Origin: Desulfobacterales bacterium
GTDB taxonomy: Bacteria; Desulfobacterota; Desulfobacteria; Desulfobacterales; SURF-7
Length of the DNA stretch: 64,000 nt
Assembly (NCBI GenBank): GCA_018693105.1
Contig: JABHLN010000004.1
Location: 2,327 to 66,326 of the forward strand
Direction: 5' to 3'
Part shown: positions 1 through 64,000 of the stretch, piece by piece
Position numbering within the stretch: the stretch's first letter is position 1
Layout of the letters: every line of letters begins with the position of its first letter
Made by a program: the position numbers and the translations under genes
Notes under the pieces: model-generated
What the model was told of the DNA's origin: nothing
The model's input: the letters and a program-made list of their open reading frames with translations, nothing else
Database searches by the model: none

Positions 1-1266
1 CTGTATAAAATTTTTAATGTTGTTTTTTAAAATCTCCCCGCCCCATCTGCCTTGCATCCATGGCATGGGTAAACTGATAATAACCATATCAATAGTGGAG
101 TCATTCATAAACAAATCAAATGCTCGATTGAAGGTTTCCGGATCGGTAAGCATACTTGGAACATCCATTGGGTTGGTTATAATTTGATTTACTGATGAAA
201 CAAATTGAGAAAGCTCTTCACCTGTTTCCAATGACAAGGCCGGGACTTCAAGACCTTCCCTTGTACAAATATCACCATTAGAAACTGTACTGCCTCCTCC
301 TGCTCCCAGTACAACAGCACGTTTTCCGTTTATAGATTGAAGGTTCTGGAAGACCATTGCGGCTTCTCCCATTTCCTGTAATGTTTCAACTTTTACTGCT
401 CCTGTCTGCTTGAAAAAACCGTTCCAAATTTCTCTGTCGCCTGCCATGGAACCGGTATGCGATGCGACTGCCCTGGCCCCTGAACCTGTCAGACCGCCTT
501 TCCACATAATAACAGGTTTTAGAGTATTTACTTCTTTTACAAGTTCGATCAACCTCCTGCCGTCTTTTATACCTTCGATATACATGCAAATGATCTTTGT
601 TTTATCATCATCGGCAAGATATTCCAGGAAGTCAGCGGCGTCCAGCATTATGCCGTTGCCGTAACTGATTACTTTGCTGAATCCAATTCCGAGTTCAGGG
701 CTGTTTTCGAAAAATATGTGTGCCAGCCCCCCGCTTTGTGTTAGAAAGGCCACAGATCCATCTTTAAATGATTTCAGATCATAATACATCTTTATATTTG
801 CAGACGGGATATTGATTCCCATACTGTTGGGTCCAATTACCATTAAGTTGGATTTCATGGATTTTTCAAGTATCTGATCTTCAAGTAATTTACCTTCGGC
901 CTCACCGGTTTCACTAAAACCGGAAGAACAGATATGTGCGTAGAAGGCACCTGCTTCCACACAATCTTCGATTATCTGCGGGACAATCGGAGCAGGTACT
1001 GTGATAATGACCAGGTCCGGGCTTTCAGGGATTGCTTTTACACTTGGATATGCTTTTACACCTTCTATTTCATCTGCTTTCGGATTAACCGGATACAATC
1101 GTCCTTTAAATCCTGTATCCCGTAATGATCGAAACATTTGCAGCCCTGTGTAGCCGGGGATATTGGTATTATCATTTCTTGATATTCCTACTATGGCTAT
1201 AGACTCGGGAGGAAATTTTTCTCCGAATTTGTATTTGCGAGTAATTTCTTTGTTTCCATTTTTCAT
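1..1266 (-). CDS. ADP-forming acyl-CoA synthetase-like protein (CoA-binding plus succinyl-CoA-synthetase-like ligase domains); C-terminus lies outside the window
   Basis: Absent from the ORF track because it has no stop in the window. My minus-strand translation from ATG (1266-1264) reads MKNGNKEITRKYKFGEKFPPESIAIVGISRNDNTNIPGY..RLYPVNPKADEIEGVKAYPSV..DLVIITVPA..MVIGPNSMGI..VAFLTQSGG..ASHTGSMAG and stays open to base 1. A purine-rich AAGGGA lies upstream. Confidence 0.75.
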   Translation of the reverse strand, partial: MKNGNKEITRKYKFGEKFPPESIAIVGISRNDNTNIPGYTGLQMFRSLRDTGFKGRLYPVNPKADEIEGVKAYPSVKAIPESPDLVIITVPAPIVPQIIEDCVEAGAFYAHICSSGFSETGEAEGKLLEDQILEKSMKSNLMVIGPNSMGINIPSANIKMYYDLKSFKDGSVAFLTQSGGLAHIFFENSPELGIGFSKVISYGNGIMLDAADFLEYLADDDKTKIICMYIEGIKDGRRLIELVKEVNTLKPVIMWKGGLTGSGARAVASHTGSMAGDREIWNGFFKQTGAVKVETLQEMGEAAMVFQNLQSINGKRAVVLGAGGGSTVSNGDICTREGLEVPALSLETGEELSQFVSSVNQIITNPMDVPSMLTDPETFNRAFDLFMNDSTIDMVIISLPMPWMQGRWGGEILKNNIKNFIQ

Positions 1267-1312
1267 TATTGCTTTTCCCTTGATGCTTTATCTATCCATA
1301 GACTTTTATTTT

Positions 1313-2257
1313 TTATTTCACAGACAGCCAGTATGCTCCTCCTATATAAATAAAAAAGGATAGAAAGAAAATCAGGCCTTCTGTTCTACTCAGCTTATGT
1401 CCTGATTTCAGGAATAAAAGAAGCAAAACTGTGAGGGTAAGCATAAAAGGAAATTCAAACCTGTTTAAACCCGCATCAATATTTATGGGTGACAACAGGC
1501 CGACTGTACCCATGACAAGGCAGATATTAAAAAGGTTGCTGCCGACAATATTACCGACCGACAGATCGCTTTCCTTCTTTTTTGCAGCAACAACAGAGGT
1601 TGCAAGTTCAGGAAGAGATGTCCCTATAGCAACGATTGAAAGTCCTATGAAAAGTTCACTAAAACCAAAAGTCCTTGCTATAAAAATAGCAGATTTAACA
1701 ATATAATCAGCGCCAATTGCAAGGCATGTAAGTCCAATTACTATAAGGGAAATATATACAAGGTAATCCCTGTATGAAGTTATTTCAGGTTTATCAAAAT
1801 TGTTATTGTTATCTTTTGCCGTAAATATGCCGTATATTATGAAAGCACATAAAAGGACTAAAAGTATGATTCCGTCAGTTCTTCCAATGTTTCCATCAAG
1901 GCACATAAACCAGAATATAAAAGTAACGACAACCATATAAGGCAATTCTCTTTTTACCAGATTGCTATCTACGGTCATGGGCTTAATAAGGGCGCATGAA
2001 CCAAGAACCAGGGAAATATTAATTATATTACTTCCAATTATGTTACCCACGGAAACTCCGCTTGACCCTTTGGCGGCAGCAACAAGACTGACAAGAAGTT
2101 CAGGCGCCGAAGTTGCAAACGCTACAATAGTTAATCCTACGATTATAGGTCTTATAGAAAAAGAAAGGGCAAGCGATGACGATCCTTTAATCATCCACTC
2201 AGAGCCTAAATATAGAAGAATCAGGCCTATTATAAGCGTAATACAATTTGCGGTCAT
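1313..2257 (-). CDS. Ca2+/Na+ antiporter, CaCA family (YrbG-like)
   Basis: 314 aa polytopic membrane protein with the two CaCA alpha-repeat signatures: GNIIGSNIINI and GNIVGSNLFNI. Confidence 0.85.
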   Translation of the reverse strand: MTANCITLIIGLILLYLGSEWMIKGSSSLALSFSIRPIIVGLTIVAFATSAPELLVSLVAAAKGSSGVSVGNIIGSNIINISLVLGSCALIKPMTVDSNLVKRELPYMVVVTFIFWFMCLDGNIGRTDGIILLVLLCAFIIYGIFTAKDNNNNFDKPEITSYRDYLVYISLIVIGLTCLAIGADYIVKSAIFIARTFGFSELFIGLSIVAIGTSLPELATSVVAAKKKESDLSVGNIVGSNLFNICLVMGTVGLLSPINIDAGLNRFEFPFMLTLTVLLLLFLKSGHKLSRTEGLIFFLSFFIYIGGAYWLSVK

Positions 2258-2370
2258 ATGTTATCCTATACCAATTAGTATCTATAATAAAAAACAATAT
2301 TATCTTATCCAACAGATTCCATCAGGTAATACTCATTATGTCAGGATGTGTAAAGAATATTATTCATATT

Positions 2371-2512
2371 GAGACCTTTGCATAACGTCCCTTTTTGTCC
2401 AATTTCTTCGTCATGCTCAAATTTTAATCCTCGAAATACTCAATGTATTCCTCTGGTTAAAATTTTCGCCTTCCTTGAACTTGAATAAAAATTGACGTTT
2501 TTCAAAGGTCTC
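2371..2512 (+). mobile_element. Family D/F long-hairpin MITE-like element, copy D1
   Basis: 142 bp imperfect palindrome, GAGACCTTTG...CAAAGGTCTC, with apex AATAC-TCAAT-GTATT. Flanked by direct ATATT at 2366-2370 and 2513-2517. The core aligns with the copies at 8978 and 10107. Confidence 0.8.
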
Positions 2513-2565
2513 ATATTACAATTGCTTTTTTGAGTGAGGAATATATTCACCACGGGTGAGCTTTA

Positions 2566-4188
2566 TTATAATTTGCCTGAAAACAGAGTGTCCAGATAGA
2601 ACTTTGTTATAGGATCATTCTTGTCGAAGTTGTGATTATTCTTATTATTCTTTTCAGATATTTCATTTCTTATATCTGTGGCGAGAACTTTACCAAGTTC
2701 GACTCCGAACTGATCAAAAGGATTAATTCCCCAGATAAAGGCCTCAAAGACGGTTCTTGCCTCGTAGAAGGAAAGAAGACGGCCGATATTGGCTGGTGAA
2801 AGATCTTCTATGAGAATTGTTGAAGAAGGGCGATTACCTGAAAAATATTTTGCTTTTTTTGGGTCGTCTTTTCCTATGGCAAGAGCCGAAGGCTGTGAGA
2901 TAAGGTTTGCCCAGAGTTCCTGGTGATTTGTTACCCCTTTTGATTTACTTTTATATTCTTTATATTGCGGGTTGACGACTCCGATAAAGTCAATAGGGAA
3001 ACTTCGCCCCTGGTGTGCAAGCTGGAAAAATGAATGCTGTGCATTTGTTCCCGGTTCTCCGAATATTATTAAACCGGAACTTACATCAAGCTCTTCCCCC
3101 GTCTTTGTTACCGATTTCCCGTTGCTTTCCATATAAAGCTGCTGAACATGGGGTGCAAGTTTAGAAAGGGGTGTGGCATAGGGAATTATACCCTGTGCCT
3201 GATAACCAAGAAAATTATTGTTCCATATACTTATAAGTGCAGCTATAAGAGGTAAGTTCTGTTCAGGTGGTGAATTATTTGCATGAAGGTCCATCTCTTC
3301 TGCCCCTTTAAGGAACTCTTCAAAATTTTCATATCCAATATAAAGGCTCAGAGGAACTCCGCCTACTGCAGAGGTTACACTATACCTTCCTCCGATATAA
3401 TCAAACATATGGAATGTTTCGAGTACAGGGCTTGCAGGATCGTCACCAGGGCTGTTCTTACTTGTAACGGTTACAAAATGTTTAGAAGGATCTAAACCTT
3501 TTCCTTCCATGAAAACAGTTGCCTGCTTTACATTTGCCATTGTTTCAGCAGTAGTATAGGTTTTTGATATTACAACCCAAAGTGTTGTTTCAGGTTCAAT
3601 TTCCGTAATGATAGCCCCGAAATTGTGAATATCAACATTTGCTAAAAAATGAATCTTTATGTTTCTGTCTGCATTAGCTTTCAATGAATGGGCAACAAAC
3701 TCAGAACCAAGGTAAGACCCGCCTATACCGATTACAACGATATGTTTAAACCGTTTACCTGTTGATCCTGTGATTTCACCTGAATGGACTTTTGTTGCAA
3801 ATGTTTTAATTTTATTTCTTACTTCACGTGTTTCAAGCATTATATTGATATCATCAACAATAATGGAGTCAGATGAAAAACTCCTTGTAGCTGTATGAAG
3901 TGCAGCCCTGTTTTCAGTATTATTTACTTTTTCTCCTTTTGTCATTGCATTAAATAATTCTATAGCTTTTCTATTTTCAGCAAGTTCAAACAAAAGGTCC
4001 ATTGTCATTTTGTTAACTCTATGTCGTGAATAATCAAAAAAAATATTGCTGCCTTTATTTGAAAAATTATTCAATCTTTTATTGTCTTTTAATAAATTTT
4101 TCAGGTGCATTTCAGGCTGATGCATCATATCTGCATGATGGGTCAGTTTTTTCCAGACAGGAAATTTAGTAAGTTTTTGATTATTCAT
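2566..4188 (-). CDS. pgi: glucose-6-phosphate isomerase
   Basis: PGI family throughout (e.g. GIGGSYLG, FGEPGTNAQHSF). I moved the start to M22 (MNNQKL), which follows a GAGGAGG RBS. The upstream 21 codons overlap a repeat fragment. Confidence 0.9.
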   Translation of the reverse strand: MNNQKLTKFPVWKKLTHHADMMHQPEMHLKNLLKDNKRLNNFSNKGSNIFFDYSRHRVNKMTMDLLFELAENRKAIELFNAMTKGEKVNNTENRAALHTATRSFSSDSIIVDDINIMLETREVRNKIKTFATKVHSGEITGSTGKRFKHIVVIGIGGSYLGSEFVAHSLKANADRNIKIHFLANVDIHNFGAIITEIEPETTLWVVISKTYTTAETMANVKQATVFMEGKGLDPSKHFVTVTSKNSPGDDPASPVLETFHMFDYIGGRYSVTSAVGGVPLSLYIGYENFEEFLKGAEEMDLHANNSPPEQNLPLIAALISIWNNNFLGYQAQGIIPYATPLSKLAPHVQQLYMESNGKSVTKTGEELDVSSGLIIFGEPGTNAQHSFFQLAHQGRSFPIDFIGVVNPQYKEYKSKSKGVTNHQELWANLISQPSALAIGKDDPKKAKYFSGNRPSSTILIEDLSPANIGRLLSFYEARTVFEAFIWGINPFDQFGVELGKVLATDIRNEISEKNNKNNHNFDKNDPITKFYLDTLFSGKL

Positions 4189-4232
4189 TTGATCCTCCTC
4201 TGTGAATATAAACAATTTAAAAGAGGTATATA

Positions 4233-4280
4233 AAGATTTTTTCTTTGCCACCCCAAGTTGACTTTTTTACGAGTTCATCA
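4233..4280 (+). repeat. Family B right-end fragment
   Basis: aagattttttctttgccaccccaagttgacttttttacgagttcatca matches the right arm and terminus of the B copies at 51092 and 49108. Confidence 0.7.
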
Positions 4281-4370
4281 AAGTTGAAAAGGCGGGGCAA
4301 AGCTTGTAAGGAATTGAGAATGTTTGTGACGATATAGTAATTATATGGGGAGGTCAAGCTATAGAAGCTA

Positions 4371-4697
4371 TTAATCCAATACTTTTCCGCTTCGGGCACG
4401 GTCTATTGATTCATCGAGAGTGGAACCCAGATCTACTCCCAGTTCTTTGGTCCTTTTCTTTGCCCAAAGACCTACATTCCTGGGATCGCCATTCAGACCT
4501 TCATCCGCATGACCCTGAGTGTTGAAATTATTAAGACGCTGAGATTCTGTTTTATGTGCAGTGCATCTTGAAATGATACGCTTAATACCATTTTCCCCGC
4601 AATGCTCACAACATACCAATGCTTCCTCTTCAGGTTTAAGGATAAGTGATGAAGTTATTTTATCACATGCCATGCATTCATATTCATAGATAGGCAT
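4371..4697 (-). CDS. FmdB-family zinc-ribbon protein
   Basis: Begins MPIYEYEC.AC, the typical FmdB N-terminus, with a second CxxC (CCEHCG). 108 aa. Confidence 0.7.
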   Translation of the reverse strand: MPIYEYECMACDKITSSLILKPEEEALVCCEHCGENGIKRIISRCTAHKTESQRLNNFNTQGHADEGLNGDPRNVGLWAKKRTKELGVDLGSTLDESIDRARSGKVLD

Positions 4698-4771
4698 ATT
4701 TAATTCCCGTACTGTATTGAACGTAAATGTTTAAGAATCAGATTAATGGGAAAATCTGATTGATACGTCTT

Positions 4772-4923
4772 TATGACTGGTAAGAAGTATAATCGATGGC
4801 TAAGTAACAATCTTTATATACAAGGCTCAGTGTTTGGCCAGACGTGAAGGCATACATGTAGTATGTCGAACGTTTGGCCAAACACTATAACGTAGTATAT
4901 GGAGACTTTTTACGACCCCATCA
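4772..4923 (-). mobile_element. Family A long-hairpin MITE-like element, full length, reverse orientation
   Basis: The reverse complement reads TGATGGGGTCGTAAAAAGTCTCCATATACTACGTTATAGTGTTTGGCCAAACGTTCGACATACTACATGTATGCC... Its terminal TGA (4921-4923) is the thiolase stop codon. Confidence 0.9.
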
Positions 4924-6162
4924 GGCTTTTAGTATTGTCACTGCAAGCGCAGCTTCCGTGTTGCTCACAGTTCCACCTGCATTTTCAGCAATTCCAATCT
5001 TTGCACCTTCTACCTGTCTTTCACCTGCAGCACCTGTAAGATGCATGTAAAGTTCAACTACCTGGCGCGCTCCTGTTGCTCCTATGGGATGTCCCTGGCA
5101 TTCAAGTCCTCCGGAAACGTTAACAGGTATTTTACCACCAAGTGTTGTATGACCTGCTTCGGTAAATGGTCCGCCTTCTCCTACCGGGCAGAGAAGAAGG
5201 TCTTCAATGGCAACGATTTCACCCAAAGCGGTTGCATCATGAACTTCGGCCAGATCAACATCTTCCGGGCCTATTCCGGCTCTTTCATATGCTTTTTTTG
5301 CAAGTTTGGTCATGGTGGGCTCTTCACCTTCTTTTCTCTCCTGACCACTTGCGACGCAACATGCTGATAACTCAACAGACTTGGATACTCCATTTTTTTT
5401 AGCAAAATCTTCAGAACAGATTATAACAGCAGCTGCACCGTCACCTATAGGAGAGCACATGAGGCGTGTCATAGGTCCTGAAACCACAGGAGATGCAAGC
5501 ACCTCATCAATAGTATAGCTATCCTGATATTGAGCTTTGGGGTTCATTGTTGAGTGGTAATGGTTTTTTGAAGCAACGGCGGCGAATTGTCTCTGTGTTG
5601 TTCCGTACTTTTCCATGTGCATCATTGCAGCAGATGCATATACATCCATGAATATTGTAGGCGTACCGGACTTCTGGGTGCTTGTAGCTTCCGATGTTTG
5701 GGTTTTTTCATGTTCCGCTTTCTGCTTTGCAAAGTTTTCAAGGAATAATTTTACCTCTTCTACATCCATGCAGCCTGTAAAAACGGGAAGTACTTTGCTT
5801 CGATCAGCAAAATACATTTTTTCCATACCGACAACCAGGGCAACATCCATTTCGCCAAGGGCAACCTGAGCCCAGGCTCCGTTTAATGCAAAAGCAGATG
5901 ATGAACATGCATTTTCAACATTTATTATAGGAATTCCGCCGATTCCCATGTTTCTCAAGACAGCCTGTCCGCGTATTGCATACTGTCCTTCAAGACAACC
6001 CTGGCCGACATTTCCCACCCATGCACCATTGAGATGTTCCTTAGTTATATCCGCATCATTTAATGCATCCGTTACAGCTTCTTTTACAAGGGATTTCAGG
6101 TTACGATCCATGTGCCGACCGAATTTTGTCATACCGCAACCGATTATTTTAACCTTACGCAT
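4921..6162 (-). CDS. thiolase-family protein (SCP-x / non-specific lipid-transfer-type acetyl-CoA C-acyltransferase)
   Basis: 413 aa. N-terminus is MRKVKIIGCGMTKFGRH, the active-site region is NACSSSAFAL, and the C-terminal region contains GGLECQGHPIGATG. AGGAGA RBS. Confidence 0.85.
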   Translation of the reverse strand: MRKVKIIGCGMTKFGRHMDRNLKSLVKEAVTDALNDADITKEHLNGAWVGNVGQGCLEGQYAIRGQAVLRNMGIGGIPIINVENACSSSAFALNGAWAQVALGEMDVALVVGMEKMYFADRSKVLPVFTGCMDVEEVKLFLENFAKQKAEHEKTQTSEATSTQKSGTPTIFMDVYASAAMMHMEKYGTTQRQFAAVASKNHYHSTMNPKAQYQDSYTIDEVLASPVVSGPMTRLMCSPIGDGAAAVIICSEDFAKKNGVSKSVELSACCVASGQERKEGEEPTMTKLAKKAYERAGIGPEDVDLAEVHDATALGEIVAIEDLLLCPVGEGGPFTEAGHTTLGGKIPVNVSGGLECQGHPIGATGARQVVELYMHLTGAAGERQVEGAKIGIAENAGGTVSNTEAALAVTILKA

Positions 6163-6192
6163 TATTTAATTTCTCCTTTGAGATGTTATTTT

Positions 6193-6335
6193 TGATGGCT
6201 TCGTAAAAAATATCCATCAACTGCGTTATAGTGTTTGGCCAGACGTTCGGCATACTATTTGTATGCCTTCACGCCCGGCCAAACATTATGCTTTACATAT
6301 TTAAGATGTTTACTTATAAAACATTTTTTATCTTA
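6193..6335 (+). mobile_element. Family A element, full-length left and core, degenerate right terminus
   Basis: TGATGGCTTCGTAAAAAATATCCATCAACTGCGTTATAGTGTTTGGCCAGACGTTCGGCATACTATTTGTATGCCTTCACGCCCGGCCAAACATTATGC... Similarity decays after TACTTA. It lies between two co-directional genes. Confidence 0.85.
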
Positions 6336-6343
6336 AATTTAAA

Positions 6344-8662
6344 CTATTCTTCAATTTCAGGTCCACTTCCACCTTCACGGAACCATGTTACAGGTCTGAA
6401 CTCACGGGGAACCATACCTTCCTGTTTGAATTTAGGATATCCAAGAACCATTGCATTACTGATTTTCCAGGGTTCACTTAAACCTAGTTTTTCTTTGATT
6501 TCCGGTGAGTTTTCCAATACCGCAATAAATCCCACCCAGCAGGATCCAAGACCGAGTGATTTTGCAACAAGTGTCATGTTTTGTCCACATATACCTATTT
6601 GTAAATCAGGCCCGGCTATTGACCTTGTATCAGCAGCCATTAAAATAATAGCCGGTGCATTCATTAATACCGGAAGATCACCGTTAGCTATACAGCCTAC
6701 ACCGCCTACTGCCACTCTCGGGTCCCAGTTTCCAACACTAGGATCAGCTTCATAGACAGGTATTAGTGCTTTTACAAGTGTATCGTTCGAATACGCAGCG
6801 TTTAACATGCCGACTTGAGCTACGGTTGCTTCCTGAAGTTCGTTAATAATCGATTTGTCTGTTATAGCGATAAATTTCCAAGGCTGGCAGTTCCCGGAAC
6901 TTGGTGCGAATCGCCCGGCTTCCATTACTCTTCTGATAAGAGGCTCGGGTACCGGATCATCTTTGTAGTTTCTTATACTTCTTCGTTCAAGAACAGTCTT
7001 TTCAATAATATTCCATTCTGCAGGATTCCCTTCTGCGTCTTTAGGTTCAAGAGGCATTTTAGCAGGGAGAGGATGGGGAGATGTTGCAAATGGTCCATCT
7101 GTAGCATGATAGGATGATACAATGGAAATCGCGTCAGTAGGACATGCTACCATGCAGTTATAGCAACTGAAGCATGCATAACCTTCTTTTAAAACAGGTG
7201 TTTTGTCTTCACTCTCTTCCCAGCATTTGAATGGGCAGTTCAGTATGCAAAGACCGCATTGGGTACATTTTTCGGCATCGCATTTCATAACTCCCATTTT
7301 TATACTATCACCAGGCCTGAAAACAGGTTCTACATCTTCCCATGTCATACCGCCCTCTACAGTAGCTGCAGGGGCAGCAGCCTGAACATTTTCAGCCTTT
7401 ATGTTCAGTATTCCACTGCCTTTTACCAGGTGTGTAGACCCTTCAATCATAAGTGATTCGTTTACACCATCTTCAATAAGACCTAATCTTGCATCGCGGA
7501 ATACCTGTTCGATGTGAAATTCTTTTGAAAGTCCGGGGCTGCCGAATATCTGAACAGCCTGACTTGCTACCCTGAATGCAACCTCTGTACAAAAAGTTTT
7601 TGCTGCAATACCATAATGTGTAGCTATCGGTCTTCCCTGCTTGATTTGCATACTATTATAAACAAGAACCCGACGGCCCAGGGAACGGGCAGCTTCTACT
7701 GAGGCAAACATGTCATAAAGTTTCAATTTGATGTTCTGATGTTCTATAATCGGTTTTCCACCCTGTACCCTGTTTTTTGCATAATCAAGGGCTTCTTCAA
7801 AAGCCGCCTGTGCTAAACCGGTAAAAAATATACCCACGCCGCCGTTAGCTGATCCAAGTTGTGTGTTTGAAAGTTGCCTAAACATTACTGGATCATCGGC
7901 TATCATCATGTATTTTGGAATACGAACATTGTCAAAATAGATTTCACCCTGATTCAATGATCTTTGTCCCATTTTAACAAGCGGTTTCCCTCTTGTAACA
8001 CCGGGAAGATCAAGAGGCATTACCACTATTCCTCCGCCTTGATTTCCCTTGGAAGGATCTAGTGAAACCCATATTACACCATGTGTTGCTATGGTTCCGT
8101 TGCTGACCCATGCGGCTTTCTGACCGTTAATAATATATGAATCTCCATCTGCAACTGCTGTAACTCCATATGCACATTTGGGATTTGTGGCGACTTCGCC
8201 TTCGAAAAATAATGAATCACCGCCATGGTCAGGCTCTGTTATACCCCAGCATCCGATCATTTTACCTTCTTTGTCGGCACAGAATTGTTTAACCAATTCC
8301 TGCATTTCCGGGGCAGGAGACATCATTGCATATAAATAGGGCTGGGAACTGGCAAGTATAGATGTTGAAAGACCAACATCGGCCCAGCCAAACTGTTCAA
8401 GGAGGATTGCCATTGTTAAAGGATCATCAATACCAAGACCTCCGAAATCTTCAGGGATGTTCATGATGGTATAATCCATTGCAATGGATTTTTTAAATGC
8501 ATCCCACAAAGGAGAATTATCAGCAATTACATCCTCCGGAGTGGCAAATTTGTCAAGCTCAACGCCAATAGGCCGTATTACTTCCGAGACAAATTTTCTG
8601 GTTTCTTTCCAGAAAGAAAAGTGTTCCTTGGTAAAATCAATGTTAAGTTCTCTTAATCCCAT
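6344..8662 (-). CDS. fusion protein: acyl-CoA dehydrogenase domain + 2x[4Fe-4S] ferredoxin domain + nitroreductase (FMN) domain
   Basis: 772 aa. Residues ~1-415 are ACAD-like (GCWGITEPDHGGD, IFGSPGLSKEFHIEQVFRDARL). The middle carries CTQCGLCILNCP and CFSCYNCMVACP. The C-terminus is nitroreductase-like (RRSIRNYKDDPVP, PSSGNCQPWKF). GGAGGG RBS. Confidence 0.85.
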   Translation of the reverse strand: MGLRELNIDFTKEHFSFWKETRKFVSEVIRPIGVELDKFATPEDVIADNSPLWDAFKKSIAMDYTIMNIPEDFGGLGIDDPLTMAILLEQFGWADVGLSTSILASSQPYLYAMMSPAPEMQELVKQFCADKEGKMIGCWGITEPDHGGDSLFFEGEVATNPKCAYGVTAVADGDSYIINGQKAAWVSNGTIATHGVIWVSLDPSKGNQGGGIVVMPLDLPGVTRGKPLVKMGQRSLNQGEIYFDNVRIPKYMMIADDPVMFRQLSNTQLGSANGGVGIFFTGLAQAAFEEALDYAKNRVQGGKPIIEHQNIKLKLYDMFASVEAARSLGRRVLVYNSMQIKQGRPIATHYGIAAKTFCTEVAFRVASQAVQIFGSPGLSKEFHIEQVFRDARLGLIEDGVNESLMIEGSTHLVKGSGILNIKAENVQAAAPAATVEGGMTWEDVEPVFRPGDSIKMGVMKCDAEKCTQCGLCILNCPFKCWEESEDKTPVLKEGYACFSCYNCMVACPTDAISIVSSYHATDGPFATSPHPLPAKMPLEPKDAEGNPAEWNIIEKTVLERRSIRNYKDDPVPEPLIRRVMEAGRFAPSSGNCQPWKFIAITDKSIINELQEATVAQVGMLNAAYSNDTLVKALIPVYEADPSVGNWDPRVAVGGVGCIANGDLPVLMNAPAIILMAADTRSIAGPDLQIGICGQNMTLVAKSLGLGSCWVGFIAVLENSPEIKEKLGLSEPWKISNAMVLGYPKFKQEGMVPREFRPVTWFREGGSGPEIEE

Positions 8663-8977
8663 TGTTACCCTCCTTGGAAATTTTTTTAGAAATCATAATG
8701 ATTAAAGTTATTAAACGGTAGTTTATGTGTGTTATATTAAATTTTGATGAATTATTATTTAATATTAAAGTTCACAATTTTATAAATTGGATCATTTTCT
8801 ATTAAGCCTATTTTAAATATTTATAATAAAAATAAATACCTTAAGCAGCTAACCGACTAACTGGATTGTTGACAGGTCAGCTGGTCGGTCATCAAGATTG
8901 ATAAGAAATCTTTATAAGAAAGTCAAGTCATTATTTTTATAAAAAACGGCTGATTATTATTATTGAATTGAGATTCG

Positions 8978-9123
8978 ATAGTGTTCATCCAGAAATGAGG
9001 ATTTTTGTTCAAGATCAAGACATGCGAAAAAAATAACCACAGGCTTATGTTTGATATTCCGAGGATTATTTTTTGAGCATAACGAAGATATTGGGAAGAA
9101 GACCATTTCAGGATGTGCACTAT
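8978..9123 (-). mobile_element. Family D/F element, copy F1
   Basis: Termini ATAGTGTTCATCCAGAAATG... and ...CATTTCAGGATGTGCACTAT are inverted. About 91% identical by hand count (10 mismatches over 117 bp) to the reverse complement of 10141-10256. Confidence 0.8.
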
Positions 9124-9273
9124 ATTAAGATGTTCTGATTTCACCTAATTTATATAAGAAAATATGAATAGTTGATTCAGAATTTGAGATGATTGTTTTT
9201 TACATGTTTCTATGCTAATTAGATAATAATAATATATCTTTTACAATAGAACGTATAAATATCAGAGCCTTTT

Positions 9274-9450
9274 ATGTTTTTAAGTATTAAGGAATCATAT
9301 AGAAAAGCAGTTTTTTATTTTATCAAGCGACCTTATTTTATATTTCTGATATTAATCGGGTTTATGCTTGAGTTTATTATCAATTTCCCTTTTATGTTAT
9401 TATTAGCTCTTGAAAAAGGAACTATAAGAGAAGAATCAGATTTAAAATAA
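9274..9450 (+). CDS. possible 58-aa small membrane protein
   Basis: Hand-found ORF below the track cutoff: MFLSIKESYRKAVFYFIKRPYFIFLILIGFMLEFIINFPFMLLLALEKGTIREESDLK. It has a hydrophobic core, no clear RBS and no recognisable family. Confidence 0.25.
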   Translation: MFLSIKESYRKAVFYFIKRPYFIFLILIGFMLEFIINFPFMLLLALEKGTIREESDLK

Positions 9451-9472
9451 CAGAGAATTAAGGAGTATTTGA

Positions 9473-10027
9473 ATGAAGTTTTTTTATCAGCTATTATTAA
9501 TACTTGCTATATCTATTTCAGGTACTGCATGGAGTGAACAGAATTTTGATGAAGCAGAAAAACTTTGGAAAAACAATAAACATGTTGAATCTATGGAGTT
9601 TTATCAGAAAGCGCTTGATTCAGGGAAACTTTCAAAAAAACAAATTGTAAGATCTCATTATAATAGAGGATTTGCAATTTTTAAGCTTATGTCCGAGGTT
9701 GATGGAGCTATTAAGGAGCTTGATGAGGTTCTTAAACTTGAGCCGGATAATGCTGATGCATACTGCCTTAGGGCAGATGCTTTGAGCATTGTTCAAAAAT
9801 ATAAAGAAGCTGTCCCGGACTGGAAGATGTCTCTTGAAATAAATCCTGATGATCCCATTACATACATTAACCGCAGCTATTATTTTGAAGAAAACGGAAA
9901 TATCGACAGGGCATTAGAAGATCTTGAAAATTATATTGAGCTTTTTGATGAATATACCCCTGTTGACATGAGAAGGCTTGAGATTCTAAAAGATATGCAG
10001 TCAAAGGGCATGAAAAAAAGATATTAG
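9473..10027 (+). CDS. secreted TPR-repeat protein
   Basis: Signal peptide MKFFYQLLLILAISISGTAWS and several TPR-like repeats (e.g. AYCLRADALSIVQKYKEAVPDWKMSLEINPDD). AAGGAG RBS. Confidence 0.75.
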   Translation: MKFFYQLLLILAISISGTAWSEQNFDEAEKLWKNNKHVESMEFYQKALDSGKLSKKQIVRSHYNRGFAIFKLMSEVDGAIKELDEVLKLEPDNADAYCLRADALSIVQKYKEAVPDWKMSLEINPDDPITYINRSYYFEENGNIDRALEDLENYIELFDEYTPVDMRRLEILKDMQSKGMKKRY

Positions 10028-10106
10028 CATTAACGGTTTTCATAAATATTTTCTTTCTTGAATATGATGAAAATATATTTTTATATGCTAATAGCAGGTG
10101 TTTAAT

Positions 10107-10256
10107 TAGTCACTATCCGGTCCCGCCAAAGCGGGATTTCCAATATCTTCGTTATACTCAAAAAAGAATCCTCGGAGTATCAAACATATACCCGCGGTTA
10201 TTTTTTTAGCATGCCTTGATCTTGAACAAAAATCCTCATTTCTGGATGGACACTAT
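10107..10256 (+). mobile_element. Family D/F element, copy F2
   Basis: The core CCAATATCTTCGTTATACTCAAAAAAGAATCCTCGGAGTATCAAACATAT aligns with D1 (CCAATTTCTTCGTCATGCTCAAATTTTAATCCTCGAAATACTCAATGTAT). The right terminus is ...CATTTCTGGATGGACACTAT. Confidence 0.8.
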
Positions 10257-10404
10257 GTTAGTAATTAAGAAAACATTCTATTTTGGCTTTCAGGTATAAT
10301 TGAATTATTCTTTACAAAGCCAAAACATATAAATATTGGTTCCACAACCTCCTTCCAGATTTTGATTTTGCCAAATTTAATTATAAAATTAGAGGCTTTT
10401 AACC

Positions 10405-11226
10405 ATGCCTGAAACTATTGTCCTTGTTGATAGACTGGGATTTCCTGAATGTCCCCGATGGCATAATGGAAGATTATTTTTTTCCGATATGAATACTGGT
10501 TGGGTTATAGCTGTAGATCTTCAAGGCAGAACAGAAGAAATCGTCATGGTCCCGGGGCAACCGGCCGGCCTTGGATGGCTGCCTGACGGAAAACTACTTG
10601 TTGTATCAATGACAGACCGCTGCCTCATGAAGATGAACCCTGCTGGACTATTCGAATTTGCTGATTTGAGCACTCTTGCGTCTTATCATTGTAATGATAT
10701 GGTTGTTAACTCCCGTGGTATGGCATATGTGGGAAACTTTGGTTCAGACCTTAATAATATTAATTCGTTGAAACCGGCAGAAATCATAATGATTGATCCG
10801 GAAGGAAAGGCAAAGGTTGTTGCCGATCAGCTTGTTTTTCCTAACGGGGCTGTAATTACACCTGATGAAAACACCCTCATTGTTGCTGAAACATTTGCTT
10901 CCCGCCTTACCGCATTTGATATTCTTGAAAATGGTTCTCTTGCTAATCGTCGTGTATGGGCAGAACTAAAAGGTACCATGCCGGATGGAATATGTCTGGA
11001 TGAAGAAGGCGCTATATGGGTTGCATCCCCATTTGAAGGGAAAGTAATACGTATCAAAGAAGGAGGAGAGATAACTGCACAGATACAAATATCTAATAAA
11101 CCATATGCATGTATGTTTGGAGGACCCGGTCATAATGTTCTCTTTATCCTTTCATCAGGTTCAACTTATCAAAGCGGAAGGATTGAAACTATAAACTTAG
11201 ACATATCCGGAGCTGGTTATCCATAA
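10405..11226 (+). CDS. SMP-30/gluconolactonase/LRE-like beta-propeller protein
   Basis: 273 aa. FPECPRWHNGRLFFSD at the N-terminus and repeated propeller-blade patterns (FPNGAVITPDENTLIVAET, PDGICLDEEGAIWVA). Confidence 0.75.
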   Translation: MPETIVLVDRLGFPECPRWHNGRLFFSDMNTGWVIAVDLQGRTEEIVMVPGQPAGLGWLPDGKLLVVSMTDRCLMKMNPAGLFEFADLSTLASYHCNDMVVNSRGMAYVGNFGSDLNNINSLKPAEIIMIDPEGKAKVVADQLVFPNGAVITPDENTLIVAETFASRLTAFDILENGSLANRRVWAELKGTMPDGICLDEEGAIWVASPFEGKVIRIKEGGEITAQIQISNKPYACMFGGPGHNVLFILSSGSTYQSGRIETINLDISGAGYP

Positions 11227-11399
11227 TAATTATGGGAAAAAGGGGCTCATTTTCAATTCTCATATTAAAGTTACCGTAAATATTCAAAAGGACAGGAAGT
11301 CATGAAACATGCAGTACAAGCAAATGAGCAGTAGGGCGTTTTTTCAGGGAAGCCACTCCATGGATAATTATCGATTAACCCTCAACTCCGGTTTAAGAT

Positions 11400-11428
11400 T
11401 TGACACGAATATTTGATTTTATTATAAC
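11400..11428 (+). promoter_or_regulatory. candidate sigma70-type promoter upstream of pepA
   Basis: TTGACA (11400-11405), 17 nt spacer, TATAAC (11423-11428). Sequence pattern only. Confidence 0.3.
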
Positions 11429-11558
11429 TCTTATGAATTTTAATTATTTGAAGATACTCTAAATTTTATTGCAAAAAGGTAAATTAATAGTATAGAAAGC
11501 AACCTGCTTTTGAATAGGGCCAACATCGGTTTGTAAATAATATCAAGGAGAAATGAAC

Positions 11559-13028
11559 ATGTTGAGATTAAAGAATGTTGATTTTAATAAAGATAAGGTG
11601 AAAACTTTTGTTATCCCGGTTTGTGAAGACAAAGATATACATGACAACAGATTAGTTTCTTCTATTAAAAAAGAAATATCCGGAATAAAAGAGTTTAAAG
11701 GCAGAAAGGGCGATGAAGTTACACTATATAATATATCTGGAAAAAAAATTGAGAAAGTGATTTTTATAGGTATCGGGAAGGTTGAAACTATCGATGCGGA
11801 ATCTCTTCGTGCATTTGCAGGTAGTGTAGTAAAAAAGTGTATTCAAAAAGGTTTTGGAGAAGTAATGATTTCTGTACCTTCTGCAGGTAAAATAAAGATT
11901 GAACTACAATTAATGCTCAAATCTTTAATGGAGGGAGGATATCTGGGAAATCATATCTTTGATAAATATAAGAAAGACAAAAAAAACAAACCATTAAAAA
12001 GAATTGATTTTTTTGTAAAAGCCGATATTGCAAAAAAATTCAACAGACTTTCATCCCATGTGAAAAAAATCTGTGACAGTACAATCATTGCCCGTGAATG
12101 GGTAAACACCCCGTCAAATGACAAAAAACCGGTGGATTTCACAAAATCAATTGCCGCATTAGGGAAAAAGGCAGGGCTAAATATTACCGTTTTAGATGAG
12201 AAACAGCTGAAAATGAAAAAGTTTGGTTCTCTGCTTGCAGTTGCAGCCGGAAGTATAAATAAACCTCGAATGGTTATAATGGAATACAGTCCAAAAAAAC
12301 CCAGGAAGACAGTTGTTCTTGTAGGTAAAGGAGTAACGTTTGACTCAGGAGGTATAAACTTAAAAACATCCGAAGGTCTTAATAATATGAAAATGGATAT
12401 GGCTGGTGCTGCTGCGGTTGCCTCAACCCTTATAGCCGTTTCAAATATAAAACCTGACATAAAAGTTGTTGGAGTATTGCCTATTGTGGAAAATATGCCT
12501 TCAGGTTCTGCAATCCGACCCGGTGATGTTATTAAAAGTTTTGAAGGTAAAACTATTGAAATAGGAAATACAGATGCTGAAGGAAGGTTGATTCTTATCG
12601 ATGCAATGGCATATGCAATTAAGAAGTATAAACCAAATGTTCTTATTGATGTAGCAACTTTAACCGGAGCGTGCGTTGTTGCTCTGGGTGAAAAGATTGC
12701 CGGTGTATTCTCTTTTGATAATAAAATAGCTGATTCAATTGTTAAATCCGGTGAACGAACTTTCGAGAGATGCTGGCAAATGCCTATGCCGAAAGACTAT
12801 AAAGAATTTCTTAAAAGTGAAATTGCCGATATCAAGAATATCGGGAATTCACGATATGGTGGTGCCATTACAGCAGCCATGTTTTTGTCGGAGTTCACAG
12901 GTGATACAAAATGGGCACATATAGATATTGCAGGACCTGCATTTATTAACAAGGGGACTGCATATTGCGGGGCAGGAGGTTCCGGATTCGGGGTCCGCCT
13001 TTTATGTGATTATTTAGAAAATATATGA
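11559..13028 (+). CDS. pepA: leucyl aminopeptidase (M17)
   Basis: M17 signatures VGKGVTFDSGG and NTDAEGRL. I chose the ATG at 11559 (8 nt after AAGGAG) over 11553 (2 nt after). Confidence 0.9.
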   Translation: MLRLKNVDFNKDKVKTFVIPVCEDKDIHDNRLVSSIKKEISGIKEFKGRKGDEVTLYNISGKKIEKVIFIGIGKVETIDAESLRAFAGSVVKKCIQKGFGEVMISVPSAGKIKIELQLMLKSLMEGGYLGNHIFDKYKKDKKNKPLKRIDFFVKADIAKKFNRLSSHVKKICDSTIIAREWVNTPSNDKKPVDFTKSIAALGKKAGLNITVLDEKQLKMKKFGSLLAVAAGSINKPRMVIMEYSPKKPRKTVVLVGKGVTFDSGGINLKTSEGLNNMKMDMAGAAAVASTLIAVSNIKPDIKVVGVLPIVENMPSGSAIRPGDVIKSFEGKTIEIGNTDAEGRLILIDAMAYAIKKYKPNVLIDVATLTGACVVALGEKIAGVFSFDNKIADSIVKSGERTFERCWQMPMPKDYKEFLKSEIADIKNIGNSRYGGAITAAMFLSEFTGDTKWAHIDIAGPAFINKGTAYCGAGGSGFGVRLLCDYLENI

Positions 13029-13056
13029 AGATTTTTTACTTTATACGAGTTCATCA
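13022..13056 (+). repeat. Family A right-end fragment with internal deletion
   Basis: TATATGAAGATTTTTTACTTTATACGAGTTCATCA. The pepA stop TGA (13026-13028) lies inside the conserved TATATGAAG block. Confidence 0.7.
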
Positions 13057-13117
13057 AAATTGACTCTTTGTATACCTTCAAAAATATTTGTCTAAAATTA
13101 TAATTCAGGTGGCCTGG

Positions 13118-14344
13118 ATGAGTAAAATTTATTTGTTAAAAAATACTATTCAGGAATATGCATGGGGTTCATATACAGCCATAAATGAACTTCTTGGCAA
13201 GGGCCCCGGGGATAAAACTGATAAACCACAGGCCGAGCTTTGGATGGGTGCGCACCCTAAAGCGCCATCCCTTGTAAAATATAAAGGGAAATGGGTTTCA
13301 CTGTCCGAAATAATTATTGAAAATCAACAGAATATTCTTGGGGATGAAGTAAATAGTAAATTTGACGGGAAGCTTCCTTATCTGTTCAAAGTTCTTGCTG
13401 CGGCAAAACCTCTTTCGATTCAAGCACATCCCAGTCTCTCCCAGGCAAAAGAAGGCTTTGAAAATGAAAACAGGGAAGGCATACCTTTGAATGCACTTTC
13501 CAGGAATTATAAGGATGATAATCACAAACCGGAATGTATATGCGCTTTGACATCCTTTTGGGCTCTTAACGGTTTTCGCATGATACCGGAGATATTGTCC
13601 TATATGGATATTATTACTCCGCCTTCATTTAATGGAGTACTTGATATATTAAGAAAGGAACCGAATTCATCAGGGTTGAAGATTTTTTTTAATTCTTTGA
13701 TGACAATGGAAAAGGACAAGCAGAAGCAGATTATAACCGGTACCGTAGAAAATGTACTCAAGCTGTCGAAAAAGGACCCTGTATATAACCCGGTATATAA
13801 ATGGATAGTAAAGCTTAATAATGAATATCCCGGTGATATTGGTGTTTTTGCCCCTGTTCTATTAAATCTTATATGCCTTGAGCCCGGGCAGGCAATGTTT
13901 CTACCTTCAGGCGAGCTGCATGCATACCTTGAAGGTGTTGGTATAGAACTAATGGCAAACTCTGATAATGTGTTAAGAGGCGGACTGACACCAAAACATG
14001 TAGATTTGAAGGAATTATTAAAGGTTCTTAATTTCAGGGAAAGAGAGGTTGAGATACTTTTACCTGTCAGGAAAAACAATTGTGAAAGTATTTATGAAAG
14101 CAGGGCGGATGAATTTGTTCTATCAGTTGTTAAGGTAAGTGAAAAAAATGATTGCTCTGTCTTTCAAAATAGAAGTGTTGAGATAATTCTATGTATTGAA
14201 GGTAATGCCTCGGTTTCAAATATCCATGCAAATGGAGATGCTGTAATGCTTGAAAAAGGGACTTCTGTTCTTATACCGGCGTCCATACCTGAATATGAAA
14301 TAAATGGGAACGCAACTCTTTACAAGGCTTCAATTCCTTTATAA
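13118..14344 (+). CDS. manA: mannose-6-phosphate isomerase, type I
   Basis: YAWGS at the N-terminus, LSIQAHPS, and the metal-ligand region GELHAYLEG. Start set at ATG 13118, after AGGTGG. Confidence 0.85.
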   Translation: MSKIYLLKNTIQEYAWGSYTAINELLGKGPGDKTDKPQAELWMGAHPKAPSLVKYKGKWVSLSEIIIENQQNILGDEVNSKFDGKLPYLFKVLAAAKPLSIQAHPSLSQAKEGFENENREGIPLNALSRNYKDDNHKPECICALTSFWALNGFRMIPEILSYMDIITPPSFNGVLDILRKEPNSSGLKIFFNSLMTMEKDKQKQIITGTVENVLKLSKKDPVYNPVYKWIVKLNNEYPGDIGVFAPVLLNLICLEPGQAMFLPSGELHAYLEGVGIELMANSDNVLRGGLTPKHVDLKELLKVLNFREREVEILLPVRKNNCESIYESRADEFVLSVVKVSEKNDCSVFQNRSVEIILCIEGNASVSNIHANGDAVMLEKGTSVLIPASIPEYEINGNATLYKASIPL

Positions 14345-14503
14345 GCATTATTAAGAAATATAATAATTTAAAATTTTATATTAAGTGCAGGTGATACACC
14401 CTTTGATATACTCATTCAAACGTTCATTTCGGGAAAGCTGAGCCCCAATCCTGGGTCACTTAAATGGGGAGAAATTTTTCTGATACAATTGTCTTTTTTT
14501 GAA

Positions 14504-14534
14504 AAGGCCTTAACTTTACGGTTAAGGCCTTTTG
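14504..14534 (+). terminator. hairpin terminator candidate downstream of manA
   Basis: 11-bp perfect stem AAGGCCTTAAC / GTTAAGGCCTT with loop TTTACG. A short T run follows and an A/T run precedes, so it may be bidirectional. Confidence 0.5.
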
Positions 14535-14724
14535 TGATATAGGCTCCTTAATTAGTTCTTATATATTAAGATGCCTTTTATGTAATTTGTAGTAAAATAG
14601 TTTCCTTAAATATATATATATCGGTTGTGGCTCTTAAGGAAGTATTAGGACTAATTGATGCAAGTTTTTGATAAATTATAATCTCTTTGTATGCGGGTAT
14701 AAAAATTTATATTAGAGGTGGAAA

Positions 14725-15198
14725 ATGAGAATTGGGACCGGATACGATGTGCATCGTTTAGTTCCGGATAGAAAACTGATTCTTGGTGGAGTAACAATTC
14801 CTAATAAACTGGGTTTACTTGGCCATTCAGATGCTGATGTTCTTGTCCATTCATTATGTGATGCATTATTAGGTGCGGCAGGCATGGGTGATATCGGGAT
14901 TCATTTCTCTGACTCTGATCCTGAATATAAAGATATCGATAGTATGAAAATACTATCTTCAGTCCTGGAAATGGTTTCAGAAAAGGGTTTTATAATAATA
15001 AATATTGATTCGACCATATGTGCAGAATCACCAAAAATTGCTCCCTATAGGGATGATATTCAGAAAAATATTGCAAAGATCTTAAAAATTGATTTTGATC
15101 GTGTTAATATAAAAGCTACTACGACCGAGGGTCTTGGTTTTATTGGCCGGGGTGAAGGGATAGGCGCAATGAGTACAGTTCTTTTGAATCTAATTTAA
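14725..15198 (+). CDS. ispF: 2-C-methyl-D-erythritol 2,4-cyclodiphosphate synthase
   Basis: MRIGTGYDVHRL..GHSDADVLVHS..TTTEGLGFIGRGEGI; 157 aa. Confidence 0.92.
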   Translation: MRIGTGYDVHRLVPDRKLILGGVTIPNKLGLLGHSDADVLVHSLCDALLGAAGMGDIGIHFSDSDPEYKDIDSMKILSSVLEMVSEKGFIIINIDSTICAESPKIAPYRDDIQKNIAKILKIDFDRVNIKATTTEGLGFIGRGEGIGAMSTVLLNLI

Positions 15199-15213
15199 CA
15201 CCGGGGAATAAGT

Positions 15214-16662
15214 ATGAGTTTAAATATATATAATACATTGAGCGGGAATAAAGAACCATTTGAACCCTTTGAACCTGGAAAGGTAAAAATGTATGTCTGC
15301 GGCCCTACAGTTTATGATTCCTGCCATATCGGCCATGCAAGATCAGTGGTGGTTTTTGATGTTATAGTTCGTTACTTACGTGCAATTGGCTATGATACTA
15401 CTTACATCAGAAATTTCACTGATGTAGATGATAAAATAATTAACCGGGCAAATGATTTAGGTATTACATTAAAAGAGCTGTCCGAGAAATATATTGATGA
15501 ATTCAATGAAGACATGGATGCTCTGAATGTCAGGAGACCTGATTTCGCACCAAAGGCTACAGAGCATATTGATCAGATAATTGATGTAATCAAAAGACTT
15601 ATTGAAAAAGGCCACGCATACCAGGTTAATGGTGATGTTTATTATTCTGTAAATTCTTTTGAAGGGTATGGAAAACTTTCAGGGCGAAAACTGGAAGATA
15701 TGGAAGCAGGTGCAAGAGTTGATATTGATGAGAAAAAAAATAATCCGTTTGATTTTGCCCTCTGGAAATCTGCTAAACCTGATGAACCTTCATGGGATAG
15801 CCCTTGGGGTGAGGGTAGGCCCGGATGGCATATTGAATGTTCTGCCATGGGTCGTGAATTTCTTGGAGAAACGTTTGATATTCACGGTGGTGGTAAGGAT
15901 CTGATTTTCCCGCACCATGAAAATGAGATAGCCCAGTCTGAAGCGGCATTTGGGAAACAATTTGTCAGATATTGGGTGCATAACGGTTTTGTTAATATTA
16001 ATCAGGAAAAAATGTCAAAATCACTTGGAAACTTCAAGATGATAAAAGATGTGATAATGAAATATCATCCTGAAGCTGTGCGTCTTTTCCTTTTATCAAA
16101 TCATTACAGAAGTCCGATAGATTTTAATGATAAATCAATGGACGAATCAAGTGCAGGACTTGACAAGATATATACTCTGCTTCTCCGTGTTGAGAAAAGT
16201 ATCGGTTCCGCCAAAGATATTGAACCTGCAAATATTTATGAAAAATTCTGTGAAGCAATGGATGATGATTTTAATACAGCCCGCGGTATAGGTATAATTT
16301 TTGATTCTGTCAGAAGTATAAACCGTATGCTTGATAAAAATACTGCAGGGGCTTTGGATGACAATTTGTCTGTTGAAGAAAAAAAAGAAATCGGATCCGC
16401 CCATGCCGATATTCTCAGGATAGGCAATGTCCTTGGAATTATTACTGAATCACCGGAAGCTTATTTCAATAAAAAGAAAGAAACAGCTCTTGAGGATAAA
16501 TCGGTTGATGCTGAAATGATTGAGGAAATGATAAAAAAACGTTTCGAAGCCAGGAAAGCCAAAGATTTTGAAACTGCCGATAGCATAAGAGACAAACTTG
16601 ATTCCTTGAATATAACACTTGAGGATAGTCCTGAAGGAACTATTTGGAAAGTAAAAGAATAA
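15214..16662 (+). CDS. cysS: cysteine--tRNA ligase
   Basis: Class I motifs CHIGHARS and KMSKSLGN, plus GWHIECSAM. Confidence 0.93.
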   Translation: MSLNIYNTLSGNKEPFEPFEPGKVKMYVCGPTVYDSCHIGHARSVVVFDVIVRYLRAIGYDTTYIRNFTDVDDKIINRANDLGITLKELSEKYIDEFNEDMDALNVRRPDFAPKATEHIDQIIDVIKRLIEKGHAYQVNGDVYYSVNSFEGYGKLSGRKLEDMEAGARVDIDEKKNNPFDFALWKSAKPDEPSWDSPWGEGRPGWHIECSAMGREFLGETFDIHGGGKDLIFPHHENEIAQSEAAFGKQFVRYWVHNGFVNINQEKMSKSLGNFKMIKDVIMKYHPEAVRLFLLSNHYRSPIDFNDKSMDESSAGLDKIYTLLLRVEKSIGSAKDIEPANIYEKFCEAMDDDFNTARGIGIIFDSVRSINRMLDKNTAGALDDNLSVEEKKEIGSAHADILRIGNVLGIITESPEAYFNKKKETALEDKSVDAEMIEEMIKKRFEARKAKDFETADSIRDKLDSLNITLEDSPEGTIWKVKE

Positions 16663-16666
16663 ACCT

Positions 16667-16810
16667 TGATGGTGTCGTAAAAAGTCTCCATCTACTGCGT
16701 TATAGCGATTGGTCAGACACTCGACATACTGCATGTATGCCTTCACCCCTGATCAACCGTTATGCCTTGTATATGAAGATTTCTACTTAGTCATCGGTAC
16801 GAGTTCATCA
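16667..16810 (+). mobile_element. Family A element, full length
   Basis: TGATGGTGTCGTAAAAAGTCTCCATCTACTGCGTTATAGCG...GGTACGAGTTCATCA. Flanked by direct ACCT (16663-16666 and 16811-16814). Starts 4 nt after the cysS stop. Confidence 0.9.
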
Positions 16811-16857
16811 ACCTTAATACTTCTTTTTTTTATTTTATAGAGTTTTACTGTTATTAC

Positions 16858-18852
16858 ATGTCTGAGTTTAAAATAATATCGGAGTTTGTTCCAAAAGGCG
16901 ACCAGCCCGGAGCAATAGATACTCTCAGTGAAGGGATACTTAATGATAGGAAACACCAGGTTCTTCTCGGGGTCACAGGTTCCGGTAAAACATTTACTAT
17001 GGCCAATGTTATTCAGAGAGTACAGAAACCGACTCTTGTAATAGCTCCAAACAAAACTCTTGCTGCGCAGCTTTATAATGAATTTAAGGTTTTGTTTCCT
17101 GAAAATGCAGTAGAATATTTTGTCAGTTACTACGATTACTATCAACCCGAAGCTTATATACCAACGAGTGACACATATATCCAAAAAGATTCCTCCATAA
17201 ATGAAATGATTGATAAATTGCGTCATTCTGCCACCAGATCGGTTCTTACCCGAAAAGATGTTATCATAGTAGCGAGCGTATCGTGTATTTTCGGACTTGG
17301 TGCACCTGAAGATTACCTTGCCATGAGGGTTGATATTGTAAAAGGTAAGGAAATGTCGAGAGACGCTATGCTTAGTGGCTTTGTAGCCATGCATTATGAA
17401 AGAAATGATGTTGATTTTTACAGGGGAGTTTTCAGGGTTAGAGGTGATCGAGTTGAAATATTTCCTGCTTATGAGGAAGCAATGGCTTACCGCATTGAAT
17501 TCTTCGGGGATGAAATTGAGAGCCTTGCGGAAATAGACCCATTGAAGGGTAATGTAATAAGGAGTTTAAACCATCTTACAATTTATCCTGCAAGTCATTA
17601 TGTTACTCAGAAGCAAACCCGTACCAGGGCCATAGAAACTATCAAGGATGAACTTAAGGAGCGCATAGCATTTTTTAGAAATGAGAACAAACTTATTGAA
17701 GCCCAGCGTATTGAGGAAAGAACAAATTTTGATTTAGAGATGATGCTTGAGATCGGTTATTGTAACGGCATAGAAAATTATTCACGACATATCACCGGAA
17801 GAGAACCCGGAGAGCCTCCGCCGACATTAATTGATTATTATCCCGAGGATTTTCTGATTTTTATCGATGAAAGTCACATTGCCATGCCCCAGATTAGAGC
17901 AATGTACAAAGGTGACAGGTCTCGAAAGGAAACCCTTATTAAATATGGTTTCAGGCTTCCGTCGGCCCTTGACAACCGCCCCTTTAAATTTGAAGAGTTT
18001 GTTTCAAGAATATCAAGGATAATTTTTGTTTCAGCAACTCCGGCAGATTATGAACTTGATATGAGCAGACAGAATGTGGTTGAACAGATCGTAAGGCCAA
18101 CAGGTCTTATTGATCCTGTTATAGATGTAAGAAGTGCAAAAAACCAGGTTGATGATCTTTTTGAAGAGGTTCAGGACAGGATAAAAAAAGATGAAAGAGT
18201 TCTCGTCACAACACTTACCAAACGAATGGCTGAGGATCTCACAGATTATTATTCCGATCTCGGGGTCAAAGTACGTTATCTTCATTCAGATGTGAAAACT
18301 ATGGAGCGGATTGAGATTATACAGGATCTTAGAATGGGAAAATTTCATGTTCTGATAGGTATAAATCTTTTACGGGAAGGTCTCGATATTCCTGAAGTTT
18401 CATTAGTTGCCATACTTGATGCAGACAAGGAGGGTTTTCTTCGTTCTGCAAGATCCTTAATCCAGATCTGTGGACGTGCATCCAGAAATGTAAATGGGAA
18501 AGTCATAATGTATGCCGACAGGAATACCGACTCGATGAAACAAGCAATGAATGAAACAAATCGCCGTAGAAAAGTTCAGGAATCATATAATAGTTATTTT
18601 AATATTACACCTAAATCTATAGAAAAAGATATTACAAAAGTCTTTGACTTTGAAGAAACTACCAATTCGAATATTCAGGATAAGGTTGTTGAGACTATTG
18701 CTGAATATAAGACCCTTGATAACCTTGATGAAATAATCAATTCTCTTGAGAAAGAAATGAATGAGACCGCAAAGGCTCTTGACTTTGAAAGGGCAGCAGA
18801 AATCAGGGATATTATAAGAGAACTTAAAAAAATAGTAGTATTTGAGCTTTAA
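16858..18852 (+). CDS. uvrB: excinuclease ABC subunit B
   Basis: [21 protein letters not shown], and a C-terminal UVR motif ([11 protein letters not shown]). Confidence 0.95.
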
Positions 18853-18855
18853 TAT

Positions 18856-20703
18856 ATGGATAAAGATATCAAAGAGGGGAAAAGCCTTGTTGAGAAACTG
18901 CCCAGAGTTTCGACCTCTCCAGGCGTATACCTGATGAAAGATATTAATGGGGTTATAATATATGTAGGAAAGGCTCTTAATCTCAGGAAAAGAATGGCTT
19001 CATATTTTTTTCTACCATCATTGGATTCAGGCCGAACAGATATTAAAACAGGTGTTTTGATTAATAAAATATCTGATTTTGAAACAATTATAACTGAAAC
19101 CGAGAATGAAGCCCTGATTCTTGAATCAAACCTGATTAAAAAATACAGGCCCCGATATAATATAATCTTAAAAGATGACAAACGTTATCCTTCACTTAGG
19201 CTTAACGTTAATGATCCTTACCCATTTCTTGGTATAGTCAGAAAAATAAAGAATGATGGCGCCCAGTACTTTGGACCCTATTCATCAGCCTATTCAGTTC
19301 GTAATACTTTAAAGACGATAAACAGAACATTCAAACTTCGAAAATGTAGAACAAGAGATTTTAAAAATAGAACGCGCCCATGCCTTAACTACCAGATGAA
19401 TATTTGCCTTGCCCCATGCTGTCTTGATGTTGACAAGGATATATATAGCGATATTGTTAAAGAAGTAGCACTTTTTTTGAATGGTAAATCCCATGCTTTG
19501 GTAAATAAAATTAAAGATGAAATGACTTCTGCTGCAGGAGGGCAGGATTACGAAAAAGCAGCTATTCTCCGAGATAAGATGTTTGCAATTAAAAAGACAC
19601 TTGAGAAGCAGGTAGTGGTTACTAATGATTTTATTGACAGAGATGTAATCGCTATTGCATGTCGCCCTGAATATACAGTAATCACAATTTTAACTGTTCG
19701 GGGAGGTTTGCTGATTGGCTCACGTCATTTCTGTTTTTCGGAAACCGTATCTATTGAATCTGAAATTGTTAGAAATTTTATTATGCAGTATTATATAAAA
19801 AACCATTATATCCCAAAAGAGATACTTGTACCTGTTCTCCTTGATGATGTGTATATTCTTGAGAAATGGCTTGGGACATTAAAGAAATTAAAAGTACGGA
19901 TTTTGTTTCCCAAAAGGGGTAATAAGAAAAAACTGTTAAATATTGCATTACAGAACGCAGAAAACGAATTGATGGACAGGGTTGTTTCTGATTCAAAGCA
20001 CCTGGACCTTCTTTCAAGATTGCAGAAAATAATTAAGATGGATGTTTTACCCGGTCATATTGAATGTTTTGACAATTCCAATATTTCTGGTGCTGATCCG
20101 GTATCAAGTATGGTGGTATTTAAAAATGGTAAACCTGAAAAGAAGTCATACAGGCGATATAAAATAAAAACTGTTGTAGAGCAAAATGATTATGCCTATA
20201 TGTCCGAGGTTATCGAGAGGCGATATGGAAAAGGTGGCGCTTCAAAACCATATCCTGATTTACTGATTGTTGACGGAGGTAAGGGACAGCTTAATATCGC
20301 TGTATCAATATTAAAGAATCTGGGCATAAATGAAAAGGTTGTGGTTATTGGTATAGCAAAGAAGGATGAGGGAAAAGGTGAAACTTCTGACAAGGTTTAT
20401 ATGTTTGGCAGAGCAAATCATGTTAACATTGGAAGACAAGGCGATGTGTTGCTCTTTCTTCAGTATATAAGGGATGAGGCGCATCGTTTTGCGATTTCAT
20501 TTCACAGATTAAGACGCTCAAAAACAACATTAAGGTCTGTTCTTGACGATATCCCGGGTATAGGGAAAAAAAGAAAGGGGATTTTATTAAAACATTTTGG
20601 TGGAATAAAAAAAATAATGGAAGCGTCTATTGAAGAATTAATAACTTTGCCTGGAATAAGCTCTGAAGTTGCAGAAAATATAAAAGAAAAATTTGACCGG
20701 TAA
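18856..20703 (+). CDS. uvrC: excinuclease ABC subunit C
   Basis: GIY-YIG N-terminus (PGVYLMKD..IIYVGKALNLRKR), a UVR motif (YEKAAILRD) and a C-terminal HhH region. Confidence 0.93.
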   Translation: MDKDIKEGKSLVEKLPRVSTSPGVYLMKDINGVIIYVGKALNLRKRMASYFFLPSLDSGRTDIKTGVLINKISDFETIITETENEALILESNLIKKYRPRYNIILKDDKRYPSLRLNVNDPYPFLGIVRKIKNDGAQYFGPYSSAYSVRNTLKTINRTFKLRKCRTRDFKNRTRPCLNYQMNICLAPCCLDVDKDIYSDIVKEVALFLNGKSHALVNKIKDEMTSAAGGQDYEKAAILRDKMFAIKKTLEKQVVVTNDFIDRDVIAIACRPEYTVITILTVRGGLLIGSRHFCFSETVSIESEIVRNFIMQYYIKNHYIPKEILVPVLLDDVYILEKWLGTLKKLKVRILFPKRGNKKKLLNIALQNAENELMDRVVSDSKHLDLLSRLQKIIKMDVLPGHIECFDNSNISGADPVSSMVVFKNGKPEKKSYRRYKIKTVVEQNDYAYMSEVIERRYGKGGASKPYPDLLIVDGGKGQLNIAVSILKNLGINEKVVVIGIAKKDEGKGETSDKVYMFGRANHVNIGRQGDVLLFLQYIRDEAHRFAISFHRLRRSKTTLRSVLDDIPGIGKKRKGILLKHFGGIKKIMEASIEELITLPGISSEVAENIKEKFDR

Positions 20704-20725
20704 TTTCCCGTTTATTGATTAACAA

Positions 20726-20879
20726 TGATGGCGTCGTAAAAAGTCTCCATCTACTGCGTCGTAGCGGTTGATCAGAAGTTCGACATACTGCATGTATGCC
20801 TTCACTCCTGATCAACCGCTATGCCTTGTATATGAAGATTTCTACTTAGCCATCGTTAGTACTTTTTACGAGTTCATCA
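20726..20879 (+). mobile_element. Family A element, full length
   Basis: TGATGGCGTCGTAAAAAGTCTCCATCTACTGCGTCGTAGCGGTTGATCAG...CTGATCAACCGCTATGCC...ACTTTTTACGAGTTCATCA. Flanked by direct ACAA (20722-20725 and 20880-20883). Confidence 0.92.
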
Positions 20880-21079
20880 ACAATAATAGTTAACTGATTT
20901 GACAAAATGGCTAAAATATTGATTATAGTATAATAACTTGTGTTTTATAACGGTTTTGCAGTGCTTGTTTAGAGAAATGTATACTTTTTTGAGCATTACT
21001 GAGTATGTTTATGAAAAAGTCATGGCGAATAGTACTGATTGATAATAATAAAGAATTGTTATATATAAAACTTCAAATA

Positions 21080-21108
21080 TTGACATAATAGATAAAACTT
21101 CATATATA
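21080..21108 (+). promoter_or_regulatory. candidate sigma70-type promoter upstream of the 21321 gene cluster
   Basis: TTGACA, 17 nt spacer, TATATA. Pattern only. Confidence 0.3.
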
Positions 21109-21320
21109 CAGTTTTGAACACCTGAAAGCTATTTAGACGAAACGATTTATTATTCTTATCAAAATGATTATTATATCCGCTTTTAATGACCGGAAGTGTG
21201 TTAAGTTTTATGAGATTCTTTATGGGGGACGTTCTGATATTCCTTAAGTAGGTTTTTCATATAAGATTACAGGTGATGTCTTATATTTAAGACTTTGCCG
21301 TATTTGATTAGAGGCATTTT

Positions 21321-22247
21321 ATGAGCAAACAGGTAAAAAAACTTTTAAAGCAGGCAGATCTATATAAATCCCAGGGTTTATTGAGCGAAGCCAGAAAAAA
21401 TTATCAAAAGATTAAAAATCTTATTAAAAACAGCGACGGTCTGCCAAATAAGGAAAAATTACTTATTGGTATAAATAAAAAGATCTCAATGTTGGAAAAA
21501 GATTTTAATAAATTTCATGATGCACCTTTGAAACCCGGTCAGTCTGATCATGTAAATGAGCTTATCAAGAAACTGTTCTCATTTTCACAGGAAAAGGATA
21601 GTGTTGATGAACATGAGGCTTCTTTGGAAGGAGCTATAGCCCTTGCGAAATTCGGGCAGTTTGAAGGCGCTATTTCAGAATTTAAAAATCTGATAAATAT
21701 CGAATCTACTCGTGTTTCTGCAGCAAAAAATATCATTAGATGCCATCTTGCTCTAGATACTGTAGATGCTGCTGTTGAAGAATTTAAGCAATGGGGAGAT
21801 GGTGACCTGTTTACACCTGAACAGCTGGAAAATGTGCGTGTTTTTTTTGAAGATACCCTTGATAAGAAAGGGATACAGAAAGATCTGGCGGGCGGTACTT
21901 CGAGTCATAAGGAGGCTGAGCCGTCTCTTAAAGAAGATGATATTGATGACGAAGAATTTCTTGATATCAGTGCCGTAGCAATTACTTTTGATTCAGGGCC
22001 TAAAAAGGGTGAACAGGTTGAACTTGATGTGAGTTTTCAATCAGGAAATATTATAAGTCTTATTGTATCAGGCAAGGATGAGTCAATTATTGAAAACCTG
22101 CAGGTAGACACAAAGCTCGATGACCTTCATTTTTATTCACCTATTGCAATTTTCAGGGGTGCCGGTGTTGTTTCCGCTAAAACGCAGATTGAATCAGGAC
22201 CCAAAAAAGGTGATTTCAGTCTTGATATAAAGATAGAAAGTATATAG
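21321..22247 (+). CDS. hypothetical protein, helical/TPR-like N-terminal half
   Basis: 308 aa. Helical-repeat-like N-terminal half, an acidic linker (EDDIDDEEF), and a C-terminal half with an internal repeat (SGPKKGEQVELDVSF / SGPKKGDFSLDIKIE). I recognise no family. Confidence 0.6.
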   Translation: MSKQVKKLLKQADLYKSQGLLSEARKNYQKIKNLIKNSDGLPNKEKLLIGINKKISMLEKDFNKFHDAPLKPGQSDHVNELIKKLFSFSQEKDSVDEHEASLEGAIALAKFGQFEGAISEFKNLINIESTRVSAAKNIIRCHLALDTVDAAVEEFKQWGDGDLFTPEQLENVRVFFEDTLDKKGIQKDLAGGTSSHKEAEPSLKEDDIDDEEFLDISAVAITFDSGPKKGEQVELDVSFQSGNIISLIVSGKDESIIENLQVDTKLDDLHFYSPIAIFRGAGVVSAKTQIESGPKKGDFSLDIKIESI

Positions 22248-22409
22248 ACATTTTCAATAGATGAATGGTTTTCATAATATCGGCCACAGTTATTATCGAA
22301 AAGAGTAAGTTTTTTCAGAATTGACTTTGTTACTGGATATAATTATGTTATTATTAAGTTTATTCATATCGACTTAGACCTAAATTGAGCCTGGGAATTG
22401 GGAAAATAT

Positions 22410-23030
22410 ATGGCAATTTTTAATCTGAAAAAGCGTGAGATAGAATGTAAAGTCGTTTTCTACGGCCCCGGAAGATGTGGTAAAACGACAAATCTCGAAT
22501 ATGTATACAAGTCTCATAAAAAACAGGTTGAGGGTGAAATGGTTTCCATTAACACTGAGGGGGATCGTACACTTTTTTTTGATTATCTGCCTATGGAGCT
22601 TGGGAAGATAAAAGGCTGTGATGTCCGTGTTCAGTTGTTTACAGTCCCGGGGCAGGTGCAGTATAGTTCAACCCGTAAACTTGTCTTGAGAGGTGTTGAC
22701 GGTTTGGTTTTTGTTGCTGATTCAATGAAGGTAAGACGAGAAAAAAATATGCTTTCATTAAAAGATCTGCAAAAGAATTTAAAAGAATACGGGTTAAGTG
22801 TTTTTAAGGTGCCTCTTGTTTTGCAGTATAATAAAAGGGATCTTGCAGAAGAGGGAATACCTCTTATGCCTATTGAGCAGATGGAAAAAGATTTGAACAG
22901 ACAATTGAAAGTCCCTTCATTTTCCGGAAGTGCAGTAACAGGAGAAGGCGTAGGGGATACATTACAGTCCTGTCTGAAACTAACCCTTCAAAACCTTCAA
23001 AAACAACTAGGCTGGGCAGAAAAAAAATAA
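22410..23030 (+). CDS. MglA-like Ras-superfamily small GTPase
   Basis: REIECKVVFYGPGRCGKTTNLEYVY, the MglA-type switch II TVPGQ, VDGLVFVADS and NKRD. Start moved to ATG 22410. Confidence 0.85.
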   Translation: MAIFNLKKREIECKVVFYGPGRCGKTTNLEYVYKSHKKQVEGEMVSINTEGDRTLFFDYLPMELGKIKGCDVRVQLFTVPGQVQYSSTRKLVLRGVDGLVFVADSMKVRREKNMLSLKDLQKNLKEYGLSVFKVPLVLQYNKRDLAEEGIPLMPIEQMEKDLNRQLKVPSFSGSAVTGEGVGDTLQSCLKLTLQNLQKQLGWAEKK

Positions 23031-23031
23031 A

Positions 23032-24228
23032 ATGAATAATAAATTAGTTCTATCGGGAAACCTTGCTTTCCTCAATCTTGGTGAACTTATTCAGCTATTT
23101 GGTTCAAGTGGAAGCACGGGCGTGTTGCGTATAATCAGCAAGTATATTGAAACACCAGGTATGGTTTATTTTTCAGAAGGGAATCCGCTTGATGCCTCAA
23201 CCGGAGAAACAAAAGGACTTGACGCATTGTATTCTCTTTTCGGATGGAGCGAAGGAGAGTTCGAGTTCAGCGAGGAAAGTATAAAGAAAAAAGATGTCAT
23301 CAAAAAAAGCCGTATGGAGATAATTCTTGATGGTTTAAGAATGGTTGATGATGGAGAAATTGAAAAGCTTGGAAATATATCATACGAGAAAACAAAAGGG
23401 CCCTCCGGAGACAGAACTTTGCCTGTTATCAAAGGGCCAATGCCTGATTATATGTGTGTTGTTGATGAAGAAGAATTTCATGATGGCTCGGTCATTGTTA
23501 CACAGGGGAGTCATGGCAGCTGGATCTGGGTTGTTTTAGACGGAGTTGTTGAAATACGAAAGGAAATGCCTGGCAAAGACCCTCTTCCTATTATTCGAAT
23601 AGGCAGCGGATCTTTTATAGGGAATATTACAGCTTTATTATATAGTGGTAATCTTCGCAGTGCAACTGTAGTGGCTATAGGGGATGTCCATCTGGGTGTT
23701 ATTGATTCCCAGATGTTGTCAAGTGAGTATACATGTCTTTCATCAGAATTCAAAAATGTTCTTTTAAGTCTCGACAAACGTCTGAGACAGGTTACTGAAA
23801 AGGCAGTTGAAGTTTATAATAATATTGAGAAACCGATTGACCTTAAAGATAAAGAACAATTAATAAAACAGGATTCGAGTGATAATAGTGTATATAGGAT
23901 AAAACAGGGACAGGCCTATGTTGTACGAAAAACAAAAAAAGGCAGTATTGTTCTCAGTGAACTGGAGAAAGGTGATTTTATAGGTCATTTACCATTTGCT
24001 AATATTGGCCATGAACCTAACTCTGCTTCTATATATATTTCAGAAGATACTGAAGTAGAACCTGTAGATCTTGATGAGTTGCAAAATCAATATTTCAGTC
24101 TTACAGCTACTTTAAAAGATATGACTGATAATTTTGTTACTTTTTTATCCGCTACTACAACGATTACATGTGATTTGTATAATAAAGGTGGTAAAAAAGA
24201 AGCTATCAATGAAGGTACGACAAATTAA
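23032..24228 (+). CDS. DUF4388 (PATAN-like) domain protein with two cyclic-nucleotide-binding-like domains
   Basis: N-terminus GNLAFLNLGELIQLFGSSGSTGVLRI is DUF4388-like. Two cNMP-like beta-barrels follow (VIVTQGSHGSWIWVVLDGVVEI..GSFIGN..RSATVVA, and YRIKQGQAYVV..GDFIGH). Starts 1 nt after the GTPase stop. Confidence 0.65.
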   Translation: MNNKLVLSGNLAFLNLGELIQLFGSSGSTGVLRIISKYIETPGMVYFSEGNPLDASTGETKGLDALYSLFGWSEGEFEFSEESIKKKDVIKKSRMEIILDGLRMVDDGEIEKLGNISYEKTKGPSGDRTLPVIKGPMPDYMCVVDEEEFHDGSVIVTQGSHGSWIWVVLDGVVEIRKEMPGKDPLPIIRIGSGSFIGNITALLYSGNLRSATVVAIGDVHLGVIDSQMLSSEYTCLSSEFKNVLLSLDKRLRQVTEKAVEVYNNIEKPIDLKDKEQLIKQDSSDNSVYRIKQGQAYVVRKTKKGSIVLSELEKGDFIGHLPFANIGHEPNSASIYISEDTEVEPVDLDELQNQYFSLTATLKDMTDNFVTFLSATTTITCDLYNKGGKKEAINEGTTN

Positions 24229-24263
24229 TTGTTTATTAATAACATAAATATTGAGAAAAGAAA

Positions 24264-24626
24264 ATGTCATCAAAAAACAGAAAGCATAACAGGATTTTAT
24301 CTGCTAACCTGATTTCCTATGATTGCCTTGAGAATGATGTTGTCGTTTCTCAGGGTATGGGCAAAACCCTGAATGTCAGTCGAGGTGGTATTCTGTTAGA
24401 AACCCATGTTCAGATTGATATCAAGTATTCAATGTCAATATCTATAGGACTTGATGATGAACTTGTTAATATCAAGGGGAATGCAGTATACTCCAAAAAA
24501 AGTGAAAGTGGGAAATATGAGTCCGGTGTTGAGTTTATGGAAGTTGATAAGAAAGCAGTGCGGGTTTTAAACAAATATATAATTGCTTTTAATGAGCAGA
24601 AGGCAAAATCTGAAAATTCAGATTAG
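24264..24626 (+). CDS. PilZ-domain protein
   Basis: 120 aa with the PilZ motifs RKHNR (RxxxR) and NVSRGG (D/NxSxxG). Confidence 0.7.
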   Translation: MSSKNRKHNRILSANLISYDCLENDVVVSQGMGKTLNVSRGGILLETHVQIDIKYSMSISIGLDDELVNIKGNAVYSKKSESGKYESGVEFMEVDKKAVRVLNKYIIAFNEQKAKSENSD

Positions 24627-24803
24627 TCAAATGTCTGCAGCACATTGTTAATCTTTTCTCCATACTCCTTACCGGTTTTTATTTTTATCAACTCCTCACC
24701 CGTATACTTTCCTTAAAAACATACGTTTGTAGGTATTGTCTATAATCGTTTACTTCAAATTTAATGAATGAAATTTTAAACCACGATATATGAGGATATT
24801 TAT

Positions 24804-25685
24804 ATGAGTAATGCAGTATATGAAACTGATTTTTCAGGCTTAGACCTTATAAAAAGAGGTAAAGTAAGAGATTTGTATGACCTTGGTGATAATCTTTTAA
24901 TGGTTGCGACAGATCGTCTATCAGCTTTTGATGTCATTATGCCTGATCCTATACCTGAGAAGGGAAAGGTTCTTACCGGGATTTCCCTTTTCTGGTTTGA
25001 TGTTATGTCATCAATTGTAAAAAATCATCTGGTTACAGGCAATGTAGAGGAGTATCCAGCAGAATGTCAACCCTATGCTGAGACTTTACGTGATAGGAGC
25101 ATGCTTGTAAAAAAAGCCGAACCTTTATCAATCGAGTGCGTTGTTCGTGGGTATATTTCCGGTTCAGGATGGAAATCTTACCAGGATTCAGGAGATGTAT
25201 GCGGAATAAAACTACCAGAAGGGCTGAAAGAATCGGATAGGCTTCCTGAACCTATTTTTACTCCCTCCACAAAAGAAGAACTTGGTCTTCATGATATAAA
25301 TATTGATTTTGATGAGGCATCAAAGAGGATTGGACGTGAACGTGCTGAGAAAGTAAAAGAACTCAGTATTGCAATATATATGAAAGGTGTCGAGATCGCT
25401 GAAAAGCTTGGTATTATAATTGCTGATACAAAGTTTGAATTCGGCATTTTTGGTGACGAAATAATATTGATTGATGAGGTACTGACCCCTGATTCTTCAA
25501 GGTTTTGGCCAAAAGATTCTTATAATCCCGGTGGTCCTCAAAACAGCTATGACAAGCAATATGTTCGTGACTATCTTTTGTCCATAGGCTGGGGGAAAAA
25601 ACCACCTGCCCCTTCATTACCTGAAAATGTCATTAATAACACTTCTGATAAATATCTTGAAGCTTTTAGATTGTTTGCCGGATAG
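24804..25685 (+). CDS. purC: phosphoribosylaminoimidazole-succinocarboxamide (SAICAR) synthase
   Basis: [28 protein letters not shown]. Confidence 0.93.
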
Positions 25686-25686
25686 G

Positions 25687-26637
25687 ATGATCTGTAAACT
25701 TGAAACTATTAGTATTAGCAGTATTGATACCGAAGACACTACTTATCGTATTACTACACCATTGCCTGATAGTGATCTTGTTCGCTCTATTTCCGATATT
25801 GGTATAATAAACCCTCCTATATTAAAACAAAAAGGATCAAAATATTCGATAATCAGTGGTTTCAGACGGGTTGAGGTATGTAGTGAGCTTAGGTGTAATA
25901 AGCTTGAATGCCGTATACCCGGATCTGATACAAGTGAAATCAATTTAATAAAAATTGCTATTTCGGAAAATTCCTTACAGAGACCGCTCAATCTAATTGA
26001 ACAATCAAGAGCGTTAAATCTGATTTCATTTTATTTTGATAATGATAATCTTTTAAAGGAAGCCTCTGCTCTTGGTCTGCCGGGGAATTTAACTCGTATA
26101 AAAGGTATGAAAATTCTTGTTCAGCTTCCTCAAATAGTACAGGAAGGGATCATTTCCGGAAACATATCTTATGCAATTGCACAAGAACTGCATAAGCTTC
26201 CAGTAAAAGCTTGTACAAGTATTGCATGTCTTTTTCGCGAACTTAAGGTTGGCTTAAACAAACAAAAGGAAATTCTAAACTTTGCAGTTGAAATTGCTGC
26301 ACGCGAAGAAATAGAATTAACTGATGTACTTGAAGATAGAGTCCTTGAGAAAATCATAAACAATGATGATATTGACAGAAATCAAAAAACAGGAAAAATA
26401 AGGCATTATTTAAAGAAAAAAAGATATCCGGCGATTACTGCTGCTGAAGCTGAATTTTTAAAAAACATAAAAGATTTGAACCTTGATAACCATACAAGAT
26501 TAATTCCCCCTAAAGACTTTGAAGGTATTACCTATTCTATGAATATGAGTTTTAATAATATTCAAGAGCTTAAGGAGCGTAAGGAGCTTCTGGAAAAAAT
26601 TCTTCAAAATCCTGTCATAAAAAATATTCTCAATTAA
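25687..26637 (+). CDS. ParB/Srx-superfamily N-terminal-domain protein (orphan ParB-like)
   Basis: I.SIDTED..YRIT..L..SI...GIINPPIL....KYSIISGFRRVEV resembles the ParB N-terminal fold with GFRR in place of GERR. Start moved to ATG 25687, 1 nt after the purC stop. Confidence 0.55.
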   Translation: MICKLETISISSIDTEDTTYRITTPLPDSDLVRSISDIGIINPPILKQKGSKYSIISGFRRVEVCSELRCNKLECRIPGSDTSEINLIKIAISENSLQRPLNLIEQSRALNLISFYFDNDNLLKEASALGLPGNLTRIKGMKILVQLPQIVQEGIISGNISYAIAQELHKLPVKACTSIACLFRELKVGLNKQKEILNFAVEIAAREEIELTDVLEDRVLEKIINNDDIDRNQKTGKIRHYLKKKRYPAITAAEAEFLKNIKDLNLDNHTRLIPPKDFEGITYSMNMSFNNIQELKERKELLEKILQNPVIKNILN

Positions 26638-26645
26638 GAGCTGTT

Positions 26646-27842
26646 TTATAAAATTGACCTGGCCAATAACGTTACTGGATGAACAACCTCAAAAGAAGTA
26701 TTCATCTCAATTTGCCATTTACAGGTTTCACAGTCGGTTATTACGATGTCCGGATTTATTGAATCAATCTGTCTGAACAGGTTTTCCCCAATTTTCTGGG
26801 AAATAGGGTAGTATTCCTTTTTAAAACCATATGTGCCGGATATTCCGCAACATTCCGAATGAAGTACTTTAAGATTCAAGCCCGGTATGATTTTGAGTAA
26901 TTCTTTTGTGTAAACGGCGCTACCAAGTCGTTCGAGATGGCATGGCGGATGATAAGCTGCAGTGATATTTAATGGCTTCATAGGAGGCGTATCACATTTT
27001 CTAAATTTCCTGTAGATATATGTGGTGATATACTCAATCCGATCTGCAATTGTATCATTTTTAACTCCCAGAAGTTCAGGGTATTCCTGCTTTAGCGCAA
27101 ATGCGCAGGTTGATGATGTGACAACAATTTTAGACTTTTTGTTCTTCGTAGCCTCTGTAAGTGTTTTTATATTGTGTTTTGCGTTTTTCCTTGCTCTTTT
27201 GATATAACCGTTTGCTATCATGGGAACACCGCAGCATTTTTCTTTTGTAATAAATACTCCGATATTAATTGAGTTAAGCAGTTTGATAGCGTCTTTCCCC
27301 AATTCGTGGTCATTGAAGTTGACATAACAGCCATGAAAAAAAACAACATTTTCCTTGTATGAAGTTTGATATTTTGACTGATGTTTGTACCATTGTCGGA
27401 ATGTGCCGTATGCATATTCAGGAAGTGTTTTTTTTATGGATATTTTCAGGAAAAGGTCCAGAAATACTTTTACAGGTAAAGATGAATTTAAAGCGTTTAT
27501 GATAGTAGATACTTTTGTTGCCAGGTTGCCGACAAAGTCGGTACGGCTCATAATATAGTCCCGTATACGAATTTTTTTAATCGATATTTTGCTATCGGCA
27601 TTTCGGATAATTGTGGCAATATTAACATCGGAAGGGCAGGCTATTTCGCAACGTTTGCAGTTATTGCAGTATTTAACAGACGGGTCAATTAAACCGGGGT
27701 TTTTTATCCTTAACCGTTCGGCATCCGGCCCGGAATGCTTTGGGCCCGGGTACATATTTGTGACTCGTGCAACAGGGCAATATACAGTACAAATAGTACA
27801 TTTAATACAGTGATCAAAGCTTATGTTTTCGAGTTTAATCAT
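26646..27842 (-). CDS. glpC: anaerobic glycerol-3-phosphate dehydrogenase subunit C
   Basis: Two ferredoxin-type Cys clusters (CIKCTICTVYCP, CNNCKRCEIACP) plus CCG-type Cys-rich repeats. Operon position is after glpAB. Confidence 0.85.
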   Translation of the reverse strand: MIKLENISFDHCIKCTICTVYCPVARVTNMYPGPKHSGPDAERLRIKNPGLIDPSVKYCNNCKRCEIACPSDVNIATIIRNADSKISIKKIRIRDYIMSRTDFVGNLATKVSTIINALNSSLPVKVFLDLFLKISIKKTLPEYAYGTFRQWYKHQSKYQTSYKENVVFFHGCYVNFNDHELGKDAIKLLNSINIGVFITKEKCCGVPMIANGYIKRARKNAKHNIKTLTEATKNKKSKIVVTSSTCAFALKQEYPELLGVKNDTIADRIEYITTYIYRKFRKCDTPPMKPLNITAAYHPPCHLERLGSAVYTKELLKIIPGLNLKVLHSECCGISGTYGFKKEYYPISQKIGENLFRQIDSINPDIVITDCETCKWQIEMNTSFEVVHPVTLLARSIL

Positions 27843-29116
27843 TTTTTAGTTATTTGTTTTGCAGCATAGAAACCGGTACTGATAGCAACTCCACTTCCGG
27901 TACCTTCTTTTATCGGGTCGTAGCCGGCAAGAAGAGCTCCTGTACAGAAAAGATTTTTTAAAAGGCTGCCGGAACTAGTAAAGGGGTTTAGCATGCTGTT
28001 TGTTTTTACACCGAAATTCAGGAAAGGATGACCCTGATTATGAAAGAATTCTTTAGAACGCCAGGAACTTCTATCTTTTGGATAATCAATTTTAAGATTG
28101 AAAACAGGCTCTTTTATCATATTGAAATCTGCTGTAAGACCGCCACTGAAAAAACTGCCGGTGGTTAGAACAAAATTTTTTGCTTTCAGCTTTATGCCCT
28201 TTAAATTACGTGTGTATATATAATCAACTTTATTATTGGTTATTTTACCACCTTCAACTTTGTCGCCGGGAATAAAGATTCCTCCAAGAGCGGTAAACCT
28301 TGATTTAAGCGCACTATCCAGTCTTATGCCAAGTAAAGACGGAGGAAGGGTTGGAATCTCATAAATATGCTTTCCTGTCATTTCACATAAATTATTATGT
28401 ATTGTATTAAAATCATTGATCCCTATAAATGCAGGCATTCCAACGAATTCTGCATCGCCGGCCACTACCTTGATACTGTTTGCTATTTGTTCAATGTATT
28501 CCATTGAGTCAAATATTCGTCCAATATCTATTGACCTGAATTCGTGCTTATTTATTCCTTCTTGTTCAGGCAGTTCAACTTCGCCTGTAATTATTGTACT
28601 ATCTTTAAATAATTTGTGTTTAGTTAGATTGTCTGCTGCAATGGCTGGATAAAAATCTCTGAATCCCTTGAACGTAATGAGTGCAATTTTTGTCTTTCCA
28701 GGAAAAGTTTCCATATAATCATTATTAAATACACTTTTTTGCGACAGGAAAGTAGGTTTGATTGTACCAAGTGTTGTAACATGAAAATGGTTCTTATCAG
28801 AATTTGATATTAATTGAAGGTCTTCTTTTGATGTTTCTTTCTGGAAAAAGAGTATGGCTTCTTTTATAACTTCAGTACTGCATTTTGTGTAAGGGTGGAA
28901 GGGTTTTTTTTCAGTAAACTCTTCAAGGACTTTAAAGGGAGACTTAACAACTTTTCCTTCAGGATAATAACTGAGAAGATCTATAGATCCTGAAGAAAAG
29001 TGCAATGCGCTCATTCCTGTTGATATTAGGGCACAGCTTAAACCCTCGGAAAGGCATTTTATCCCGCAGGACAGCCCTGATATTCCTCCGCCGATTATTA
29101 TGCAGTCGTAATTCAT
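27839..29116 (-). CDS. glpB: anaerobic glycerol-3-phosphate dehydrogenase subunit B
   Basis: YDCIIIGGGISGLSC FAD-binding fold, 425 aa. 4-nt overlap with glpC. Confidence 0.8.
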   Translation of the reverse strand: MNYDCIIIGGGISGLSCGIKCLSEGLSCALISTGMSALHFSSGSIDLLSYYPEGKVVKSPFKVLEEFTEKKPFHPYTKCSTEVIKEAILFFQKETSKEDLQLISNSDKNHFHVTTLGTIKPTFLSQKSVFNNDYMETFPGKTKIALITFKGFRDFYPAIAADNLTKHKLFKDSTIITGEVELPEQEGINKHEFRSIDIGRIFDSMEYIEQIANSIKVVAGDAEFVGMPAFIGINDFNTIHNNLCEMTGKHIYEIPTLPPSLLGIRLDSALKSRFTALGGIFIPGDKVEGGKITNNKVDYIYTRNLKGIKLKAKNFVLTTGSFFSGGLTADFNMIKEPVFNLKIDYPKDRSSWRSKEFFHNQGHPFLNFGVKTNSMLNPFTSSGSLLKNLFCTGALLAGYDPIKEGTGSGVAISTGFYAAKQITKK

Positions 29117-29142
29117 AGAATTAGGTTACTCATTAATGGTTA

Positions 29143-30786
29143 TTATTCTCTTTTCCCTTTGACACCGAATCCTTTTGTTAAATTGCCGATTCCGAAAAGG
29201 CCCTGATAGATCCAGTATGTAAATTCCGCCTCTCTTAGAGAATCTCCCCAGAGGGTAGGCTTTACACCTTTCCATCGTTCTTCAAGAAAATCGATCAGCA
29301 TTTTTACGGCCTCTTCTCCTTTTGTTTCTCCATATTCTGTGAAAAGACCTGCCGAGCGGTATGCGCACTGGCCTCCCTGACATGGCCCCATCCCGGTTCT
29401 TGTTCTTCGGCGAAGATCAACTATATCTTTTACAAGCTGGTTGTCGATAGCATATTTTACTTCCCGATCTGTAACCATTTCGCATTCACAAATAAGGCCC
29501 GAACCCTTTTTATTACTTTGGAGAATCTGTTCTGCACGTGTTCCATGACGGTATATTGTTGATCCAACAACAGAATTGGAAAACCCCTGGAAAGGTTTTA
29601 ATTTTCTTTTATTAAAAAATATCTTTTCTGATCCGGGAATAGGAGTTTTTCTTGTCAGGCATTTCTTTTTTATATTCAGTTTTTTACAAACAAGATTAGT
29701 TGCCTTCTCAGCCATTAGGCGGTAAGTCATGAGCTTCCCACCGGTTATGGTTATAAAATTTTCAATGCCATCCGACTCTTTATGATCTATAAGAATAATT
29801 CCGCGTGAGATATCTCTTCCATCCATATTTCCTGATAAGGCCACAAGCGGCCTTATTCCGCAGTATGCCCGAAGAACACGAGTCTTGGATACATTTGGTA
29901 TAAGCTTTTCTCCCTCGTCAAGCAAAATTTTTATTTCATCATCATCTACAACAGGTTCATCGATAATATCATAGGAAATCTTTTTTGATGTTGTTCCTAT
30001 AAGAGATACCGTATCACCAGGTACAAAGATATCACCACTTGAAGGTTTTCTGCATCTGTTTATAACAACATTATTTATCCTGTAGTCTATTATTAGCATT
30101 GAACCTTTTGACGGGTACATTTTCAACCCTATACCTGCAGGTTCGCAGATTTTCTGTCCCCATATACCTGAAGCATTTACAGTTACTTTACCATATATTT
30201 CAAAATTTTCATCTCTATGTCTGTCAAAGCAGCGGACGCCGGTTAAGCTGTTTTGATTTGTGATAAGCTGTGTTATTTCAGTATGTGTAAAAACAACTGC
30301 TCCCCGCTCAACTGAATCCATAATATTTGATGCTGCAAGTCGAAACGGATCTATAGTGGCGTCAGGAACTTTGAGAGCTTTTCGTATTGATGGATTCAGG
30401 TTCGGTTCTTTTCGTAATGCATCTTTGATACTAATTTCTTTGCAATCTATACCTGCATTGAGACAGTCTCTGACAAGCATGTCATGATATCCCTGATCAT
30501 CTTCAGGTAGTGTGACAAACAGACCGCCGGTGTCCTCAATACAGTGACGGGCAATTTTTTTCAGGATTCTGTTTTCGGCTATGCATTCTTTGGCAGATAC
30601 AGGATCTTTGGTTGCATAACGGGCTCCTGAATGTAGAAGTCCGTGGTTCCTGCCAGTAGTACCGGAGGCTATATCATCTTTTTCTACAAGAACAGCCTTA
30701 ATACCTCTAAGAGTGCAGTCTCTTAGCACTCCGCTTCCTGTTGCCCCTCCGCCGATGATGATTACATCTGTTTCGATTTTTTTCAT
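29143..30786 (-). CDS. glpA: anaerobic glycerol-3-phosphate dehydrogenase subunit A
   Basis: DVIIIGGGATGSGVLRDCTLRG and a C-terminal BFD-like [2Fe-2S] region (CECEMV..CQGGQC). Confidence 0.88.
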   Translation of the reverse strand: MKKIETDVIIIGGGATGSGVLRDCTLRGIKAVLVEKDDIASGTTGRNHGLLHSGARYATKDPVSAKECIAENRILKKIARHCIEDTGGLFVTLPEDDQGYHDMLVRDCLNAGIDCKEISIKDALRKEPNLNPSIRKALKVPDATIDPFRLAASNIMDSVERGAVVFTHTEITQLITNQNSLTGVRCFDRHRDENFEIYGKVTVNASGIWGQKICEPAGIGLKMYPSKGSMLIIDYRINNVVINRCRKPSSGDIFVPGDTVSLIGTTSKKISYDIIDEPVVDDDEIKILLDEGEKLIPNVSKTRVLRAYCGIRPLVALSGNMDGRDISRGIILIDHKESDGIENFITITGGKLMTYRLMAEKATNLVCKKLNIKKKCLTRKTPIPGSEKIFFNKRKLKPFQGFSNSVVGSTIYRHGTRAEQILQSNKKGSGLICECEMVTDREVKYAIDNQLVKDIVDLRRRTRTGMGPCQGGQCAYRSAGLFTEYGETKGEEAVKMLIDFLEERWKGVKPTLWGDSLREAEFTYWIYQGLFGIGNLTKGFGVKGKRE

Positions 30787-30822
30787 TTCTTTGTTTTTGC
30801 TCCGTAATTGTATTCCAAATGC

Positions 30823-32325
30823 TTAAAGCCAGTCGTAAGTTCGTTTAACAGCTTTCAGCCAGCCATTGTATAATTCATTTCGCTTTTTATCCGACATTTC
30901 AGGATCCCATTTTCTTTCAAGAGTCCAGTTAGATTTTAATTCATCTGTAGTGTCCCAGAATCCGGTTGCAAGACCGGCTGCAAATGCAGCTCCTAGTACT
31001 GTTGTTTCTGAAATCTTTGGGCGAAAGACAGGAATGTTTAGAATATCCGACTGAAACTGCATAAGGATTTCATTGACAACCATGCCTCCGTCCGCCTTTA
31101 TGGTTTTAAGGCCTATACCCGAGTCTTTTTCCATGGCATCGAATATTTCTTTCGTCTGGAAAGCTGATGCTTCAATAGCTGCTCTTGCAATGTGGCCTTT
31201 GTTTATATAGTGTGTCATACCGATTATAAGTCCTCTTGCGTCGCTTCGCCAATGTGGTGCGAATAATCCTGAAAATGCAGGAACAAAATAGATTCCACCG
31301 TTATCAGGAACGCTTTTTGCCATGGTTTCAATATCGGCAGATGCATCAAAAAATTCGAGATTGTCTCTAAGCCACTGTACAAGGGATCCTGCCATGGCAA
31401 TTGATCCTTCCAATGCGTATGCCGCCGGTTGTTTACCGATTTTGTATCCCACGGTTGTAAGCAGGCCTTGTTTTGAATGAACAATTTTTTCTCCTGTATT
31501 CATAAGGAGAAAACAGCCTGTCCCGTATGTGTTTTTTGCTTCTCCAACTTCAAAGCAGGCCTGACCGAAGAGAGCTGCCTGCTGGTCCCCCAGATCTCCT
31601 GAAACAGGTATTGTGTCATTAAAAACATCGTTTACTTTTGTATGACCATATATTTCACTTGAAGAATGAATAACAGGCAGGATAATTTCAGGGATACCCA
31701 ATACATCAAGCATGCTTTCGTCCCAGTCAAGGGTATTAAGACTCATAAGCATTGTACGGCTTGCATTTGTGACGTCAGTTACATGGACTCCGCCATCTGG
31801 ACCTCCTGTGAGCCACCATATAATCCATGTGTCGATATTACCGAATAAAACATTACCTCGGACGGCAGCATCTCTTAATCCATCTGTATTATCAAAAATC
31901 CATTTTATTTTGGGGCCTGAAAAATATGTTGCAAGAGGAAGACCTGTAATATGTCGGTAACAATCCATGTCGCTGTTTACAGCAAGATCTTTACAGATTT
32001 GATCAGTCCTCATATCCTGCCAGACAATAGCATTGTAATAAGGATCACCTGTTCTGGGGTCCCAGACTATTGTTGTTTCCCTCTGGTTTGTTATGCCGAT
32101 TCCTGATAATTCTTTTGAAGTAATACCTGCTTTTTTAAGGGCGGTTTTAATTACTTCAAAGGTCCTGTTTTTTATCTCAACCGGATCATGCTCAACCCAA
32201 CCGGGCTTTGGATATATTTGTCTGTGTTCAAGTTGGTGCATGGATACGATTTCACAGTCATGGTTGAAAATAACAAATCTCGTGCTCGTGGTTCCCTGAT
32301 CTACAGCCCCGATATATTTTTTCAT
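30823..32325 (-). CDS. glpK: glycerol kinase
   Basis: [30 protein letters not shown]. Confidence 0.93.
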
Positions 32326-32612
32326 GGTCGTTGCTTCCCTGAAAATTGAATGCCAAAAAATGAAAAATAGATATTGGAAATTAGTGAAACCTTGTCAGTT
32401 ATTTCTGAATTACAACAAGTAATGAAGTTAATATGTGTATAACAGATAGCTTGCTGTATATCAAATTATGTGATTGTATAAAAAAATCATTTAAAAGGGA
32501 CGTCAATTGGTTAAGTAATGCGGATGGTCAAATAATGCGGATCTGTTCAAGCTACTATACTTCCAGCCCATTGCATATTTACCATTAAACCTGGAGCCAT
32601 AAACCAAGAACT

Positions 32613-33308
32613 ATGAACGATTTTATCTACTTTGCACATCGTGGGGCGAGCGGGTATGAGCCTGAAAATACTCTTATTGCTATAAGAAAAGCACTTGAAA
32701 TGGGTGCAAAGTGGATTGAAATCGATGTTTACGCTGTGGAAAATGAACTGGTAGTAATTCATGATGAAAGGCTGGAACGTACAACAAACGGCAAAGGCCT
32801 TATTACTAATAGTTCTCTGGATTATTTACGTTCTCTTGATGCCGGAAAAGGGGAAAAAATTCCTTTGTTAAGAGAAGTATTTGAAACAATCGGTCATGAT
32901 GCAGGCCTGAATATAGAATTGAAAGGCCGTGAAACCGCAGAATTAATAGTTTCCTATATTAATGAATTTGTAGGAGAATATGGATGGGAATACAGCCGGA
33001 TACTTGTATCTTCATTTGAACATCACGAACTTCAAAGGGTAAAAAAACTCCAGCCCGAAATTTTGTTAGCGCCTATATTTTCAAGAATTCCTGAAGATTA
33101 TATTACAATAGCCAAAGAAATTGATGCATTTTCCGTTAATCTTGATGCCGGGTTTATAAATAAAAAATATGTTGAGGAGATTCATAATCAAATGATGAAG
33201 GTCTTTGCATATACTTTGAATGATAAGAAAGATATTCAATTCATGAAGGAAATCGGTGTGGATGGAGTTTTTACAAATTATCCTGAATTAATAGAACTTA
33301 CGGAATAA
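32613..33308 (+). CDS. glycerophosphodiester phosphodiesterase
   Basis: AHRGASGYEPENT, EIDV..VVIHD, and a C-terminal DGVFTNYPE. No obvious RBS at the proposed start. Confidence 0.85.
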   Translation: MNDFIYFAHRGASGYEPENTLIAIRKALEMGAKWIEIDVYAVENELVVIHDERLERTTNGKGLITNSSLDYLRSLDAGKGEKIPLLREVFETIGHDAGLNIELKGRETAELIVSYINEFVGEYGWEYSRILVSSFEHHELQRVKKLQPEILLAPIFSRIPEDYITIAKEIDAFSVNLDAGFINKKYVEEIHNQMMKVFAYTLNDKKDIQFMKEIGVDGVFTNYPELIELTE

Positions 33309-33518
33309 GAAAGAACTTTATTATATTTCAGCCATATGTTATAAAACTTCTGTTTTGTCAAAAGGATATATAGTTTTATAGGGTAGTAAAACGGTTTTGA
33401 AATACAAAACCTGTCAGTCAAATATCTCCAGAAAATGATACCTGATTAATAATTGTTGTGTGTGCTTTTTGCCGGGTGAATTGCCCCGCTGATGAAATGA
33501 GGAGAAAAGGATAATTTA

Positions 33519-34388
33519 ATGATGAAGGTCCGAAAAGCAGTATTCCCCGTTGCCGGGCTGGGTACGAGATTTTTATCTGCAACCAAGGCAATGCCTAAAG
33601 AAATGCTTCCTGTCGTTGACAAACCTCTGATTCAATATGCAGTTGAAGAGGCCCTCGATTCAGGAATTGAGCAGATAATATTTGTTACCGGAAGAGGTAA
33701 AAGCGCTTTGGAGGATCATTTTGATAAATCCGGGGAGCTTGAGGAGATATTGAGAGCCAAGGGTAAAAATGAACTGCTAAAGTCAATTGAGTCTGTGATT
33801 CCTGACTCAGGTACAATCATTTATACTCGACAGAGGGAAATGCTTGGATTGGGACATGCTATATGGTGTGCGAGAAATGTAGTGGGAAATGAGCCGTTTG
33901 CAGTTCTTCTTGCCGATGATCTTATTCAATCAGATACTCCTGTTTTGTCACAGATGTTAAAAGAGTTCGAAAATCTTCAGTCAACAATGATAGCCGTTTT
34001 TGAAGTAGAACCTTCAGAAACTCAAAAATACGGTATAATTGACGCTGAGAATATCAGTCATAATGTGAAAAAAGTCATGGGGCTTATTGAAAAGCCTACT
34101 CCTGAAAAAGCTCCTTCTAATAATGCTATTATCGGACGTTATATTCTTACTCCTGAAATATTTGATATCCTCGGGCAAAAAAAAATCGGCTCAGGTGGAG
34201 AAATTCAGTTAACCGATGCCATGGCTTCACTTTTGAAAGATCAATCTATATATGGTTATCAATTCAAGGGGACTCGTTTTGATTGTGGAGACAAGGCAGG
34301 GTTCCTGATGGCAAATATTGCATATGCTCTTGAAAGACCTGAAATCAAACCTAAACTTATGCCGTTTATTAATTCAATCGTAAAATAG
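33519..34388 (+). CDS. galU: UTP--glucose-1-phosphate uridylyltransferase
   Basis: KAVFPVAGLGTRFLSATKAMPKEMLPVVDKPLIQY, VEKP-like IEKP. The start could be 33519 or 33522. Confidence 0.92.
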   Translation: MMKVRKAVFPVAGLGTRFLSATKAMPKEMLPVVDKPLIQYAVEEALDSGIEQIIFVTGRGKSALEDHFDKSGELEEILRAKGKNELLKSIESVIPDSGTIIYTRQREMLGLGHAIWCARNVVGNEPFAVLLADDLIQSDTPVLSQMLKEFENLQSTMIAVFEVEPSETQKYGIIDAENISHNVKKVMGLIEKPTPEKAPSNNAIIGRYILTPEIFDILGQKKIGSGGEIQLTDAMASLLKDQSIYGYQFKGTRFDCGDKAGFLMANIAYALERPEIKPKLMPFINSIVK

Positions 34389-34433
34389 TGTGAATTCGAA
34401 TGCAATTACATTAATTGACCATTGCTTCATTTT

Positions 34434-36224
34434 CTATAATCTTTCATCATACATCTTGCCTACACCATAATCCAGCCGCCTCATAAATTTGCTTTTTGCA
34501 GGACCAATTATCTGCATTTCAGGGTTCTTTTTTTGAACTATTTGTGCGATTATCATCTCCTTTGTGCAGCCTGTGCTATATGTTGCATCTTTTCCCACCC
34601 ATTCTGGCGGGACCTTTTTATCCATGATCTGAAATGATGTTGCTATATCTTCATACGTCTGAAATCTCCAGATATCAATGTAACTGCTTGTCTGGACAAT
34701 CTCCCACATGTACATTAGATCATCAGCATCCATTCCAGGTTCGTAGTAGTGTGAAGGATTGATAATAAAGGTGTCCTCAAACTGTTTCTTAAGATGTTGA
34801 ATAAAGACTGACATAATTTCTTTTGCTTCATCAATCTTTCCAGGGATTGAACCTATGACTCCACTGTAGAAAACAACAGTCATGCCATTTTCATTAGCAT
34901 CTTTCATCTGGTCAATAATTGTCTTTGCCTTTTTTTCAAGGTCCTTATGTGAAAAATTGATTACCGACGGATGTCTCGGTTTAAATGATATCAGAACAGA
35001 ATCATCGTCTCCTTTTGAAATATTGAAAATGTTCTGTGTGAACTCAAAGCCTGTGTTGAAAAACCTTCTTTTCTGGTCATTACCCCTGGAAATAATTCCG
35101 TCAACCTCTTTGAAAATACGGGCATAGGATACTGATGTGAGAAGCAGATTCGTTTTTTCCTGGGTTTCATCAGATATGACATAAATATGATCATCACTTC
35201 TCAGAATTCCCACAAGGTCGTTTTTGTTCAGGGATTTTTCATCAATGAAATATGCACCTTCAAGTTTTTTGCTGATTATTTCGTCTTCCTGAGTATCAGT
35301 ATAGGCAACTTTTGTGAAAAACGGACCACCCTTGACTCCAATAATTACAGTATGTCCAAGTTTTACAAGGTATTTGGCAATTGTGATATCAATTATTATC
35401 TCGCCGGTTTCGTCTGCAATCCATAATATTTTTTTTGAGATGTTGGTGCCGCGGGAATTATTTTTTCCATGAATCCCAAGGAAGTCAAAAAGTTTATCAA
35501 CACCATTACCTGTGAGGGCGCGGGCGAAAATTTTTTTATAATCATTTTCGGTATATTTCCGGTTATCTTCAGAGTCCCAAAGCGGTGTTTCAACTGCAAG
35601 CGCTACGAGCCTTTTCAACTCAAGCTCTTCAACACGTTCCCGTATGTCCGTAATCGTTGTCGGGGGGTCATCAAGCTTTGTAAGGTCAACATGGTTTAAT
35701 GCTTTTTTGAATTCCGGTGATTCAAGTGCTTCGCTTACTTTACGATTTCTCTTTGCTTTTTTAAAACGCAAGGGATCATCAATCTGAGTTCTGTGGTAGA
35801 AAATGTTTAAGAGTCGTTTTTCTAAACGCGAAGGCAGCATTATTTCATCGCGTGTTTCATGTTTGTATTTAATTATGACAAGTGATTCAAGATATGTTTT
35901 TTCACGATCATCATCAATATTGCTGTCGATCAGTTCAAGAACCCTCTGTAAGACCTCATTGTATTTTTTCTGAAGAAATCCTGACCGATTTCTGTTTATG
36001 ATAGCCTCAAACATCTCGTCGGAACAGGGATAATAATGATCATTTTCATCAAGATATACCATGAACCTGACCTGTTCCGGTGAAGCCACATGCTCTTTAT
36101 AGGAATAGTAATCAAGGTGATTTTCAATATAAAATGCAGTATGCCAGGCATCAATTTCCGGGTTTTTGCCATGTTTATATGATGAGCTTATGTCTGATTT
36201 CTCCTTGCTGTTTTCCTGGTCCAT
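34434..36224 (-). CDS. hypothetical protein with a C-terminal DUF89/ARMT1-like (metal-dependent phosphatase-like) region
   Basis: 596 aa. ILWIADETGEIIIDITIAKYLVKLGHTVIIGVKGGPFFTKVAYTD and IISRGNDQKRRF resemble the DUF89 DNxGxE...KGxxN pattern. I do not recognise the N-terminal ~270 aa. Confidence 0.4.
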   Translation of the reverse strand: MDQENSKEKSDISSSYKHGKNPEIDAWHTAFYIENHLDYYSYKEHVASPEQVRFMVYLDENDHYYPCSDEMFEAIINRNRSGFLQKKYNEVLQRVLELIDSNIDDDREKTYLESLVIIKYKHETRDEIMLPSRLEKRLLNIFYHRTQIDDPLRFKKAKRNRKVSEALESPEFKKALNHVDLTKLDDPPTTITDIRERVEELELKRLVALAVETPLWDSEDNRKYTENDYKKIFARALTGNGVDKLFDFLGIHGKNNSRGTNISKKILWIADETGEIIIDITIAKYLVKLGHTVIIGVKGGPFFTKVAYTDTQEDEIISKKLEGAYFIDEKSLNKNDLVGILRSDDHIYVISDETQEKTNLLLTSVSYARIFKEVDGIISRGNDQKRRFFNTGFEFTQNIFNISKGDDDSVLISFKPRHPSVINFSHKDLEKKAKTIIDQMKDANENGMTVVFYSGVIGSIPGKIDEAKEIMSVFIQHLKKQFEDTFIINPSHYYEPGMDADDLMYMWEIVQTSSYIDIWRFQTYEDIATSFQIMDKKVPPEWVGKDATYSTGCTKEMIIAQIVQKKNPEMQIIGPAKSKFMRRLDYGVGKMYDERL

Positions 36225-36231
36225 AGATTGA

Positions 36232-36289
36232 TTCCTTGTATATGAAGATTCTTATTTACCCATCGGATATATTTTTTGCGACGCCATCA
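36232..36289 (+). repeat. Family A right-arm fragment ending in an inverted left-type terminus
   Basis: TTCCTTGTATATGAAGATTCTTATTTACCCATCGGATATATTTTTTGCGACGCCATCA. Confidence 0.75.
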
Positions 36290-36299
36290 TATTTAATGA

Positions 36300-37190
36300 T
36301 TAAAATACATGTTGTTGTATTGTAAAGTCAAGCAATTGAATAAGGTCGGTTATTACGAAATCAGGTTTGATATCTTTACATTCAGGTTCATCCTGCCTAA
36401 GTCTTAAAGATCGTTTGTCTCCGGCAAAAAGTGCGGTCTGGAACCCTTCTTTTTTTGCAGCCAATATATCATTTCTCATATCATTTCCTATATATAAAAC
36501 CGATTGTACGTTCAAACCTCTTTTTTCAAGCTCTTTTGCAGCAAGCCGGAACATATGTGATGATGGCTTTGCGTATCCGTATCTATATGAAAAAAAGATC
36601 AGATCACTATCAAACCCAAGCTCTTCAGCTTTTAAGTTAAAAAACAATTCGAAAAGAAATTGCGTATAAAACTGGGCGTTGGATATTATACCCATGAGTA
36701 TATTACGTTTTTTTAATGTGGAAATAGTTTTTTCAAGCCCCGGCATAGGGTAAACAGGGTTTACTATGAAATCATATTCAGCTGCAAATTTTCTTATTAA
36801 ATCCATATCATTGATTTTAATAACTTCGGCCCATATTCTGTCTATCTCTACCTCCGGATAGTCTACTCCTTTTTGTTTCAATTCCTCATGTTTTTCTTTT
36901 ATTTTACCAAAGAGGTCTTTTAAAAGGTTCTCAGGTAAAAGGTTCCCAGGTAAAAGGTTCTCAGAATTTGAAGATATTGAATATCTGGTAAGTAGTTTGT
37001 TTATTTTTTCATATCTATTTTTGTTTTTCTCAGAGATATTTATTCCACCTGATTCGCTTATGAAGAGAGTTCCGTAAATATCAAAAAGAACCCCTTTGAT
37101 TTCTTCAACAGGTTCTCCTTTTGCTTCCAATGAAGTTTTTATAGGTGAAAGAGGGGTAATATGTTTTTCCAGAAAATCAATTTTCATCAT
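36300..37190 (-). CDS. HAD-superfamily hydrolase/phosphatase
   Basis: HAD motif I VLFDIYGTLF, motif II ISNA, and a motif IV-like GNDMRND. Contains an in-frame 15-bp tandem repeat. Confidence 0.7.
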   Translation of the reverse strand: MMKIDFLEKHITPLSPIKTSLEAKGEPVEEIKGVLFDIYGTLFISESGGINISEKNKNRYEKINKLLTRYSISSNSENLLPGNLLPENLLKDLFGKIKEKHEELKQKGVDYPEVEIDRIWAEVIKINDMDLIRKFAAEYDFIVNPVYPMPGLEKTISTLKKRNILMGIISNAQFYTQFLFELFFNLKAEELGFDSDLIFFSYRYGYAKPSSHMFRLAAKELEKRGLNVQSVLYIGNDMRNDILAAKKEGFQTALFAGDKRSLRLRQDEPECKDIKPDFVITDLIQLLDFTIQQHVF

Positions 37191-38598
37191 ACTTTCTCCA
37201 TTTAAGAAGACTGAAATTGCGCGGGGTTAAAAAACTTAGCAGCAGAACATCTTTTTTAATCTTATGATTTACCGGGGTATTGATAACTTTTTTATAAATC
37301 TTAAGTAGGCTGTCCCGATAATTTTCTTTATTATAAAATTTTTCTACTGCGTTTCGGTTATTTGTCAGTATATCAGACTGATTGTGATATGAATCATTGC
37401 CGGGCAGTTCAATATGCGGATTAAGAGCTTTCAGTATGTTATAATTCTTTTTATCTGCCAGTACATTACATATCAGTCTTTTCTGTGAAGATTCATCAAG
37501 CAGCCCGAAATCAATTACTTTGCTTTCATTGATTTCTATAAATGATTTTTCAATATCTTTTTTATCTATTACACTCTCAAAGAGTCTTAGGTTTTCTTCA
37601 AAAGCACTTTTCCACTTACTGTAAAACAGGTCACCGCCTAACAACTCTATAGGAACAAGAATTTCTGAGTAAAGATGTCCAAGATGGATACCCCGATTTT
37701 CAAAATCACAGCATATTTCCGGAAGTCGTCTACCCCAGAGATACTTCCCCGCAGTCCATGGTTCAAGAAATGAGAAACCAAAGCCCTCGGTTATACTAGT
37801 AGTAATGAAAAAACTTGATGTTCTAACAAGATTTTCAAATCCGTATTTTTGAGAAGCTTCAAATTCCACATTCAGTTTGTTTTTTCTTGTGAATATTTTC
37901 CAGTCATTATAACTTGCAATGTCTGACTCACTGTTCGGAGGAAGGGTTATTGCGAGTTTTTCCCTGTTTTTAAAAAAAAGTGATAATAGTATTGCCTCAC
38001 CAATATTTTTCCTTCTTATGGCGCGAACAGGGTATAATACAATTTTTTTCTTCTTCGTCATATCTGAATTGAAGTTGAACGTATTAACCATATTGAATGT
38101 TTTGTGAAGTCCATCTTCTTTAAGACCCGACTCTTTAAGAATATTGTAATCCCGGGAATTTATAACACCGTAATGACAGTCAGAAACATACTCTTCACCA
38201 TTGTAATACGACAAAGGGCGACCGTCTTCAGCAAAATCATGAATCTGAAGGAACAGATTTATCCCCATATTTTGCAGCGATTTCAATATATTAAGGAAGC
38301 CTCTGTTTTTTGATAATGTTGGATTATGTATGTGAAGAACATCGCACCCGTCTTTCCATGTGGATTTTATAGTACCATATATCTGTTCTGCAGTTTTTTT
38401 AGGGTCACAATAGGTGTTGCCTGTTTTATCATAACTTATACCCGGAATATGTTTAATATACTCAGGATATGGTGCTTCAGGCATTTCTCCGGTTAAAACA
38501 AGAATCTCACAGTCGTCCTTTACAGCATTTATCTGCTGATTTATGACAGTGGTAACACCGCCAGGTATCAAATGATAATGAACAAATGCAATTTTCAT
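37177..38598 (-). CDS. glycosyltransferase-like protein (GT-B fold suspected)
   Basis: 473 aa. The N-terminus MKIAFVHYHLIPGGVTTVI resembles GT4-type N-termini, and the gene overlaps the HAD gene by 14 nt. The family assignment is tentative. Confidence 0.45.
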   Translation of the reverse strand: MKIAFVHYHLIPGGVTTVINQQINAVKDDCEILVLTGEMPEAPYPEYIKHIPGISYDKTGNTYCDPKKTAEQIYGTIKSTWKDGCDVLHIHNPTLSKNRGFLNILKSLQNMGINLFLQIHDFAEDGRPLSYYNGEEYVSDCHYGVINSRDYNILKESGLKEDGLHKTFNMVNTFNFNSDMTKKKKIVLYPVRAIRRKNIGEAILLSLFFKNREKLAITLPPNSESDIASYNDWKIFTRKNKLNVEFEASQKYGFENLVRTSSFFITTSITEGFGFSFLEPWTAGKYLWGRRLPEICCDFENRGIHLGHLYSEILVPIELLGGDLFYSKWKSAFEENLRLFESVIDKKDIEKSFIEINESKVIDFGLLDESSQKRLICNVLADKKNYNILKALNPHIELPGNDSYHNQSDILTNNRNAVEKFYNKENYRDSLLKIYKKVINTPVNHKIKKDVLLLSFLTPRNFSLLKWRKYDEN

Positions 38599-38737
38599 TA
38601 TATTTATACTTTCAAGTAAGAGTAATTAAGCGACTTTCTCTATCTCAAAATATTCATACGCATTCAGCAAACAATAATCAATAGAAGTATGTATTCGTAA
38701 TCAATTAAGTAAAATATCATATAGTTTAAATCATATC

Positions 38738-38792
38738 AAATGTATATGAAGATTTTTACTTAGCCATCGGTTATATTTTTTACGAGTTCATC
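38738..38792 (+). repeat. Family A right half
   Basis: AATGTATATGAAGATTTTTACTTAGCCATCGGTTATATTTTTTACGAGTTCATCA. Confidence 0.8.
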
Positions 38793-39213
38793 AGTTTTAA
38801 TAAAGTAACAAATAAGTGCCGTGTTTGCATATTATTGAAAATTATTTGGGGTTTTTTCGCCGTAACTAATACTTTTATTAACAACATAATTAATATATAA
38901 TTCAAATATACATATATGAATAAACTACGTTACAAAAGTAAGTTTTATCTTGACATAACGATAACTTTTATCTATCGATCGATACTTTTAATTAATATTA
39001 AAATTTTATTAATTGGTATTAAGTGCCAAGTATACGATCGCTTTCTTAAATTCCGAGTTATATCTGGGATACAGGCATGAATTATTAGCAGGCTATCAAT
39101 GATTTAATTAACAACCTTGAAAAGCTGAATTATAATATTTTTTAAATATCTGATATGTTTTATGTGAGAAGTATCTATAACCCGCTTTAAACAAGTTATT
39201 TATGGAGGTTAAA

Positions 39214-40740
39214 ATGTTTATTGGTAATATGGGACACATGATATCTTTTTGGAGTGGCTTTTACCCGGAAAGTGAAGCAGTTGTTTATGAGGGTAATAGA
39301 ATTTCATATAGGGAACTTAATGAGAGAATTAATAAAGTTTGCCATGTATTAACCGACAAATTGGGAATTGTAAAAGGAGACAGGGTTGGAATTTTGCTTA
39401 ACAACTGTGTTGAGTTTTACGATATTGTTTTTGCATGCTCCAAAATCGGCGCAATATTCGTCCCTTTAAACATTCGTTTAGCCGGCAGAGAACTTGAATA
39501 TATTGTAAATAATTCTGAGCCAAAAGTCATTATTACAGAACAATTTTTCAATGAAATGCTTGAACCTGTTAAAGAAAAGCTTGTTACAGGCAGGTATTTG
39601 AATATCAACACTGATGAGTATTCTGAATTAATGAATAATTCCGGTATTGATGAGCCTGAAAATCAGGCATCCTGGGAAGATGATTTTGGTATTTTGTATA
39701 CATCAGGGACTACAGGTTTACCAAAAGGAGCAGTATTAACCAATAATAATGTACTGACCACCTGTTTGCTTATGAACACAGCATACGGTTTTACACAGGA
39801 AGTGAAACAGTTACTTCCACTTCCCTTATGTTTCACAGGTGCCATAATTACTATTTCCATGCCAACATTTCATGCCGGAGGGTCAATTATACTTGAAAAA
39901 GAATTTGATCCCGGGCTTGCCATAGAAATAATCGAAAAAGAAAAGATTACACATTTTTATGCTGTACCAACTCTTTTAGAACTTATATCACAGCAGCCGG
40001 AGTATGAAAATTCAGATTTCAGCTCTATTAAAGTGATCGGGATTGGCGCAGCCCCTGTATACAGATCACTGATAAAAAAATATGAGCTAAAAGGCATCTC
40101 TTTGGCAAACGGTTATGGACTGACCGAAGGATCCGGTTACAACATGTATATGCCGGGTGACAAAATTAAAGAAAACCTTGGCGCATACTTACCCGGCATG
40201 TGGAACCAGATAAAAATTGCTGATGATTCGGGTAATCCTGCAAAAACAGGAGAGGTGGGTGAGATAATCATAAAAGGTTCCAATGTATTGCGGTGTTACT
40301 GGAATATGCCTGAAGCAACGGCGGAATCGATTAAAGATGGATGGCTTTATACAGGCGATATGGGGAGGATGGATGAGAATGGTCGTATCTATATAGTAGA
40401 TCGGAAAAAGGATATGATAATAAGCGGTGGTTTAAATGTTTATCCTGTGGAAGTAGAAAATATTATTTCCGAGCATCCTGCAGTTGAATTTGTTGCTGTT
40501 ATTGGAAAGCCTGACAATGTATGGGGGGAGGCTGTTACAGCCATTGTCGTTGCAAAACCGGACATAGAAGTAAAAGAAGATGAATTAATCAAGTTTTGCA
40601 GGGAAAATCTTGCTGATTACAAGTCACCCAAGTCAGTGATATTCATAGATGAAATGCCCATGACTGTTTCAGGTAAAATACTTAAACCCAAATTGAGAGA
40701 ACTACACGGTTCGGGCTCTTCAGTGGTGCAATCGGATTAA
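39214..40740 (+). CDS. AMP-dependent acyl-CoA synthetase/ligase
   Basis: AMP-binding motif YTSGTTGLPKGA, then GYGLTEG, and a C-terminal GKILKPKLRE. Start set at ATG 39214, after GGAGG. Confidence 0.88.
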   Translation: MFIGNMGHMISFWSGFYPESEAVVYEGNRISYRELNERINKVCHVLTDKLGIVKGDRVGILLNNCVEFYDIVFACSKIGAIFVPLNIRLAGRELEYIVNNSEPKVIITEQFFNEMLEPVKEKLVTGRYLNINTDEYSELMNNSGIDEPENQASWEDDFGILYTSGTTGLPKGAVLTNNNVLTTCLLMNTAYGFTQEVKQLLPLPLCFTGAIITISMPTFHAGGSIILEKEFDPGLAIEIIEKEKITHFYAVPTLLELISQQPEYENSDFSSIKVIGIGAAPVYRSLIKKYELKGISLANGYGLTEGSGYNMYMPGDKIKENLGAYLPGMWNQIKIADDSGNPAKTGEVGEIIIKGSNVLRCYWNMPEATAESIKDGWLYTGDMGRMDENGRIYIVDRKKDMIISGGLNVYPVEVENIISEHPAVEFVAVIGKPDNVWGEAVTAIVVAKPDIEVKEDELIKFCRENLADYKSPKSVIFIDEMPMTVSGKILKPKLRELHGSGSSVVQSD

Positions 40741-40806
40741 TTGGTTCCATTGGTTATTAAACCGTTAATCAAATAAACAAATATTATTTTTCCAGTTTGT
40801 CATTTT

Positions 40807-40853
40807 CAGAAAGGCTGTTAAGCTTTAAACATAAAAGCTTAACAGCCTTTCTG
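40807..40853 (+). terminator. 20-bp perfect hairpin, likely terminator of the acyl-CoA ligase gene
   Basis: CAGAAAGGCTGTTAAGCTTT-aaacata-AAAGCTTAACAGCCTTTCTG followed by TCTTCTTTTG. Confidence 0.55.
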
Positions 40854-40905
40854 TCTTCTTTTGTGAATTTCATCTACTTTACCTGTACAAGCACCGCTTC
40901 ATTAT

Positions 40906-40995
40906 TGATGGCTTCGTAAAAAGTATATCCAATGGCTAAATAAAAGTCTCCATACAAAATGTATGGTTTTATGGGAGATTTTTGTATATACAAAA
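40906..40995 (+). repeat. Rearranged family A derivative
   Basis: TGATGGCTTCGTAAAAAGTATATCCAATGGCTAAATAA is a left terminus joined to right-arm-like sequence. It is followed by the short hairpin GTCTCCATACAAAATGTATGGTTTTATGGGAGAT. Confidence 0.6.
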
Positions 40996-41146
40996 AAGCG
41001 GTGGAATGATATTTTTTATTTAAAAATATAATCCATTCATCCTGTCTCAAGTAGTTTTTTTAGAGTAACTATTAAACTTAAAAGTTTGGGCAGAAAACCA
41101 ATAAAACCAATTAAACTAATGAAACCAAATCTTATAAATATTAAAA

Positions 41147-42268
41147 ATGATTAAAAAAATAAATAATAAAGAGTTTCTACAGGAGGAACTGGAACGTCGT
41201 ATTCTGCACGGGCTTTCATGTGAGTGGGGGTGGGCAGTTAATGTTTTAAGACCTGAACAAAGGCAAAAGATTCGGAAGCCTATGTTCAGTATCAAAGACA
41301 TGAAAGGGAAACTCGGCTACTGGTCTGCAGAAAATCGTGAGATCTGCATTAGTAGAAACCTTGTAATGAATCATCCCTGGGATGCTGTATGTGATGTATT
41401 AAAGCATGAAATAGGACATCAGTATGCAGAAGAGGTACTTGAAGTTAAAAATGAGACTTTCCACGGAAAGACCTTTTACGAAGCATGCCGAATTCTTCGT
41501 GCAAACCCTAAAGCTTCAGGAAAATACAGGCCGCTTCACAGGATGATAGCTCATGAGTTACCTGACCATGAAGATAAAATACTTCTTCGAATAAAAAAAC
41601 TAATGGCCCTTGCCGGTAGCAAAAATCAGCATGAAGCGGAATCTGCCATGGCAAAAGCCCATGACCTTATAACTAAATATAATATTGATCTTATTTCTAC
41701 TGAAAAAGACAGGGAATTTGTAAGTTTTTTTCTTGGCAGGCCTGCTCTTCGGCATTTTCGTGAGGAATATCATTTAGCTCACCTTTTGATAGATTATTAT
41801 TATGTTGAAGGTATCTGGGTGTCGGCTTATGTACTTGAGAAAGAAAAAATGGGACGTGTTCTGGAAATTACAGGAACACTTCAAAATGTTAAGATTGCAA
41901 ATTATGTGTATGATTATGTCAATAATTTTATCGATTTTAAATGGCGGGAATACAACCTTGATAAAGGCCTGAACCGCTACAGAAGGACTGATTTTGCTGT
42001 GGGAATAATCGAAGGTTTTATATCAAGAATGGATTCACAAAGAAAAAAAATGCGGATAAATGAAGGCGGAAATGAATTGATGAGTATTGAAGATTCAACG
42101 CTTATGGATTATATGTCATACAAATATCCCTATATTTCTAATGTCAAAGGCAGGGCATTGAGCCTTGATGAAAATGTTTTAAAAGACGGCAAAAAGATCG
42201 GCAGGAAAATGATATTATCAAAAGGGATTTCAGCTAAAGGGAAGAAAAAGGGGCTTTTGATAGAATAA
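41147..42268 (+). CDS. SprT-like zinc metalloprotease domain + DUF2786-like domain protein
   Basis: HEIGHQY (HExxH) followed by FHGKTF is SprT-like. ILLRIKKLMALAGSKNQHEAESAMAKAHDLITKYNI matches the DUF2786 pattern. 373 aa. Confidence 0.6.
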   Translation: MIKKINNKEFLQEELERRILHGLSCEWGWAVNVLRPEQRQKIRKPMFSIKDMKGKLGYWSAENREICISRNLVMNHPWDAVCDVLKHEIGHQYAEEVLEVKNETFHGKTFYEACRILRANPKASGKYRPLHRMIAHELPDHEDKILLRIKKLMALAGSKNQHEAESAMAKAHDLITKYNIDLISTEKDREFVSFFLGRPALRHFREEYHLAHLLIDYYYVEGIWVSAYVLEKEKMGRVLEITGTLQNVKIANYVYDYVNNFIDFKWREYNLDKGLNRYRRTDFAVGIIEGFISRMDSQRKKMRINEGGNELMSIEDSTLMDYMSYKYPYISNVKGRALSLDENVLKDGKKIGRKMILSKGISAKGKKKGLLIE

Positions 42269-42302
42269 TATAAATTAATCCAATTGTATTTGAGAGATAT
42301 TA

Positions 42303-42653
42303 ATGAGTATTCTTAAGAACATCGTAAAAAAAGGTAAAAATGCAACGCTATCAATAGGTCTCGAGAGTGTTTTTAAAAATATAGTAAAAGAATATGCTGA
42401 TTTATTGTATTTCAAATTTGATTCCAGTAAAAGTTTTCTTGAGTTTGACCTCATGTTAAAAGATGAACTTTCATCACTTAAAGTAAGAATAGAAAATTTT
42501 AATATTTTAAAAAAGAATAATCATCACTATATTATTATTCCAGAACTGACTACTTCAAGGGAATGGATTAATACTATAGCCAAAGAGTATATTGTTGATA
42601 AGGAAATATTATTACCTGATGAATATGCAACATTTTATGAAATGATAACGTGA
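42303..42653 (+). CDS. hypothetical protein
   Basis: 116 aa ORF, 34 nt downstream of the SprT-like gene, with no recognisable family. Its stop TGA is the first three bases of the next family A element. Confidence 0.45.
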   Translation: MSILKNIVKKGKNATLSIGLESVFKNIVKEYADLLYFKFDSSKSFLEFDLMLKDELSSLKVRIENFNILKKNNHHYIIIPELTTSREWINTIAKEYIVDKEILLPDEYATFYEMIT

Positions 42654-42806
42654 TGGCGTCGTAAAAAGTCTCCATCTATTGCGTTATAGTTGTTTATCAG
42701 AAGTTCGACATACTACATGTATACCTTCACTCCTGATAAACAATTATGCCTTGTATATGAAGATTTTTGCTTAGCCATCGGTTATAATTTTTTACAAGCT
42801 CATAAT
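42651..42806 (+). mobile_element. Family A element, full length (right terminus slightly degenerate)
   Basis: TGATGGCGTCGTAAAAAGTCTCCATCTATTGCGTTATAGTTGTTTATCAG...CTGATAAACAATTATGCC...TTTTTTACAAGCTCATAA. Confidence 0.9.
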
Positions 42807-42842
42807 GAAATTATAGTGTAAAGGTTCTTTGAATATATTGAC

Positions 42843-44342
42843 ATGAAAAATATATATAATATCCCTCTGATTGAAAGGGCCCGGGAATTTTACGGAAGAA
42901 AAGCCATCATTGATAAGTATGGTGAATATACATATGGTGAACTTCTTGATTCCGCAAAAAATGTTGCAGCATGCCTTCTGAACGGAAAAGATGATATTTT
43001 TGAGGATAGAATTGTATTCATGGTACCATCCTCATTTGAATATGTCGCTATACAATGGGGTATATGGCTTGCAGGAGGAATTGCAGTACCTGTTTCTATA
43101 AAAAGTCCTTTACCTGAAATTGAATATGTTTTAGATGATACATCCGCAGCCTGTTTTATAGTTCACCCCGATTTAACTGAAAAAATACAATCATTGCTTC
43201 ACAAACGTGATACACGTCTGATAATTACAACCAAAGCATTGCAAGCCAAAAGCACAAAACTACCTGTTATCAACAAAAACAGACGTGCCATGATAGTTTA
43301 TACAAGCGGCACTACGGGGAAACCTAAAGGTGTGGTTACTACACATGAAATCATTGGATCCCATATAACAACCCTTATAGACTCATGGGCGTGGACATCA
43401 AAAGATTATATATTGTTGACTCTACCCCTTCATCATGTTCATGGAATAATAAATGTTCTGTCTTGTGCTTTGTGGGCTGGTGCTAAATGTGAAATGATGG
43501 AAGAGTTTAATGCGGAAAAGGTATGGGACTGCTTTTTAAATAATGATGTCAGCCTTTTTATGGCTGTGCCTACTGTTTATGTTAAGCTTATTAATGCCTG
43601 GGAAAATTCAGATTCTATAAAAAGAGGAAAAATGCTTATTGCATGCGCCCGAATCCGTTTAATGGTTTCGGGCTCAGCGGCGCTTCCTGTGAATGTCTAT
43701 AAAAAATGGAGATTGATAAGCGGACACTCAATGCTTGAGCGTTATGGAATGACCGAAATCGGTATGGCTATCTCAAATCCTCTTCATGGTGAGCGAAGGC
43801 CAGGTTATGTCGGTAAACCGTTTGCAGGTGTTCGGGTAAAGCTGGTAGATGAAACGGGAGAGGTTATAAAAGAAGAAGGGGTTGCCGGCGAGATATGTAT
43901 CAGAAGTAAAAATGTTTTTCTTGAATACTGGGGAAAACCTGAAGAGACAAAAAAAACATTTCGTGACGACTGGCTCCTTACGGGAGATATAGCTGTAATG
44001 GAGGGCGGGTATTACAGAATACTTGGAAGAAAATCTGTGGATATAATTAAAACTGGTGGTTATAAGGTCTCTGCTCTCGAGATCGAAGAGGTCTTAAGAG
44101 AACATCCTTCGATAGCTGAATGTGCAGTTGTTGGTGCAAGCGATCCTGAATGGGGAGAAACGATTTGTGCCGCTATAAAACTCGAAAATAAGAAATCACT
44201 TTCTTTAAAGGAGTTGCGCGATTGGGGAAAGGAAATACTATCTTCCTATAAGATTCCTAAAAGGATATTATTAGTTGATAGTCTTCCGAGAAATATCATG
44301 GGCAAGGTTACAAAAACTGATGTGAAAAAACTCTTCAGGTGA
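42843..44342 (+). CDS. AMP-dependent acyl-CoA synthetase/ligase
   Basis: YTSGTTGKPKGV, RYGMTE, GDIA..GYYRILGR, GKVTK. Confidence 0.88.
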   Translation: MKNIYNIPLIERAREFYGRKAIIDKYGEYTYGELLDSAKNVAACLLNGKDDIFEDRIVFMVPSSFEYVAIQWGIWLAGGIAVPVSIKSPLPEIEYVLDDTSAACFIVHPDLTEKIQSLLHKRDTRLIITTKALQAKSTKLPVINKNRRAMIVYTSGTTGKPKGVVTTHEIIGSHITTLIDSWAWTSKDYILLTLPLHHVHGIINVLSCALWAGAKCEMMEEFNAEKVWDCFLNNDVSLFMAVPTVYVKLINAWENSDSIKRGKMLIACARIRLMVSGSAALPVNVYKKWRLISGHSMLERYGMTEIGMAISNPLHGERRPGYVGKPFAGVRVKLVDETGEVIKEEGVAGEICIRSKNVFLEYWGKPEETKKTFRDDWLLTGDIAVMEGGYYRILGRKSVDIIKTGGYKVSALEIEEVLREHPSIAECAVVGASDPEWGETICAAIKLENKKSLSLKELRDWGKEILSSYKIPKRILLVDSLPRNIMGKVTKTDVKKLFR

Positions 44343-44407
44343 AAACTCTGAATTTGTTTTGCTTATTCTGCCTACATCAAAACAAGAGCCTGTAGATATT
44401 ATTTTCT

Positions 44408-44914
44408 TCAGGTTCTATTTGAATAATATTCTTCAATAAAATGTTTGTGACTTTCGAACGCTATTTCAGGAAGTTTGTCATAAGAATAGTAGGCTACATC
44501 AGATGCGTCATCACCTGCAATAAGAGTTCCTGAATGTTTTAATATAAGATACCCTATTAGAACAACCGTAATGTAAAAAGGGTTAGGGCTTGTTGAAACA
44601 TCTATAAGACGATCGATTTTTCCAATGAGACCGGTTTCTTCTTCAAGTTCTCTGAGAGCACCTTGTTCAGGCGTTTCCCCAAGCTCCATAAAACCACCCG
44701 GCAGACACCAGTGCCCAATTTTAGGCTCCACACTTCTTTTTACAAGCAGGAGCCTTTCCTTGTTATCAATGACAACAACAGCTGTAGCCGGTATCGGGTT
44801 TTCATATATAGGCTCATCACAGCTTTCGCAAAAAAGTCGAAGAGAACCTTCACATTCCTTTTTTATAAGCGATGCCGAACAAAAGTGACAATACTTTTTT
44901 TGCCCTATTATCAA
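44408..44914 (-). CDS. NUDIX hydrolase with N-terminal zinc ribbon (NudC-like architecture)
   Basis: CHFC...CESC ribbon and the Nudix box GGFMELGETPEQGALRELEEETGL. 4-nt overlap with the aldolase gene. Confidence 0.8.
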   Translation of the reverse strand: MIIGQKKYCHFCSASLIKKECEGSLRLFCESCDEPIYENPIPATAVVVIDNKERLLLVKRSVEPKIGHWCLPGGFMELGETPEQGALRELEEETGLIGKIDRLIDVSTSPNPFYITVVLIGYLILKHSGTLIAGDDASDVAYYSYDKLPEIAFESHKHFIEEYYSNRT

Positions 44915-46194
44915 TCGTCAAAATCCCCTTCAGGTCCCTTATCAGAAGTAATTGTTGCTGCACGTTCTATGATTTTCTCCGGTGTCCAGTTGTCAGGGTC
45001 TTCGATACGTGAAGATTTTGCTCCCGGATCATGAGAACCGGCTTCAAGAATGGCTTTAATGGCAAGAGGTGCGGTATCACCGGCATTTAATACATTTGCC
45101 AGCATATTATATACAAAATCTTCAACTCTTTTAGCCATCCTGTCTCTTACCTCTTTTGACTGGCCAAGGAGTATATTTTCGAAAGGCAAATTCAACTTTT
45201 TGTAGTTTCCTCCTTTTAGACCTTTCTCATTTGCGTAGGCTACCATTTCAGCCCACATTTCCTCGGAAACGCCTTCATCTGCTACTTTGATAAAATTGCC
45301 TTCGTCATCAAGAATTGCATTTCCATAATCGTTGACTTCAAGACCCCATGAGATCATTTGAAGGGCAGTGGCCACGTTTGCCTTGGTGGTATTGGTTTTA
45401 CTTGCAATTTCTCTCAGCCGGTCTGAGTCGTTACCTGATGTTCCGTGCTGTGCTCCTGATACTTTGTATTTTTCAATGGCATTGTGAATTTCGGATGTTA
45501 AACCAACCTGAATTCCCTCACCACTTGTTTCGATACCGTGTGTGGTGCCGTTATTCAGTGCAATCCAGTCTGCAGAAATGTCATGTGCATTAAGTCCCTG
45601 GATCAGGAACAATGCCTCTTCAGTAGTTGAGAGCCCTTCTGTCCCTTTTATTTCACCGACTTCTGTTTCAAGGCCGGCCCATTTAGGGACATATGGATTC
45701 AGTTCTAAATTTGAAAGAAGGTTTTTATCATCAGGAAGATGTGAAGCATCTATTGCAATTGATGTAACACCTGCATCAAAGATGGAAGGTATTTCAATCT
45801 TGGCTTTTTTAATATCTTCATCGCTTTTGATTCCATAGTGGTCAGCATGAATCGCTACAGGGATAGTTATATCAAGTTCGTTGCAGAGGCTGTCCACAAC
45901 CCTTGCAATATTCCATAGATTAATCCCGCAGTACGCGGCTGCACCGCCTTCGGATTTGGCTATTTCAATTATAATAGCGGCATTAGCCTTTTGGGCTGCC
46001 TGTAGTGCACCCCGGATAACAAAATAACTCCTTCCGTTTGCCGCCATGGTAACGGCCCCGCCTTTCGCCATAACAGCCCGGTCAATATATTTACCGCTTA
46101 CTATCAAGGCTTTGGAATTGGGAAAAAGTTTAACTATATTGGGTGGACGGCCTATCTCCAATGCTTTTTTAAAATCTGATGAAGTTTCAGGCAT
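44911..46194 (-). CDS. fba: class II fructose/ketose-bisphosphate aldolase
   Basis: IHADHYG, AIDASHL, GAQHGTSG. Long (427 aa) class II form. Confidence 0.8.
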   Translation of the reverse strand: MPETSSDFKKALEIGRPPNIVKLFPNSKALIVSGKYIDRAVMAKGGAVTMAANGRSYFVIRGALQAAQKANAAIIIEIAKSEGGAAAYCGINLWNIARVVDSLCNELDITIPVAIHADHYGIKSDEDIKKAKIEIPSIFDAGVTSIAIDASHLPDDKNLLSNLELNPYVPKWAGLETEVGEIKGTEGLSTTEEALFLIQGLNAHDISADWIALNNGTTHGIETSGEGIQVGLTSEIHNAIEKYKVSGAQHGTSGNDSDRLREIASKTNTTKANVATALQMISWGLEVNDYGNAILDDEGNFIKVADEGVSEEMWAEMVAYANEKGLKGGNYKKLNLPFENILLGQSKEVRDRMAKRVEDFVYNMLANVLNAGDTAPLAIKAILEAGSHDPGAKSSRIEDPDNWTPEKIIERAATITSDKGPEGDFDD

Positions 46195-46386
46195 TTTTAC
46201 CCCCTTTCATATTTTTATATAATATTGAAATTATTGTAATTAGATAAAATCAGTAAATAAATGCTGTTCTATTTTGATAAAGATACTTATAGATTTATTT
46301 ATATATAACTCTTTTGAAATGAAGCGTCAATTGTTGATGATAATTTAATGGTAAATCTGATTATATGAGTTGTACATTTTCTGTAT

Positions 46387-47934
46387 TTAGAATGGAAAAT
46401 CATCGTTAATAAAATCCGATTTTTTTAACTGGCTGGATTCAGGCATTTCTGCTGTTTTATGCTCCGGGTTTCCTTCAACATAAATTGCTCTGACCGGTCT
46501 GACAGGACAGGGAAGTTCACATGCTCCGCATCCTATACAAATTCTCTCATTTACTTTTGGAATAGTTAGACTGTTTTTATAAGGAACCATTTTCACCGAT
46601 TTTGTGGGGCAATGCTCTGAGCAGGCTCCACAGGCTGTGCCTTTAGTGTAAACAATACATTTTTCTTTTAAAAATTTTGCAACTCCGATCTGGGTTGTCT
46701 TTTTTATTTCAGAATCAATTTCGACAATAGCACCGGTGGGACAAACCCTGCTGCATTTTACACATTCAAAGCTGCACCTTCCTGAATGGTAATCCATTAT
46801 CGGCTGCAGCATTCCTGAAAGTCCGTATTCGAATAATGATGGCTGAAGCACTCCTGTAGGACATTGGCTTACACAAAGATGGCATGCGGTGCATGATCGG
46901 CTGAAGTTTTTTATGTTTATTGAACCTGGAGGTGTAACAGGGGTTCTTTCATTTTGTTCAACAATGTTTTTAAAAGGATTTATTCCTGTTAACCCGAATA
47001 GTCCGGCAAAAGAAGCAAAAATCAACTTTCTTTTTCCGGTGTCAGTGACCGCAGGTTTTCTGTCGGCTTTTTTTCGGTAGATGTTTGGTTCATAATTTAG
47101 TGCAGATGACGGACAGGCATTAAAGCAGTTAAAACATGCTATACATCTTGTGAAATCAACGTTTTTTGTTGTGATATCAATGCAGCTGGCTTTACATGCT
47201 TTTTCACAGAGGCCACAGGTGCTGCATGTCTCTTCATCAAATTTAATTTTATAACCTGAAAACTTTGAGAAAAAAGCCAGTAGAGAACCGGCAGGGCAAA
47301 GTGTGTTGCAAAATGTCCTGCCGCCGGAGATCGACATCCATATGAGAATAAATAAAAATACGAATGAGAATATTACCGAAATAATACTTATACTGATGTA
47401 ATCAACCTGATAAAGGATAAAAATGTCGTAATTTTCAAGAATTGATGAGGCCGAATTGTTTATTGCAATTATAACCGGTTTTATCAAACTTGAAAATATC
47501 CTTCCAGAGTTACTGAACGGGTCAAGAATAGTTATCGGTAATACATATCCAAATAAAAAGGCAATAACAGAAAGAATTAATATTGAATACCTGGTCAGGT
47601 TTTTCGGTTCCTTAAACCTGAATCCTTTGTTTTTTTTTATTTTCCCTGAAATGCGGTAAATAACGTCCTGGAGGGTTCCAAGTGGGCAGATGGTTGAACA
47701 ATATAACCGGCCCCATAATAGTGTCACTGCCAATATAAAAATAAACCCTGAAGCTGCAAGACTAATGTTAGATGAGAAATATATAATTGAGGGTATGATT
47801 TGCAGATAAAGATAAATTTTGTTGAAGATTTCAGGGATTAAATTTCTGAAATCGGTAAATATAAGGGTAAACACGAAAAAAAGTAAAAGTGAAACAACCA
47901 CCCTTACTTTTTTTAAACGTGACATATTAATCAC
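46387..47934 (-). CDS. membrane-bound polyferredoxin (NapH/MauN-like 4Fe-4S binding protein)
   Basis: N-terminal TM helices with CSTICPLGTLQD and CNTLCPAGSL, then six ferredoxin motifs (e.g. CSTCGLCEKAC, CIACFNCFNACP, CIGCGACELPCP). The start is uncertain: GTG at 47934 or ATG at 47925. Confidence 0.8.
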   Translation of the reverse strand: MINMSRLKKVRVVVSLLLFFVFTLIFTDFRNLIPEIFNKIYLYLQIIPSIIYFSSNISLAASGFIFILAVTLLWGRLYCSTICPLGTLQDVIYRISGKIKKNKGFRFKEPKNLTRYSILILSVIAFLFGYVLPITILDPFSNSGRIFSSLIKPVIIAINNSASSILENYDIFILYQVDYISISIISVIFSFVFLFILIWMSISGGRTFCNTLCPAGSLLAFFSKFSGYKIKFDEETCSTCGLCEKACKASCIDITTKNVDFTRCIACFNCFNACPSSALNYEPNIYRKKADRKPAVTDTGKRKLIFASFAGLFGLTGINPFKNIVEQNERTPVTPPGSINIKNFSRSCTACHLCVSQCPTGVLQPSLFEYGLSGMLQPIMDYHSGRCSFECVKCSRVCPTGAIVEIDSEIKKTTQIGVAKFLKEKCIVYTKGTACGACSEHCPTKSVKMVPYKNSLTIPKVNERICIGCGACELPCPVRPVRAIYVEGNPEHKTAEMPESSQLKKSDFINDDFPF

Positions 47935-48854
47935 TAACTGATCCTGATTTTATTAATGTTTAATTTTTCAAGATTCATATTTCCTGTTCCCATTTCATGT
48001 GCATAACGGATATGAGGGATATCGGCTGGTAAAATACCAAAAATTTTAGCTGCAGCAGCATCTGCAGCAACAATATCAGTTGAGATTATTTGGGATCCGG
48101 CTTTAATCACATCATCGACAGACACGCCTCTGGGACCGTTTCTTTTCATAATATTGTATGCATCAACAATGTTTAAATCCGGTTTCCTGAAAGTTGGAAA
48201 ATCGGCGATGCATTGATGGAGGTTGTTTGAGTGCCAGAAACGCCTGTCCGTGTCCCAGACAATCCCCATCAGGTTTTTCATTGCTATAGTTAGTTTGGTA
48301 CTTCCGTGATTTTTAAGAATAGGTACGTTGATAAACACATCAGATTCAAGAATAAGCTCATGAACTTTTGCTGATTTTAAGGATTTACCTTTCCGGATTT
48401 TCACCTCATGGTAGTATTTTTCTCTATTACCCGGAACAATCTTTCCTTTTGCATCTATAGTTGCCTGCTTTATACCGCTTTTTTCATAACATTCTGTCCA
48501 ATTGTTGCATGTATTATCAAAGACATAAACCTGTTTTGCCCCTGCCTTATAGCAATGCTCAATTATTCTTTTAACCAGTTTAGGATTCGTATTTGCAGCT
48601 CTTTCCGGGGTGGCGGCCCAGCCTATATTCGGCTTTACAACAACTGTATTCCCTTTTTTAATAAATTTTTCCATTCCTCCAAGTGATTTAATGCCGCGAT
48701 CGAACATGGTATCCGGAGTTCCTCCCTTAATAGCTACAAGGTCATAAGGGGTATGGCTTTCAGCAAAAAGTTTCTCGTAACTTCCCGTGGCAAGTGTTGA
48801 TCCAAGGGTGATGCCCGCAGCCATGCTTTTTTTTAAAAACTCCCTTCTTTCCAT
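47934..48854 (-). CDS. DUF362-domain protein with Tat signal peptide
   Basis: MERREFLKKSMAAGITLGS (twin-arginine-like) and VVVKPNIGWAATPERAANTNPKLVKRIIEHCYKAGAKQVYVFD, typical of DUF362. Confidence 0.7.
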   Translation of the reverse strand: MERREFLKKSMAAGITLGSTLATGSYEKLFAESHTPYDLVAIKGGTPDTMFDRGIKSLGGMEKFIKKGNTVVVKPNIGWAATPERAANTNPKLVKRIIEHCYKAGAKQVYVFDNTCNNWTECYEKSGIKQATIDAKGKIVPGNREKYYHEVKIRKGKSLKSAKVHELILESDVFINVPILKNHGSTKLTIAMKNLMGIVWDTDRRFWHSNNLHQCIADFPTFRKPDLNIVDAYNIMKRNGPRGVSVDDVIKAGSQIISTDIVAADAAAAKIFGILPADIPHIRYAHEMGTGNMNLEKLNINKIRIS

Positions 48855-49107
48855 AAGGGCCTCCTTTCTCCGGATGAAGTTTTACCACTATTCTGGAGAA
48901 ACGCCATTGAACATCTGGATGTCTTACTATTTAATATTTAGCCAATGTCAGGGATAAAAAAATAGTATGGAGTATCTATTCCAAATGTTCAAAATTATTT
49001 CAGGTAAGAGTACGATTTAACAAAAAATATTACATGATCGGAAAAGTTATGTCAAACCGGTCTGATCAAAACCAGCCTATCTATTGACCATTATCTTCAA
49101 TTAACCA

Positions 49108-49242
49108 TGATGAACTTGTAAAAAATCAACTTGGGATGGCAAAGCAAAAAGTTCAAGATCAAGGCGCCGCAAATCCCGAGGAATGAAGCGTACTAATTGT
49201 ACGCTGTAGTGACGAGGGGTGTAGCGCAACGTAGATATTGAC
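49108..49242 (-). mobile_element. Family B element (left terminus replaced by the adjoining family A copy)
   Basis: TGATGAACTTGTAAAAAATCAACTTGGGATGGCAAAGCAAAAAGTTCAAG...AGCGTACTAATTGTACGCT...GTAGCGCAACGTAGATATTGAC. The reverse complement aligns with 51092-51221. Confidence 0.8.
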
Positions 49243-49384
49243 TCGTAAAAAAAACCGATGGATAAGTAGAAATCTTCATATACAAGGCATAGAGTTTGGT
49301 TCGGTGTGAAGGCATACGTGTAGTATGTCGAATACCTGGCCAAACTCTATAACGCATTAATGGAGACATTCTACGACGCCATCA
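49238..49384 (-). mobile_element. Family A element, full length, reverse orientation, abutting family B
   Basis: ...ACTCGTAAAAAAAACCGATGGATAAGTAGAAATCTTCATATACAAGGCATAGAGTTTGG...CCAAACTCTATAACGCATTAATGGAGACATTCTACGACGCCATCA. The terminal TCA (49382-49384) is the stop codon of the SPOR gene. Confidence 0.88.
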
Positions 49385-50881
49385 ACGTTTGACAACTTCA
49401 GGATTGAAAGACAACCCCCGGAGTCTTTTTATTTGTTCGGAAGTCTCTTTTTCCGAACTGAATGCTCCGGCAAGAAATCGAAGTCTTTTTTCGGAATTTT
49501 TAAGCGGTATTATGTATGGGATAAAACCTTTATGTATTAACTTTGAGTTGATATCTTTCATGTTATGCTCTTTATCAAAAACCCCTATCTGAATTGTATA
49601 AGGCATTTTAACTGTGATTGCATCTTTAAACATTCTATTATTAAGTTTATTCATCTCTTTTTTTGCTTCAGTATATGATCCGTAAAAACCGATGAAAACA
49701 CGATAAAAAACTCCTGTTTCCGGGATACGTGCCGGAGATGTGAAAGCAGGTTCTCCGGCACTTCTCAACTGGGTTGTCAGACGCTGTGATGTCTTTATAT
49801 CTTTTAAAGAACATACCTGGATAGTATAGGGGTAATAGCCGCTTTTATCAGGCTTATTTCCTGTTTTATTGTATAGCGTAGTTACTTCTTTTTCAGCTTT
49901 GTGAATAATTTTTTTGTACTTTTTTCTTTTAATAATTTTTTTCGCTACAAGTTCATTATGCCATGGCCTGCCTGTATTATAATGCTCCAGGTGGGCTTTG
50001 TATTCTGAAAGGTTGTCGCTTTCATTCTCATTGTTTAGAAATTTAATAGCTTTTTTCTGAATAAGTTTTGCCGCTGTAAAATCACCGGCTTCTGCATATG
50101 CTGCAGCCAGCACATCAAGAGATTCTGCATTCTTAATAAAACCGTACCCTTTTCTTGCCATCAATACAGCTTTTTTGCCATTTCTATGGCGGGAGTCAGG
50201 ACAGCTTGACAGTATTTTTGACAACTCAAAATATGCTTCAGCTGATAAGGGGTTAATTTCAATTGCTTTTTCAAAATCGGAGATTGCAGGATCATAATTG
50301 CCTTTTGCGTTAAAAATCAATCCCCGGTTGAAATGTACTTCCGAAAACCTCTGAATAATATCATTATATCCTGAAACATTTTTTTCAGAAATTTTTGAGT
50401 AGACAGGGTTTGATTCAATATCTTTTGTATAATCTGCTATTGCTCTGCCGTAGTTTCCTTTAGCAGCCCAGGATGCTGCACGGTTGTAATATGCCTCACT
50501 GTAATTAGGATTGATTTCTATGGCTTTTGTATAATCTGCTATTGCATTGTCGGTGTTGCCTTTGGCCGCCCATGCAACACCTCGATTGCAGTATGCATCG
50601 GCAAAACCAGGGCTAATCGTTATGGCCCGAGTGTAATCCTTTATAGCTTCATCATATTTACTTATATAGAAAAATGCTATTCCCCGGTTACTGATGGCCA
50701 CGAAATCATGTGGAATTGTTTCAATTGTTGTAGAAAAAGCTTTAATAGCATCTTCGTAACTCCCGGAGTTTAAATACTTAATCCCAAGTTCAAAACTGTC
50801 TTCAAAACAGTAGGATGTTCGTGGATGCAAAAGAAGTACAGATATCGTCAATAATAATATGAGTGTTATAAATTTTTTCAT
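49382..50881 (-). CDS. TPR-repeat + SPOR-domain (peptidoglycan-binding) protein
   Basis: Signal/anchor MKKFITLILLLTISVLLL, multiple TPR repeats (AYCNRGVAWAAKGNTDNAIADYTKAIEINP...), and two SPOR-like repeats at the C-terminus (YTIQVCSLKD..YRVFIGFYGSYTEAKK; YTIQIGVF). Start moved to M16. Confidence 0.8.
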   Translation of the reverse strand: MKKFITLILLLTISVLLLHPRTSYCFEDSFELGIKYLNSGSYEDAIKAFSTTIETIPHDFVAISNRGIAFFYISKYDEAIKDYTRAITISPGFADAYCNRGVAWAAKGNTDNAIADYTKAIEINPNYSEAYYNRAASWAAKGNYGRAIADYTKDIESNPVYSKISEKNVSGYNDIIQRFSEVHFNRGLIFNAKGNYDPAISDFEKAIEINPLSAEAYFELSKILSSCPDSRHRNGKKAVLMARKGYGFIKNAESLDVLAAAYAEAGDFTAAKLIQKKAIKFLNNENESDNLSEYKAHLEHYNTGRPWHNELVAKKIIKRKKYKKIIHKAEKEVTTLYNKTGNKPDKSGYYPYTIQVCSLKDIKTSQRLTTQLRSAGEPAFTSPARIPETGVFYRVFIGFYGSYTEAKKEMNKLNNRMFKDAITVKMPYTIQIGVFDKEHNMKDINSKLIHKGFIPYIIPLKNSEKRLRFLAGAFSSEKETSEQIKRLRGLSFNPEVVKR

Positions 50882-50958
50882 TTCCGCAAGGTGATCTTTT
50901 AAAGAATTTTCATATAAACTCGACATAACATTAATTAAGCTTTTGTATCGATATCATA

Positions 50959-51028
50959 ATATGTAGTATGTCGAGTGTCCGGCCAAACGCTCTAACACAG
51001 TATATGGAGACTTTTTACGACGCCATCA
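50959..51028 (-). repeat. Family A left half (apex to left terminus)
   Basis: ATATGTAGTATGTCGAGTGTCCGGCCAAACGCTCTAACACAGTATATGGAGACTTTTTACGACGCCATCA. Bracketed by a 28-bp direct repeat (50931-50958 and 51030-51057). Confidence 0.8.
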
Positions 51029-51091
51029 ATTAATTAAGTTTATGTATCGATATCATATAGTCATATTCATCTTCAATTCTTTTATTAAATT

Positions 51092-51221
51092 TGATGGCTT
51101 CGTAAAAAGTCTAATATCTGCGTTGCGCTACATGCCTCGTCACTGCGGCGTACGATAAGTACTCCTCATTCCTTGAACTTTTTATTTTGCCATCCAAAGT
51201 TCACTTTTTACGGGTTCATCA
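51092..51221 (+). mobile_element. Family B element, full length
   Basis: TGATGGCTTCGTAAAAAGTCTAATATCTGCGTTGCGCTACATGCCTCGTCACTGCGGCGTACGATAAGTAC...TTGCCATCCAAAGTTCACTTTTTACGGGTTCATCA. Flanked by direct AATT (51088-51091 and 51222-51225). Confidence 0.88.
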
Positions 51222-51225
51222 AATT

Positions 51226-51250
51226 TGATGGTGTCGTAAATCCCGCTTAA
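51226..51250 (+). repeat. Solo left terminus joined to an ATCCCGCT unit
   Basis: TGATGGTGTCGTAAATCCCGCTTAAGC. The unit AATCCCGCTATAGG recurs at 52408 and 54702. Confidence 0.6.
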
Positions 51251-51384
51251 GCTTGAATAAAAACCACTTTTACGCTTATTTTATATAGAGCAACCACATG
51301 AATTAATACAAAAACATAATGACATTGAGTTGTTGGGTTGCTATAATAAAAATTTGTTAATAATTTAATTATGAGGGTAATGCT

Positions 51385-51957
51385 TTGGGGAAAGTCCTGA
51401 TTATACTGCTTTTCATTGTAATTCCCGTTCATGCACAATCTTTTGAACGGTATAACAATGTTGTTAAGTATGATAAATATTTTTCAAAATATTCAAAAAG
51501 ATATTTTGGCGCATCGTTTGACTGGAAATATTTCAAAGCCCAGGCGATTGCCGAATCAAATCTGAAAAGTGATGCAAAATCTCATGTCGGGGCTGAAGGG
51601 GTTATGCAGATTATGCCACGGACCTTTAAAGAAATTAAATATAAAAACCCGAGTATAAAAGGTAATCGTAAACAGCCGAGATGGAATATTGCTGCGGGCA
51701 TATATTATGACCGGTATATATGGAAAACCTGGAAAGCAGAACGTTCTTTTAATGACAGGCTTAACTTTATGTTTGGTTCGTATAATGCGGGGAAGGGTAA
51801 TATCATAAAGGCTCAAAAAATATCCGGACGAAAAGGTATGAATGAGAATATCTGGAGATCAATTGAGAAAACTTTGCCGGAGGTTACAAAAGATAGAAGT
51901 AAAGAAACCATCGGATATGTTAAAAAAATTAATATAATCAAGGAGGTATTGAAGTGA
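51385..51957 (+). CDS. lytic transglycosylase (SLT domain), secreted
   Basis: TTG start after GAGGGT. Signal peptide (L)GKVLIILLFIVIPVHA and SLT motifs AESNL, GAEGVMQIMPRT, YNAG. Confidence 0.8.
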   Translation: MGKVLIILLFIVIPVHAQSFERYNNVVKYDKYFSKYSKRYFGASFDWKYFKAQAIAESNLKSDAKSHVGAEGVMQIMPRTFKEIKYKNPSIKGNRKQPRWNIAAGIYYDRYIWKTWKAERSFNDRLNFMFGSYNAGKGNIIKAQKISGRKGMNENIWRSIEKTLPEVTKDRSKETIGYVKKINIIKEVLK

Positions 51958-52190
51958 TGCAGTCTGTTGATATTTCAATTACAATTATGAATTTCTGCTA
52001 TGCTTTTTTTGGAGCAGTATTGACGATACTTTTTATGATTGTCGGATATAAAATATTTGACAAAATGACTCCGTTCAATACTTCAGAACAGCTTGAGAAT
52101 AAAAATATCGCTGTAGGTATTGTGGTTGGATCGATTTTTATCGGGCTGGGGATTGCCATAGGGATGGTTATTGGTATGGGCCTTAATTAA
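51954..52190 (+). CDS. DUF350-like small membrane protein
   Basis: 78 aa with two TM segments and NIAVGIVVGSIFIGLGIAIG. 4-nt overlap with the SLT gene. Confidence 0.6.
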   Translation: MMQSVDISITIMNFCYAFFGAVLTILFMIVGYKIFDKMTPFNTSEQLENKNIAVGIVVGSIFIGLGIAIGMVIGMGLN

Positions 52191-52336
52191 GATGGCGTCG
52201 TTAAAAGTCTCCATCTACTGCGTTATAGCGTTTTGCCAGACGTTCGACATACTACTTGTATGCCTTCACGCCTGGCAAAAAACCATGCCTTGTATATGAA
52301 GATTTTAACTTAGCCATCAGGTATGATTACGTAGTT
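52191..52336 (+). mobile_element. Family A element, full length (first base of terminus missing)
   Basis: GATGGCGTCGTTAAAAGTCTCCATCTACTGCGTTATAGCGTTTTGCCAG...CTGGCAAAAAACCATGCC...CCATCAGGTATGATTACGTAGTT. It starts directly after the TAA of the DUF350 gene. Confidence 0.88.
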
Positions 52337-52364
52337 AAAATTCTCTATCTAACCCTCTGAATAG

Positions 52365-52426
52365 TATATGAAAATTTAATTTAACCATCGGTTATGATTA
52401 TGTCGTTAATCCCGCTATAGGTGGAC
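52365..52426 (+). repeat. Duplicated family A right arm plus AATCCCGCTATAGG unit
   Basis: TATATGAAAATTTAATTTAACCATCGGTTATGATTATGTCGTT repeats 52293-52336, and is followed by AATCCCGCTATAGGTGGAC. Confidence 0.7.
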
Positions 52427-52466
52427 TATTACGTTAAAGGGTCTAATAAAGGAATAGAAAAGAGTA

Positions 52467-52865
52467 ATGACTGATAAAGAGAGTTTTGATTTTTGGCAGG
52501 ATCATTCCATACATTATCTTGAGATGGCATTTGGACATGAGCGTAGAGAAAGAGTATCTCACCCTGATGGCTATGGCAAGAGGACCGGTGATTGCGGTGA
52601 TACCGTTGAATTTTTTTTGACAATAGAAAGTGACAGGGTCAGTAGTGTTGCTTTCGATACTGACGGCTGCCTGAATACGAACGCATGTGCCAATACAATA
52701 GCTCACATGTCTGAAGGCAGTGAAATCAGTGAAGCCTGGGAAATTAGCCCTGATAAGGTTATTGATTTTCTCGGCACATTACCTCCCCATGAACATCATT
52801 GCGCGGAACTTGCTGTAGGTGCTTTTTATCTGGCGCTGTCAAATTATGAGGAGATAAAACCCTGA
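52467..52865 (+). CDS. NifU/IscU N-terminal-like Fe-S cluster scaffold protein
   Basis: Conserved Cys pattern GDCGDTVEFF...DGCLNTNACAN...HCAELAV; 132 aa. Confidence 0.7.
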   Translation: MTDKESFDFWQDHSIHYLEMAFGHERRERVSHPDGYGKRTGDCGDTVEFFLTIESDRVSSVAFDTDGCLNTNACANTIAHMSEGSEISEAWEISPDKVIDFLGTLPPHEHHCAELAVGAFYLALSNYEEIKP

Positions 52866-52903
52866 TCATTAAGGTTCTTTCTTAACTATTTGTTATATTT
52901 TTT

Positions 52904-52928
52904 GGTTATATTTTTTACGAGTTTTTCA
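52904..52928 (+). repeat. Family A right-terminus fragment
   Basis: GGTTATATTTTTTACGAGTTTTTCA. The terminal TCA (52926-52928) is the stop codon of the minus-strand aminopeptidase gene. Confidence 0.65.
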
Positions 52929-54125
52929 ATATGAAAACTTCCCGTTTTCATAAATTATTATCTTTTTCCCGTCTTTTAGATGCGCTGTCACTCTTTTCTT
53001 TTCTGTATTTACTATATCCCAGTGAAGTGCTGAATCATTAAAGCCTAACTTTTTCTTCAATTCCTTTGTCAGTTTAGATGAATCTCCATTATATGTGTCA
53101 GAATATGAAGAACCAAGGGCTATATGGGAATTTCCATTTTCCCCTCCGTAATTTTCATCAAAAAGAGTGTTTGCCATAAATTGGTTTATTTTTGAAAATC
53201 TTTTATCAGTCAGTGAAAACTCTCCTATCTTGTTTGCGCCTTTGTCCATAGCGAACTGTTTTTTTACAAAGTTTTCGCCTTTCTGTGCCTGGATTTTAAC
53301 AACCGAACCTTTCTTGAACTCGAGTTTTATATTGCTCACATAATTCCCGCTTCTGTATGAAGGTTGGTCTGCAAAGTAGGTGCCCCTGGTTCCCCTCCAG
53401 TCGGGTGAAAGAAAAAGTTCAAAACTTGGAATGTTATGGCCCGAAATTCCGATCCACCTTCTTTTTTCTCCGGGGGTTATCTCAAGGTCCATGTTAGCTG
53501 ATTCCATATGATATTTTTTTACATCCATGCCGTTAATCCATTTCTTTATGGAAATTGCTTCTTTGTATATCTTTTCCCATTCGTCTACAGGTGATTTCCT
53601 GTTAAGAAAACATGCTTTTACTATCTGGTTTGTATATTCTTTCTGGGACAGCTTGGCATGCTTTGCAAGTTCTTTGGTTGGATATGTGCATAATGTCCAG
53701 CCAAAAGTCCCTTTTTCCTCGCGCTTGTTAAGTATATCGCGCATCGGTTTTCTTGCAACCGCGGTCTTTCCGATTTTAAATGGGTCTATACCGCTTAAGT
53801 GTGTTATTGATTCAGGGGCGTGCAGGAAAATACTGCCATTCATGTTCTTGTATAATTCTTCATCTCCAGGTGGAATAAAAGTCAGCTGGGGGTTGTTTGA
53901 GATTTCATAAAATTTCTGTTCCATTCCTGAAGTGGGCATAATTCGAAGGACCGGATGCCATCCTTTTTCAAGAATTTTGGCAAAAAGAACTTCTGCAAGT
54001 TTTAAAGCAGGTATATTAAAACGGATTACAATTATATCATTTTTTTTTTGTTTACCGGATCTTGCTGTTTTAAGACCCCACAATAAAACATCGGCATACC
54101 TTTCTATTTGTTTATCTGTAAACAT
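52926..54125 (-). CDS. aminopeptidase, M29 (AmpS/PepS-like) family
   Basis: 399 aa. The overall pattern resembles thermophilic M29 metalloproteases (YADVLL..GL, a C-terminal HIALGSSY-like motif, HWDIV). Confidence 0.6.
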   Translation of the reverse strand: MFTDKQIERYADVLLWGLKTARSGKQKKNDIIVIRFNIPALKLAEVLFAKILEKGWHPVLRIMPTSGMEQKFYEISNNPQLTFIPPGDEELYKNMNGSIFLHAPESITHLSGIDPFKIGKTAVARKPMRDILNKREEKGTFGWTLCTYPTKELAKHAKLSQKEYTNQIVKACFLNRKSPVDEWEKIYKEAISIKKWINGMDVKKYHMESANMDLEITPGEKRRWIGISGHNIPSFELFLSPDWRGTRGTYFADQPSYRSGNYVSNIKLEFKKGSVVKIQAQKGENFVKKQFAMDKGANKIGEFSLTDKRFSKINQFMANTLFDENYGGENGNSHIALGSSYSDTYNGDSSKLTKELKKKLGFNDSALHWDIVNTEKKRVTAHLKDGKKIIIYENGKFSY

Positions 54126-54153
54126 AAATACTTCCTCCGTTCTGCTTGAAAGT

Positions 54154-54399
54154 TTATTTTGATCCTTTTAAAAAAAGTTTATGATATTCCGGCTCTGTCA
54201 TGTGATTTTTCATTAGACGGTTTATCATATTGAATATCTCTTCCAGCTCTTCGTCCGTTAGTTTTGTAATCAGATGTTCCATCAGTTTATCATCGGAAAA
54301 TTTCTGCAGGTAGTATATTACAGTGTTCTCATCGGTTTTTCGATCCAGCCCGAATCCAACAAGATCAGTATAATTTTCTACAAAATCATGTGTATGCAT
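54154..54399 (-). CDS. hypothetical protein
   Basis: 81 aa acidic helical ORF, co-directional with and 28 nt upstream of the aminopeptidase gene. No recognised family. Confidence 0.45.
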   Translation of the reverse strand: MHTHDFVENYTDLVGFGLDRKTDENTVIYYLQKFSDDKLMEHLITKLTDEELEEIFNMINRLMKNHMTEPEYHKLFLKGSK

Positions 54400-54465
54400 T
54401 GTCGTTGCCTTATTATATTCGTTTATGTATGTTTACCAAGATGTTAGTATCTGCAAATAAATAAT

Positions 54466-54608
54466 AGAAGCTATCTCAAATAAAAGATCAGGGTTCATGG
54501 CAAGGCAACAAAGGGGCGAGAAAGCAGAGCATACTATTAGTATGTGAGCATTTTGAGCCGCTTTGTAACGCTGCCAGGGGCACTTAGATTTATTTTGAGT
54601 TAACTTCT
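54466..54608. repeat. Family C long imperfect palindrome
   Basis: AGAAGCTATCTCAAATAAAAGATC...GCATACTATTAGTATGTG...TTAGATTTATTTTGAGTTAACTTCT. 143 bp, apex CATACT-ATT-AGTATG. Single copy in the window. Confidence 0.7.
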
Positions 54609-54665
54609 AAGAGAATAAAGGAAAAGCCGGGTTACGTCAACCGGCACATTTGAAAATCACATTGT

Positions 54666-54720
54666 TGATGAACTCGTAAAAAGTATAACCGATGGCTAAG
54701 TAATCCCGCTATAGGAGTAC
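54666..54720 (-). repeat. Family A right-terminus module (inverted) plus AATCCCGCTATAGG unit
   Basis: TGATGAACTCGTAAAAAGTATAACCGATGGCTAAGTAATCCCGCTATAGGAGTAC. Confidence 0.75.
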
Positions 54721-54783
54721 TACCGGGTTATATTAACCCAAAAAACCATGATTAACTCTTTACGTGTTAATTATAATGAATGG

Positions 54784-54813
54784 TGATGAACTCGTATAAA
54801 GTATAACTGATGG
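54784..54813 (-). repeat. Second, directly repeated right-terminus module
   Basis: TGATGAACTCGTATAAAGTATAACTGATGG repeats 54666-54695. The ATG of the 54810 ORF lies in its GATGG block. Confidence 0.75.
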
Positions 54814-55907
54814 AGAATAATATTTTGCATAGATTGCTTACATCAATAATTTTATGTCTGTTTCTCTGGAATAGCAGCCTTGCCGATACAGCCGGGAATC
54901 AAGACATTGATTCTTATAATAAATCTCATAATAATAAATCTCATAATAATAAATCAGAAAAGATCGAATACCATTTAAACAAGCTTAAAGAGGAAATGCC
55001 CCGACTTGACCTTTCAAAAAAGCCGGTCAATTCGGAATCTGCAATAAAGTATTTTGAGTATTACGGTTTGAATTTTAAAAATACACTTCATTATTTCGGG
55101 TCGTTTAATTCAAAACAAAAGATTATCGCAGGTCATGTTTTCCTGCCTGATAACCCGGCAGGGACTGTGTTATTATTACATGGCTATTTAGACCATTCGG
55201 GTATTTTAAAAAACCTGATAAGTAATTGTCTGGAGTCCGGTTATGCTGTTGCAGTTTTTGATCTTCCCGGGCACGGGCTTTCTTCGGGAGAAATGGCGTC
55301 GGTTGATGATTTCAGCGAATATATTTCAGCTCTTGATGACTTTTTAAAAAAATACTATTCAGTTCTTCCGGAGCCTTTGAATCTTATCGGTCACAGTACC
55401 GGATGTTCTGTTGCATTTGATTATTTAAGTAAATTTAAGGACAAGGAAATTTCAAAGGTGATTTTTCTGTCTCCTCTTGTTCATACTGCTTATTGGGAAA
55501 CTTTTAAAACCGGTTATTATTTCTTTGGTATTTTCTTTAAAAAATTTAAAAGGTATTTCAGGAATAACTCAAGAGATACAGAATATATTGAGTTTATAAA
55601 AAATGATCCGCTCCAGGCCAGGGAGATTCCGGTGAAATGGCTGAAAGCTTTATATTTATGGAATAAAAGAGTGGAAAAGTATGATGTTTTATCAAAAAGG
55701 GTTCTGATAATTCAGGGTGATGATGATGCCACGGTTGACTGGAAATATAATATTGAATTTTTCAGAAAAAAAGTTAAACCGTTGGAAGTAAAAATGATAA
55801 AAAATGCCCGTCATCAATTAATCAATGAAATAGTCCCGGAGCGATCTATTGTTTTTGATATTATAAATGATGAACTTGAAAAGAGTTTAAACGAAGGAAT
55901 AAAATGA
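54810..55907 (+). CDS. alpha/beta hydrolase (lysophospholipase / monoacylglycerol-lipase-like), secreted or lipid-anchored
   Basis: Signal-like N-terminus, HGYLDHSG oxyanion region, GHSTG nucleophile elbow and a late DD..V/H. Contains an (NKSHN) tandem repeat. Confidence 0.75.
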   Translation: MENNILHRLLTSIILCLFLWNSSLADTAGNQDIDSYNKSHNNKSHNNKSEKIEYHLNKLKEEMPRLDLSKKPVNSESAIKYFEYYGLNFKNTLHYFGSFNSKQKIIAGHVFLPDNPAGTVLLLHGYLDHSGILKNLISNCLESGYAVAVFDLPGHGLSSGEMASVDDFSEYISALDDFLKKYYSVLPEPLNLIGHSTGCSVAFDYLSKFKDKEISKVIFLSPLVHTAYWETFKTGYYFFGIFFKKFKRYFRNNSRDTEYIEFIKNDPLQAREIPVKWLKALYLWNKRVEKYDVLSKRVLIIQGDDDATVDWKYNIEFFRKKVKPLEVKMIKNARHQLINEIVPERSIVFDIINDELEKSLNEGIK

Positions 55908-57574
55908 AACTAAGAACATGTGTTGATCCATCAGGTAGTTTTATATATGGAATTCATAAACCTTCTTTTCGTGTGCAAAATCTACGTGAGTTTGAAAACA
56001 TTTCTTCTCTGGGAGAATTTACAGACGGGTCTATTTATGAGAATCATGCAAATTTTCCTGAAGGTAATATTGAAGGAATACAAGCGGATATTATATATGA
56101 AATTCCAAATGCATTCCCTTTCAGGGGGACGACATATATTACTAAAAGCTGGGCAGACGAAAAGGCAGAAAATCCAGGGCTTATCTTCCTACCGAAAAGG
56201 TCTTCATTATCGTTCACAGATATAGTCAAAAACTGGATAGGTGAAGACGAAATTACTGATAAGAAACTTGACAGCATTTTCAAAACCCTTCCGGACTCAT
56301 TACTTTTAACTATTGCCGTTAATTCAAATAATGCTGACGACTTGACCCGTATCGCAGAGGATTGCTGCGAGTTTATCCATGATCCGGAAAGTAAAACGCC
56401 GAAAGGGCTTCGTTATAAGAAGGATGAAAAGGGGCGTATACGGGCTGTAATAAATAATTTTCCAGTGTTTGAAGCCCTGGCAAACAATCCCCATATGCCC
56501 GATGAGTACAAGGATTCAATGGTTCTAAGACCCGGTGCTCAAGGGGTAAGTGAGATAGTAGGTGAGTGGCTTGCAGGGGATAAGGATAGTCATGTTTTCG
56601 AGTATCTAAGACGCAACAGTTATATACCCTGGGGACATTATGCCGCAAACATGGCTAATGATTCGATCCGGTACAGTGTTCGAGATCTGACTTTAGCAGA
56701 TATGACAGGAATGCGTCATCTATATTATCAGAGAACATTTGTAAGACTTTCAGAACAATTGGGGCTTAAGTACTCTCCACGGAAACGAATCCATTCACCT
56801 GATGAACTTGAGGAAATGCGGAAAAGAATTAATGAAGCTGTTATTTCAATGGATAAAGAATCCTCCTTGAACTATAACAGCACATTATGGGGGTGGAATT
56901 TCGGTTTTGATTTTGCTCCTACTCATTACAGGCTGCATGCATCTCATCAGCAGATTCATCAGCAGTTTGCGCTTATTCCCCAAAAAGTTGCATCGTCACC
57001 AGAGCCGGATAAAATAGACTCAGATGAAAATAAAGATCAGGTTAATAATTTTCAGACATATGCATGCGGTGATCTGGTTGCCGATTTTTCAGGAGAATTC
57101 AGGAAGAAGACAGGAAAGAGCTTTTTTGATTCGTATATAAAGGCTATTTTAGCAAACAAAAGGATTGATGGCAGAGAAGGGGAGAGCAGTCTGATTGTTT
57201 ACAAAGATGACAATGTAATTATTTTTGTTCCCAAGGCCCAGACGTCCCAGTGGGAACTTCAGCTTATGACGTTAAAGCCTGTAGGAAATATTATCGAATC
57301 TGATACGGCTACCAGGGCAAGTATTGATTGCGCTATGCTTGTAACCATGAAAATATATGAATCAATGGGTGCAAGGATGGTTTCCACATCAGAGTACTCT
57401 AAACGGTTTGATTCTAAAAATACCGACCAGAGACTTCTTTATTCTTTTTTGCCAAAAATGCCGGAATCTCCCGGTGCATTCAGTGAATCACAATTAAGAT
57501 GGATAAATGGGCATTATCCGGAAGATTTTGCATCTGCATGCCTTGCTCATATGCCGGAGGATGAAGCACTTTGA
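55904..57574 (+). CDS. hypothetical protein (556 aa)
   Basis: 4-nt overlap (ATGA) with the hydrolase gene, so probably co-translated. Only weak resemblance to GalT/HIT-type nucleotidyltransferases (THYRLHASHQQIHQQ; VIIFVPKAQTSQWELQLMTLKP). Confidence 0.5.
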   Translation: MKLRTCVDPSGSFIYGIHKPSFRVQNLREFENISSLGEFTDGSIYENHANFPEGNIEGIQADIIYEIPNAFPFRGTTYITKSWADEKAENPGLIFLPKRSSLSFTDIVKNWIGEDEITDKKLDSIFKTLPDSLLLTIAVNSNNADDLTRIAEDCCEFIHDPESKTPKGLRYKKDEKGRIRAVINNFPVFEALANNPHMPDEYKDSMVLRPGAQGVSEIVGEWLAGDKDSHVFEYLRRNSYIPWGHYAANMANDSIRYSVRDLTLADMTGMRHLYYQRTFVRLSEQLGLKYSPRKRIHSPDELEEMRKRINEAVISMDKESSLNYNSTLWGWNFGFDFAPTHYRLHASHQQIHQQFALIPQKVASSPEPDKIDSDENKDQVNNFQTYACGDLVADFSGEFRKKTGKSFFDSYIKAILANKRIDGREGESSLIVYKDDNVIIFVPKAQTSQWELQLMTLKPVGNIIESDTATRASIDCAMLVTMKIYESMGARMVSTSEYSKRFDSKNTDQRLLYSFLPKMPESPGAFSESQLRWINGHYPEDFASACLAHMPEDEAL

Positions 57575-57618
57575 CTTTTGTCGTCTATGTGAAAGTTAAA
57601 AAGTGAAAGTTAAAAAAT

Positions 57619-58794
57619 ATGGTTTCAAAAGAAAATCATGAAAAAACTGCCGGGATATATGTTCATATCCCGTTTTGCTTGAGGAAATGCCCTTATTGTG
57701 ACTTTTACTCAATTACCGATATTTCCCTTGAACAGTTATTCTTTGATTCCGTTTACCGTGAGATCGTAATGAGAAGTAATACCTCCTTTTTATTTGATAC
57801 GATTTATATCGGAGGCGGTACCCCTTCTGTTGTCGCACCTGAAAATATTGGAAGGCTTATTGAAAAGCTTCACCATTATTATAAGATATCCCCGGAAGCG
57901 CAAATAACAATAGAAGTAAATCCGGGATTAGTTGATTTTAAACTCTTATCTAAATATCTATCGTATGGCATAAACCGTTTGAGCATTGGAATACAGTCGT
58001 TCGGTGATGAAAATCTGACTTTTCTCGGAAGGATTCATTCTGCATCGGAAGGAATAAAGTCTATAACCGACGCTAAAGAAGCCGGCTTTAATAATATCTC
58101 CCTTGACCTGATTTACGGTATCCCTGGACAGACGATGGAGGACTGGCTTTTGGATTTGTCACAGGCTGTTGCTTTTAAGCCCGAACATATATCCTGTTAT
58201 ATGCTTACTTATGAAAAAGATACACCTATGGAAAAAAGAATGCGGGAAGGTGAATTTCAGCCGTTGCCGGAAGAATTGGCAGGTAATTATTTTTCTGCAG
58301 CAAACGATTTTCTTAATTCAAACGGTTATAGCCAGTATGAAATATCAAATTTTGCGAGAACCGGTTCTGATGATTTAAGATCTCTTAAATCGAGACATAA
58401 CTTTAAATACTGGTCATTTTCCCCATATATCGGGTTTGGTCCTTCAGCCCATTCTTTTTCCGGGGATGAGAGAAGCTGGAATCATGGAAATGTTTTGAAA
58501 TATGCTGAAGATATAAAAAGCGATATACTCCCTGTTGCTGATACTGAAGTTTTAAACAGGGAACAGAAGATTCTCGAAGCGGTTTATCTTGGTCTAAGGA
58601 AAACCGAAGGCATAGACCTCAAGGAATTTAAGAACAAATTTGGTGTCAGTTTCAGGGAGATGTTTATTAATATACTCCCGGAGCTTATTGAAAATAAACA
58701 TTTAGAGGTTAGCAAGAATCGTTGCGCTCTGACTAGTAAAGGAATGCTTTTTCATGATAGTATAGTTTCGATGCTTGTGGATGAGGACATTTGA
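57619..58794 (+). CDS. hemW: radical SAM heme chaperone HemW (HemN-like)
   Basis: YVHIPFCLRKCPYCDF (CxxxCxxC), GGGTPS, RHNFKYW. The stop TGA is the first three bases of the next family A element. Confidence 0.85.
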   Translation: MVSKENHEKTAGIYVHIPFCLRKCPYCDFYSITDISLEQLFFDSVYREIVMRSNTSFLFDTIYIGGGTPSVVAPENIGRLIEKLHHYYKISPEAQITIEVNPGLVDFKLLSKYLSYGINRLSIGIQSFGDENLTFLGRIHSASEGIKSITDAKEAGFNNISLDLIYGIPGQTMEDWLLDLSQAVAFKPEHISCYMLTYEKDTPMEKRMREGEFQPLPEELAGNYFSAANDFLNSNGYSQYEISNFARTGSDDLRSLKSRHNFKYWSFSPYIGFGPSAHSFSGDERSWNHGNVLKYAEDIKSDILPVADTEVLNREQKILEAVYLGLRKTEGIDLKEFKNKFGVSFREMFINILPELIENKHLEVSKNRCALTSKGMLFHDSIVSMLVDEDI

Positions 58795-58944
58795 TGGCGT
58801 CGTCAAAATCTCCATCTACTGCGTTATAGTTTTTGGCCAGACGTTCGACATACTACATGTATGCCTTCACGCCTGGCCAAACATTATGCCTTGTATATAA
58901 AGATTTTGACTTAGCCATGTGCTATACTTTTGATGAGTTCATCA
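58792..58944 (+). mobile_element. Family A element, full length
   Basis: TGATGGCGTCGTCAAAATCTCCATCTACTGCGTTATAGTTTTTGGCCAG...CTGGCCAAACATTATGCC...TTTTGATGAGTTCATCA. Confidence 0.9.
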
Positions 58945-59002
58945 AAATTTGTGTTTGACTGAGAAATAGGGCAAAAAAGGATGTTATGCAAAGGTGATAA
59001 CA

Positions 59003-59032
59003 CAGCAGATGGAGATTTTAACGACGCCATCA
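59003..59032 (-). repeat. Solo family A left-terminus fragment, inverted
   Basis: CAGCAGATGGAGATTTTAACGACGCCATCA is the reverse complement of TGATGGCGTCGTTAAAATCTCCATCTGCTG. It lies 4 nt from the selB stop. Confidence 0.75.
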
Positions 59033-59036
59033 CACA

Positions 59037-60944
59037 TCATACTCTGAGCTTTCTGACATCTCCTATCCGTAGCGTAATTTTCTGTGAATCGAAATATTCT
59101 ATCAGGGGGATTGTGTATTTTCGTGAAACACCTGTTATTTCTTTGAGCTGAGGGGTTGTGACCTCACCGTTTTTATTTATAAACTCTACAAGCCGCTTCT
59201 TAAGATTATCTATTGCGCTGGTATGAAAATACAGATCATCTTTTGCCTTTATAATATCCCCTTTTTTTACAAGTAATAGAAGAACATCACCTGCAGCAGA
59301 TACATCTACATCAAGTTCTGAACATAATGCCTTGAAATAAGGAGGTTTAAGATCTGATTTAAGATAAACATCCATAATCTTTTTTCTTATATCTTCCTGG
59401 TCAACCTGGAGGGCTATTTTATAGCCTTCGAGACGTACTGTATCTTCCTCGGTAATAACCTCTTTGTTTTTGATCATTTGATTCAGAAGCAGGTTGAAAA
59501 GTTTTGTGCCTGTTGAAGGGCGGAACTTTGATTTTAGTTCTTCTTTAGGCATTCCGGTCTTTAGGGGGTTGGATTTATGATATTTGGTAAGAAAGTCTAT
59601 TGTTGCTTTCGAAAGCCTGTCCAAAGTTTTTAAATGGATGAAAATTCGCTTCTCCTTGTTCACTTGAATAAGAGTCCTGCTTGATAAAAGGCTTGATAAT
59701 ACGGACTGGAGCTGCTTTTCAGGAAGATTTGCCATGATTTTCAAATCAGAAAACGATACTCCTGTATTACCTGCCTGATCAACATGGTATGAGATGATTT
59801 CATCATTATTACTTTCAACAAGACTTTTAAGTCCATCAGTTACATCTTTGTCAAAAAGTCTATGTTTTTTCGGAACAGGATTAAGTATCTGCCCACCACC
59901 GATTGTTTTTACAGGTGAGTAACTTCTTAAAACGAACCTATCATCCTTGACACATGTCATAGTTGAATCAAGTCTTATCTGCGCCTCAATAGTTTCACCC
60001 GGATGAAGTTCTTCCCTGTCAAGGAGTACCAGTGTGCCCATATTTTCGCGAGTGCCGATGTGAAACCTGAGCTGTGTCCGGTTTTTCAGGGCCTTGGTAT
60101 TGCTTTTCAGGTAGTGTACCGAAATATCCAGCATATAACTTTGTTTCAATGTATCCGGAAGAGCCAATACATCTCCGCGGTTTACCGAAGCCCTCTCAAG
60201 CCCCTGAAAATTTATAGCAGTCCTCATTCCTGATTCTGCTTCATTAACAGATTCGCCGTGGACCTGTAAGCCTCTCACCTTGGATGTAATAAGGTTTGGA
60301 TAGACCATTATCATATCACCCACACTGATTTTACCTGACATGATAGTTCCGGTTATAACAGTACCAAAACCTTTCATTGTAAACACACGATCAACAGGAA
60401 GTCGGAAAAGACTTGACCGGGGACGTTCGGGGACATCAGCGCTTAACTCATCAAGGGTATTGACTAAATCCTTGATCCCTTGTCCTGTTGTTGATGATAC
60501 ATGTACAACAGGTGAATCTTCCAGAAAGGACCCCTGAACGAATTCCCTGACATCTTCAGTTACAAGTTCCATCCATTCTTCATCCACAAGATCAATTTTT
60601 GTAAGAACAACTATGCCGTGTTTTATACCCAGGAGTGTGCATATTTCCATATGCTCTCTTGTCTGGGGCATAACTCCTTCATCGGCTGCAACAATCAATG
60701 CTACGATGTCAATACCGGTAGCACCGGCAACCATGTTCTTTACAAATTTTTCATGTCCTGGAACGTCAACAATTCCGATATGTTGACCGCTGGGGAGTTT
60801 TATGGAGGCAAAGCCCAATTCGATGGTTATACCCCGAAGCTTTTCTTCCTTTAGCCGGTCGGTATCAATACCTGTCATTGCTTTGATAAGGCTTGTCTTT
60901 CCGTGATCAATGTGTCCTGCGGTGCCGAGTATTAGTTGTTTCAA
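59037..60944 (-). CDS. selB: selenocysteine-specific translation elongation factor
   Basis: [27 protein letters not shown] and a long C-terminal winged-helix region. I place the start at TTG 60944 ([11 protein letters not shown]) after GGGAG. The track's extra 14 codons (METFYDAIKHGSWF) begin inside the repeat (its first 25 nt). Confidence 0.88.
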
Positions 60945-60961
60945 AAACCAGCTCCCATGTT

Positions 60962-61115
60962 TGATGGCGTCGTAGAAAGTCTCCATATACTGCGTTATAG
61001 CGGTTAATCAGAAGCTCGACATACTACCTGTATGCCTTCACTCCTGATCAACAGCTATGCCTTGTTTATGAAGATTTCTACTTAGCCATCGGTTATACTT
61101 TATACAAGTTCATCA
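60962..61115 (+). mobile_element. Family A element, full length
   Basis: TGATGGCGTCGTAGAAAGTCTCCATATACTGCGTTATAGCGGTTAATCAG...CTGATCAACAGCTATGCC...CTTTATACAAGTTCATCA. Near-duplication in the flanks (TGTT / TATT). Confidence 0.9.
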
Positions 61116-61119
61116 TATT

Positions 61120-61135
61120 TGATGAACCCGTAAAA
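61120..61135 (-). repeat. Solo right-type terminus, back to back with the preceding copy
   Basis: TGATGAACCCGTAAAA, 4 nt after ...GTTCATCA. Confidence 0.6.
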
Positions 61136-61207
61136 CCGTTTGTGGGAAAAAACCCATAACTGTTTAATTGATTATATTAGTTTTGTTATTTAACCAGTCA
61201 AATATCG

Positions 61208-61381
61208 TTAATCTGTTTTCTTTTTGCGCAGATATTCAAAAAAATATGACATTCCTACAAGGAATATTCCTAGTCCGAGTGCCTCAACAATGCTTTTATC
61301 CGGATAAAAAGTTTTGCAGAGAAATACAGCAATTGTAGTTCCCATTATTGTTCTTAATGCTAATTTTATCACTTCGTTCAT
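61208..61381 (-). CDS. possible 57-aa small membrane protein
   Basis: Hand-found ORF: MNEVIKLALRTIMGTTIAVFLCKTFYPDKSIVEALGLGIFLVGMSYFFEYLRKKKTD. Two hydrophobic segments, below the track cutoff. Confidence 0.3.
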   Translation of the reverse strand: MNEVIKLALRTIMGTTIAVFLCKTFYPDKSIVEALGLGIFLVGMSYFFEYLRKKKTD

Positions 61382-61593
61382 TATTTCCTGCTCTTAATTC
61401 TTTTAGTATATAAGCATTAACAAATTAGTATTAACTGACAAAATATGATGATTTCTCAAAAATGTAACCGATGAAGGTTTTATACAACACCGTTTGTTAT
61501 TATTATAGAAGCAACTTTTGGTCAACAATATAGATGTATGATGCTGAAAATAATAGTGATGATTGGTAATAATAAAAAACCTGTATAATTAAC

Positions 61594-61622
61594 TTGAAAA
61601 GATGTGAGTATTTTGGTAGTTT
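61594..61622 (+). promoter_or_regulatory. candidate promoter of the tRNA-His/tRNA-Arg pair
   Basis: TTGAAA, 17 nt spacer, TAGTTT, 13 nt upstream of the tRNA 5' end. Pattern only. Confidence 0.3.
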
Positions 61623-61635
61623 ACGTCTTTCACAT

Positions 61636-61712
61636 GGTGGGTGTAGCTCAGGTGGTAGAGCACTAGGTTGTGGCCCTGGTTGTCGGGGGTTCAAGTCCCC
61701 TCACTCACCCCA
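61636..61712 (+). tRNA. tRNA-His (anticodon GTG), with G-1 and encoded CCA
   Basis: Hand-folded cloverleaf: G-1, acceptor GTGGGTG/CACTCAC, D arm GCTC-AGGTGGTA-GAGC, anticodon arm CTAGG-TTGTGGC-CCTGG, T arm GGGGG-TTCAAGT-CCCCT, then C-CCA. Confidence 0.9.
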
Positions 61713-61722
61713 TAGTTTTTAG

Positions 61723-61799
<77 letters not shown>

Positions 61800-61806
61800 A
61801 TATTAC

Positions 61807-61846
61807 AAGGAGGTAGCCACAGCAGTGGTTAGCTCCTTTTTTTTAT
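61807..61846 (+). terminator. rho-independent terminator after the tRNA pair
   Basis: AAGGAGGTAGCCAC-agca-GTGGTTAGCTCCTT followed by TTTTTTTTATTTTTT. Confidence 0.7.
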
Positions 61847-62034
61847 TTTTTGGAATCAGCTGAATTCTAATAAATTTCCCTCATCCTTGTTGAAAATACA
61901 GCTTATACTCCTATCGGGAAATATTACATCAAGTTATTTTATCTGATTTATATATGTTCTCAAAAGTATTTGTCCTTATAATGTTTTTTTGAAACTTTTT
62001 TTAAAATTAATTTATTTATAATAAAGGAGCAAAC

Positions 62035-62478
62035 ATGAAAAAAATATTGATTGCATATCATAGTAGAAGCGGAACCACTGAAAAAATGGCAAATTATTTA
62101 GCCGAAGGTATTAGAATCGCAGGAAATGATGTGGAAATTGCCAACATATCAACTATAAAAAAAGCAGATCAACTTGCCGGATTTGATGGATTGATTTTTG
62201 GATGCCCCACATATCATAAAGATATGACAGGGGGTATGAAACAATTTCTTTTTGTAGCCGAAAGAGCTAATCTTTTAGGGAAGATCGGCGGAGCGTTCGG
62301 ATCACACACGCATAGCGGTGAAGCAGCTCCCATGGTTTTTGACACCATGCTGCATGTGTTCAAAATGGACATGATAGATCTGGGCCCCTTAAATATGACC
62401 GAAGCACAAATGGAAACAGATGAGGGGACTAAGGCCTGTCAACAGTATGCAAAGGCGTTGTGTGAAAAATTCAGTTAA
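62035..62478 (+). CDS. flavodoxin
   Basis: MKKILIAYHSRSGTTEKMA (FMN phosphate-binding loop) and GLIFGCPTYH; 147 aa. AAGGAG RBS. Confidence 0.8.
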   Translation: MKKILIAYHSRSGTTEKMANYLAEGIRIAGNDVEIANISTIKKADQLAGFDGLIFGCPTYHKDMTGGMKQFLFVAERANLLGKIGGAFGSHTHSGEAAPMVFDTMLHVFKMDMIDLGPLNMTEAQMETDEGTKACQQYAKALCEKFS

Positions 62479-62661
62479 CATCGTCTGTTTTCTTAATGTC
62501 TGACATGTCGCACCGAGTTGAACAACTCGGGAAATGATTCAATGTACGAAAGTTCGATCTTAAGAATCCCTGGCCAAGACGTGATGTTTATCATGATTAA
62601 AGTTCAGGGATTTTTTCTATAATTTTTAGAAGTAGAACAGGTTAATATAAGGAGAGAGTGA

Positions 62662-63318
62662 ATGCTGAAGCTTGGAGAAAAAGGCGCTATACCGCAGAGA
62701 GATAAAGAAACCTATGCTATTGCCCCGCATATTCCATGTGGTGTGGTAACCCCTGACCTTTTGAGGAAAATAGCAGATGTGTCTGAAAAATATAATGCTG
62801 CTGCTTTGAAAATAACCGGTGCAACACGTATTGCAATTGTGGGATTAAAAGAAGAGGATATTGATAGTGCATGGCTTGATCTGGGTCTGGACAAAGGGGC
62901 CGCTGTCGGCATGTGTGTTCGAAGTATACGGACATGTCCCGGTAATACATTCTGCAGGATAGGCAAACAGGATTCACTTGGCATTGGTATGGAACTGGAC
63001 AAAAAATACCATGGTTTTGAACTTCCTGGTAAATTTAAAATGGCTGTTTCCGGATGTCATCTCAGTTGTGCCGAGTCCTGGGTAAGGGACGTTGGCTTGA
63101 TTGGAAAAAAAGATGGTTGGTCATTAACTATAGGGGGTAATGTAGGAGCTCATCCACGTATCGGAGATGAGCTGATAGAAGGTTTGGATGATAAGGCCGC
63201 AATGGATGCGATAGATAAAGTGGTGGTCCATTATCAGGAAAATGCAAAGAAAGGTGAACGTCTGGGTAAAATGATTGATCGTGTAGGACTCGATGGTTTT
63301 AAAGCAGCCGTGAGTTAA
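62662..63318 (+). CDS. small nitrite/sulfite-reductase-family siroheme-[4Fe-4S] protein (low-molecular-weight assimilatory-type sulfite reductase-like)
   Basis: 218 aa with the CX5C...CX3C coupling motif (CPGNTFC ... SGCHLSC). The ~218 aa size matches what I recall for the low-molecular-weight assimilatory-type sulfite reductase of Desulfovibrio. Confidence 0.7.
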   Translation: MLKLGEKGAIPQRDKETYAIAPHIPCGVVTPDLLRKIADVSEKYNAAALKITGATRIAIVGLKEEDIDSAWLDLGLDKGAAVGMCVRSIRTCPGNTFCRIGKQDSLGIGMELDKKYHGFELPGKFKMAVSGCHLSCAESWVRDVGLIGKKDGWSLTIGGNVGAHPRIGDELIEGLDDKAAMDAIDKVVVHYQENAKKGERLGKMIDRVGLDGFKAAVS

Positions 63319-63452
63319 ATTTCTATAAGGAAATTTCAAAGCATATATAATGTATTAATAGTTTTTATGTGCAGTACCAGATAGACATAGCTAATTGGAA
63401 AATACTGAAAATTTTGAAGCCGTGGCGGTGTAATGTCACGGCTTCTTTGTTT

Positions 63453-63989
63453 TTAGGTTGATAGGAATACTTTATATGATCTGTCCCGGCATAGGCGGTG
63501 AACAGTTTGGGCGTGCCAGGTGCCGCGTCCTGATAAGGTTGGAATTTTTTCTTTTACCAGGTGGTTTGCGATATCTTCATAAGTTGCGTTTTTTTCTCTC
63601 ATTTTTGTAATGATTTTGAATATTATTTTACGATTATCATCAAGGGGTCTTTGTTTGTATGGTCCGCGGCGAGTTTTAGATTCTGTTATTGAATTCTTTG
63701 GGGTGAATCCTTCCATGTAGTTTTTTATAATTGAGAAGAAGGTTTCTATGGATTCTGTATTGCGGAGTTCTGCATTTGCTTTCCGCTGTTCTGCTTTGAT
63801 CAGACGTTTCTGATTTTCCACATATTCTATAGCAAACTCCTTTATTGATGGTGTAAGTTCATCCGGTATAAGGCTTGACCCTGCCATCGGTTCAGATTTT
63901 CTCCTATTATCGGATCTTCTCTCCCGATCATTATAATGGCTTATATTCCGGATAAATTCCTGATCTTTGTTATTTTTATAATTGCTCAT
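63453..63989 (-). CDS. hypothetical protein with a possible C-terminal DNA-binding (HTH/recombinase-like) region
   Basis: 178 aa, basic. ATYEDIANHLVKEKIPTLSGRGTWHAQTVHRL resembles the HTH plus G..W...V pattern of recombinase-associated domains. GGAGA RBS. No catalytic domain visible. Confidence 0.45.
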   Translation of the reverse strand: MSNYKNNKDQEFIRNISHYNDRERRSDNRRKSEPMAGSSLIPDELTPSIKEFAIEYVENQKRLIKAEQRKANAELRNTESIETFFSIIKNYMEGFTPKNSITESKTRRGPYKQRPLDDNRKIIFKIITKMREKNATYEDIANHLVKEKIPTLSGRGTWHAQTVHRLCRDRSYKVFLST

Positions 63990-64000
63990 ATGATCTCCTG

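Follow-up and report, generated by a model that had tools for sequence, protein, structure and literature searches.

Several small elements in a 64,000-nucleotide stretch of Desulfobacterales bacterium DNA (hereafter the window) are flanked immediately by short direct repeats, and the question raised by this locus is whether these repeats record real transposition and, if so, by what kind of element. They do: the flanking repeats are real transposition footprints. Direct reading of the sequence located all eight repeats listed in a first-pass annotation, the T that follows each right-hand A/B repeat, and the one-mismatch pair beside the A copy that it had placed at 60962. Its core reading, that non-autonomous, MITE-like elements produced these target-site duplications in a window without a transposase, was also supported. 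We consider it highly probable that the repeats are staggered-cut duplications from insertion of two unrelated MITE families, of which one (A/B) is non-autonomous and derives from an IS1182-like insertion sequence (IS), the other being family D.

Length and target of the duplications

The boundaries of the A and B elements are GATG...CATC rather than TGATGG...CATCA, giving lengths of 152 bp for family A and 151 bp for family B. The A/B ends are imperfect 18–20-bp inverted repeats (GATGGCGTCGTAAAAAGT ... ACTTTTTACGAGTTCATC); the two ends of A (A-L, GATGGCGTCGTAAAAAGT; A-R, GATGAACTCGTAAAAAGT) are identical at 15 of 18 positions, and both A and B have a terminal module in two tandem copies at one of their ends (GATGAACTCGTAAAAAGT..GATGGCTAAGTAAAAAT). 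With these boundaries, each A/B repeat extends one A leftward and is 6 bp long (Table 1). The duplication length of 4–5 bp given previously for A/B thus needs correction to 6 bp, sometimes 7, the 4-mers noted at that time being the cores of hexamers. The suggestion that the first T of TGATGG belongs to the target holds, and the A after CATC is also target, but the proposed 5-bp length ending in T does not stand.

Table 1. Positions of the elements and of their flanking repeats, counted from the first letter of the window.
Feature	Position	Strand	Description
Family D MITE, 142 bp	2371..2512	+	ends GAGACCTTTGCATAACGTC...GACGTTTTTCAAAGGTCTC
Duplication ATATT of D copy 2371..2512	2366-2370 and 2513-2517
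Family A MITE, 142 bp	16668..16809	+	10-bp internal deletion near right end; between cysS and uvrB
Duplication AACCTT of A copy 16668..16809	16662-16667 and 16810-16815		core ACCT 16663-16666, 16811-16814
Family A MITE, full length 152 bp	20727..20878	+	95% identical to consensus; downstream of uvrC
Duplication AACAAT of A copy 20727..20878	20721-20726 and 20879-20884		core ACAA 20722-20725, 20880-20883
Family B MITE, 128 bp	51093..51220	-	internally deleted form of the 151-bp element
Duplication AAATTT of B copy 51093..51220	51087-51092 and 51221-51226		core AATT 51088-51091, 51222-51225
Family A MITE, 152 bp	60963..61114	+	93% identical to consensus
Flanks of A copy 60963..61114	60957-60962 and 61115-61120		ATGTTT, ATATTT; 5/6 match
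Family A MITE, 151 bp	58793..58943	+	86% identical to consensus; no clean duplication (ACATTT / AAAATT)
Family A MITE	42652..42803	+	right end degenerate; no clean duplication
Family A MITE	4776..4922	-	85% identical to consensus; A-R end degenerate
Composite, 275 bp	49109..49383	-	outer B-type end, B positions 1-106, fused reversed A (positions 147-1)
Family A copy, positions 1-134	52191..52324	+	87% identical to consensus; right end lost
Family A copy, positions 1-122	6194..6316	+	80% identical to consensus; right end lost
Solo right half of A, positions 101-152	38741..38792	+	98% identical to consensus
Similar solo ends	4226-4279, about 13020-13055, 36231-36288, 40907-40954
Similar solo ends (continued)	50961-51027, 54667-54703, 54785-54813, 58997-59031

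A genome-wide tabulation of flanks, which had been proposed as a check, bore out the duplications. Across the whole 3.24-Mb MAG, 76 of 108 end-to-end A copies carried an exact direct repeat abutting GATG/CATC (6 bp, n = 53; 7 bp, n = 18; 5 bp, n = 4; 8 bp, n = 1), compared to ~3.5 exact repeats per 142 copies when right flanks were re-paired with left flanks by shuffling (1.9 of 6 bp, 0.4 of 7 bp, and 1.1 of 5 bp). A second, independent regex-based set of A copies had a repeat in 57 of 98 cases, with about 2 expected. Roughly 30% of A copies had no clean repeat, and some 125-bp B forms without the outer module had no flanking repeat at all; within the window, the copies at 42652, 58793, 4776, and 49109, among those described earlier as showing no clean duplication, have degenerate ends or non-matching flanks, and those of the composite (AACCAT / AACGTT) match at 4 of 6 positions.

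The A/B target is the palindrome TYAANNTTRA, of which the central 6 bp (AANNTT), less often 7 bp, is duplicated. At least 22 different hexamer sequences are in use, with A at position 1 in 31 of 34, T at position 6 in 32 of 34, T at −2 in 26 of 34, and A at +2 in 28 of 34. Because the hexamers vary within a common palindromic context, each repeat arose upon insertion and does not belong to the element. Neighboring elements can have a hexamer in common, giving the arrangement X[el]X[el]X. The B copy at 51093..51220, which has both the outer and the inner terminal module at one end, is followed from 51227 by an additional GATGG end, and thus the hexamer AAATTT is common to this copy and the neighboring element. 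A second end (GATGAACCCGTAAAACC) likewise begins at 61121, beside the A copy at 60963..61114.

Comparison with empty sites, for which the first-pass annotation had predicted exactly one copy of the repeat, gave one best fit to a single copy and one tie. The A copy at C24:2082-2233 interrupts a member of another repeat family, and the site rebuilt with one AATGTT aligned without gaps to three uninterrupted members, with best scores for one copy (42/38/37) compared to no copy (35/31/30) or two copies (36/32/31). At the position of the A copy C92:14389-14540 (TTTTAA), a tandem paralog has a single TTTTAA, with equal scores for one and two copies. No exact orthologous empty site was found in public data, in which the closest CysS is 71% identical (5.8 billion proteins). 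The cysS–uvrB spacer, in which one A copy lies, is 198 bp here, while 10 of 14 family relatives have 11–23 bp between the two genes.

Family D is a separate MITE family, unrelated to A/B, that makes 5-bp duplications, the length assigned to it previously. It is 142 bp long and has different ends, with terminal inverted repeats GAGACCTTTGCATAACGTC and GAGACCTTTGAAAAACGTC (ends GAGACCTTTGCAWAAC; GAGACC...GGTCTC). An exact 5-bp repeat flanked 7 of 17 end-to-end D copies (0.45 expected), a one-mismatch 5-bp repeat flanked 6 more of the 17 (0.92 expected), and the 5-bp rule was also kept at loci in eight other genomes. A search for an autonomous partner IS or transposase for D found none.

A partner insertion sequence in other genomes

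Families A and B are an ordinary kind of element, MITEs, newly described here. They are small and non-coding, have terminal inverted repeats and a characteristic duplication length, and occur in high copy number (near-full copies: A, n = 160; B, n = 48), with BLAST matches to A and B spanning 60 kb, or 1.9% of the assembly, and none of 108 A copies lying inside an ORF of at least 150 aa. Their ends are also common to autonomous ISs, which occur in other genomes. This partner IS, found in other genomes of Desulfobacterales/Desulfobulbales, related sulfate reducers, is ~1.89 kb in length and encodes one 579-aa DDE transposase (DUF772 + DDE_Tnp_1_6). All 12 complete copies, from ten genomes, are 1885–1931 bp long with 17-bp ends of the form GATGRnnnCGTAAAAAG, and 7 of the 12 are flanked by exact 6-bp repeats with A first and T last. 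Both 17-nt ends of the copy in Ca. Thiosymbion are identical to A-L and A-R. In the MAG Desulfobacterales bacterium Tobar13.5m-G30, an A-type MITE directly adjoins the partner IS, in the layout AATTTT[1887-bp IS]AATTTT[198-bp MITE]AATTTT.

Two domains of the transposase scored above their cut-offs (PF05598 at residues 57–132 and PF13751 at residues 405–520). Its top NCBIfam match was IS1182 (NF033551, E = 2e-44, profile positions 36–484 of 488), with a score of 152.3 bits that falls below the curated family cut-off of 270, and NCBI annotates the protein only as 'transposase'. The IS1182 family spans about 1.3–1.95 kb in ISfinder, and the partner IS lies in this range, has terminal inverted repeats, and encodes a single transposase, in which the DUF772 domain is N-terminal and the DDE_Tnp_1_6 domain C-terminal. 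Its common ends with A/B, equal duplication length, and adjacency to an A-type MITE in another genome make it the likely parent of both families. A and B would then have arisen as non-autonomous derivatives of an IS1182-like IS, and its transposase, acting in trans, would have moved them into AT-rich palindromes, with staggered cuts leaving AANNTT duplicated.

The comparison with IS families suggested by the first-pass annotation succeeded with a partner, having the same ends and 6-bp duplication, that was found only in other genomes. Searches of this MAG by protein search, by tblastn with five transposases, and with PF01609 and PF05598 found no cognate transposase, and the sole DDE_Tnp_1_6 match is an 86-aa remnant in unrelated surroundings. 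At 91.8% completeness, the MAG comprises 171 contigs, and 70 of 665 termini lie no more than 300 bp from a contig end; absence of the transposase from it is not proven, as repeats are often left unassembled.

Among known systems, ISPse1 of Paracoccus, an IS1182-family member, is 1653 bp long with IR 16/16 and DR 4 (PMC3281130), and insertion into palindromes has been noted for some family members (PMC5678879, citing Siguier et al.). The partner IS resembles this family (ISPse1, IS1272) in its DUF772 + DDE_Tnp_1_6 transposase, short inverted repeats, and palindromic target, but its match to the family profile reaches only 152 bits against the cut-off of 270, and its duplication measures 6 bp (in 7 of 12 copies), against 4 bp for ISPse1. 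None of the papers searched contained the GATGRnnnCGTAAAAAG ends. In Methanosarcina acetivorans, MITEs derived from ISMac2 (IS1182 family) are 160–169 bp long and present in 7–14 copies, with IR 25–26 and DR 4 or 0 (PMC3852290). Like these, A and B are short, non-coding IS1182-type derivatives that have terminal inverted repeats, and the sizes are similar; they differ in having a bacterial host, ~10 times the copy number, a duplication of 6–7 bp, and no autonomous partner in the same assembly.

Alternative explanations

We judge it very improbable that A/B insertion duplicates 4 bp, or 5 bp with T last, the outer T/A being part of the inverted repeat of an element TGATG...CATCA. T precedes GATG in 42 of 44 copies and A follows CATC in 42 of 44, so that both can be read as element bases, and with this boundary a 4-bp repeat is found in 47 of 98 pairs and a 5-bp repeat in 15 of 98. 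However, this leaves unexplained an A beyond the left repeat and a T beyond the right one, as well as the rare hexamers without an initial A or a terminal T, which match over all 6 bp: in CTTTTT[el]CTTTTT (C85:4567) and TTTTAA[el]TTTTAA (C92:14389), the non-T and non-A bases match across the element, as fits a 6-bp duplication and not a base of the terminal inverted repeat. The autonomous IS copies show the 6-bp pattern too. Far-fetched, in our assessment, is the notion that the repeats pre-exist, either through site-specific entry into an attachment-like hexamer or through spread of REP-like hairpins without duplication; the strong target bias (AANNTT) and the use of one common hexamer by adjacent elements would suit it, but more than 22 different hexamers are used, the paralogous empty site on C24 fits exactly one copy best, and the autonomous relative encodes a DDE transposase, the chemistry of which gives staggered-cut duplications.

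Two further alternatives accept duplication at insertion and concern the enzyme and the timing. The IS21 family has two genes, istA (rve-type DDE) and istB (AAA+ helper), duplications of 4–8 bp, and ends that begin TGT, unlike the GATG of A/B. Mobilization of A/B by an IS21-type element (IstA/IstB), proposed from the repeated sub-terminal modules, would draw on the resemblance of the tandem module at one A/B end to the multiple terminal repeats of IS21 and on IS21-family direct repeats of 7–8 bp (PMC3281130), close to the A/B duplication length. The only elements bounded by A/B-type ends (GATGGCGTCGTAAAAAG), however, carry one DUF772 + DDE_Tnp_1_6 gene and not an istA/istB pair, and the rve domain has a single broken match in this MAG, on C62; we rejected IS21 membership and regard such mobilization as extremely unlikely. 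It is also unlikely, if less so, that A/B elements are mobile still in this population, driven by an unassembled or unbinned IS copy. The incompleteness and fragmentation of the MAG, its termini near contig ends, and the frequency with which multi-copy ISs are missing from MAGs would allow this, but no two A copies are identical (closest pair 98%, mean 86%), at least eight further samples or assemblies yielded contigs that are 99.96–100% identical over 2.5–7.8 kb and share the same pair of insertions, as do all other assemblies of the same species, and searches of two other family members revealed no IS1182-like transposase. Because of this divergence, and with no such transposase found in the MAG, we infer that the A copies are old fossils that spread in the past by means of a transposase acting in trans.

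Orientation toward genes and possible role

The palindromic target of A often contains the TGA stop codon of a gene, and the element restores the stop from the target T and the GA of GATG. In the window, the ORF at 57619-58794 ends in TGA at 58792-58794 (target T + element GA), the ORF at 42303-42653 in TGA at 42651-42653, at the A copy 42652..42803, and two minus-strand ORFs end similarly, one at 4921-6162 (TGA 4921-4923; element TC + target A) and one at 49382-50926 (TGA 49382-49384), at the composite. The final base of the TAA stop of cysS falls within the left AACCTT copy (16662-16667). Surviving A copies almost always turn A-L toward the 3′ end of the upstream gene (41 to 7 for A-L, against 14 to 18 for A-R; Fisher p = 1.5e-4), and 14 long ORFs read into A-L, with 0 into A-R. 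The A copy at 20727..20878 folds as a long hairpin (z = −6.55).

Correia/NEMIS elements of Neisseria are about 100–155 bp in length, with 26-bp TIRs and a TA duplication, and are intergenic and co-transcribed. A and B are also high-copy, intergenic, and hairpin-forming; they too end in inverted repeats, duplicate their target, and are biased in orientation relative to neighboring genes, but their ends, duplication length, and presumed transposase family are unrelated. Roles at the 3′ ends of genes have been proposed for Correia and REP elements, and a comparable co-option of the A family as a 3′-end RNA element (terminator, mRNA stabilizer, or operon punctuation) is conceivable, though we hold it only tentatively and think it rather doubtful; the orientation rule together with a stable 150-nt hairpin would fit such a role. 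If this were true, the A family would be more than junk.

Flanking duplications and the target site

Re-reading and re-indexing five sites recovered every flanking repeat listed in the first-pass annotation at its coordinates. The annotation's duplication length of 4-5 bp for the MITE families A (152 bp) and B (151 bp) was revised to 6 bp, as the three A/B repeats each gain an A on the left and a T on the right (see table). Its remark that the other copies in the window show no clean duplication was borne out, with ~11 further copies or solo ends. Across the host MAG (G000; 3.24 Mb, 171 contigs, 38% GC, window on contig C106), a terminus regular expression yielded 665 termini and 98 clean pairs, and exact flanking repeats of 6 and 7 bp were present in 44 and 13 of these pairs, respectively, compared to 1.7 and 0.3 with shuffled flanks. 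BLAST identified 160 near-full copies of A and 48 of B in the same MAG. Exact repeats flanked 70% of the 108 end-to-end A copies (53 of 6 bp, 18 of 7 bp, 4 of 5 bp, and 1 of 8 bp), compared to shuffled-flank expectations of 1.9 (6 bp), 0.4 (7 bp), and 1.1 (5 bp) per 142. For the separate family D (142 bp), 7 of 17 end-to-end copies had an exact 5-bp repeat and 6 had a repeat with one mismatch (expected, 0.45 and 0.92). Tabulating flanks genome-wide, a check that the annotation had proposed, thus places repeats far above the shuffled level for both A and D. The 5-bp length assigned to D also holds at loci from eight other genomes.

A 4-bp A/B duplication, with T...A belonging to the TIR, is formally possible, and a T almost always precedes GATG and an A almost always follows CATC. 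In the exceptional copies CTTTTT[el]CTTTTT and TTTTAA[el]TTTTAA (el, element), however, all six bases match, and thus the 6-bp model requires no coincidences. Rebuilt from copies with an exact 6-bp repeat, the A target is a palindrome, T-Y-A-A-N-N-T-T-R-A, with T at position -2 in 26/34 cases, A at position 1 in 31/34, T at position 6 in 32/34, and A at position +2 in 28/34. A loose terminus definition (≤2 mismatches) gave spurious pairs, and the statistics were made without it; the target logo was derived from the exact-6-bp subset of this loose set. The exact-6-bp copies use at least 22 distinct hexamers, and adjoining elements often share one hexamer, head to tail, as X[el]X[el]X, a pattern that appears to fit repeated insertion at one preferred site. 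Locus L034, in another genome, reads AAAGTT[MITE]AAAGTT[IS]AAAGTT[MITE]AAAGTT.

Coordinates of duplications, shared target sites, variant copies, ORF stops, and reference repeats (window positions unless a contig or locus is named)
Feature	Position	Detail
A/B duplication AACCTT	16662-16667 and 16810-16815	element bounded as GATG...CATC
A/B duplication AACAAT	20721-20726 and 20879-20884	element bounded as GATG...CATC
A/B duplication AAATTT	51087-51092 and 51221-51226	element bounded as GATG...CATC
Flanks of 60963 copy		ATGTTT / ATATTT, 5/6 match
D-copy duplication ATATT	element 2371-2512	both sides of GAGACC...GGTCTC
Shared-hexamer sites	51087-51232; 61115-61135 (hexamer 61115-61120, next end from 61121); C56; C161; L023:465-2567; L034	L023 and L034 in other genomes
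A copy with 1056-bp insert	G000:C137:3544-4748	flanks AATAGC / AATAGT
A copies with 27-bp insert	G000:C132:12710, C148:11656, C167:9901, C56:260-770	TGCCCGTAGGAAATGCCCTTGGGGTGC
A/B mosaic	49109-49383	
Junction-TGA stops of flanking ORFs	42651-42653; 58792-58794; 4921-4923 (-); 49382-49384 (-)	
Repeat family used as C24 empty site	G000:C24:~2040-2330, C1:10593-10742, C117:45540-45679, C105:29645-29787	TAGAACCTATCTCAAAAAAACAT...GCATTTTTGAGAT, ~150 bp, 71-74% identity between copies

Empty sites, gene context, and variant copies

Public contigs encoding an identical CysS or UvrC, drawn from many samples and from two NCBI MAGs, match the window at 99.96-100% identity and without exception contain both insertions, and the nearest other CysS among 5.8 billion proteins was only 71% identical, with no near relative in public data; exact orthologous empty sites are therefore out of reach. 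Searching the genome with joined flanks revealed two paralogous empty sites. At C24:2082-2233, an A copy splits a member of a different repeat family, and the site rebuilt with one AATGTT aligned without gaps to three uninterrupted members, scoring best with one hexamer (42/38/37) compared to none (35/31/30) or two (36/32/31). For the copy at C92:14389-14540, the corresponding point in a tandem paralogue carries TTTTAA once; in this alignment, one and two hexamer copies tied and zero was clearly worse. Split A/B matches, considered as nested insertions that could supply empty sites, instead reflect deletions, tandem arrays, and one copy that carries cargo. As a coarser comparison, the spacer between cysS and uvrB measures 198 bp in the host MAG, versus 11-23 bp in 10 of the 14 family relatives compared. 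In a different genus of this family (L057, on G007:C211), the cysS-uvrB junction contains a right-half A remnant that is fused to the cysS end; this points to either an ancient insertion common to both genera or a hot spot.

ORFs of ≥150 aa contain none of the 108 A copies. Where long ORFs read into an element end (57 cases), 44 terminate at a junction TGA, whose T is the final T of the target and whose GA opens the element, and others stop within the first 65 nt of the element in the second (7) or third (2) frame. Because TTGA is frequent in the target, insertion there restores the stop and leaves the protein unaltered. The orientation of A is non-random and strongly biased: for the 108 end-to-end copies, the left end faced gene 3' ends in 41 cases versus 5' ends in 7, and the right end did so in 14 versus 18 (Fisher p = 1.5e-4), with 14 long ORFs reading into the left end and 0 into the right. 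The A element folds as a long hairpin (z = -6.55), and Rfam contained no family matching the elements, with two tRNAs as its only matches in the window.

Several copies depart from the standard structure. The 1056-bp insert lies between A positions 61 and 65 and contains an ORF that is methyltransferase-like, as judged by eye; this element may be a MITE with a captured passenger gene. The 27-bp insert, present at one internal position in several A copies, is either the mark of a sub-family or a tiny secondary insertion. In the mosaic, an outer B end and B positions 1-106 continue directly into a reversed A missing its first 5 nt, an arrangement that looks like the product of recombination or deletion between adjoining elements.

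An IS1182-like partner element

Beyond the host MAG, the A element occurs in G006, which belongs to a second genus of the family, and in G019 (Desulfobacterales bacterium Tobar13.5m-G30), from a different family of the order. A DDE_Tnp_1 search of these two genomes identified a 579-aa ORF on G019:C90 adjoining two GATG termini, in the arrangement AATTTT[IS, 1887 bp, ends GATAACTTCGTAAAAAC / GATGGCATCGTAAAAAG]AATTTT[198-bp MITE]AATTTT. This transposase contains DUF772 and DDE_Tnp_1_6 domains, and its top NCBIfam match is IS1182, end to end (E = 2e-44), at a score of 152 bits, which is under the 270-bit cut-off; NCBI names it 'transposase' only. Among species-representative genomes, 24 related loci were detected, hosted by Desulfobacterales and Desulfobulbales MAGs, Desulfobulbus alkaliphilus DSM 24258, Desulfovibrio sp. 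Dsv1, Ca. Thiosymbion, Desulfofustis sp. PB-SRB1, one Mariprofundaceae MAG, and one Chloroflexia MAG. The 12 complete copies are 1885-1931 bp long and all share the end GATGRnnnCGTAAAAAG; 7 have exact 6-bp duplications (AATTTT, AAAGTT, ACATTT, AAGACT, AAAATT, ATAATT, and ACATAT, the last around an intact copy in D. alkaliphilus DSM 24258, locus L046), and the ends are unchanged in distant relatives (~50% identity). Joined flanks of two IS loci (L034 and L035), searched as empty sites in four other IS-carrying genomes, gave only diverged partial matches of 67-82% identity. Because the ends are shared, the duplications are of equal length, the target is A...T in both, and the elements adjoin one another, the IS1182-like clade is evidently the parent of A and B. 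IS21, an alternative candidate for the nearest known family, is not supported. The annotation had suggested comparison with IS families elsewhere in the same genome; duplication length and termini do match an IS, but one found in other genomes and not in this one.

Of 121 genomes sampled across the order, 17 contain the partner transposase; it was not found in the three family members searched, including the host MAG. In the host MAG, no match came from a protein search, from tblastn with five transposases, or from the PF01609 and PF05598 domains. The sole PF13751 match in this MAG was an 86-aa remnant in unrelated surroundings (G000:C24:23340-23501, minus strand), an open frame that aligns with the C-terminal portion of DDE_Tnp_1_6 (35 bits). 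This transposase fragment lacks nearby GATG ends and is not similar to the partner clade. Termini 0.5-8 kb apart enclosed ordinary genes, multi-copy ORFs were metabolic paralogues, and five termini sharing an unusual interior were merely a longer MITE variant. The A copies are old: no two are identical, pairwise identity peaks at 98%, and its mean is 86%. They would derive from an earlier burst of transposition, powered in trans by a subsequently lost IS. It is also possible that an IS copy is present in the organism and unassembled, because the MAG is 91.8% complete.

Family D, known relatives, and significance

Of the 121 genomes of the order, 38 contain D ends (GAGACCTTTGCAWAAC), and some have >100 such termini. 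At loci from 30 genomes of the order, no D transposase was found beside any end, and only ordinary genes adjoin the ends. A third repeat family (~102 bp, ends AGTGCCCATCCAGAAATGG...CATTTCTGGATGGACAC) occurs at 9001-9094 in the window and at ~20 sites elsewhere in the genome. The D interior (positions 21-122) is 77-81% identical to this family, whose ends differ greatly, indicating one core with two kinds of ends.

The IS1182 family is heterogeneous, and some members target palindromes (PMC5678879); ISPse1 makes 4-bp repeats (PMC3281130). MITEs derived from ISMac2, an IS1182-family element of M. acetivorans, are 160-169 bp with direct repeats of 4 or 0 (PMC3852290). A and B are likewise MITEs of this kind and differ from those described in their new ends, 6-7-bp duplication, high copy number, and occurrence in uncultured Desulfobacterales; our literature search found no paper describing the A/B family. 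Biologically, this is an ordinary MITE case. Boundaries, duplication length, and target are now correct for a repeat family that makes up ~2% of the genome of an uncultured sulfate reducer and that recurs across Desulfobacterales. Gene callers will misplace stops and starts at these elements, which also fragment assemblies, and any polymorphic copies that exist would be strain-typing markers. The findings also connect the family to a specific clade of transposases, an unnamed and remote IS1182 branch that duplicates 6 bp at a palindromic target.

Follow-up and report, generated by a model that had tools for sequence, protein, structure and literature searches.

Intergenic MITE families of a Desulfobacterales genome carry a homologous, structured core within differing terminal repeats

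The window, by which we mean the whole 64,000-nucleotide stretch of Desulfobacterales DNA analysed here, contains 24 copies and fragments of hairpin repeats that belong to families A, B, C, D, and F. All of the B, C, D, and F copies in the original prediction were found, within 1–4 nt of where it had placed them. It had also estimated by hand that the families fill ~2.9 kb and a large part of the intergenic DNA; the measured total is smaller, at 2.6 kb, or ~23% of the ~10.9 kb of intergenic DNA that a rough ORF map (minimum length 100 aa) leaves in the window. The repeats are as follows, where R1 denotes a structure-and-sequence covariance model trained on D/F-type cores only.

2370-2512, + strand: family D, full-length, ends GAGACC...GGTCTC, 5-bp duplication ATATT; R1 106.8 bits on the - strand, the better-folding strand of its core
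4237-4281, + strand: family B right-end fragment, consensus positions 112-155
4776-4923, - strand: family A; R1 37 bits
6192-6316, + strand: family A, diverged
8979-9122, - strand: family F, full-length, ends TAGTG...CACTA; R1 93.1 bits on the + strand
10107-10255, + strand: family F; R1 73 bits on the - strand; main part 10140-10255, with a degenerate left end that extends to ~10107 and holds a nested 16-nt GC hairpin (TCCCGCCAAAGCGGGA) at 10121-10136
16666-16811, + strand: family A; R1 41.3 bits
20726-20880, + strand: family A; R1 46.2 bits
36231-36289, + strand: family A right-end fragment
38741-38793, + strand: family A right-end fragment
40905-40954, - strand: family A right-end fragment
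42651-42803, + strand: family A; R1 43.6 bits
49108-49240, - strand: family B, A-type ends and B core
49241-49385, - strand: family A, directly abutting the preceding B copy; R1 26.4 bits
50961-51029, - strand: family A left-half fragment
51091-51222, + strand: family B, with an internal deletion
52191-52324, + strand: family A; R1 46.9 bits
54465-54609, + strand: family C, full-length, ends TAGAAGCTATCTCAAA; R1 28.4 bits, E 3e-4, on the + strand, which is also the better-folding strand
54665-54702, - strand: family A end fragment
54784-54813, - strand: family A end fragment
58791-58945, + strand: family A; R1 49.5 bits
58941-58995, - strand: family D left-end fragment, absent from the original prediction
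58997-59032, - strand: family A end fragment
60961-61115, + strand: family A; R1 43.1 bits

De novo clustering by self-BLAST recovers exactly these families, with D and F in one cluster. Non-redundant matches in the MAG number 479 for A, 110 for B, 53 for C, 43 for C2 (a variant of C newly distinguished here), 49 for D, and 42 for F, and the copies are spread over most contigs; family C, originally described as a single palindrome, is thus single in the window only. The consensus elements are 143–156 nt long, and the longer copies are intergenic except for two of ~430, which lie inside a predicted gene. Together with A, the families total 83.5 kb, which corresponds to 2.6% of the 3.24-Mb MAG and to ~14% of its ~584 kb of intergenic DNA.

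All of these families (A, B, C/C2, D, and F) are non-coding MITEs, and each copy is built in three layers: outer terminal inverted repeats (TIRs) specific to the family, a linker of A/T runs, and an imperfect hairpin core of ~100 nt that is homologous across families. The TIRs are 17–20 nt long, with the sequences TTGATGGCGTCGTAAAAAGT / ACTTTTTACGAGTTCATCAA in A/B, TAGAAGCTATCTCAAAA in C, GAGACCTTTGCA in D, and TAGTGCCCATCCAGAAATG in F. Each family has its own TIRs and its own target duplication, which is 6–7 bp (AAnnTT) in A/B and 5 bp in D, while F lies between TAnnTA hexamers. The 5-bp duplication of D is present with at most one mismatch in 14 of 19 copies versus 7% for shuffled partners, and the 6-bp duplications of A and B are found in 83 of 163 copies (versus 12%) and 18 of 43 copies (versus 13%), respectively. 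The F duplications are imperfect in this MAG, and exact 6-bp TAnnTA duplications flank members of the F/N class in other genomes (L115, L150, L160, L216, and L217). In C and C2, no duplication is seen beyond a TA that is itself ambiguous.

The similarity between families was evaluated by comparing each pairwise score with 300 mononucleotide shuffles. A and B are collinear along their entire length (z 25.6), and D and F were correctly predicted to share a core, with ~80% identity across 110 nt (z 44.8). B and F share GCCTTGATCTTGAAC (15/15, z 6.6), and the apex of A resembles those of C (as reverse complement, 16/17, z 5.8) and D (19/22, z 5.9). The predicted likeness of the apices therefore holds for A–C and A–D but not for B, whose apex, GCGTAC-loop-GTACGC, is a different sequence. 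Chance matches within AT-rich DNA might be suspected in a genome of ~38% G+C, particularly as several of the common motifs are short. However, the z values range from 5.8 to 45 and the observed score was reached in 0 of 300 shuffles, profile and covariance-model matches cover the full length, chimeric copies exist, and 22 of the 151 genomes sampled from the phylum (Desulfobacterota) contain this core. On these grounds chance similarity is rejected, and we give it practically no credence.

The cores are homologous in all families, and this homology extends beyond the apices alone. R1 matches eight of the eight full-length A copies in the window, with scores of 26–50 bits (E 1e-3 to 2e-9), and its matches to A and C are always on the predicted strand, the opposite strands scoring 15–35 bits. 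Unrelated Rfam hairpin models, which provide a generic baseline, score 13–24 bits on the same elements, so that the 28 bits of the C copy are modestly above it. B scores poorly under R1 (15 bits); an nhmmer profile built from the D/F cores matches 56 B copies over profile positions 7–96. On its better-folding strand, the core comprises a 5' box (..TTCAnnnnCAAGG..), a sequence-variable stem whose pairing is preserved by compensating changes, an apex (AGG-MATAY-loop-RTATK-YCGA), and a 3' box (..UAACGnAG...TGG). The consensus structure contains 35 pairs, 17 of which show compensatory changes. Of 21 cores from 13 genomes, all 21 are more stable on the same strand, with 64 G.U pairs versus 7 A.C pairs, and this fold is also strand-specific with DNA energy parameters. 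The better strand agrees in single copies of D (21/21), F (14/14), C (33/37), and A (71/80), and the asymmetry is weak in B (30/50). Among A copies, conservation of the boxes and apex equals that of the left end (divergence 0.06–0.08), and the inner stem is hypervariable (0.26) yet retains its pairing. Per-site diversity is roughly uniform within B, C, D, and F, and consequently gives no independent sign of core constraint in these families.

The strong and conserved strand asymmetry, the G.U pairs and compensatory changes, the conserved unpaired boxes, and the conservation of the core across the families of the phylum would suit a structured RNA, and the core might be used by the host as a small RNA, terminator, or mRNA stabiliser whose usefulness drives the spread of the repeats. 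We do not think that this is the case, and regard it as unlikely. The better strand is sense in about half of the co-directional gene contexts (B 17/31, C 11/26, C2 8/16, D 11/16, and F 5/9), and the elements carry TIRs and target duplications. They also match no Rfam family: a scan of the window at the gathering threshold yielded two tRNAs and no repeat element, and the only matches of the elements to Rfam are sub-threshold ones to eukaryotic miRNA hairpin models.

The original prediction of a modular superfamily with exchanged termini and cores is supported by the clustering, the R1 and profile matches, the occurrence of the core within at least eight end classes across the phylum, the core tree, and three chimeras, in which the exchange is seen directly. 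The copy C117:44697 has F ends around a B core (97.8% identity), C166:6138 has F-like ends around a D core, and C89:662 combines a left A/B end and a B core with a right D end. The core tree, built on ~98 nt, has poor resolution; it shows 26 changes of end class, where the minimum would be 7 and shuffling gives a mean of 50.6. A single ancient MITE that diverged only vertically, its ends co-evolving with transposases and its modules never truly exchanged, would account for the partial clustering of cores by end class in this tree, and for the agreement of core type and end type in all but three of ~400 copies in this genome. It would also fit the way in which end classes grade into each other over a common layout of 7–9 variable terminal bases followed by T(T/C)(G/T)(A/C)AAAA. 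Purely vertical descent is nevertheless decidedly unlikely in view of the three chimeras, including a nearly identical B core with intact F ends, the 19 changes in excess of the minimum, and the unlike duplication lengths (4, 5, and 6–7 bp, and TA). Some of the variety among ends does look as if related ends had diverged gradually and not been swapped. New families are inferred to arise when the ends that surround the conserved core are replaced, in part probably through recombination or gene conversion at short boxes that elements have in common (CCAATATCT / GCCTTGATCTTGAAC), and in part by gradual divergence of the ends.

As to the enzymes involved, TAGTG-type ends, those of F and the related N class, match insertion sequences of the ISNCY family (NF033593), and for these two classes the sequences point to a transposase partner. 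NF033593 is an IS5-related DDE transposase of 497 aa, whose identity as a transposase was confirmed. The ISNCY ends in relatives, TAGTG(C/T)CTGAACGAAAAC, match the MITE ends of L057, L119, and L160; these ISNCY ends (TAGTGCCTGAACGAAAAC) match N-class MITE ends and resemble those of F, and in L034 an F-type end adjoins an ISNCY transposase remnant. The hairpin core is absent from the ISNCY copies, indicating that the MITEs are not simple internal-deletion derivatives. The NF033593, NF033546, NF033550, and PF01609 models have no match in the MAG, which is 91.8% complete; the copies in it could be fossil, or the assembly could have missed the insertion sequences. The A/B, C, and D ends match no insertion sequence in the MAG or in the relatives searched, which belong to other genera, and matching ends are absent from 16 IS21 loci and three ISL3 loci of relatives. 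The neighbours of orphan D-type ends in three genomes are ordinary genes. An IS21 origin of the A-type ends is not supported, as the borders of the 16 IS21 loci, a limited sample from 16 relatives, carry no A/B-type end; an IS21 transposase was likewise not found in the MAG.

The strand-specific fold, which persists with DNA parameters, would also suit REP/BIME-like hairpins that are moved as single-stranded DNA by a Y1 (HUH) transposase of the RAYT/IS200 type. The MAG encodes one intact Y1_Tnp gene (C150:19277-19636, E 3.9e-39), and no DDE_Tnp_1 transposase was detected in it. Such a mechanism is very improbable, as the elements carry TIRs of 17–20 nt and target duplications of fixed length, neither of which Y1 transposition (IS200/IS605, REP/RAYT) is known to produce. 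In addition, the Y1_Tnp gene has none of these elements at its flanks, the length of 143–156 nt far exceeds that of REPs, and the F/N ends match a DDE insertion sequence. REPs are 20–40 nt long, have neither TIRs nor a fixed target duplication, and flank the RAYT gene; the present elements resemble REP/BIME in that they are imperfect hairpins, abundant between genes and strand-specific in their fold, in a genome with one Y1 transposase gene, and differ from them in size, ends, and the absence of repeats around that gene.

Taken together, the most probable account of the elements is a MITE superfamily with a common core, in which ends are replaced, mobilisation occurs in trans, and, less certainly, the core aids propagation. 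Transposases supplied in trans would recognise the outer repeats, and the differing duplications (6–7 bp AAnnTT in A/B, 5 bp in D, and TAnnTA in F) imply different enzymes or subtypes. The persistence of the core is the least certain step: its foldback and conserved boxes would help the element to propagate, and the core could join the two ends or, during a single-stranded stage, serve as the binding site of a factor. More tentatively, the core may be a functional strand-specific structured module, acting as RNA or single-stranded DNA, that has persisted in the Desulfobacterota by repeatedly taking the ends of an active transposase, with its boxes (CAAGG / UAACGnAG) and apex binding a specific host or transposase factor.

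The Correia/NEMIS elements of Neisseria and the ERIC/IRU elements of enterobacteria are non-coding, mostly intergenic sequences of 100–160 nt that occur in tens to hundreds of copies, have TIRs and TA duplications, and fold overall as imperfect palindromes. Each such family is defined by its ends, has a single end type, and is restricted to a genus or family. The elements described here are similar in size, intergenic location, copy number, TIRs, short duplications, and palindromic fold. In contrast, they retain one core, with a conserved strand-specific fold, across a phylum and within at least eight end classes, and their duplication length varies. In eukaryotes, the CORE-SINE, V-SINE, and Deu-SINE superfamilies have a conserved central domain and differing terminal parts that choose the mobilising autonomous element, and the common core of families with unlike termini is analogous to this arrangement. 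These SINEs are retrotransposons, copied from RNA by LINE enzymes, whereas the present elements are bacterial, consist of DNA, and carry inverted repeats and target duplications. If the core is indeed a functional module, the conserved-core SINE superfamilies would have a counterpart among bacterial DNA transposons.

A recent survey of prokaryotic MITEs states the customary view that the elements are defined by their ends and that interiors are unconstrained filler, and reports that conserved MITEs seldom extend past the genus (PMC11602168). The families described here reverse this usual rule: the interior is conserved, structured, strand-asymmetric, and phylum-wide, occurring among genomes of sulfate reducers, and the ends vary. 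The elements fragment assemblies and, judging from the hybrid C89:662, are able to mediate rearrangements. End swapping at short common boxes would provide a concrete route for the birth of new MITE families, and, if the core aids propagation, it would be a cis-acting feature of trans-mobilisation.

Every hairpin-repeat family of the window proved to be repeated genome-wide when each window copy was compared by BLAST with the source genome, a fragmented metagenome assembly of 3.24 Mb (171 contigs, ~38% G+C, 91.8% complete). The copies listed in the original prediction were found at their positions in the window (contig C106:2327-66326), and de novo clustering by self-BLAST and single linkage returned the groups A, B, C and D together with F, as well as a new variant, C2. 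The self-BLAST delimited 705 regions with at least five copies (104 kb in total), of which minor repeat families account for ~100 by single linkage. Family C, which had been described as a single palindrome, is single only within the window, and the genome holds 53 C matches. Consensus sequences were derived from alignments that included the flanks, and the element boundaries are sharp.

Hairpin-repeat families in the source genome: consensus and ends; regions in the single-linkage cluster; matches by non-redundant assignment
A: ~155 nt, 5′ TTGATGGC(G/T)TCGTAAAAAGT, 3′ ACTTTTTACGAGTTCATCAA; 355 regions; 479 matches, 256 of at least 110 nt
B: length and ends as for A; 79 regions; 110 matches, 70 of at least 110 nt
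C: 144 nt, TAGAAGCTATCTCAAAA ends; 41 regions; 53 matches, 38 of at least 110 nt
C2: C-type ends and C apex, stems different; 12 regions; 43 matches, 25 of at least 110 nt
D: 143 nt, ends (T)GAGACCTTTGCA...CAAAGGTCTC; 51 regions jointly with F; 49 matches, 22 of at least 110 nt
F: 149 nt, ends TAGTGCCCATCCAGAAATG...CATTTCTGGATGGACACTA; clustered with D; 42 matches, 20 of at least 110 nt

Together, these six families occupy 83.5 kb, or 2.6% of the genome, and only 2 of ~430 longer copies lie inside predicted genes on a crude map of open reading frames of at least 100 aa. The 24 copies and fragments of the window take up 2.6 kb of its ~10.9 kb of intergenic DNA, slightly less than the ~2.9 kb first estimated. 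Further small repeat families of 5–10 copies each (e.g., at contig positions C124:9307, C24:14935, and C117:59051), two of which have GATATC-containing ends and another of which is a 260-nt repeat, are unrelated to the hairpin superfamily.

The similarity between families exceeds chance, as judged by pairwise scores against 300 shuffles each. A and B are collinear along their whole length (z = 25.6) and D and F share the core (z = 44.8), while B and F have GCCTTGATCTTGAAC in common (15/15, z = 6.6), and the apex of A is matched in C (16/17, z = 5.8) and in D (19/22, z = 5.9). An alignment of 21 D/F-type cores from 13 genomes, folded by RNAalifold into a 35-pair hairpin with compensatory changes in 17 pairs, was the basis of a covariance model (R1) that was run across the window without filters and whose E-values are rough. 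R1 matched D with 107 bits (E = 2.6e-23), F with 93 and 73 bits (E = 5.7e-20 and 4.4e-15), all eight full-length A copies with 26–50 bits (E = 1e-3 to 2e-9), and C with 28 bits (E = 3e-4), each match spanning the full model on one predictable strand. Opposite strands scored 15–35 bits, and unrelated Rfam hairpin models scored 13–24 bits on the same DNA, which was taken as the baseline for generic hairpins; on this scale, the link of A to the core is solid and that of C modest. B scores poorly with R1 (15 bits) and is linked through its sequence, since an nhmmer profile of D/F-type cores matched 56 B copies over nearly the entire profile (positions 7–96). The R1-aligned elements have in common a 5′ box (..TTCAnnnnCAAGG..), an apex of the form AGG(C/A)ATAC-loop-GTAT(G/T)TCGA, and a 3′ box (TA-TAACG(A/C)AG...TGG), and the stem of the core is variable.

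Every family consensus has a much stronger RNA fold on one strand, with free energies of −60.6 against −38.5 kcal/mol for D, −65.6 against −49.8 for F, −73.2 against −55.9 for C, and −69.2 against −57.5 for A. The asymmetry keeps the same direction with DNA energy parameters, and the better-folding strand is the homologous strand in all families. Among the cores aligned from 13 genomes, the homologous strand is the more stable one in 21 of 21 and carries 64 G·U against 7 A·C pairs, a count that is inflated because this was also the strand used for structure prediction, whereas the free-energy comparison is free of that bias. Single copies share the same better strand in D (21/21), F (14/14), C (33/37), C2 (18/23), and A (71/80), and in only 30 of 50 cases in B.

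When core type was tabulated against end type for ~400 copies, the table was nearly diagonal, with three exceptions, and these chimeric copies in the source genome bear out the proposed exchange of termini and cores.

Chimeric copies
C117:44697, B core, 97.8% identical to the B consensus, within intact F ends
C166:6138, D-like core within F-like ends
C89:662 (hybrid C89:552-862, outside the window), A/B left end, B core, and D right end

Core and ends of C117:44697 are joined within the shared boxes CCAATATCT and GCCTTGATCTTGAAC. In the C89:662 hybrid, the D-type right end is joined within CCTTGA(T/A)CTTGAAC; this copy implies recombination between two different elements at two loci, and possibly reflects a genome rearrangement. 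C-type ends surround a D/F-like frame at C92:26057, and yet other TAGTG/TAGTA ends occur at C51:370 and C88:29325. A 16-nt GC hairpin (TCCCGC-nnnn-GCGGGA) is nested in copies of A, B, D, and F, at 10121–10136 in the window and at ~20 genome sites (e.g., C104:12182, C131:17221, C84:23541, and C128:51658), where it usually takes the place of the A/T-run linker between end and core, and looks like a further small module common to several families.

In many relatives, matches to the F consensus are confined to the core (positions 28–125). Of 151 genomes drawn from across the phylum, 22, belonging to ~15 families, gave R1 core matches of 80–111 bits. Searching the species collection for the apex pattern returned at least 120 stretches, with Desulfosarcina alkanivorans, Desulfobulbus rhabdoformis, Desulfogranum mediterraneum, Desulfobacterium sp. 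N47, Desulforhopalus, Desulfocapsa, Syntrophobacterales, and Syntrophaceae among the matches listed; the core is thus present in the cultured, MITE-rich relatives D. alkanivorans PL12 and D. rhabdoformis. At least eight end classes surround this one core.

End classes
F: TAGTGYCCATCCAGAAATG
N: TAGTGYCTGAACGAAAAC
D: GAGACCTTTGAAAAATG
H: GAGCCACTTTCAAAACG
E: GAGCCTCTTGCAAAATG
G: GGGTGYCTTGAAAAAT
S: TGAGTCTGTTGATTTAAT
R: TAGGAGGCTGTC

Rarer classes add to these eight, as do the A/B and C ends of the source genome. A FastTree phylogeny of 77 cores, built from ~98 nt and with weak resolution, has 26 changes of end class, compared with a possible minimum of 7 and with a mean of 50.6 (minimum 40) for shuffled labels; part of the pattern is therefore co-divergence of cores and ends, and part is reassortment. 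Because the end classes share a common layout, a variable tip followed by T-T/C-G/T-A/C-AAAA, part of their diversity may represent gradual divergence. In the MAG Deltaproteobacteria bacterium WB1_Bin_16 (locus L165:1-450), three tandem cores lie within one pair of another end type, AATTCCGCGGGACGGC, which indicates that the core can multiply within a single element.

Direct repeats flank the elements well above a shuffled-partner control and speak for past transposition.

Target duplications with at most one mismatch
A: 6 bp, sometimes 7, AAnnTT-like targets; 83/163; control 12%
B: 6 bp; 18/43; control 13%
D: 5 bp; 14/19; control 7%

F copies in the source genome are flanked by imperfect TAnnTA hexamers. 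Elsewhere, members of the F class and of its relative, the N class, have GTG...CAC ends enclosed by exact 6-bp duplications of TAnnTA (loci L115, L150, L160, L216, and L217). C and C2 are flanked by TA only, which is indistinguishable from part of the repeat itself. The elements fit the definition of MITEs, except for a partner in the source genome and direct evidence of mobility. Two inverted F copies in the window (8979–10255; 91% complementary over 120 nt) bracket one gene for a 184-aa TPR-repeat protein (9473–10027) in a layout like that of a composite transposon, a unit of which only this copy was seen.

The terminal inverted repeats and fixed-length duplications point to DDE enzymes. Models of IS21, ISNCY_1, ISL3, and DDE_Tnp_1 gave no transposase match in the source assembly (91.8% complete), and its self-BLAST yielded paralogous genes only, with no near-identical long repeats. 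The one intact Y1 (HUH; IS200/RAYT-type) transposase gene (C150:19277-19636, outside the window) is flanked by none of the hairpin families. Half-element matches in relatives lie mostly at contig ends or beside ordinary genes. Orphan D-type ends in three genomes (G143, G176, and G109) adjoin housekeeping genes, and the orphan B-type ends of G031 belong to B elements that are truncated. The ends of ISL3 copies in G040 differ from those of the repeat families, weak ISNCY-like matches in D-rich genomes are without D ends, and an IS21 origin of the A-type ends is unsupported, as 16 IS21 loci are without A/B ends. Among the loci examined in the source genome and its relatives, no partner was found for A/B, C, or D. 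The ISNCY (NF033593) elements of relatives code for an IS5-related transposase of 497 aa and have the ends TAGTGCCTGAACGAAAACC / TAGTGTCTGAACGA... and TAGTGGTTGACCGAAAA / TAGTGCCAGACCGAAAA. N-class ends equal these nearly base for base, F ends resemble them, and an ISNCY transposase remnant in G004 has an F-type end (TAGTGTCCATCCAGAAAT) ~180 nt away. Derivation of the core from IS-internal sequence was rejected, as R1 had no match in 11 IS loci; ISNCY copies are without the core, so the MITEs are not simple deletion derivatives.

What sets the hairpin elements apart from the bacterial MITEs described so far is that conservation lies in the interior and not in the ends. A recent survey of prokaryotic MITEs treats interiors as variable and finds that conserved MITEs seldom extend beyond one genus (PMC11602168). 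Our search of the literature on MITEs of Desulfobacter-type bacteria and on ISDol1 found nothing relevant. The nearest known analogy is provided by the conserved-core SINE superfamilies of animals.

A role of the core as a host RNA predicts a bias in orientation relative to genes. The better strand is oriented at random to co-directional flanking genes in B (17/31), C (11/26), C2 (8/16), D (11/16), and F (5/9), which argues against a strand-dependent role at the host level; A is biased against the direction of flanking genes (43/143). A and B are also oriented against the local GC skew (on the G-rich strand in 64/219 and 19/63), a bias that goes with the end type and not with the core, and C, C2, D, and F have no genome-wide orientation bias relative to GC skew or flanking genes. 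Divergence within family A is as low in the boxes and apex as at the left end (0.06–0.08), and the inner stem is hypervariable (0.26) yet paired via subfamily-specific compensated variants, as would be expected if boxes, apex, and pairing are important for propagation. The smaller families have roughly uniform diversity along the element. We loosely favor a function in which the foldback core would act in cis during the trans-mobilization of the elements.

Follow-up and report, generated by a model that had tools for sequence, protein, structure and literature searches.

A hairpin repeat of about 150 bp in Desulfobacterota, probably a new MITE family, with a stem preserved by compensatory changes

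The repeats that we call family A are very probably a non-autonomous DNA transposon, i.e. a MITE. They are small non-coding units with terminal inverted repeats (TIRs) and a target-site duplication of fixed length, and many dispersed copies are present in several genomes. Each copy is predicted to fold into a single long hairpin, whose stem is preserved by compensatory changes far beyond chance. MITEs are a known kind of element; family A is a new family of them, and represents one branch of a superfamily of MITEs of about 150 bp in the Desulfobacterota that also includes family B.

Family A copies in the window

The window, that is, the whole stretch of 64 kb that was analysed, contains nine full copies of family A, each of about 150 bp, and about 10 fragments. 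The nine copies had been listed in an earlier reading made from the letters alone (the sequence-only reading), and their coordinates and strands were verified: the 26-nt left end, with up to three mismatches allowed, gave 9 matches in the window against 0 expected, and an nhmmer profile search of the window returned nine full copies with E-values from 1e-37 to 1e-48. The length of the element ranges from 147 to 156 bp, with a mode of 150-153 bp among 137 repeat pairs. Fragments, nested copies and tandem copies are common in the family. The ORFs of the window are housekeeping genes. The copies and their relatives are the following:

20727..20878 (+), family A reference copy, element proper GATGG...TTCATC, 152 bp; best nhmmer and CM match
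4772..4923 (-), family A copy whose right end has degenerated; in its T|GA stops the thiolase-like gene 4921..6162 (-)
6193..6335 (+), family A copy, right end lost
16667..16810 (+), family A copy between cysS and uvrB; a small deletion lies close to its right end, and its AACCTT duplication is perfect
42651..42806 (+), family A copy; the ORF 42303..42653 stops in its T|GA
49238..49384 (-), family A copy adjoining a family B copy; the TPR/SPOR gene 49382..50926 (-) stops in its T|GA
52190..52336 (+), family A copy whose right end is degenerate
58792..58944 (+), family A copy; the hemW-like gene 57619..58794 stops in its T|GA
60962..61115 (+), family A copy between selB and tRNA-His; flanking hexamers ATGTTT/ATATTT, 5/6 identical
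50961..51028 (-), family A partial copy, left half
58994..59032 (-), family A left-end fragment (nhmmer)
38741..38792 (+), solo right end, made of the internal site and the terminal repeat
36228..36287 (+), solo right-end fragment
40908..40967 (-), solo right-end fragment
54667..54703 (-), solo right-end fragment, with another at about 54785-54821
4227..4279 (+), solo right end, family B type
about 13020-13055, partial copy
51093..51220 (+), copy of the sister family B, same terminal repeats, perfect AAATTT duplication
49109..49240 (-), family B copy without its first ~19 nt, fused to the family A copy 49238-49384
2384..2499 (+), divergent hairpin relative, found by the covariance model only (40.6 bits, E 1e-8)

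Another element begins at 61122, after the copy at 60962..61115, and a further left end lies at 51227, directly after the family B copy at 51093..51220.

Anatomy of the element

The element is bounded by GATGG...CATC and carries terminal inverted repeats of 17 bp (GATGRNNYCGYAAAAAG ... CTTTTTRCGRNNYCATC); the left end reads GATGGCGTCGTAAAAAG, to be compared with GATGAACTCGTAAAAAG for the reverse complement of the right end. A third copy of the terminal repeat is subterminal and lies beside the right end. The parts of the reference copy, together with its target site, are as follows:

20721..20726, target-site duplication AACAAT, left copy
20727..20743 (+), left terminal inverted repeat GATGGCGTCGTAAAAAG; this end motif occurs 25 times in the window, where 0.85 occurrences are expected
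20744..20754 (+), outer stem, left strand TCTCCATCTAC, with its partner at 20828-20838
20755..20760 (+), internal loop, left side, TGCGTC (consensus CTGCGTT), opposite GCCTT at 20823-20827
20761..20775 (+), inner stem, left arm GTAGCGGTTGATCAG, hypervariable
20776..20807 (+), apical region with a small hairpin, CATAC-N5-GTATG
20808..20822 (+), inner stem, right arm CTGATCAACCGCTAT
20828..20838 (+), outer stem, right strand GTATATGAAGA
20839..20854 (+), internal third copy of the terminal repeat, inverted, TTTCTACTTAGCCATC; it pairs with the left end and closes the hairpin, and its GCCATC is invariant in the alignments
20862..20878 (+), right terminal inverted repeat CTTTTTACGAGTTCATC
20879..20884, target-site duplication AACAAT, right copy

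Coding capacity is absent: read from the left end, each of the three frames has a stop within 14 codons, and the ORFs that overlap copies are spurious extensions only. In the sequence-only reading, CTAC was counted three times per unit; this is true of the subfamily found in the window, while a GC-rich subfamily is without two of the three (ACTATATG and TTTTTGCTTAG in the alignment).

Target-site duplication

The duplication is 6 bp long, unlike that of Correia elements, which duplicate TA. Among the 137 repeat pairs, drawn from the window, genomes and metagenomes, the flanking hexamers were perfect repeats in 52 and identical at 5/6 positions in 16. As a control, one hexamer was shifted by 6 nt (n=274), which gave 0/274 perfect repeats and one identical at 5/6. 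For copies at genome loci, a perfect repeat of at least 6 bp was present in 21/35. The target logo, YY|AWNNTT|RR, is AT-rich and roughly palindromic. Some flanking hexamers are without the final T or the initial A (TTGAAA in L009, TTGGTT in L047), and from this it follows that the T and the A belong to the duplication. In the consensus proposed from sequence alone, the first T and last A are duplicated target, the element proper being GATGG...CATC. Since these duplications had gone unseen there, the MITE identity had been missed as well.

Conservation of the hairpin

As had been suggested, the unit is a long imperfect hairpin. The predicted RNA fold of the plus strand has an MFE of -57 kcal/mol (z -7.4) and that of the minus strand -67 kcal/mol (z -9.9), and the predicted DNA fold has an MFE of -27.6 (z -5.4). 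The left end and the internal GCCATC site close the base, and the right terminal repeat is left over as a tail outside the hairpin. From the base upwards, the order is the GATGGC/GCCATC closing helix, the A5/T5 helix, the outer stem, the internal loop, the inner stem and the apical hairpin. Both sides of the internal loop are conserved in sequence and yet non-complementary in the alignments of all subfamilies. The minus strand folds better in 56/66 copies; at the level of mismatches, the strand asymmetry was not consistent across families.

The inner arms are largely complementary within a copy, a second point on which the sequence-only reading held. To quantify it, the left arm of one window copy was set against the right arm of another: within copies a mean of 15.3 of 19 pairs are Watson-Crick, against 12.4 between copies (permutation p = 0.0001), with 1-7 mismatches per 19 pairs in each window copy. 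These arms are also the most variable part of the element, pi among the window copies being 0.27-0.29 in the inner arms and 0.08-0.12 in the rest, about 3 times lower. The compensatory changes proposed for the stem were borne out in larger samples. Among 53 genome copies double changes occurred at 19/34 pairs, and the 166 cells with double changes compare with 67 in shuffles and 11-38 in slid controls; 72 independently sampled copies gave double changes at 40/45 pairs, against 24.6 in shuffles. The apical pair covaries between families too (GC 13 vs AU 10; GC 36 vs AT 30 among the 72 copies). Overall, arm sequences are replaced completely while the hairpin architecture and the element length stay constant.

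A different picture is given by the young CSMAG_2380 subfamily, whose private changes are 17 pair-breaking, 7 wobble and only 2 compensated. Young copies therefore decay by one-sided changes, and compensation belongs to the lineages that spread, not to the upkeep of resident copies. The earlier statement that these are not passively decaying repeats is accordingly correct between lineages, where the compensation is found, and incorrect for resident copies, which do decay.

Gene context

A gene ends exactly at the left end of 13/62 copies, compared with 1/44 at right ends. Because T is usually the last base of the target hexamer and GA are the first two bases of the element, a copy that inserts at a stop codon restores TGA in frame. 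A gene 3' end lies on the left side of 34/52 copies, and the overall orientation relative to genes is 30 to 18. Both orientations are represented among the copies, and intergenic regions of every type, divergent ones included, contain them. On either strand the hairpin lies between A5 and T5 tracts, which are part of the transposon repeats. A simple terminator scan did not call the copies, whose stem is far longer than that of a usual intrinsic terminator, and no conserved promoter was seen at the copies.

Search for a transposase

The sequence-only reading advised seeking a transposase whose ends match TGATGGCGTCGTAAAAAG. The direction was right, as the ends are transposon terminal repeats; the gene itself was not met with. 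Searches of the window, of the 10 kb beyond either end, of genome loci (about 0.3 Mb) and metagenome loci (0.7 Mb; about 1 Mb in all), of plasmids and of IMG/VR turned up neither a transposase nor an autonomous element with these ends, and no transposase was found near any of more than 200 copies. A possible parent would be an insertion sequence of the ISNCY / ISDol1 group. In the ISfinder classification, the ISDol1 group has direct repeats of 6-7 bp and was first met with in Desulfococcus oleovorans; this repeat length and host would fit the 6-bp duplication and the host range of our element. No ISDol1-type transposase was seen near any copy. The existence of an ISDol1 subgroup within ISNCY is documented (PMC8147514).

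Proposed mechanism and alternative explanations

For a MITE of this kind, a DDE-type transposase supplied in trans would bind the terminal and subterminal repeats, cut the target with a 6-bp stagger and insert the element. With lower confidence, we suppose that lineages able to fold would spread or survive better. As to why, we tentatively favour the possibility that the folded transcript, a hairpin flanked by an A-tract and a U-tract, may act as a terminator, an insulator or a stable 3' end, which would make insertion behind genes harmless. The negative terminator scan, the copies in divergent intergenic regions, the modest orientation bias of 30 to 18 and the inconsistent strand asymmetry count against a functional role of this kind. 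It is less likely that transposition itself needs a folded single strand; if so, the left end and the internal GCCATC site would form the substrate of the transposase. More doubtful is the wider proposal that the hairpin is an obligatory, sequence-free cis-element, acting either as a folded single-strand substrate or as a bidirectional terminator or insulator that spreads itself and restores the stop codon at which it inserts. Were this true, the rapid compensatory turnover of the arms would be driven by selection for the fold rather than for the sequence.

Compensation could also arise without selection, by mutational arm-to-arm correction in a quasi-palindrome, an established mutational mechanism: through intrastrand template switching in replication, or through mismatch repair of a transient fold-back, one event would transfer a change to the opposite arm. 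This would be compatible with the MITE identity, and it is in line with transversion-type double changes without a wobble intermediate (GC/CG at columns 23/112; UA/GC at 45/88, 46/87 and 50/83; CG/GC/TA at 61/278 of the 72-copy alignment) and with the lack of a consistent G.U strand signature across families. However, the one-sided private changes of CSMAG_2380 (17 broken and 7 wobble vs 2 compensated) and the 1-7 mismatches retained in 19 pairs of the window copies imply that in-place correction is rare at best. Indiscriminate correction should moreover erase the internal loop, which is still non-complementary in all subfamilies, and length and architecture have remained constant despite the turnover of sequence. 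We regard it as a less likely source of the compensation.

It could further be argued that the repeats are first of all a structured RNA, either a family of non-coding RNA genes with their own transcription or an element that acts in cis as a 3'-UTR or terminator, and that their ends and the repeats beside them are secondary. The strong covariation, the very stable folds (z -7 to -10), the A5 and U5 tracts beside the hairpin on both strands, the gene 3' ends to the left of 34/52 copies and the 13 genes that stop in the first bases of the element would all suit such an RNA. Against it, there is no Rfam family and no conserved promoter was seen, copies stand in both orientations in all types of intergenic region, fragments and nested and tandem copies are common, and resident copies decay. 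The 6-bp duplications and the ends shared by unrelated inserts show that the multiplying unit is a transposon, and we consider the RNA identity improbable. The resemblance to REP/RAYT or IS200-type units raised in the sequence-only reading fared worse. REPs measure 20-40 bp, have neither TIRs nor target duplications and are paired with a RAYT gene; IS200/IS605-derived elements have subterminal hairpins, likewise no TIR or duplication, and insert 3' of a fixed tetra- or pentanucleotide. Family A recalls a REP or REPIN as an extragenic palindrome with a GTAG/CTAC-like motif, three times per unit, in one of its subfamilies. It is nevertheless 150 bp long, and its TIRs and 6-bp duplication are not products of single-strand Y1 transposition; CTAC is not conserved in the other subfamilies, and neither the window ORFs nor the 10-kb extensions contained a Y1_Tnp, RAYT or TnpB gene. 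Mobilisation as a REP/REPIN by a RAYT (Y1 transposase), or derivation from an IS200/IS605 palindrome, is therefore extremely improbable. For an IS200/IS605-derived palindromic element, considered as a candidate in its own right, the TIRs and the 6-bp duplication do not fit.

Comparison with known elements

Bacterial MITEs such as Correia/NEMIS of Neisseria, RUP, ERIC and Nezha are non-coding, measure 100-250 bp and have both TIRs and a target-site duplication. They lie between genes in many copies, at times extend over the end of a gene, and form long hairpins as RNA (PMC10969869; PMC3184786). Family A shares with them its size, the lack of coding capacity, TIRs, duplication, multicopy intergenic occurrence, overlap with gene ends and the hairpin. 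It differs in the sequence of its ends, in the third, subterminal repeat, in its Desulfobacterota hosts and in having no known parent IS.

A MITE of Desulfuromonadales is already described: Chunjie of Geobacter uraniireducens Rf4, an element of 178-235 bp whose TIRs measure 21 bp and whose direct repeats measure 9 bp (PMC3184786), is AT-rich, has very stable RNA folds and overlaps genes in some cases (PMC3184786, PMC10969869). Family A resembles it in the occurrence in Desulfuromonadales, the richness in AT, the stable RNA folds and the overlap of copies with genes. The two are probably distinct, as family A is shorter (about 150 bp) than Chunjie is described to be and differs from it in TIR length (17 bp) and in the size of its duplication (6 bp).

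The mobile repeats bcr1 of the Bacillus cereus group, of about 155 bp with 5-bp direct repeats, are transcribed, and their dsRNA structure is kept by compensatory changes, although stability has been lost repeatedly in some copies (PMC3184786). The likeness concerns length, short direct repeats and compensatory changes that keep the structure. The sequence and the host phylum are unrelated, and the 5-bp direct repeats differ from the 6-bp duplication of family A.

The element sequence was found in no publication. In Rfam 15, to which the sequence-only reading had pointed as a check, no described family reached its gathering threshold, apart from the two tRNAs of the window; a relaxed search gave only matches to miRNA-like hairpins, at 13-19 bits against thresholds of 38-100.

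Distribution of the superfamily

Families A and B grade into each other and have one architecture in common, and the same ends are carried by unrelated internal sequences, down to ends-only elements of 39-54 bp. The superfamily is widespread in sulfate- and metal-reducing Desulfobacterota, with many MAGs of Desulfuromonadales and Desulfobacterales among its hosts. A metagenome scan gave at least 118 loci, placing it in sediment metagenomes, and a genome scan gave at least 52 loci, in MAGs with a GC content of 38-61% that belong to Desulfuromonadales, Desulfuromusa, Syntrophotalea and Desulfobacteraceae. Searches of plasmids and of phages (IMG/VR) gave no match to the element. The flanks differ from locus to locus, in genomes and metagenomes alike, and the copies are dispersed at unrelated intergenic sites in many genomes that are themselves unrelated. 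In the nearest relative of the window genome, HemW is just 57% identical, and the insert is present in every assembly of the same population as the window genome, so that no empty site was seen. Many of the loci found in the genome scan sit at contig ends.

The repeat unit and its target site duplication

We recovered in the window all nine family A copies that the sequence-only reading had described: the 26-nt left end proposed there gives nine matches at up to three mismatches, against none expected by chance, and a profile built from the nine copies finds each of them with E values between 1e-37 and 1e-48. The same profile also matches a number of fragments.

Fragments of family A matched by the profile (window positions)
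36228-36287, fragment
38741-38792, fragment
40908-40967, minus strand, fragment
50961-51028, minus strand, fragment
54667-54703, minus strand, fragment
58994-59032, minus strand, fragment

The terminal inverted repeats of family A are 17 bp long (GATGRNNYCGYAAAAAG); the motif is matched 25 times in the window, where 0.85 matches are expected. An inverted third copy of the repeat (TTTTTAC-TTA-GCCATC) lies 6-8 bp inward of the right end, and it is this subterminal copy that pairs with the left end and closes the hairpin, the right terminal repeat being left over as a tail. The flanks were compared across the window copies and 52 loci of a genome scan, in which one genome per species was searched with the apical core as query and at least 52 loci were found, and an identical hexamer was found directly left of GATGG and right of CATC.

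Target duplications found by flank comparison
AACAAT, flanking the copy at 20727-20878 (plus strand)
AACCTT, flanking the copy at 16668

Among 137 end pairs drawn from window, genome and metagenome sequence, the flanking hexamers are identical in 52 and match at 5/6 in another 16, while a control that displaces one hexamer by six bases gives no identity among 274 and a single match at 5/6. The reconstructed target, YY/AWNNTT/RR, is AT-rich and roughly palindromic. Since some hexamers lack the final T or the initial A (TTGAAA at L009 and TTGGTT at L047, two loci of the genome scan), the first T and last A previously assigned to the unit belong to the duplicated target, and therefore the element proper is GATGG...CATC.

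MITEs are small and non-coding, with terminal inverted repeats, a target duplication of fixed length and many dispersed copies. The family A unit has every one of these defining features, and the flanks decide the matter: it is a MITE.

Elements arranged head to tail with one common hexamer are frequent (window 50961-51240 and 61116-61140, L050:5709-5988, L009:6346-6356), an example being CATC/AAATTT/GATGG at window 51221-51231; such arrays would be expected if a site already filled, reading AWNNTT and then GA, made a good target in turn. At L036:747-923 the right terminal repeat is duplicated in tandem, and the matching target hexamer, AGAGAT, stands after the second one.

Comparison with known systems

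The element behaves as classical bacterial MITEs do; what is new is the family, or more exactly the superfamily, while the kind is a known one. The Chunjie MITE of Geobacter has a size of 178-235 bp, a 21-bp TIR and 9-bp repeats (PMC3184786), and this description sets it apart from our element, whose corresponding values are ~150 bp, 17 bp and 6 bp, so that identity with Chunjie was rejected. The terminal repeats together with the 6-bp duplication rule out REP/RAYT and IS200-type elements. The original observation is correct and statistically solid, and its interpretation is right in part. Compensation of this kind has a precedent in bcr1 of the Bacillus cereus group, a ~155-bp mobile repeat whose double-stranded RNA is kept by compensatory changes (PMC3184786), and current concepts are unchanged. 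The points of note are a structure kept without its sequence, an insertion that restores stop codons and an absent partner.

Hairpin structure and covariation

Each family A copy folds as a single long hairpin. For the copy at 20726, the minimum free energy as RNA is -57.3 kcal/mol on the plus strand (z -7.4) and -67.1 on the minus strand (z -9.9), and as DNA it is -27.6 (z -5.4). The claim that the arms differ between copies and stay complementary within each copy was borne out inside the window alone: over the 19 positions of the inner stem, the mean number of Watson-Crick pairs is 15.3 within a copy versus 12.4 between one copy's left arm and another's right arm (permutation p = 0.0001). 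Variability between window copies is roughly threefold higher in the inner arms (pi 0.27-0.29) than in the ends, the outer stem and the apical region (0.08-0.12).

Covariation was evaluated in two sets. The first pooled 53 copies of family A, from genomes as well as the window, on a structure derived from one copy; both sides changed in 19 of 34 pairs, and the double-change cells numbered 166 against 67 in column shuffles; none of 500 shuffles reached 166, and controls with the partner slid by 1-3 columns gave 11-38. The apparent invariance of the apical core in this set is a sampling artefact, because the genome loci had been picked by that core. For this reason, and because a sequence-only alignment of family A with its sister family B had been rejected (the stems cannot be aligned), a covariance model was built from 24 family A hairpins, and the window and 99 metagenome loci were aligned to it. 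The metagenome scan, giving at least 118 loci, was run with a pattern defined by the right end alone and is thus unbiased for the interior. In the resulting 72 unique best-strand elements, whose alignment is fitted to the structure and so leans towards it, paired cells make up 86% against 72.7% in shuffles, double changes occur in 40 of 45 pairs against 24.6, and there are 490 double-change cells, where shuffles give 175 and slid controls 53-133. At several pairs, three or four pair types are abundant (for example CG 26, GC 20, TA 16). Members of other subfamilies fold unaided into the identical architecture, and the apical pair switches between A-U and G-C already in the sequence-only alignment.

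A six-by-six internal loop, CTGCGTT facing GCCTTG, keeps its sequence in every subfamily and is non-complementary throughout, apart from an invariant G-C and a T.G at its centre; it could be a protein-binding site.

Position of the internal loop
alignment A1, columns 30-35 and 100-105; window 20755-20760 and 20823-20827 in the reference copy

The minus strand gives the better RNA fold in 56 of 66 elements. The excess of C.A over G.T that underlies this advantage is found only in family A, being absent or reversed in family B, so that it points to no one strand for a presumed RNA.

Timing and cause of the compensatory changes

A recently expanded subfamily in the CSMAG_2380 MAG, with 18 nearly identical copies, allowed us to look at private changes: 17 break a pair, 7 leave a wobble, 4 make a new pair, and compensation is seen in only 2. 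Window copies, in turn, carry 1 to 7 mismatches per 19 inner pairs. From these one-sided changes and mismatches it is evident that resident copies decay; complementarity is therefore a property of the lineages that give rise to new copies and not of the resident ones. This decay argues against frequent arm-to-arm correction in place and equally against purifying selection on every copy, and it favours a filter that decides which variants can spread or be tolerated at arrival, and that would act on folded RNA or on folded single-stranded DNA. RNA-guided targeting, in which the variable arms would match the flanks, was also considered and rejected: the longest common substring is 5.65 with a copy's own flanks versus 5.84 with the flanks of other copies, so the arms are not guides for target choice. 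With fixed ends, free arms, hundreds of copies and hosts of 38-61% GC, these elements offer an unusually clean natural data set for asking whether MITE hairpins persist by selection or by palindrome correction.

Superfamily, hosts and genomic setting

The scanned loci show families A and B to be branches of a single ~150-bp superfamily with common ends and architecture. Family B has other arms and another apical hairpin (GCGTAC..GTACGC), and grades into family A in metagenomes.

Family B elements in the window, with terminal repeats as in family A
4227-4279, family B
49109-49240, minus strand, family B
51093-51220, plus strand, family B, 6-bp duplication AAATTT

Ends of the same type also enclose unrelated interiors and delimit minimal elements of 39-54 bp, as expected of one transposase able to move any DNA with its binding sites. 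The minimal elements still possess 6-bp duplications (AACGTT, AATCAG), so at least some insertions seem not to depend strictly on the interior hairpin.

Minimal elements (left end, internal site and right end only)
L014:135-188
L015:4942-4980
L050:4912-4958

The hosts among the genome matches listed are nearly all Desulfuromonadales, Desulfuromusa, Syntrophotalea and Desulfobacteraceae MAGs, at 38-61% GC. An abundant and apparently undescribed MITE superfamily is thereby added to the Desulfobacterota, a phylum for which few have been characterised. Many of the listed genome loci lie at contig ends, and contigs start or end within the element at L004, L008, L017, L020, L021, L022, L024, L027, L033, L034, L037 and L043. 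The element often causes assemblies of these genomes to break, which explains why many MAG contigs of these organisms break at a common ~150-bp sequence. Many copies are present in the assemblies GCA_018648885.1, JAUWLU01, JAGGTJ01 and MAXT01.

The window itself is ordinary chromosome, with cysS, uvrB, uvrC, hemW, selB, tRNA-His/Arg and enzymes of glycolysis and acyl-CoA metabolism. Its sequence is identical to part of MAG GCA_018648885.1, and its HemW shares only 57% identity with those of the MAGs next in relatedness (Desulfobacterales and 'Deltaproteobacteria').

A divergent hairpin at window 2371-2520 (model match 2384-2499) is detected by the covariance model alone, at 40.6 bits. It has a family-B-like interior, swapped T5/A5 tracts and an extra outer inverted repeat, GAGACCTTTG...CAAAGGTCTC, and may represent another related family. 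A full copy of the GC-rich subfamily lies at 1449-1600 of L038 (JBFWJC010000001.1), a locus of 55.6% GC on a 1.76-Mb contig labelled as a Pedobacter sp. MAG; this could reflect mislabelling, a binning error or horizontal transfer beyond Desulfobacterota.

Search for a transposase and for described relatives

The window genes include no transposase, RAYT or recombinase, and the 10 kb beyond each window end no transposase. In the genome and metagenome loci, inverted end pairs 0.2-6 kb apart with a matching duplication enclose no transposase, and no IS-sized element with these ends turned up; no transposase stands beside solo ends, where the adjoining ORFs are housekeeping genes, and every ORF of 220 codons or more recurring between loci is a housekeeping gene as well. 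PLSDB plasmids gave no match to the element or its ends. In IMG/VR, a specific two-site end pattern had zero matches and a loose one only chance single matches, with no paired ends. The transposase gene with matching ends that was to be looked for was found in none of these places. In Rfam, no relevant family appeared at gathering or relaxed thresholds. The element strings are absent from the searchable literature, including the lists of 'multicopy nucleotide sequences' that supplement the genome papers on Pelobacter carbinolicus and Geobacter bemidjiensis.

Within ISNCY, the ISDol1 group produces direct repeats of 6-7 bp and was first described in a species of Desulfobacterota. As a lead, this established group (PMC8147514) may be a candidate parent of the MITE.

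Insertion at stop codons and relation to genes

An ORF ends exactly in the junction TGA, made by the last target T and the first GA of the element, at the left end of 13 of 62 copies, and at the right end of 1 of 44; ORFs of at least 100 codons were counted, or of at least 60 if running off the locus end, one counted case having 94.

Genes of the window stopping in the element TGA
4921..6162, minus strand, stop 4921-4923
42303..42653, stop 42651-42653
49382..50926, minus strand, stop 49382-49384
57619..58794, hemW-like, stop 58792-58794

If the duplication has stayed intact, its right copy is still followed by the readable original stop, as in L025, where CTT/TAA became CTT/TGA. Insertion at a stop codon rebuilds a stop, and in this way a transposon can lie directly against genes without harming the protein. 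Stop junctions are partly due to target preference, since a T with two purines after it looks like a stop codon. Their orientation is 13:1 against an expected ~2.3:1 (a rough value, from the logo), a bias that only marginally exceeds expectation. Overall, orientation relative to neighbouring genes is weakly biased (30 vs 18), and copies are present in tandem, convergent and divergent spacers.

On both strands the stems are flanked by A5 and T5 tracts, which are part of the transposon repeats and make the unit look like a bidirectional intrinsic terminator; that it acts as one is a hypothesis. Its stem is much longer than usual terminator stems, and a simple terminator and promoter scan did not call the element copies.

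The element can also create false start extensions, as for selB (window 60944-60986), and annotators should distrust start or stop codons within its first bases. The longest selB ORF, 59037..60986, begins at an ATG that falls within the left end of the 60962 copy; among public gene calls, two start at 60944 (635 aa) and one at 60986 (649 aa). Finally, an ORF at 41147-42268 with SprT-like, DUF2786 and DUF7168 domains, amid housekeeping genes, lies just upstream of the small ORF whose stop lies in the element at 42651.

Follow-up and report, generated by a model that had tools for sequence, protein, structure and literature searches.

Comparison with Described Repeat Families

Work attributed to Liang, Rudd and Deutscher in 2015 reportedly places REP sequences of Escherichia coli within ~15 nt of stop codons, where the hairpin is said to lower translation. 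The repeat family described here likewise carries a stable hairpin, so near the stop codon that the terminating ribosome could meet it, and the distance threshold is similar (≤9 nt). However, the flush arrangement is favored in the present family, and REPs are 20-40 nt long, have no target-site duplication (TSD) and are mobilized by RAYT tyrosine transposases. The MIRU repeats of Mycobacterium, reportedly described by Supply et al. in 1997, are said to be operon intergenic repeats with small ORFs that overlap the stop and start codons of flanking genes. A comparable TGATG overlap with a mini-ORF, ATG GCG TCG TAA, is found in the present element, but MIRUs are tandem direct repeats rather than transposons with terminal inverted repeats and TSDs.

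The ERIC/IRU and YPAL elements of enterobacteria and Yersinia are intergenic, are transcribed with their neighbors and have an orientation-dependent effect on the upstream transcript (PMC2229807, PMC3049150). They share with the present family a palindromic structure, a length of ~130-170 nt, terminal inverted repeats and TSDs. By contrast, there is no evident sequence relation, the hosts belong to another phylum, and the ERIC/YPAL TSD is TA. No report of a stop-rebuilding junction, or of a 10:1 bias confined to stop-flush copies, was found in the ERIC/IRU and YPAL literature. [quoted passage not shown] Terminal inverted repeats, long hairpins and stop codons in all frames are common to both families, but Correia/NEMIS duplicates a TA target and includes an IHF site as well as promoter elements.

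The SPRITE, BOX and RUP repeats of Streptococcus pneumoniae are enriched downstream of coding sequences, inserted into one another and clustered, and no stop-codon overlap is described for them (PMC3049150). The present family resembles them as a set of small interspersed repeats with mutual insertion and clusters, and SPRITE in particular lies near gene 3' ends; unlike the present element, SPRITE resembles a Rho-independent terminator and has no demonstrable TSD. Another MITE is Chunjie of Geobacter uraniireducens (Desulfuromonadales, a related lineage), for which the summary of Chen et al. 2008 in PMC3184786 gives a size of 178-235 bp, 21-bp terminal inverted repeats and 9-bp direct repeats. 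As outlined there, Chunjie, like the present family, lies inside an operon without disrupting it and overlaps protein genes; the present family differs in its length of ~152 bp, its 6-7-bp TSDs and its ends.

Copies in the Window

The window, that is, the whole stretch of 64,000 nucleotides that was analyzed, contains nine full copies of the element and many fragments, including the following.

4770..4923, minus strand: full-length copy; the thiolase gene (4921-6162, minus strand) ends on its left junction TGA, 4921-4923
6193..6346, plus strand: full-length copy with degenerate right end; left terminus 31 nt upstream of the thiolase start, right end near the TAG stop (6344-6346) of a 772-aa acyl-CoA dehydrogenase/nitroreductase gene
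13018..13056, plus strand: right-end fragment; the pepA stop (13026-13028) lies inside its TATATGAAG block
16667..16826, plus strand: full-length copy, 4 nt past the cysS stop (16660-16662); TSD AACCTT, whose first base is the last A of the cysS TAA
20726..20879, plus strand: reference copy, 22 nt after the uvrC stop; perfect 6-bp TSD AACAAT (20721-20726 and 20879-20884)
42651..42805, plus strand: full-length copy; junction TGA 42651-42653 is the stop of a 116-aa ORF; the next gene, for an AMP-binding enzyme, starts 38 nt past the right end
49232..49384, minus strand: full-length copy; the TPR/SPOR gene (minus strand) ends on junction TGA 49382-49384
50961..51028, minus strand: left-half fragment, model positions 1-68
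51092..51221, plus strand: element of a second type, sharing the terminal inverted repeats but with an unrelated core; TSD AAATTT
52190..52340, plus strand: copy with truncated right end, adjoining the DUF350 stop TAA (52188-52190)
52911..52928, minus strand: degenerate right-end fragment TGAAAAACTCGTAAAAAATATAACC; the M29 aminopeptidase gene ends on junction TGA 52926-52928
58792..58944, plus strand: full-length copy; junction TGA 58792-58794 is the hemW stop
58996..59032, minus strand: left-end fragment, 4 nt past the selB stop (59037-59039)
60962..61115, plus strand: full-length copy; TSD ATGTTT/ATATTT; left junction 17 nt 5' of the selB start (60944) and just ahead of the selB ribosome-binding site, GGGAG

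The initial annotation had listed five genes whose stop codon coincides with an element terminus (thiolase, the 116-aa ORF, TPR/SPOR, hemW and M29) and three near cases (DUF350, cysS and pepA), and all eight were found in the sequence where they had been placed. In the DUF350 copy, the last A of the TAA occupies the usual position of the junction T, giving AGATGG. The statement that the left terminus faces the 3' end of a co-directional gene in 7 of 9 full copies was also confirmed, the exceptions being the copies at 6193 and 60962. The selB fragment is a further near-stop case, absent from that annotation. The second-type element itself sits within the T|GATGG junction of another fragment (51226).

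Anatomy and Class of the Element

The repeat family is a non-autonomous transposon (a MITE), ~152 nt long, non-coding and mobile. Copies measure 145-161 nt, below the ~500-bp limit for MITEs, and lack a transposase gene. The left end reads GATGGCGTCGTAAAAAG... and the right end ...CTTTTTACGAGTTCATC, so that GATGGCGTCGTAAAAAG and GATGAACTCGTAAAAAG (the reverse complement of the right end) form terminal inverted repeats; 32 such ends were counted in the window against 1.4 expected. Perfect TSDs flank 65 copies, 48 of them with 6 bp and 17 with 7 bp. The family is dispersed over 238 unique sites at unrelated loci in 1.05 Mb drawn from several metagenome-assembled genomes (MAGs) and metagenomes, and its hosts are marine sulfate- and metal-reducing bacteria. 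Small size, lack of a transposase gene, terminal inverted repeats, a TSD of fixed length and many dispersed copies are the properties on which the MITE assignment rests. In the window subfamily, every forward frame is closed by a stop in the first 50 nt from the left end, and the sole ORF is the 3-codon mini-ORF MAS*. End pairs 600-4000 bp apart with a convincing TSD were sought, and no autonomous insertion sequence with the same ends was found among the sequences examined.

Other repeat classes were considered and rejected. REP/BIME elements are GC-rich palindromes of 20-40 nt, RAYT-linked and without a TSD, whereas the present element is ~152 nt long with AT-rich ends and 6-7-bp TSDs. Palindromic elements derived from IS200/IS605 have neither terminal inverted repeats nor a TSD and insert 3' of a fixed 4-5-nt target; here both features are present and the target is palindromic. 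Integron attC sites carry RYYYAAC ... GTTRRRY core sites and lie in integrase-adjacent arrays without a TSD, whereas the present copies have GATGG...CCATC ends and stand singly, TSD-flanked, between housekeeping genes. In a scan of the window with Rfam 15, only two tRNAs reached the gathering score, and a permissive Rfam scan of one copy gave chance-level miRNA matches only.

The element folds to a long and very stable hairpin (z = -8), a pairing supported by 17 compensatory pairs across three subfamilies. The main hairpin consists of the left terminal repeat paired with an internal repeat and leaves ~25 unpaired bases at the right end; it begins 1 nt after the stop in flush forward copies compared with ~26 nt in reverse copies. 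On the forward strand only, the main hairpin is followed by a U-rich stretch, GGUUAUACUUUUUAC, whose U5 tract lies 8-9 nt from the stem. A simple terminator scan of the elements gave no canonical Rho-independent terminator, and no promoter was detected in the element.

Target Site and Junction Codon

The preferred target is the palindrome TY|AANNTT|RA, with a symmetric logo, and a stop triplet is contained within this motif. The duplication almost always ends in T and the element begins with GA, so that left junctions read TGA; right junctions read TGA on the opposite strand. In 5 of 7 informative cases, a deviating outermost T or A has its match in the opposite flank. The TGA was initially described as the element's own first three bases. 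Instead, comparison of the flanks indicates that it is most likely a junction codon, in which the T is target DNA, the last base of the TSD, and GA represents the first two bases of the element.

Since the preferred target already holds T|RA, a TAA or TGA stop codon is a good target. The transposase would cut with a 6-bp, sometimes 7-bp, stagger, a cutting chemistry deduced from the TSDs only. Insertion between the first and second bases of a stop codon rebuilds the stop in the same frame and position, leaving the protein untouched and the entire element as 3' untranslated sequence.

Effect on Host Proteins

Reconstruction of empty sites supports the earlier proposal that copies insert into stop codons or beside them. 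An in-frame stop triplet was recovered at the same position in all seven cases with a perfect TSD, and in 9 of 11 when one TSD mismatch was allowed (five TGA, three TAA and one TAG), although this last proportion is not significantly above the target-motif baseline of 32/60 (p = 0.10). The C-terminal residue of the thiolase coincides in position with that of 120 of 120 relatives, and that of the TPR/SPOR protein (..VVKR*) with that of 20 of 20. At the C-termini the Pfam profiles are matched in full, and that of the M29 protein is covered to its end. The tails of hemW relatives are variable but similar in length, and the hemW flanks suggest that two codons were lost.

Remodeling of C-termini, also raised in the initial annotation, is seen in a minority of cases. 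Two reconstructed sites are truncations with a sense codon at the junction (TAC at L100 and TTG at L104), and six ORFs read 11 nt into the left end, gaining the tail MAS*. In three right-end cases, the stop likewise lies 11 nt inside the element, and the tails at either end are MAS* or MNS*. Given the pre-existing stops at reconstructed sites and the unchanged thiolase and TPR/SPOR ends, stop-codon insertion is the rule and remodeling the exception.

Stop-Codon Association and Orientation Bias

The association with stop codons holds beyond the window. For the 238 unique sites from the window, related MAGs and metagenomes, ORFs of at least 90 aa, rather than gene-finder calls, were taken as genes. 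Such an ORF ends on the junction TGA at 31 of 186 left and 3 of 159 right termini (Fisher p = 2e-6, profile-based detection). Symmetric detection by the terminal inverted repeat alone gave 36/262 left and 5/259 right (p = 3e-7). The junction stops belong to 30 independent, unrelated genes at loci in the window, the genome and metagenomes, and the frames are distributed 31:7:6 rather than the expected 1:1:1. The site census thus bears out the claim of enrichment at stop codons with an orientation bias. A model of target preference and tolerance predicts ~1% per orientation, or ~2% for both, compared with the observed 16.7% (left) and 1.9% (right); this model counts every intergenic base as tolerated, and if very few are, the left excess shrinks and a right-end deficit appears.

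The orientation bias is genuine and favors the left end beside the gene. It is confined to positions -9 to 0 nt from the stop (50 left versus 9 right), with 25 versus 20 at -60 to -10 nt. In tandem, co-directional gene pairs the ratio is 23:0 compared with 9:5 in convergent pairs (p = 0.0046); the distance and context classes were picked after the data had been seen, and such p values are therefore nominal. Flush forward copies occupy originally short spacers (median 88 nt versus 142-320 nt). Perfect-TSD copies, the youngest, lie on a stop with the left terminus in seven cases and the right in none. With gene starts included, the left terminus is nearer the gene in 78 sites and the right in 33. 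Within 30 nt of a gene start, 17 of 45 left and 12 of 72 right termini were counted, the longest-ORF start calls used here being unreliable.

Discussion

The reading we favor, with somewhat better than even confidence, is that of a MITE that inserts seamlessly at stop codons and whose orientation there reflects selection tied to placement of the hairpin. In a flush forward copy, the hairpin, beginning 1 nt past the stop, would lie within reach of the terminating ribosome, and translation of the upstream gene may hold its base open. An insertion with its hairpin opened would leave the downstream gene of a compact co-transcribed pair free to be expressed, and other placements in such pairs would be purged by selection. 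This ribosome or polarity idea leaves the proximity of left termini to gene starts unaccounted for.

Selection for a 3'-untranslated hairpin as terminator or stabilizer, proposed in the initial annotation, is possible but unlikely. Positive selection would here keep forward copies as a domesticated 3'-end module whose hairpin terminates transcription or shields the 3' end of the mRNA, a role proposed for REP, ERIC and SPRITE. The strong enrichment of left termini at gene 3' ends, the very stable hairpin with its compensatory changes and the forward-strand GGUUAUACUUUUUAC are all consistent with such a role. However, the bias runs opposite to prediction, being strongest in tandem pairs and weakest at convergent ends, where a terminator matters most, and it is absent from copies 10-60 nt from the stop. 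The U tract is set 8-9 nt off the stem and, in alternative folds, base-pairs with the left repeat; the terminator scan of the elements was empty, and forward-strand RNA folds more weakly. It is decidedly doubtful that orientation is instead fixed at insertion by an asymmetric transposition complex sensing a strand-specific cue where genes end, for example transcription, coupled translation or a bound protein. The bias of the youngest copies, the nearness of left termini to genes, starts included, and a left rate ~16 times expectation beside a right rate equal to it would fit this account. Nevertheless, sites away from genes show a symmetric target logo and no asymmetry of flank composition, and bias is lacking 10-60 nt from stops. 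No DDE-type insertion sequence is known to take its orientation from a neighboring stop codon.

That copies land in the last codons of genes and survive where they supply an in-frame TGA, remodeling C-termini, is improbable. The two sense-codon junctions, the six left-end and three right-end stops 11 nt inside the element and the apparent two-codon loss in hemW are the cases that it would explain, but the stop stood at the same place in 9 of 11 reconstructions, the C-termini of thiolase and TPR/SPOR coincide with those of all their relatives, and frame use is uneven. Very improbable is the view that nothing special has occurred, an AT-rich target with a T|RA half-site and a harmless rebuilt stop accounting for the association, and noise or a detection artifact for the orientation. 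The target motif does weight stop positions ~3-fold over average intergenic positions, and the right-end rate fits the model. The left-right difference, however, persists under both detection schemes, and the pattern recurs in window, genome and metagenome loci at 30 unrelated genes. Target-site choice alone does not explain the near-exclusive single orientation of this family at stop codons, and our best guess is that hairpin-linked selection may be its cause.

The Element and Its Copies

The window has a G+C content of 37% and contains nine full copies of the ~152-nt repeat plus many fragments. The left end (GATGGCGTCGTAAAAAG) and the reverse complement of the right end (GATGAACTCGTAAAAAG) are inverted repeats. 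In 64 kb, 32 such terminal-repeat ends were found compared with 1.4 expected. A single copy has a folding energy of −58 kcal/mol (z = −8), and Rfam gave no match to the element, whether at the gathering score or with permissive settings. The element has the defining features of a MITE, the parent insertion sequence excepted; a search of the collected sequence for an autonomous parent, using paired ends 250–5000 bp and 600–4000 bp apart, returned neighboring MITEs only. A promoter and terminator scan yielded nothing that could be ascribed to the element consensus, and a hand search for −35/−10 pairs at both element ends gave weak matches only.

Loci outside the window were gathered with a core pattern blind to the flanks. 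Fifty-four came from species-representative genomes, mostly Desulfuromonadales, Desulfuromusa, and other Deltaproteobacteria MAGs, and 112 came from metagenomes, many of them from samples also containing the genes of the window. Removal of duplicate flanks gave 238 unique insertion sites in 1.05 Mb, in which a gene is an ORF of at least 90 amino acids; the source MAG and metagenome contigs often break at repeats. The exact thiolase and HemW proteins of the window are also present in MAG GCA_018648885.1 (labeled Desulfobacterales bacterium by NCBI). A clear copy in a Pedobacter sp. MAG (locus L051, positions 1449–1582 of a 1.76-Mb contig; profile E = 2.6e-22) has a host in the Bacteroidota, outside Desulfobacterota, which suggests either horizontal spread or chimeric assembly. 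A pattern match in a Spirochaetota MAG (L043) found no confirmation in the profile search. The Desulfuromonadales subfamily (GTCGCAAAAAG; L007, L019, L023, L025, and others) carries a 43-codon ORF (MASQKVRPTALQRFF...) in 15 of 24 copies. Its ATG overlaps the junction TGA (TGATG), and the window subfamily reads ATG GCG TCG TAA only; this ORF is probably incidental to recent expansion.

Gene Ends at Element Termini in the Window

Five stop codons in the window coincide with the junction TGA at an element terminus, as the initial annotation had reported.

Stop codons of the window formed by the junction TGA
4921–4923, thiolase stop, junction TGA
42651–42653, stop of the 116-amino acid ORF, junction TGA
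49382–49384, TPR/SPOR stop, junction TGA
52926–52928, M29 peptidase stop, junction TGA via a degenerate right-end fragment
58792–58794, hemW stop, junction TGA

The near cases described there were also recovered, namely the DUF350 gene, whose TAA directly abuts an element terminus (52188–52191), cysS, with its stop 4 nt upstream of a copy, and pepA, with its stop inside a conserved block (13026–13028), as was the orientation of seven of the nine full copies, in which the left terminus faces the 3′ end of a co-directional gene. In the other two, the left terminus faces a gene start and lies 17 nt upstream of selB (60944–60962) and 31 nt upstream of the thiolase start (6162–6193); the promoters of these genes must thus be located inside the element or past it, and their 5′ leaders would include it. 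An eighth gene end beside a left terminus, absent from the earlier list, is that of selB, where the stop TGA (59037–59039, minus strand) is followed by 4 nt (TGTG) and a left-end fragment (span 58996–59039).

Target Site and Origin of the Junction TGA

Perfect direct repeats flank 65 copies; they measure 6 bp in 48 copies and 7 bp in 17. At sites away from the ends of genes, target reconstruction yields the symmetric palindrome T-Y | A-A-N-N-T-T | R-A, and the reconstructed empty site is identical wherever the element boundary is placed. The duplication includes the outermost T and A of “TGATG...CATCA”, and in the rare copies where the outermost base deviates from T/A, it matches the other flank in 5/7 cases (e.g. 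TTGAAA at L017, GATGTT at L014, and TTCTTT at L058). The element is a MITE with 6–7-bp target-site duplications and a palindromic target, and its junction TGA is therefore chimeric, consisting of the T of the target and the GA of the element. Of the TGA previously taken as the terminus of the element itself, only the GA can be retained. In the copy beside the DUF350 gene, the A of TAA was the last base of the target, hence the reading AGATGG. The target is probably cut in a staggered, DDE-type manner.

Each copy recreates the preferred target at its two junctions, which accounts for the arrays and nested copies seen at 51092–51243 and 61115–61137. A second element type (51092–51221, 130 nt), with the same terminal repeats, an unrelated core, and the duplication AAATTT, is placed precisely in the T|GATGG junction of a different fragment (51092–51243). 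Two other repeats were observed, an unrelated 120-nt inverted repeat (91% complementary; 8978–9097 and 10137–10256) around a TPR gene (184 amino acids, 9473–10027) and a 55-nt repeat (82% complementary; 2374–2428 and 58941–58995), the latter copy of which directly follows the right end of the hemW copy. This indicates that further repeat families cluster to the right of the elements.

By analogy, the element appears to behave like the co-transcribed palindromic MITEs ERIC, YPAL, and Correia, and it resembles those REPs that lie beside stop codons, although identity with REP was rejected. An IS200/IS605 origin (TTGAT-like target, no duplication) was dropped given the clean duplications and terminal inverted repeats, as were a site-specific recombinase, attC, and a Tn916-like element, since every copy has its own duplicated 6–7-mer. 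Identity with Chunjie, which measures 178–235 bp and has 9-bp repeats (PMC3184786), was also rejected. The element was not found among the multicopy-sequence supplements of Pelobacter carbinolicus.

Effect on Host Proteins

In all seven junction-stop copies with perfect duplications, the reconstructed empty site carried a stop in frame at this same place, which bears out insertion into stop codons, one of the explanations offered in the initial annotation. With one mismatch allowed in the duplication, this was observed in 9 of 11 empty sites (TGA 5, TAA 3, TAG 1), and two of the 11 were truncations. At L017, the insertion hit the T|GATGG junction of an older element, from which the gene already had its stop. 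Thiolase (..VTILKA*) and TPR/SPOR (..VVKR*) end at exactly the same position as 120/120 and 20/20 relatives, respectively, and C-terminally complete profiles were obtained for M29, HemN_C, and SelB. A TPR/SPOR empty site reconstructed from the degenerate right end, giving a protein 11 residues longer, was discarded when orthologue comparison showed it to be wrong. For hemW, the nearest orthologue is 57% identical and the tails are variable; loss of two codons is possible. At locus L052, ..LRSV* was remodeled to ..LMAS*. Insertion into pre-existing stops leaves proteins intact, and the C-terminal remodeling suggested earlier applies to a minority of genes, including L052 and the two truncations.

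Orientation Bias at Stop Codons

Across the 238 sites, the junction TGA is a stop codon at 31 of 186 left termini and 3 of 159 right termini (Fisher p = 2e-6). The bias toward gene 3′ ends proposed for the window is thus strong, and it is limited to 0–9 nt: a stop lies within −9 to 0 nt of 50 left and 9 right termini, and within −60 to −10 nt of 25 left and 20 right termini. Detection by the terminal inverted repeat alone, which is symmetric and takes in fragments and the second element type, gave 36/262 left and 5/259 right junction stops (p = 3e-7). The 31 left cases represent 30 unrelated proteins, including recognizable PheS, ornithine carbamoyltransferase, and MetY-like C termini, and among ORFs whose stop lies at or inside the left end, the three reading frames occur at 31:7:6.

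To establish how far target preference accounts for these frequencies, a symmetrized weight matrix derived from sites away from genes was applied to all intergenic and all stop positions of the collected sequence. Stops weigh ~3 times the average intergenic position, such that ~2% of insertions, or ~1% per orientation, would be expected to split a stop. The right-end rate of 1.9% fits this model, and the left-end rate of 16.7% is ~16 times higher; given that the model counts all intergenic bases as tolerated, this excess is to be read as an upper bound. The contrast between left and right termini is independent of that assumption.

The bias also depends on gene context, in distance and context classes that were picked after seeing the data. 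Between tandem genes, 47 copies are forward (left end beside the upstream gene) and 20 are reverse (p = 0.0013), and the forward excess comes entirely from 23 copies with the terminus 0–9 nt from the upstream stop, where no right terminus was found. Between convergent genes, 9 left and 5 right termini lie 0–9 nt from a stop (p = 0.0046 versus tandem). A gene is nearer to the left than to the right terminus at 78 versus 33 sites. The original spacers around flush forward copies are short (median of 88 nt versus 142–320 nt). Flank composition showed no asymmetry as an orienting cue at sites far from genes.

Internal Asymmetry and Possible Causes of the Bias

Consensus folds of 43 copies revealed that the pairing partner of the left terminal repeat is an internal repeat (..CTTAGCCATC) and not the right terminal repeat, leaving ~25 nt unpaired at the right end; compensatory changes occur at 17 pairs among three element subfamilies. 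An mRNA hairpin would consequently start 1 nt after the stop in flush forward copies and ~26 nt after it in reverse copies, and this offset is the sole internal asymmetry found in the element. The reverse strand, the complement of the forward orientation, is ~14 kcal/mol more stable in 38/38 copies (−31 versus −11 kcal/mol for the consensus of the 43 aligned copies), and DNA folding parameters likewise favor it. This rests on ~7 versus 2 G·U columns inherited by descent and so carries little weight as evidence, including for a reverse-strand RNA; it could reflect either a single-stranded form of the reverse strand or inherited chance.

The earlier suggestion of selection for a 3′-UTR hairpin, with a terminator or stabilizer role of forward copies, fits less well, since convergent gene ends show the weakest bias and the scan of the elements found no terminator signature. 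We infer that orientation is set by selection rather than by insertion chemistry. A terminating ribosome covers roughly 9–12 nt past the stop in its mRNA channel. It may hold the hairpin base open in flush forward copies only, so that compact, co-transcribed gene pairs would tolerate copies placed in this way. A bias arising at insertion time is a less likely alternative; in its favor, the youngest copies are already 7:0.

There is a small probability that flush placement is a functional, translation-gated structure or that the transposition machinery reads gene ends strand-specifically. Under translational gating, the stop codon would form the first base pairs of a ~50-bp hairpin, and the terminating ribosome would decide whether the hairpin forms, so that upstream translation would be coupled to downstream gene expression or to what becomes of the 3′ end. 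If so, a selfish repeat would have equipped dozens of unrelated genes, across several Desulfobacterota lineages, with a ready-made “stop codon plus ribosome-sensed hairpin” cassette.

Implications

The stop-rebuilding junction is not described in the MITE reviews consulted or in the pneumococcal repeat paper (PMC3049150), and the same literature describes no one-sided stop-codon bias of this kind. Housekeeping genes, among them thiolase, hemW, and pheS, have stops composed half of repeat sequence, and repeat maskers and gene callers will disagree at these loci. The element family marks insertion polymorphisms and could serve in strain typing of uncultured marine Desulfobacterota. To our knowledge, strong hairpins beside stop codons have so far been studied mainly for REP in Escherichia coli; the one-sided, distance-limited bias provides a natural experiment on the interplay between such a hairpin, the terminating ribosome, and operon expression. 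Given that the first two bases of the element rebuild a stop together with a target half-site, the stop codon is a harmless landing pad and, as such, a way to colonize compact genomes.
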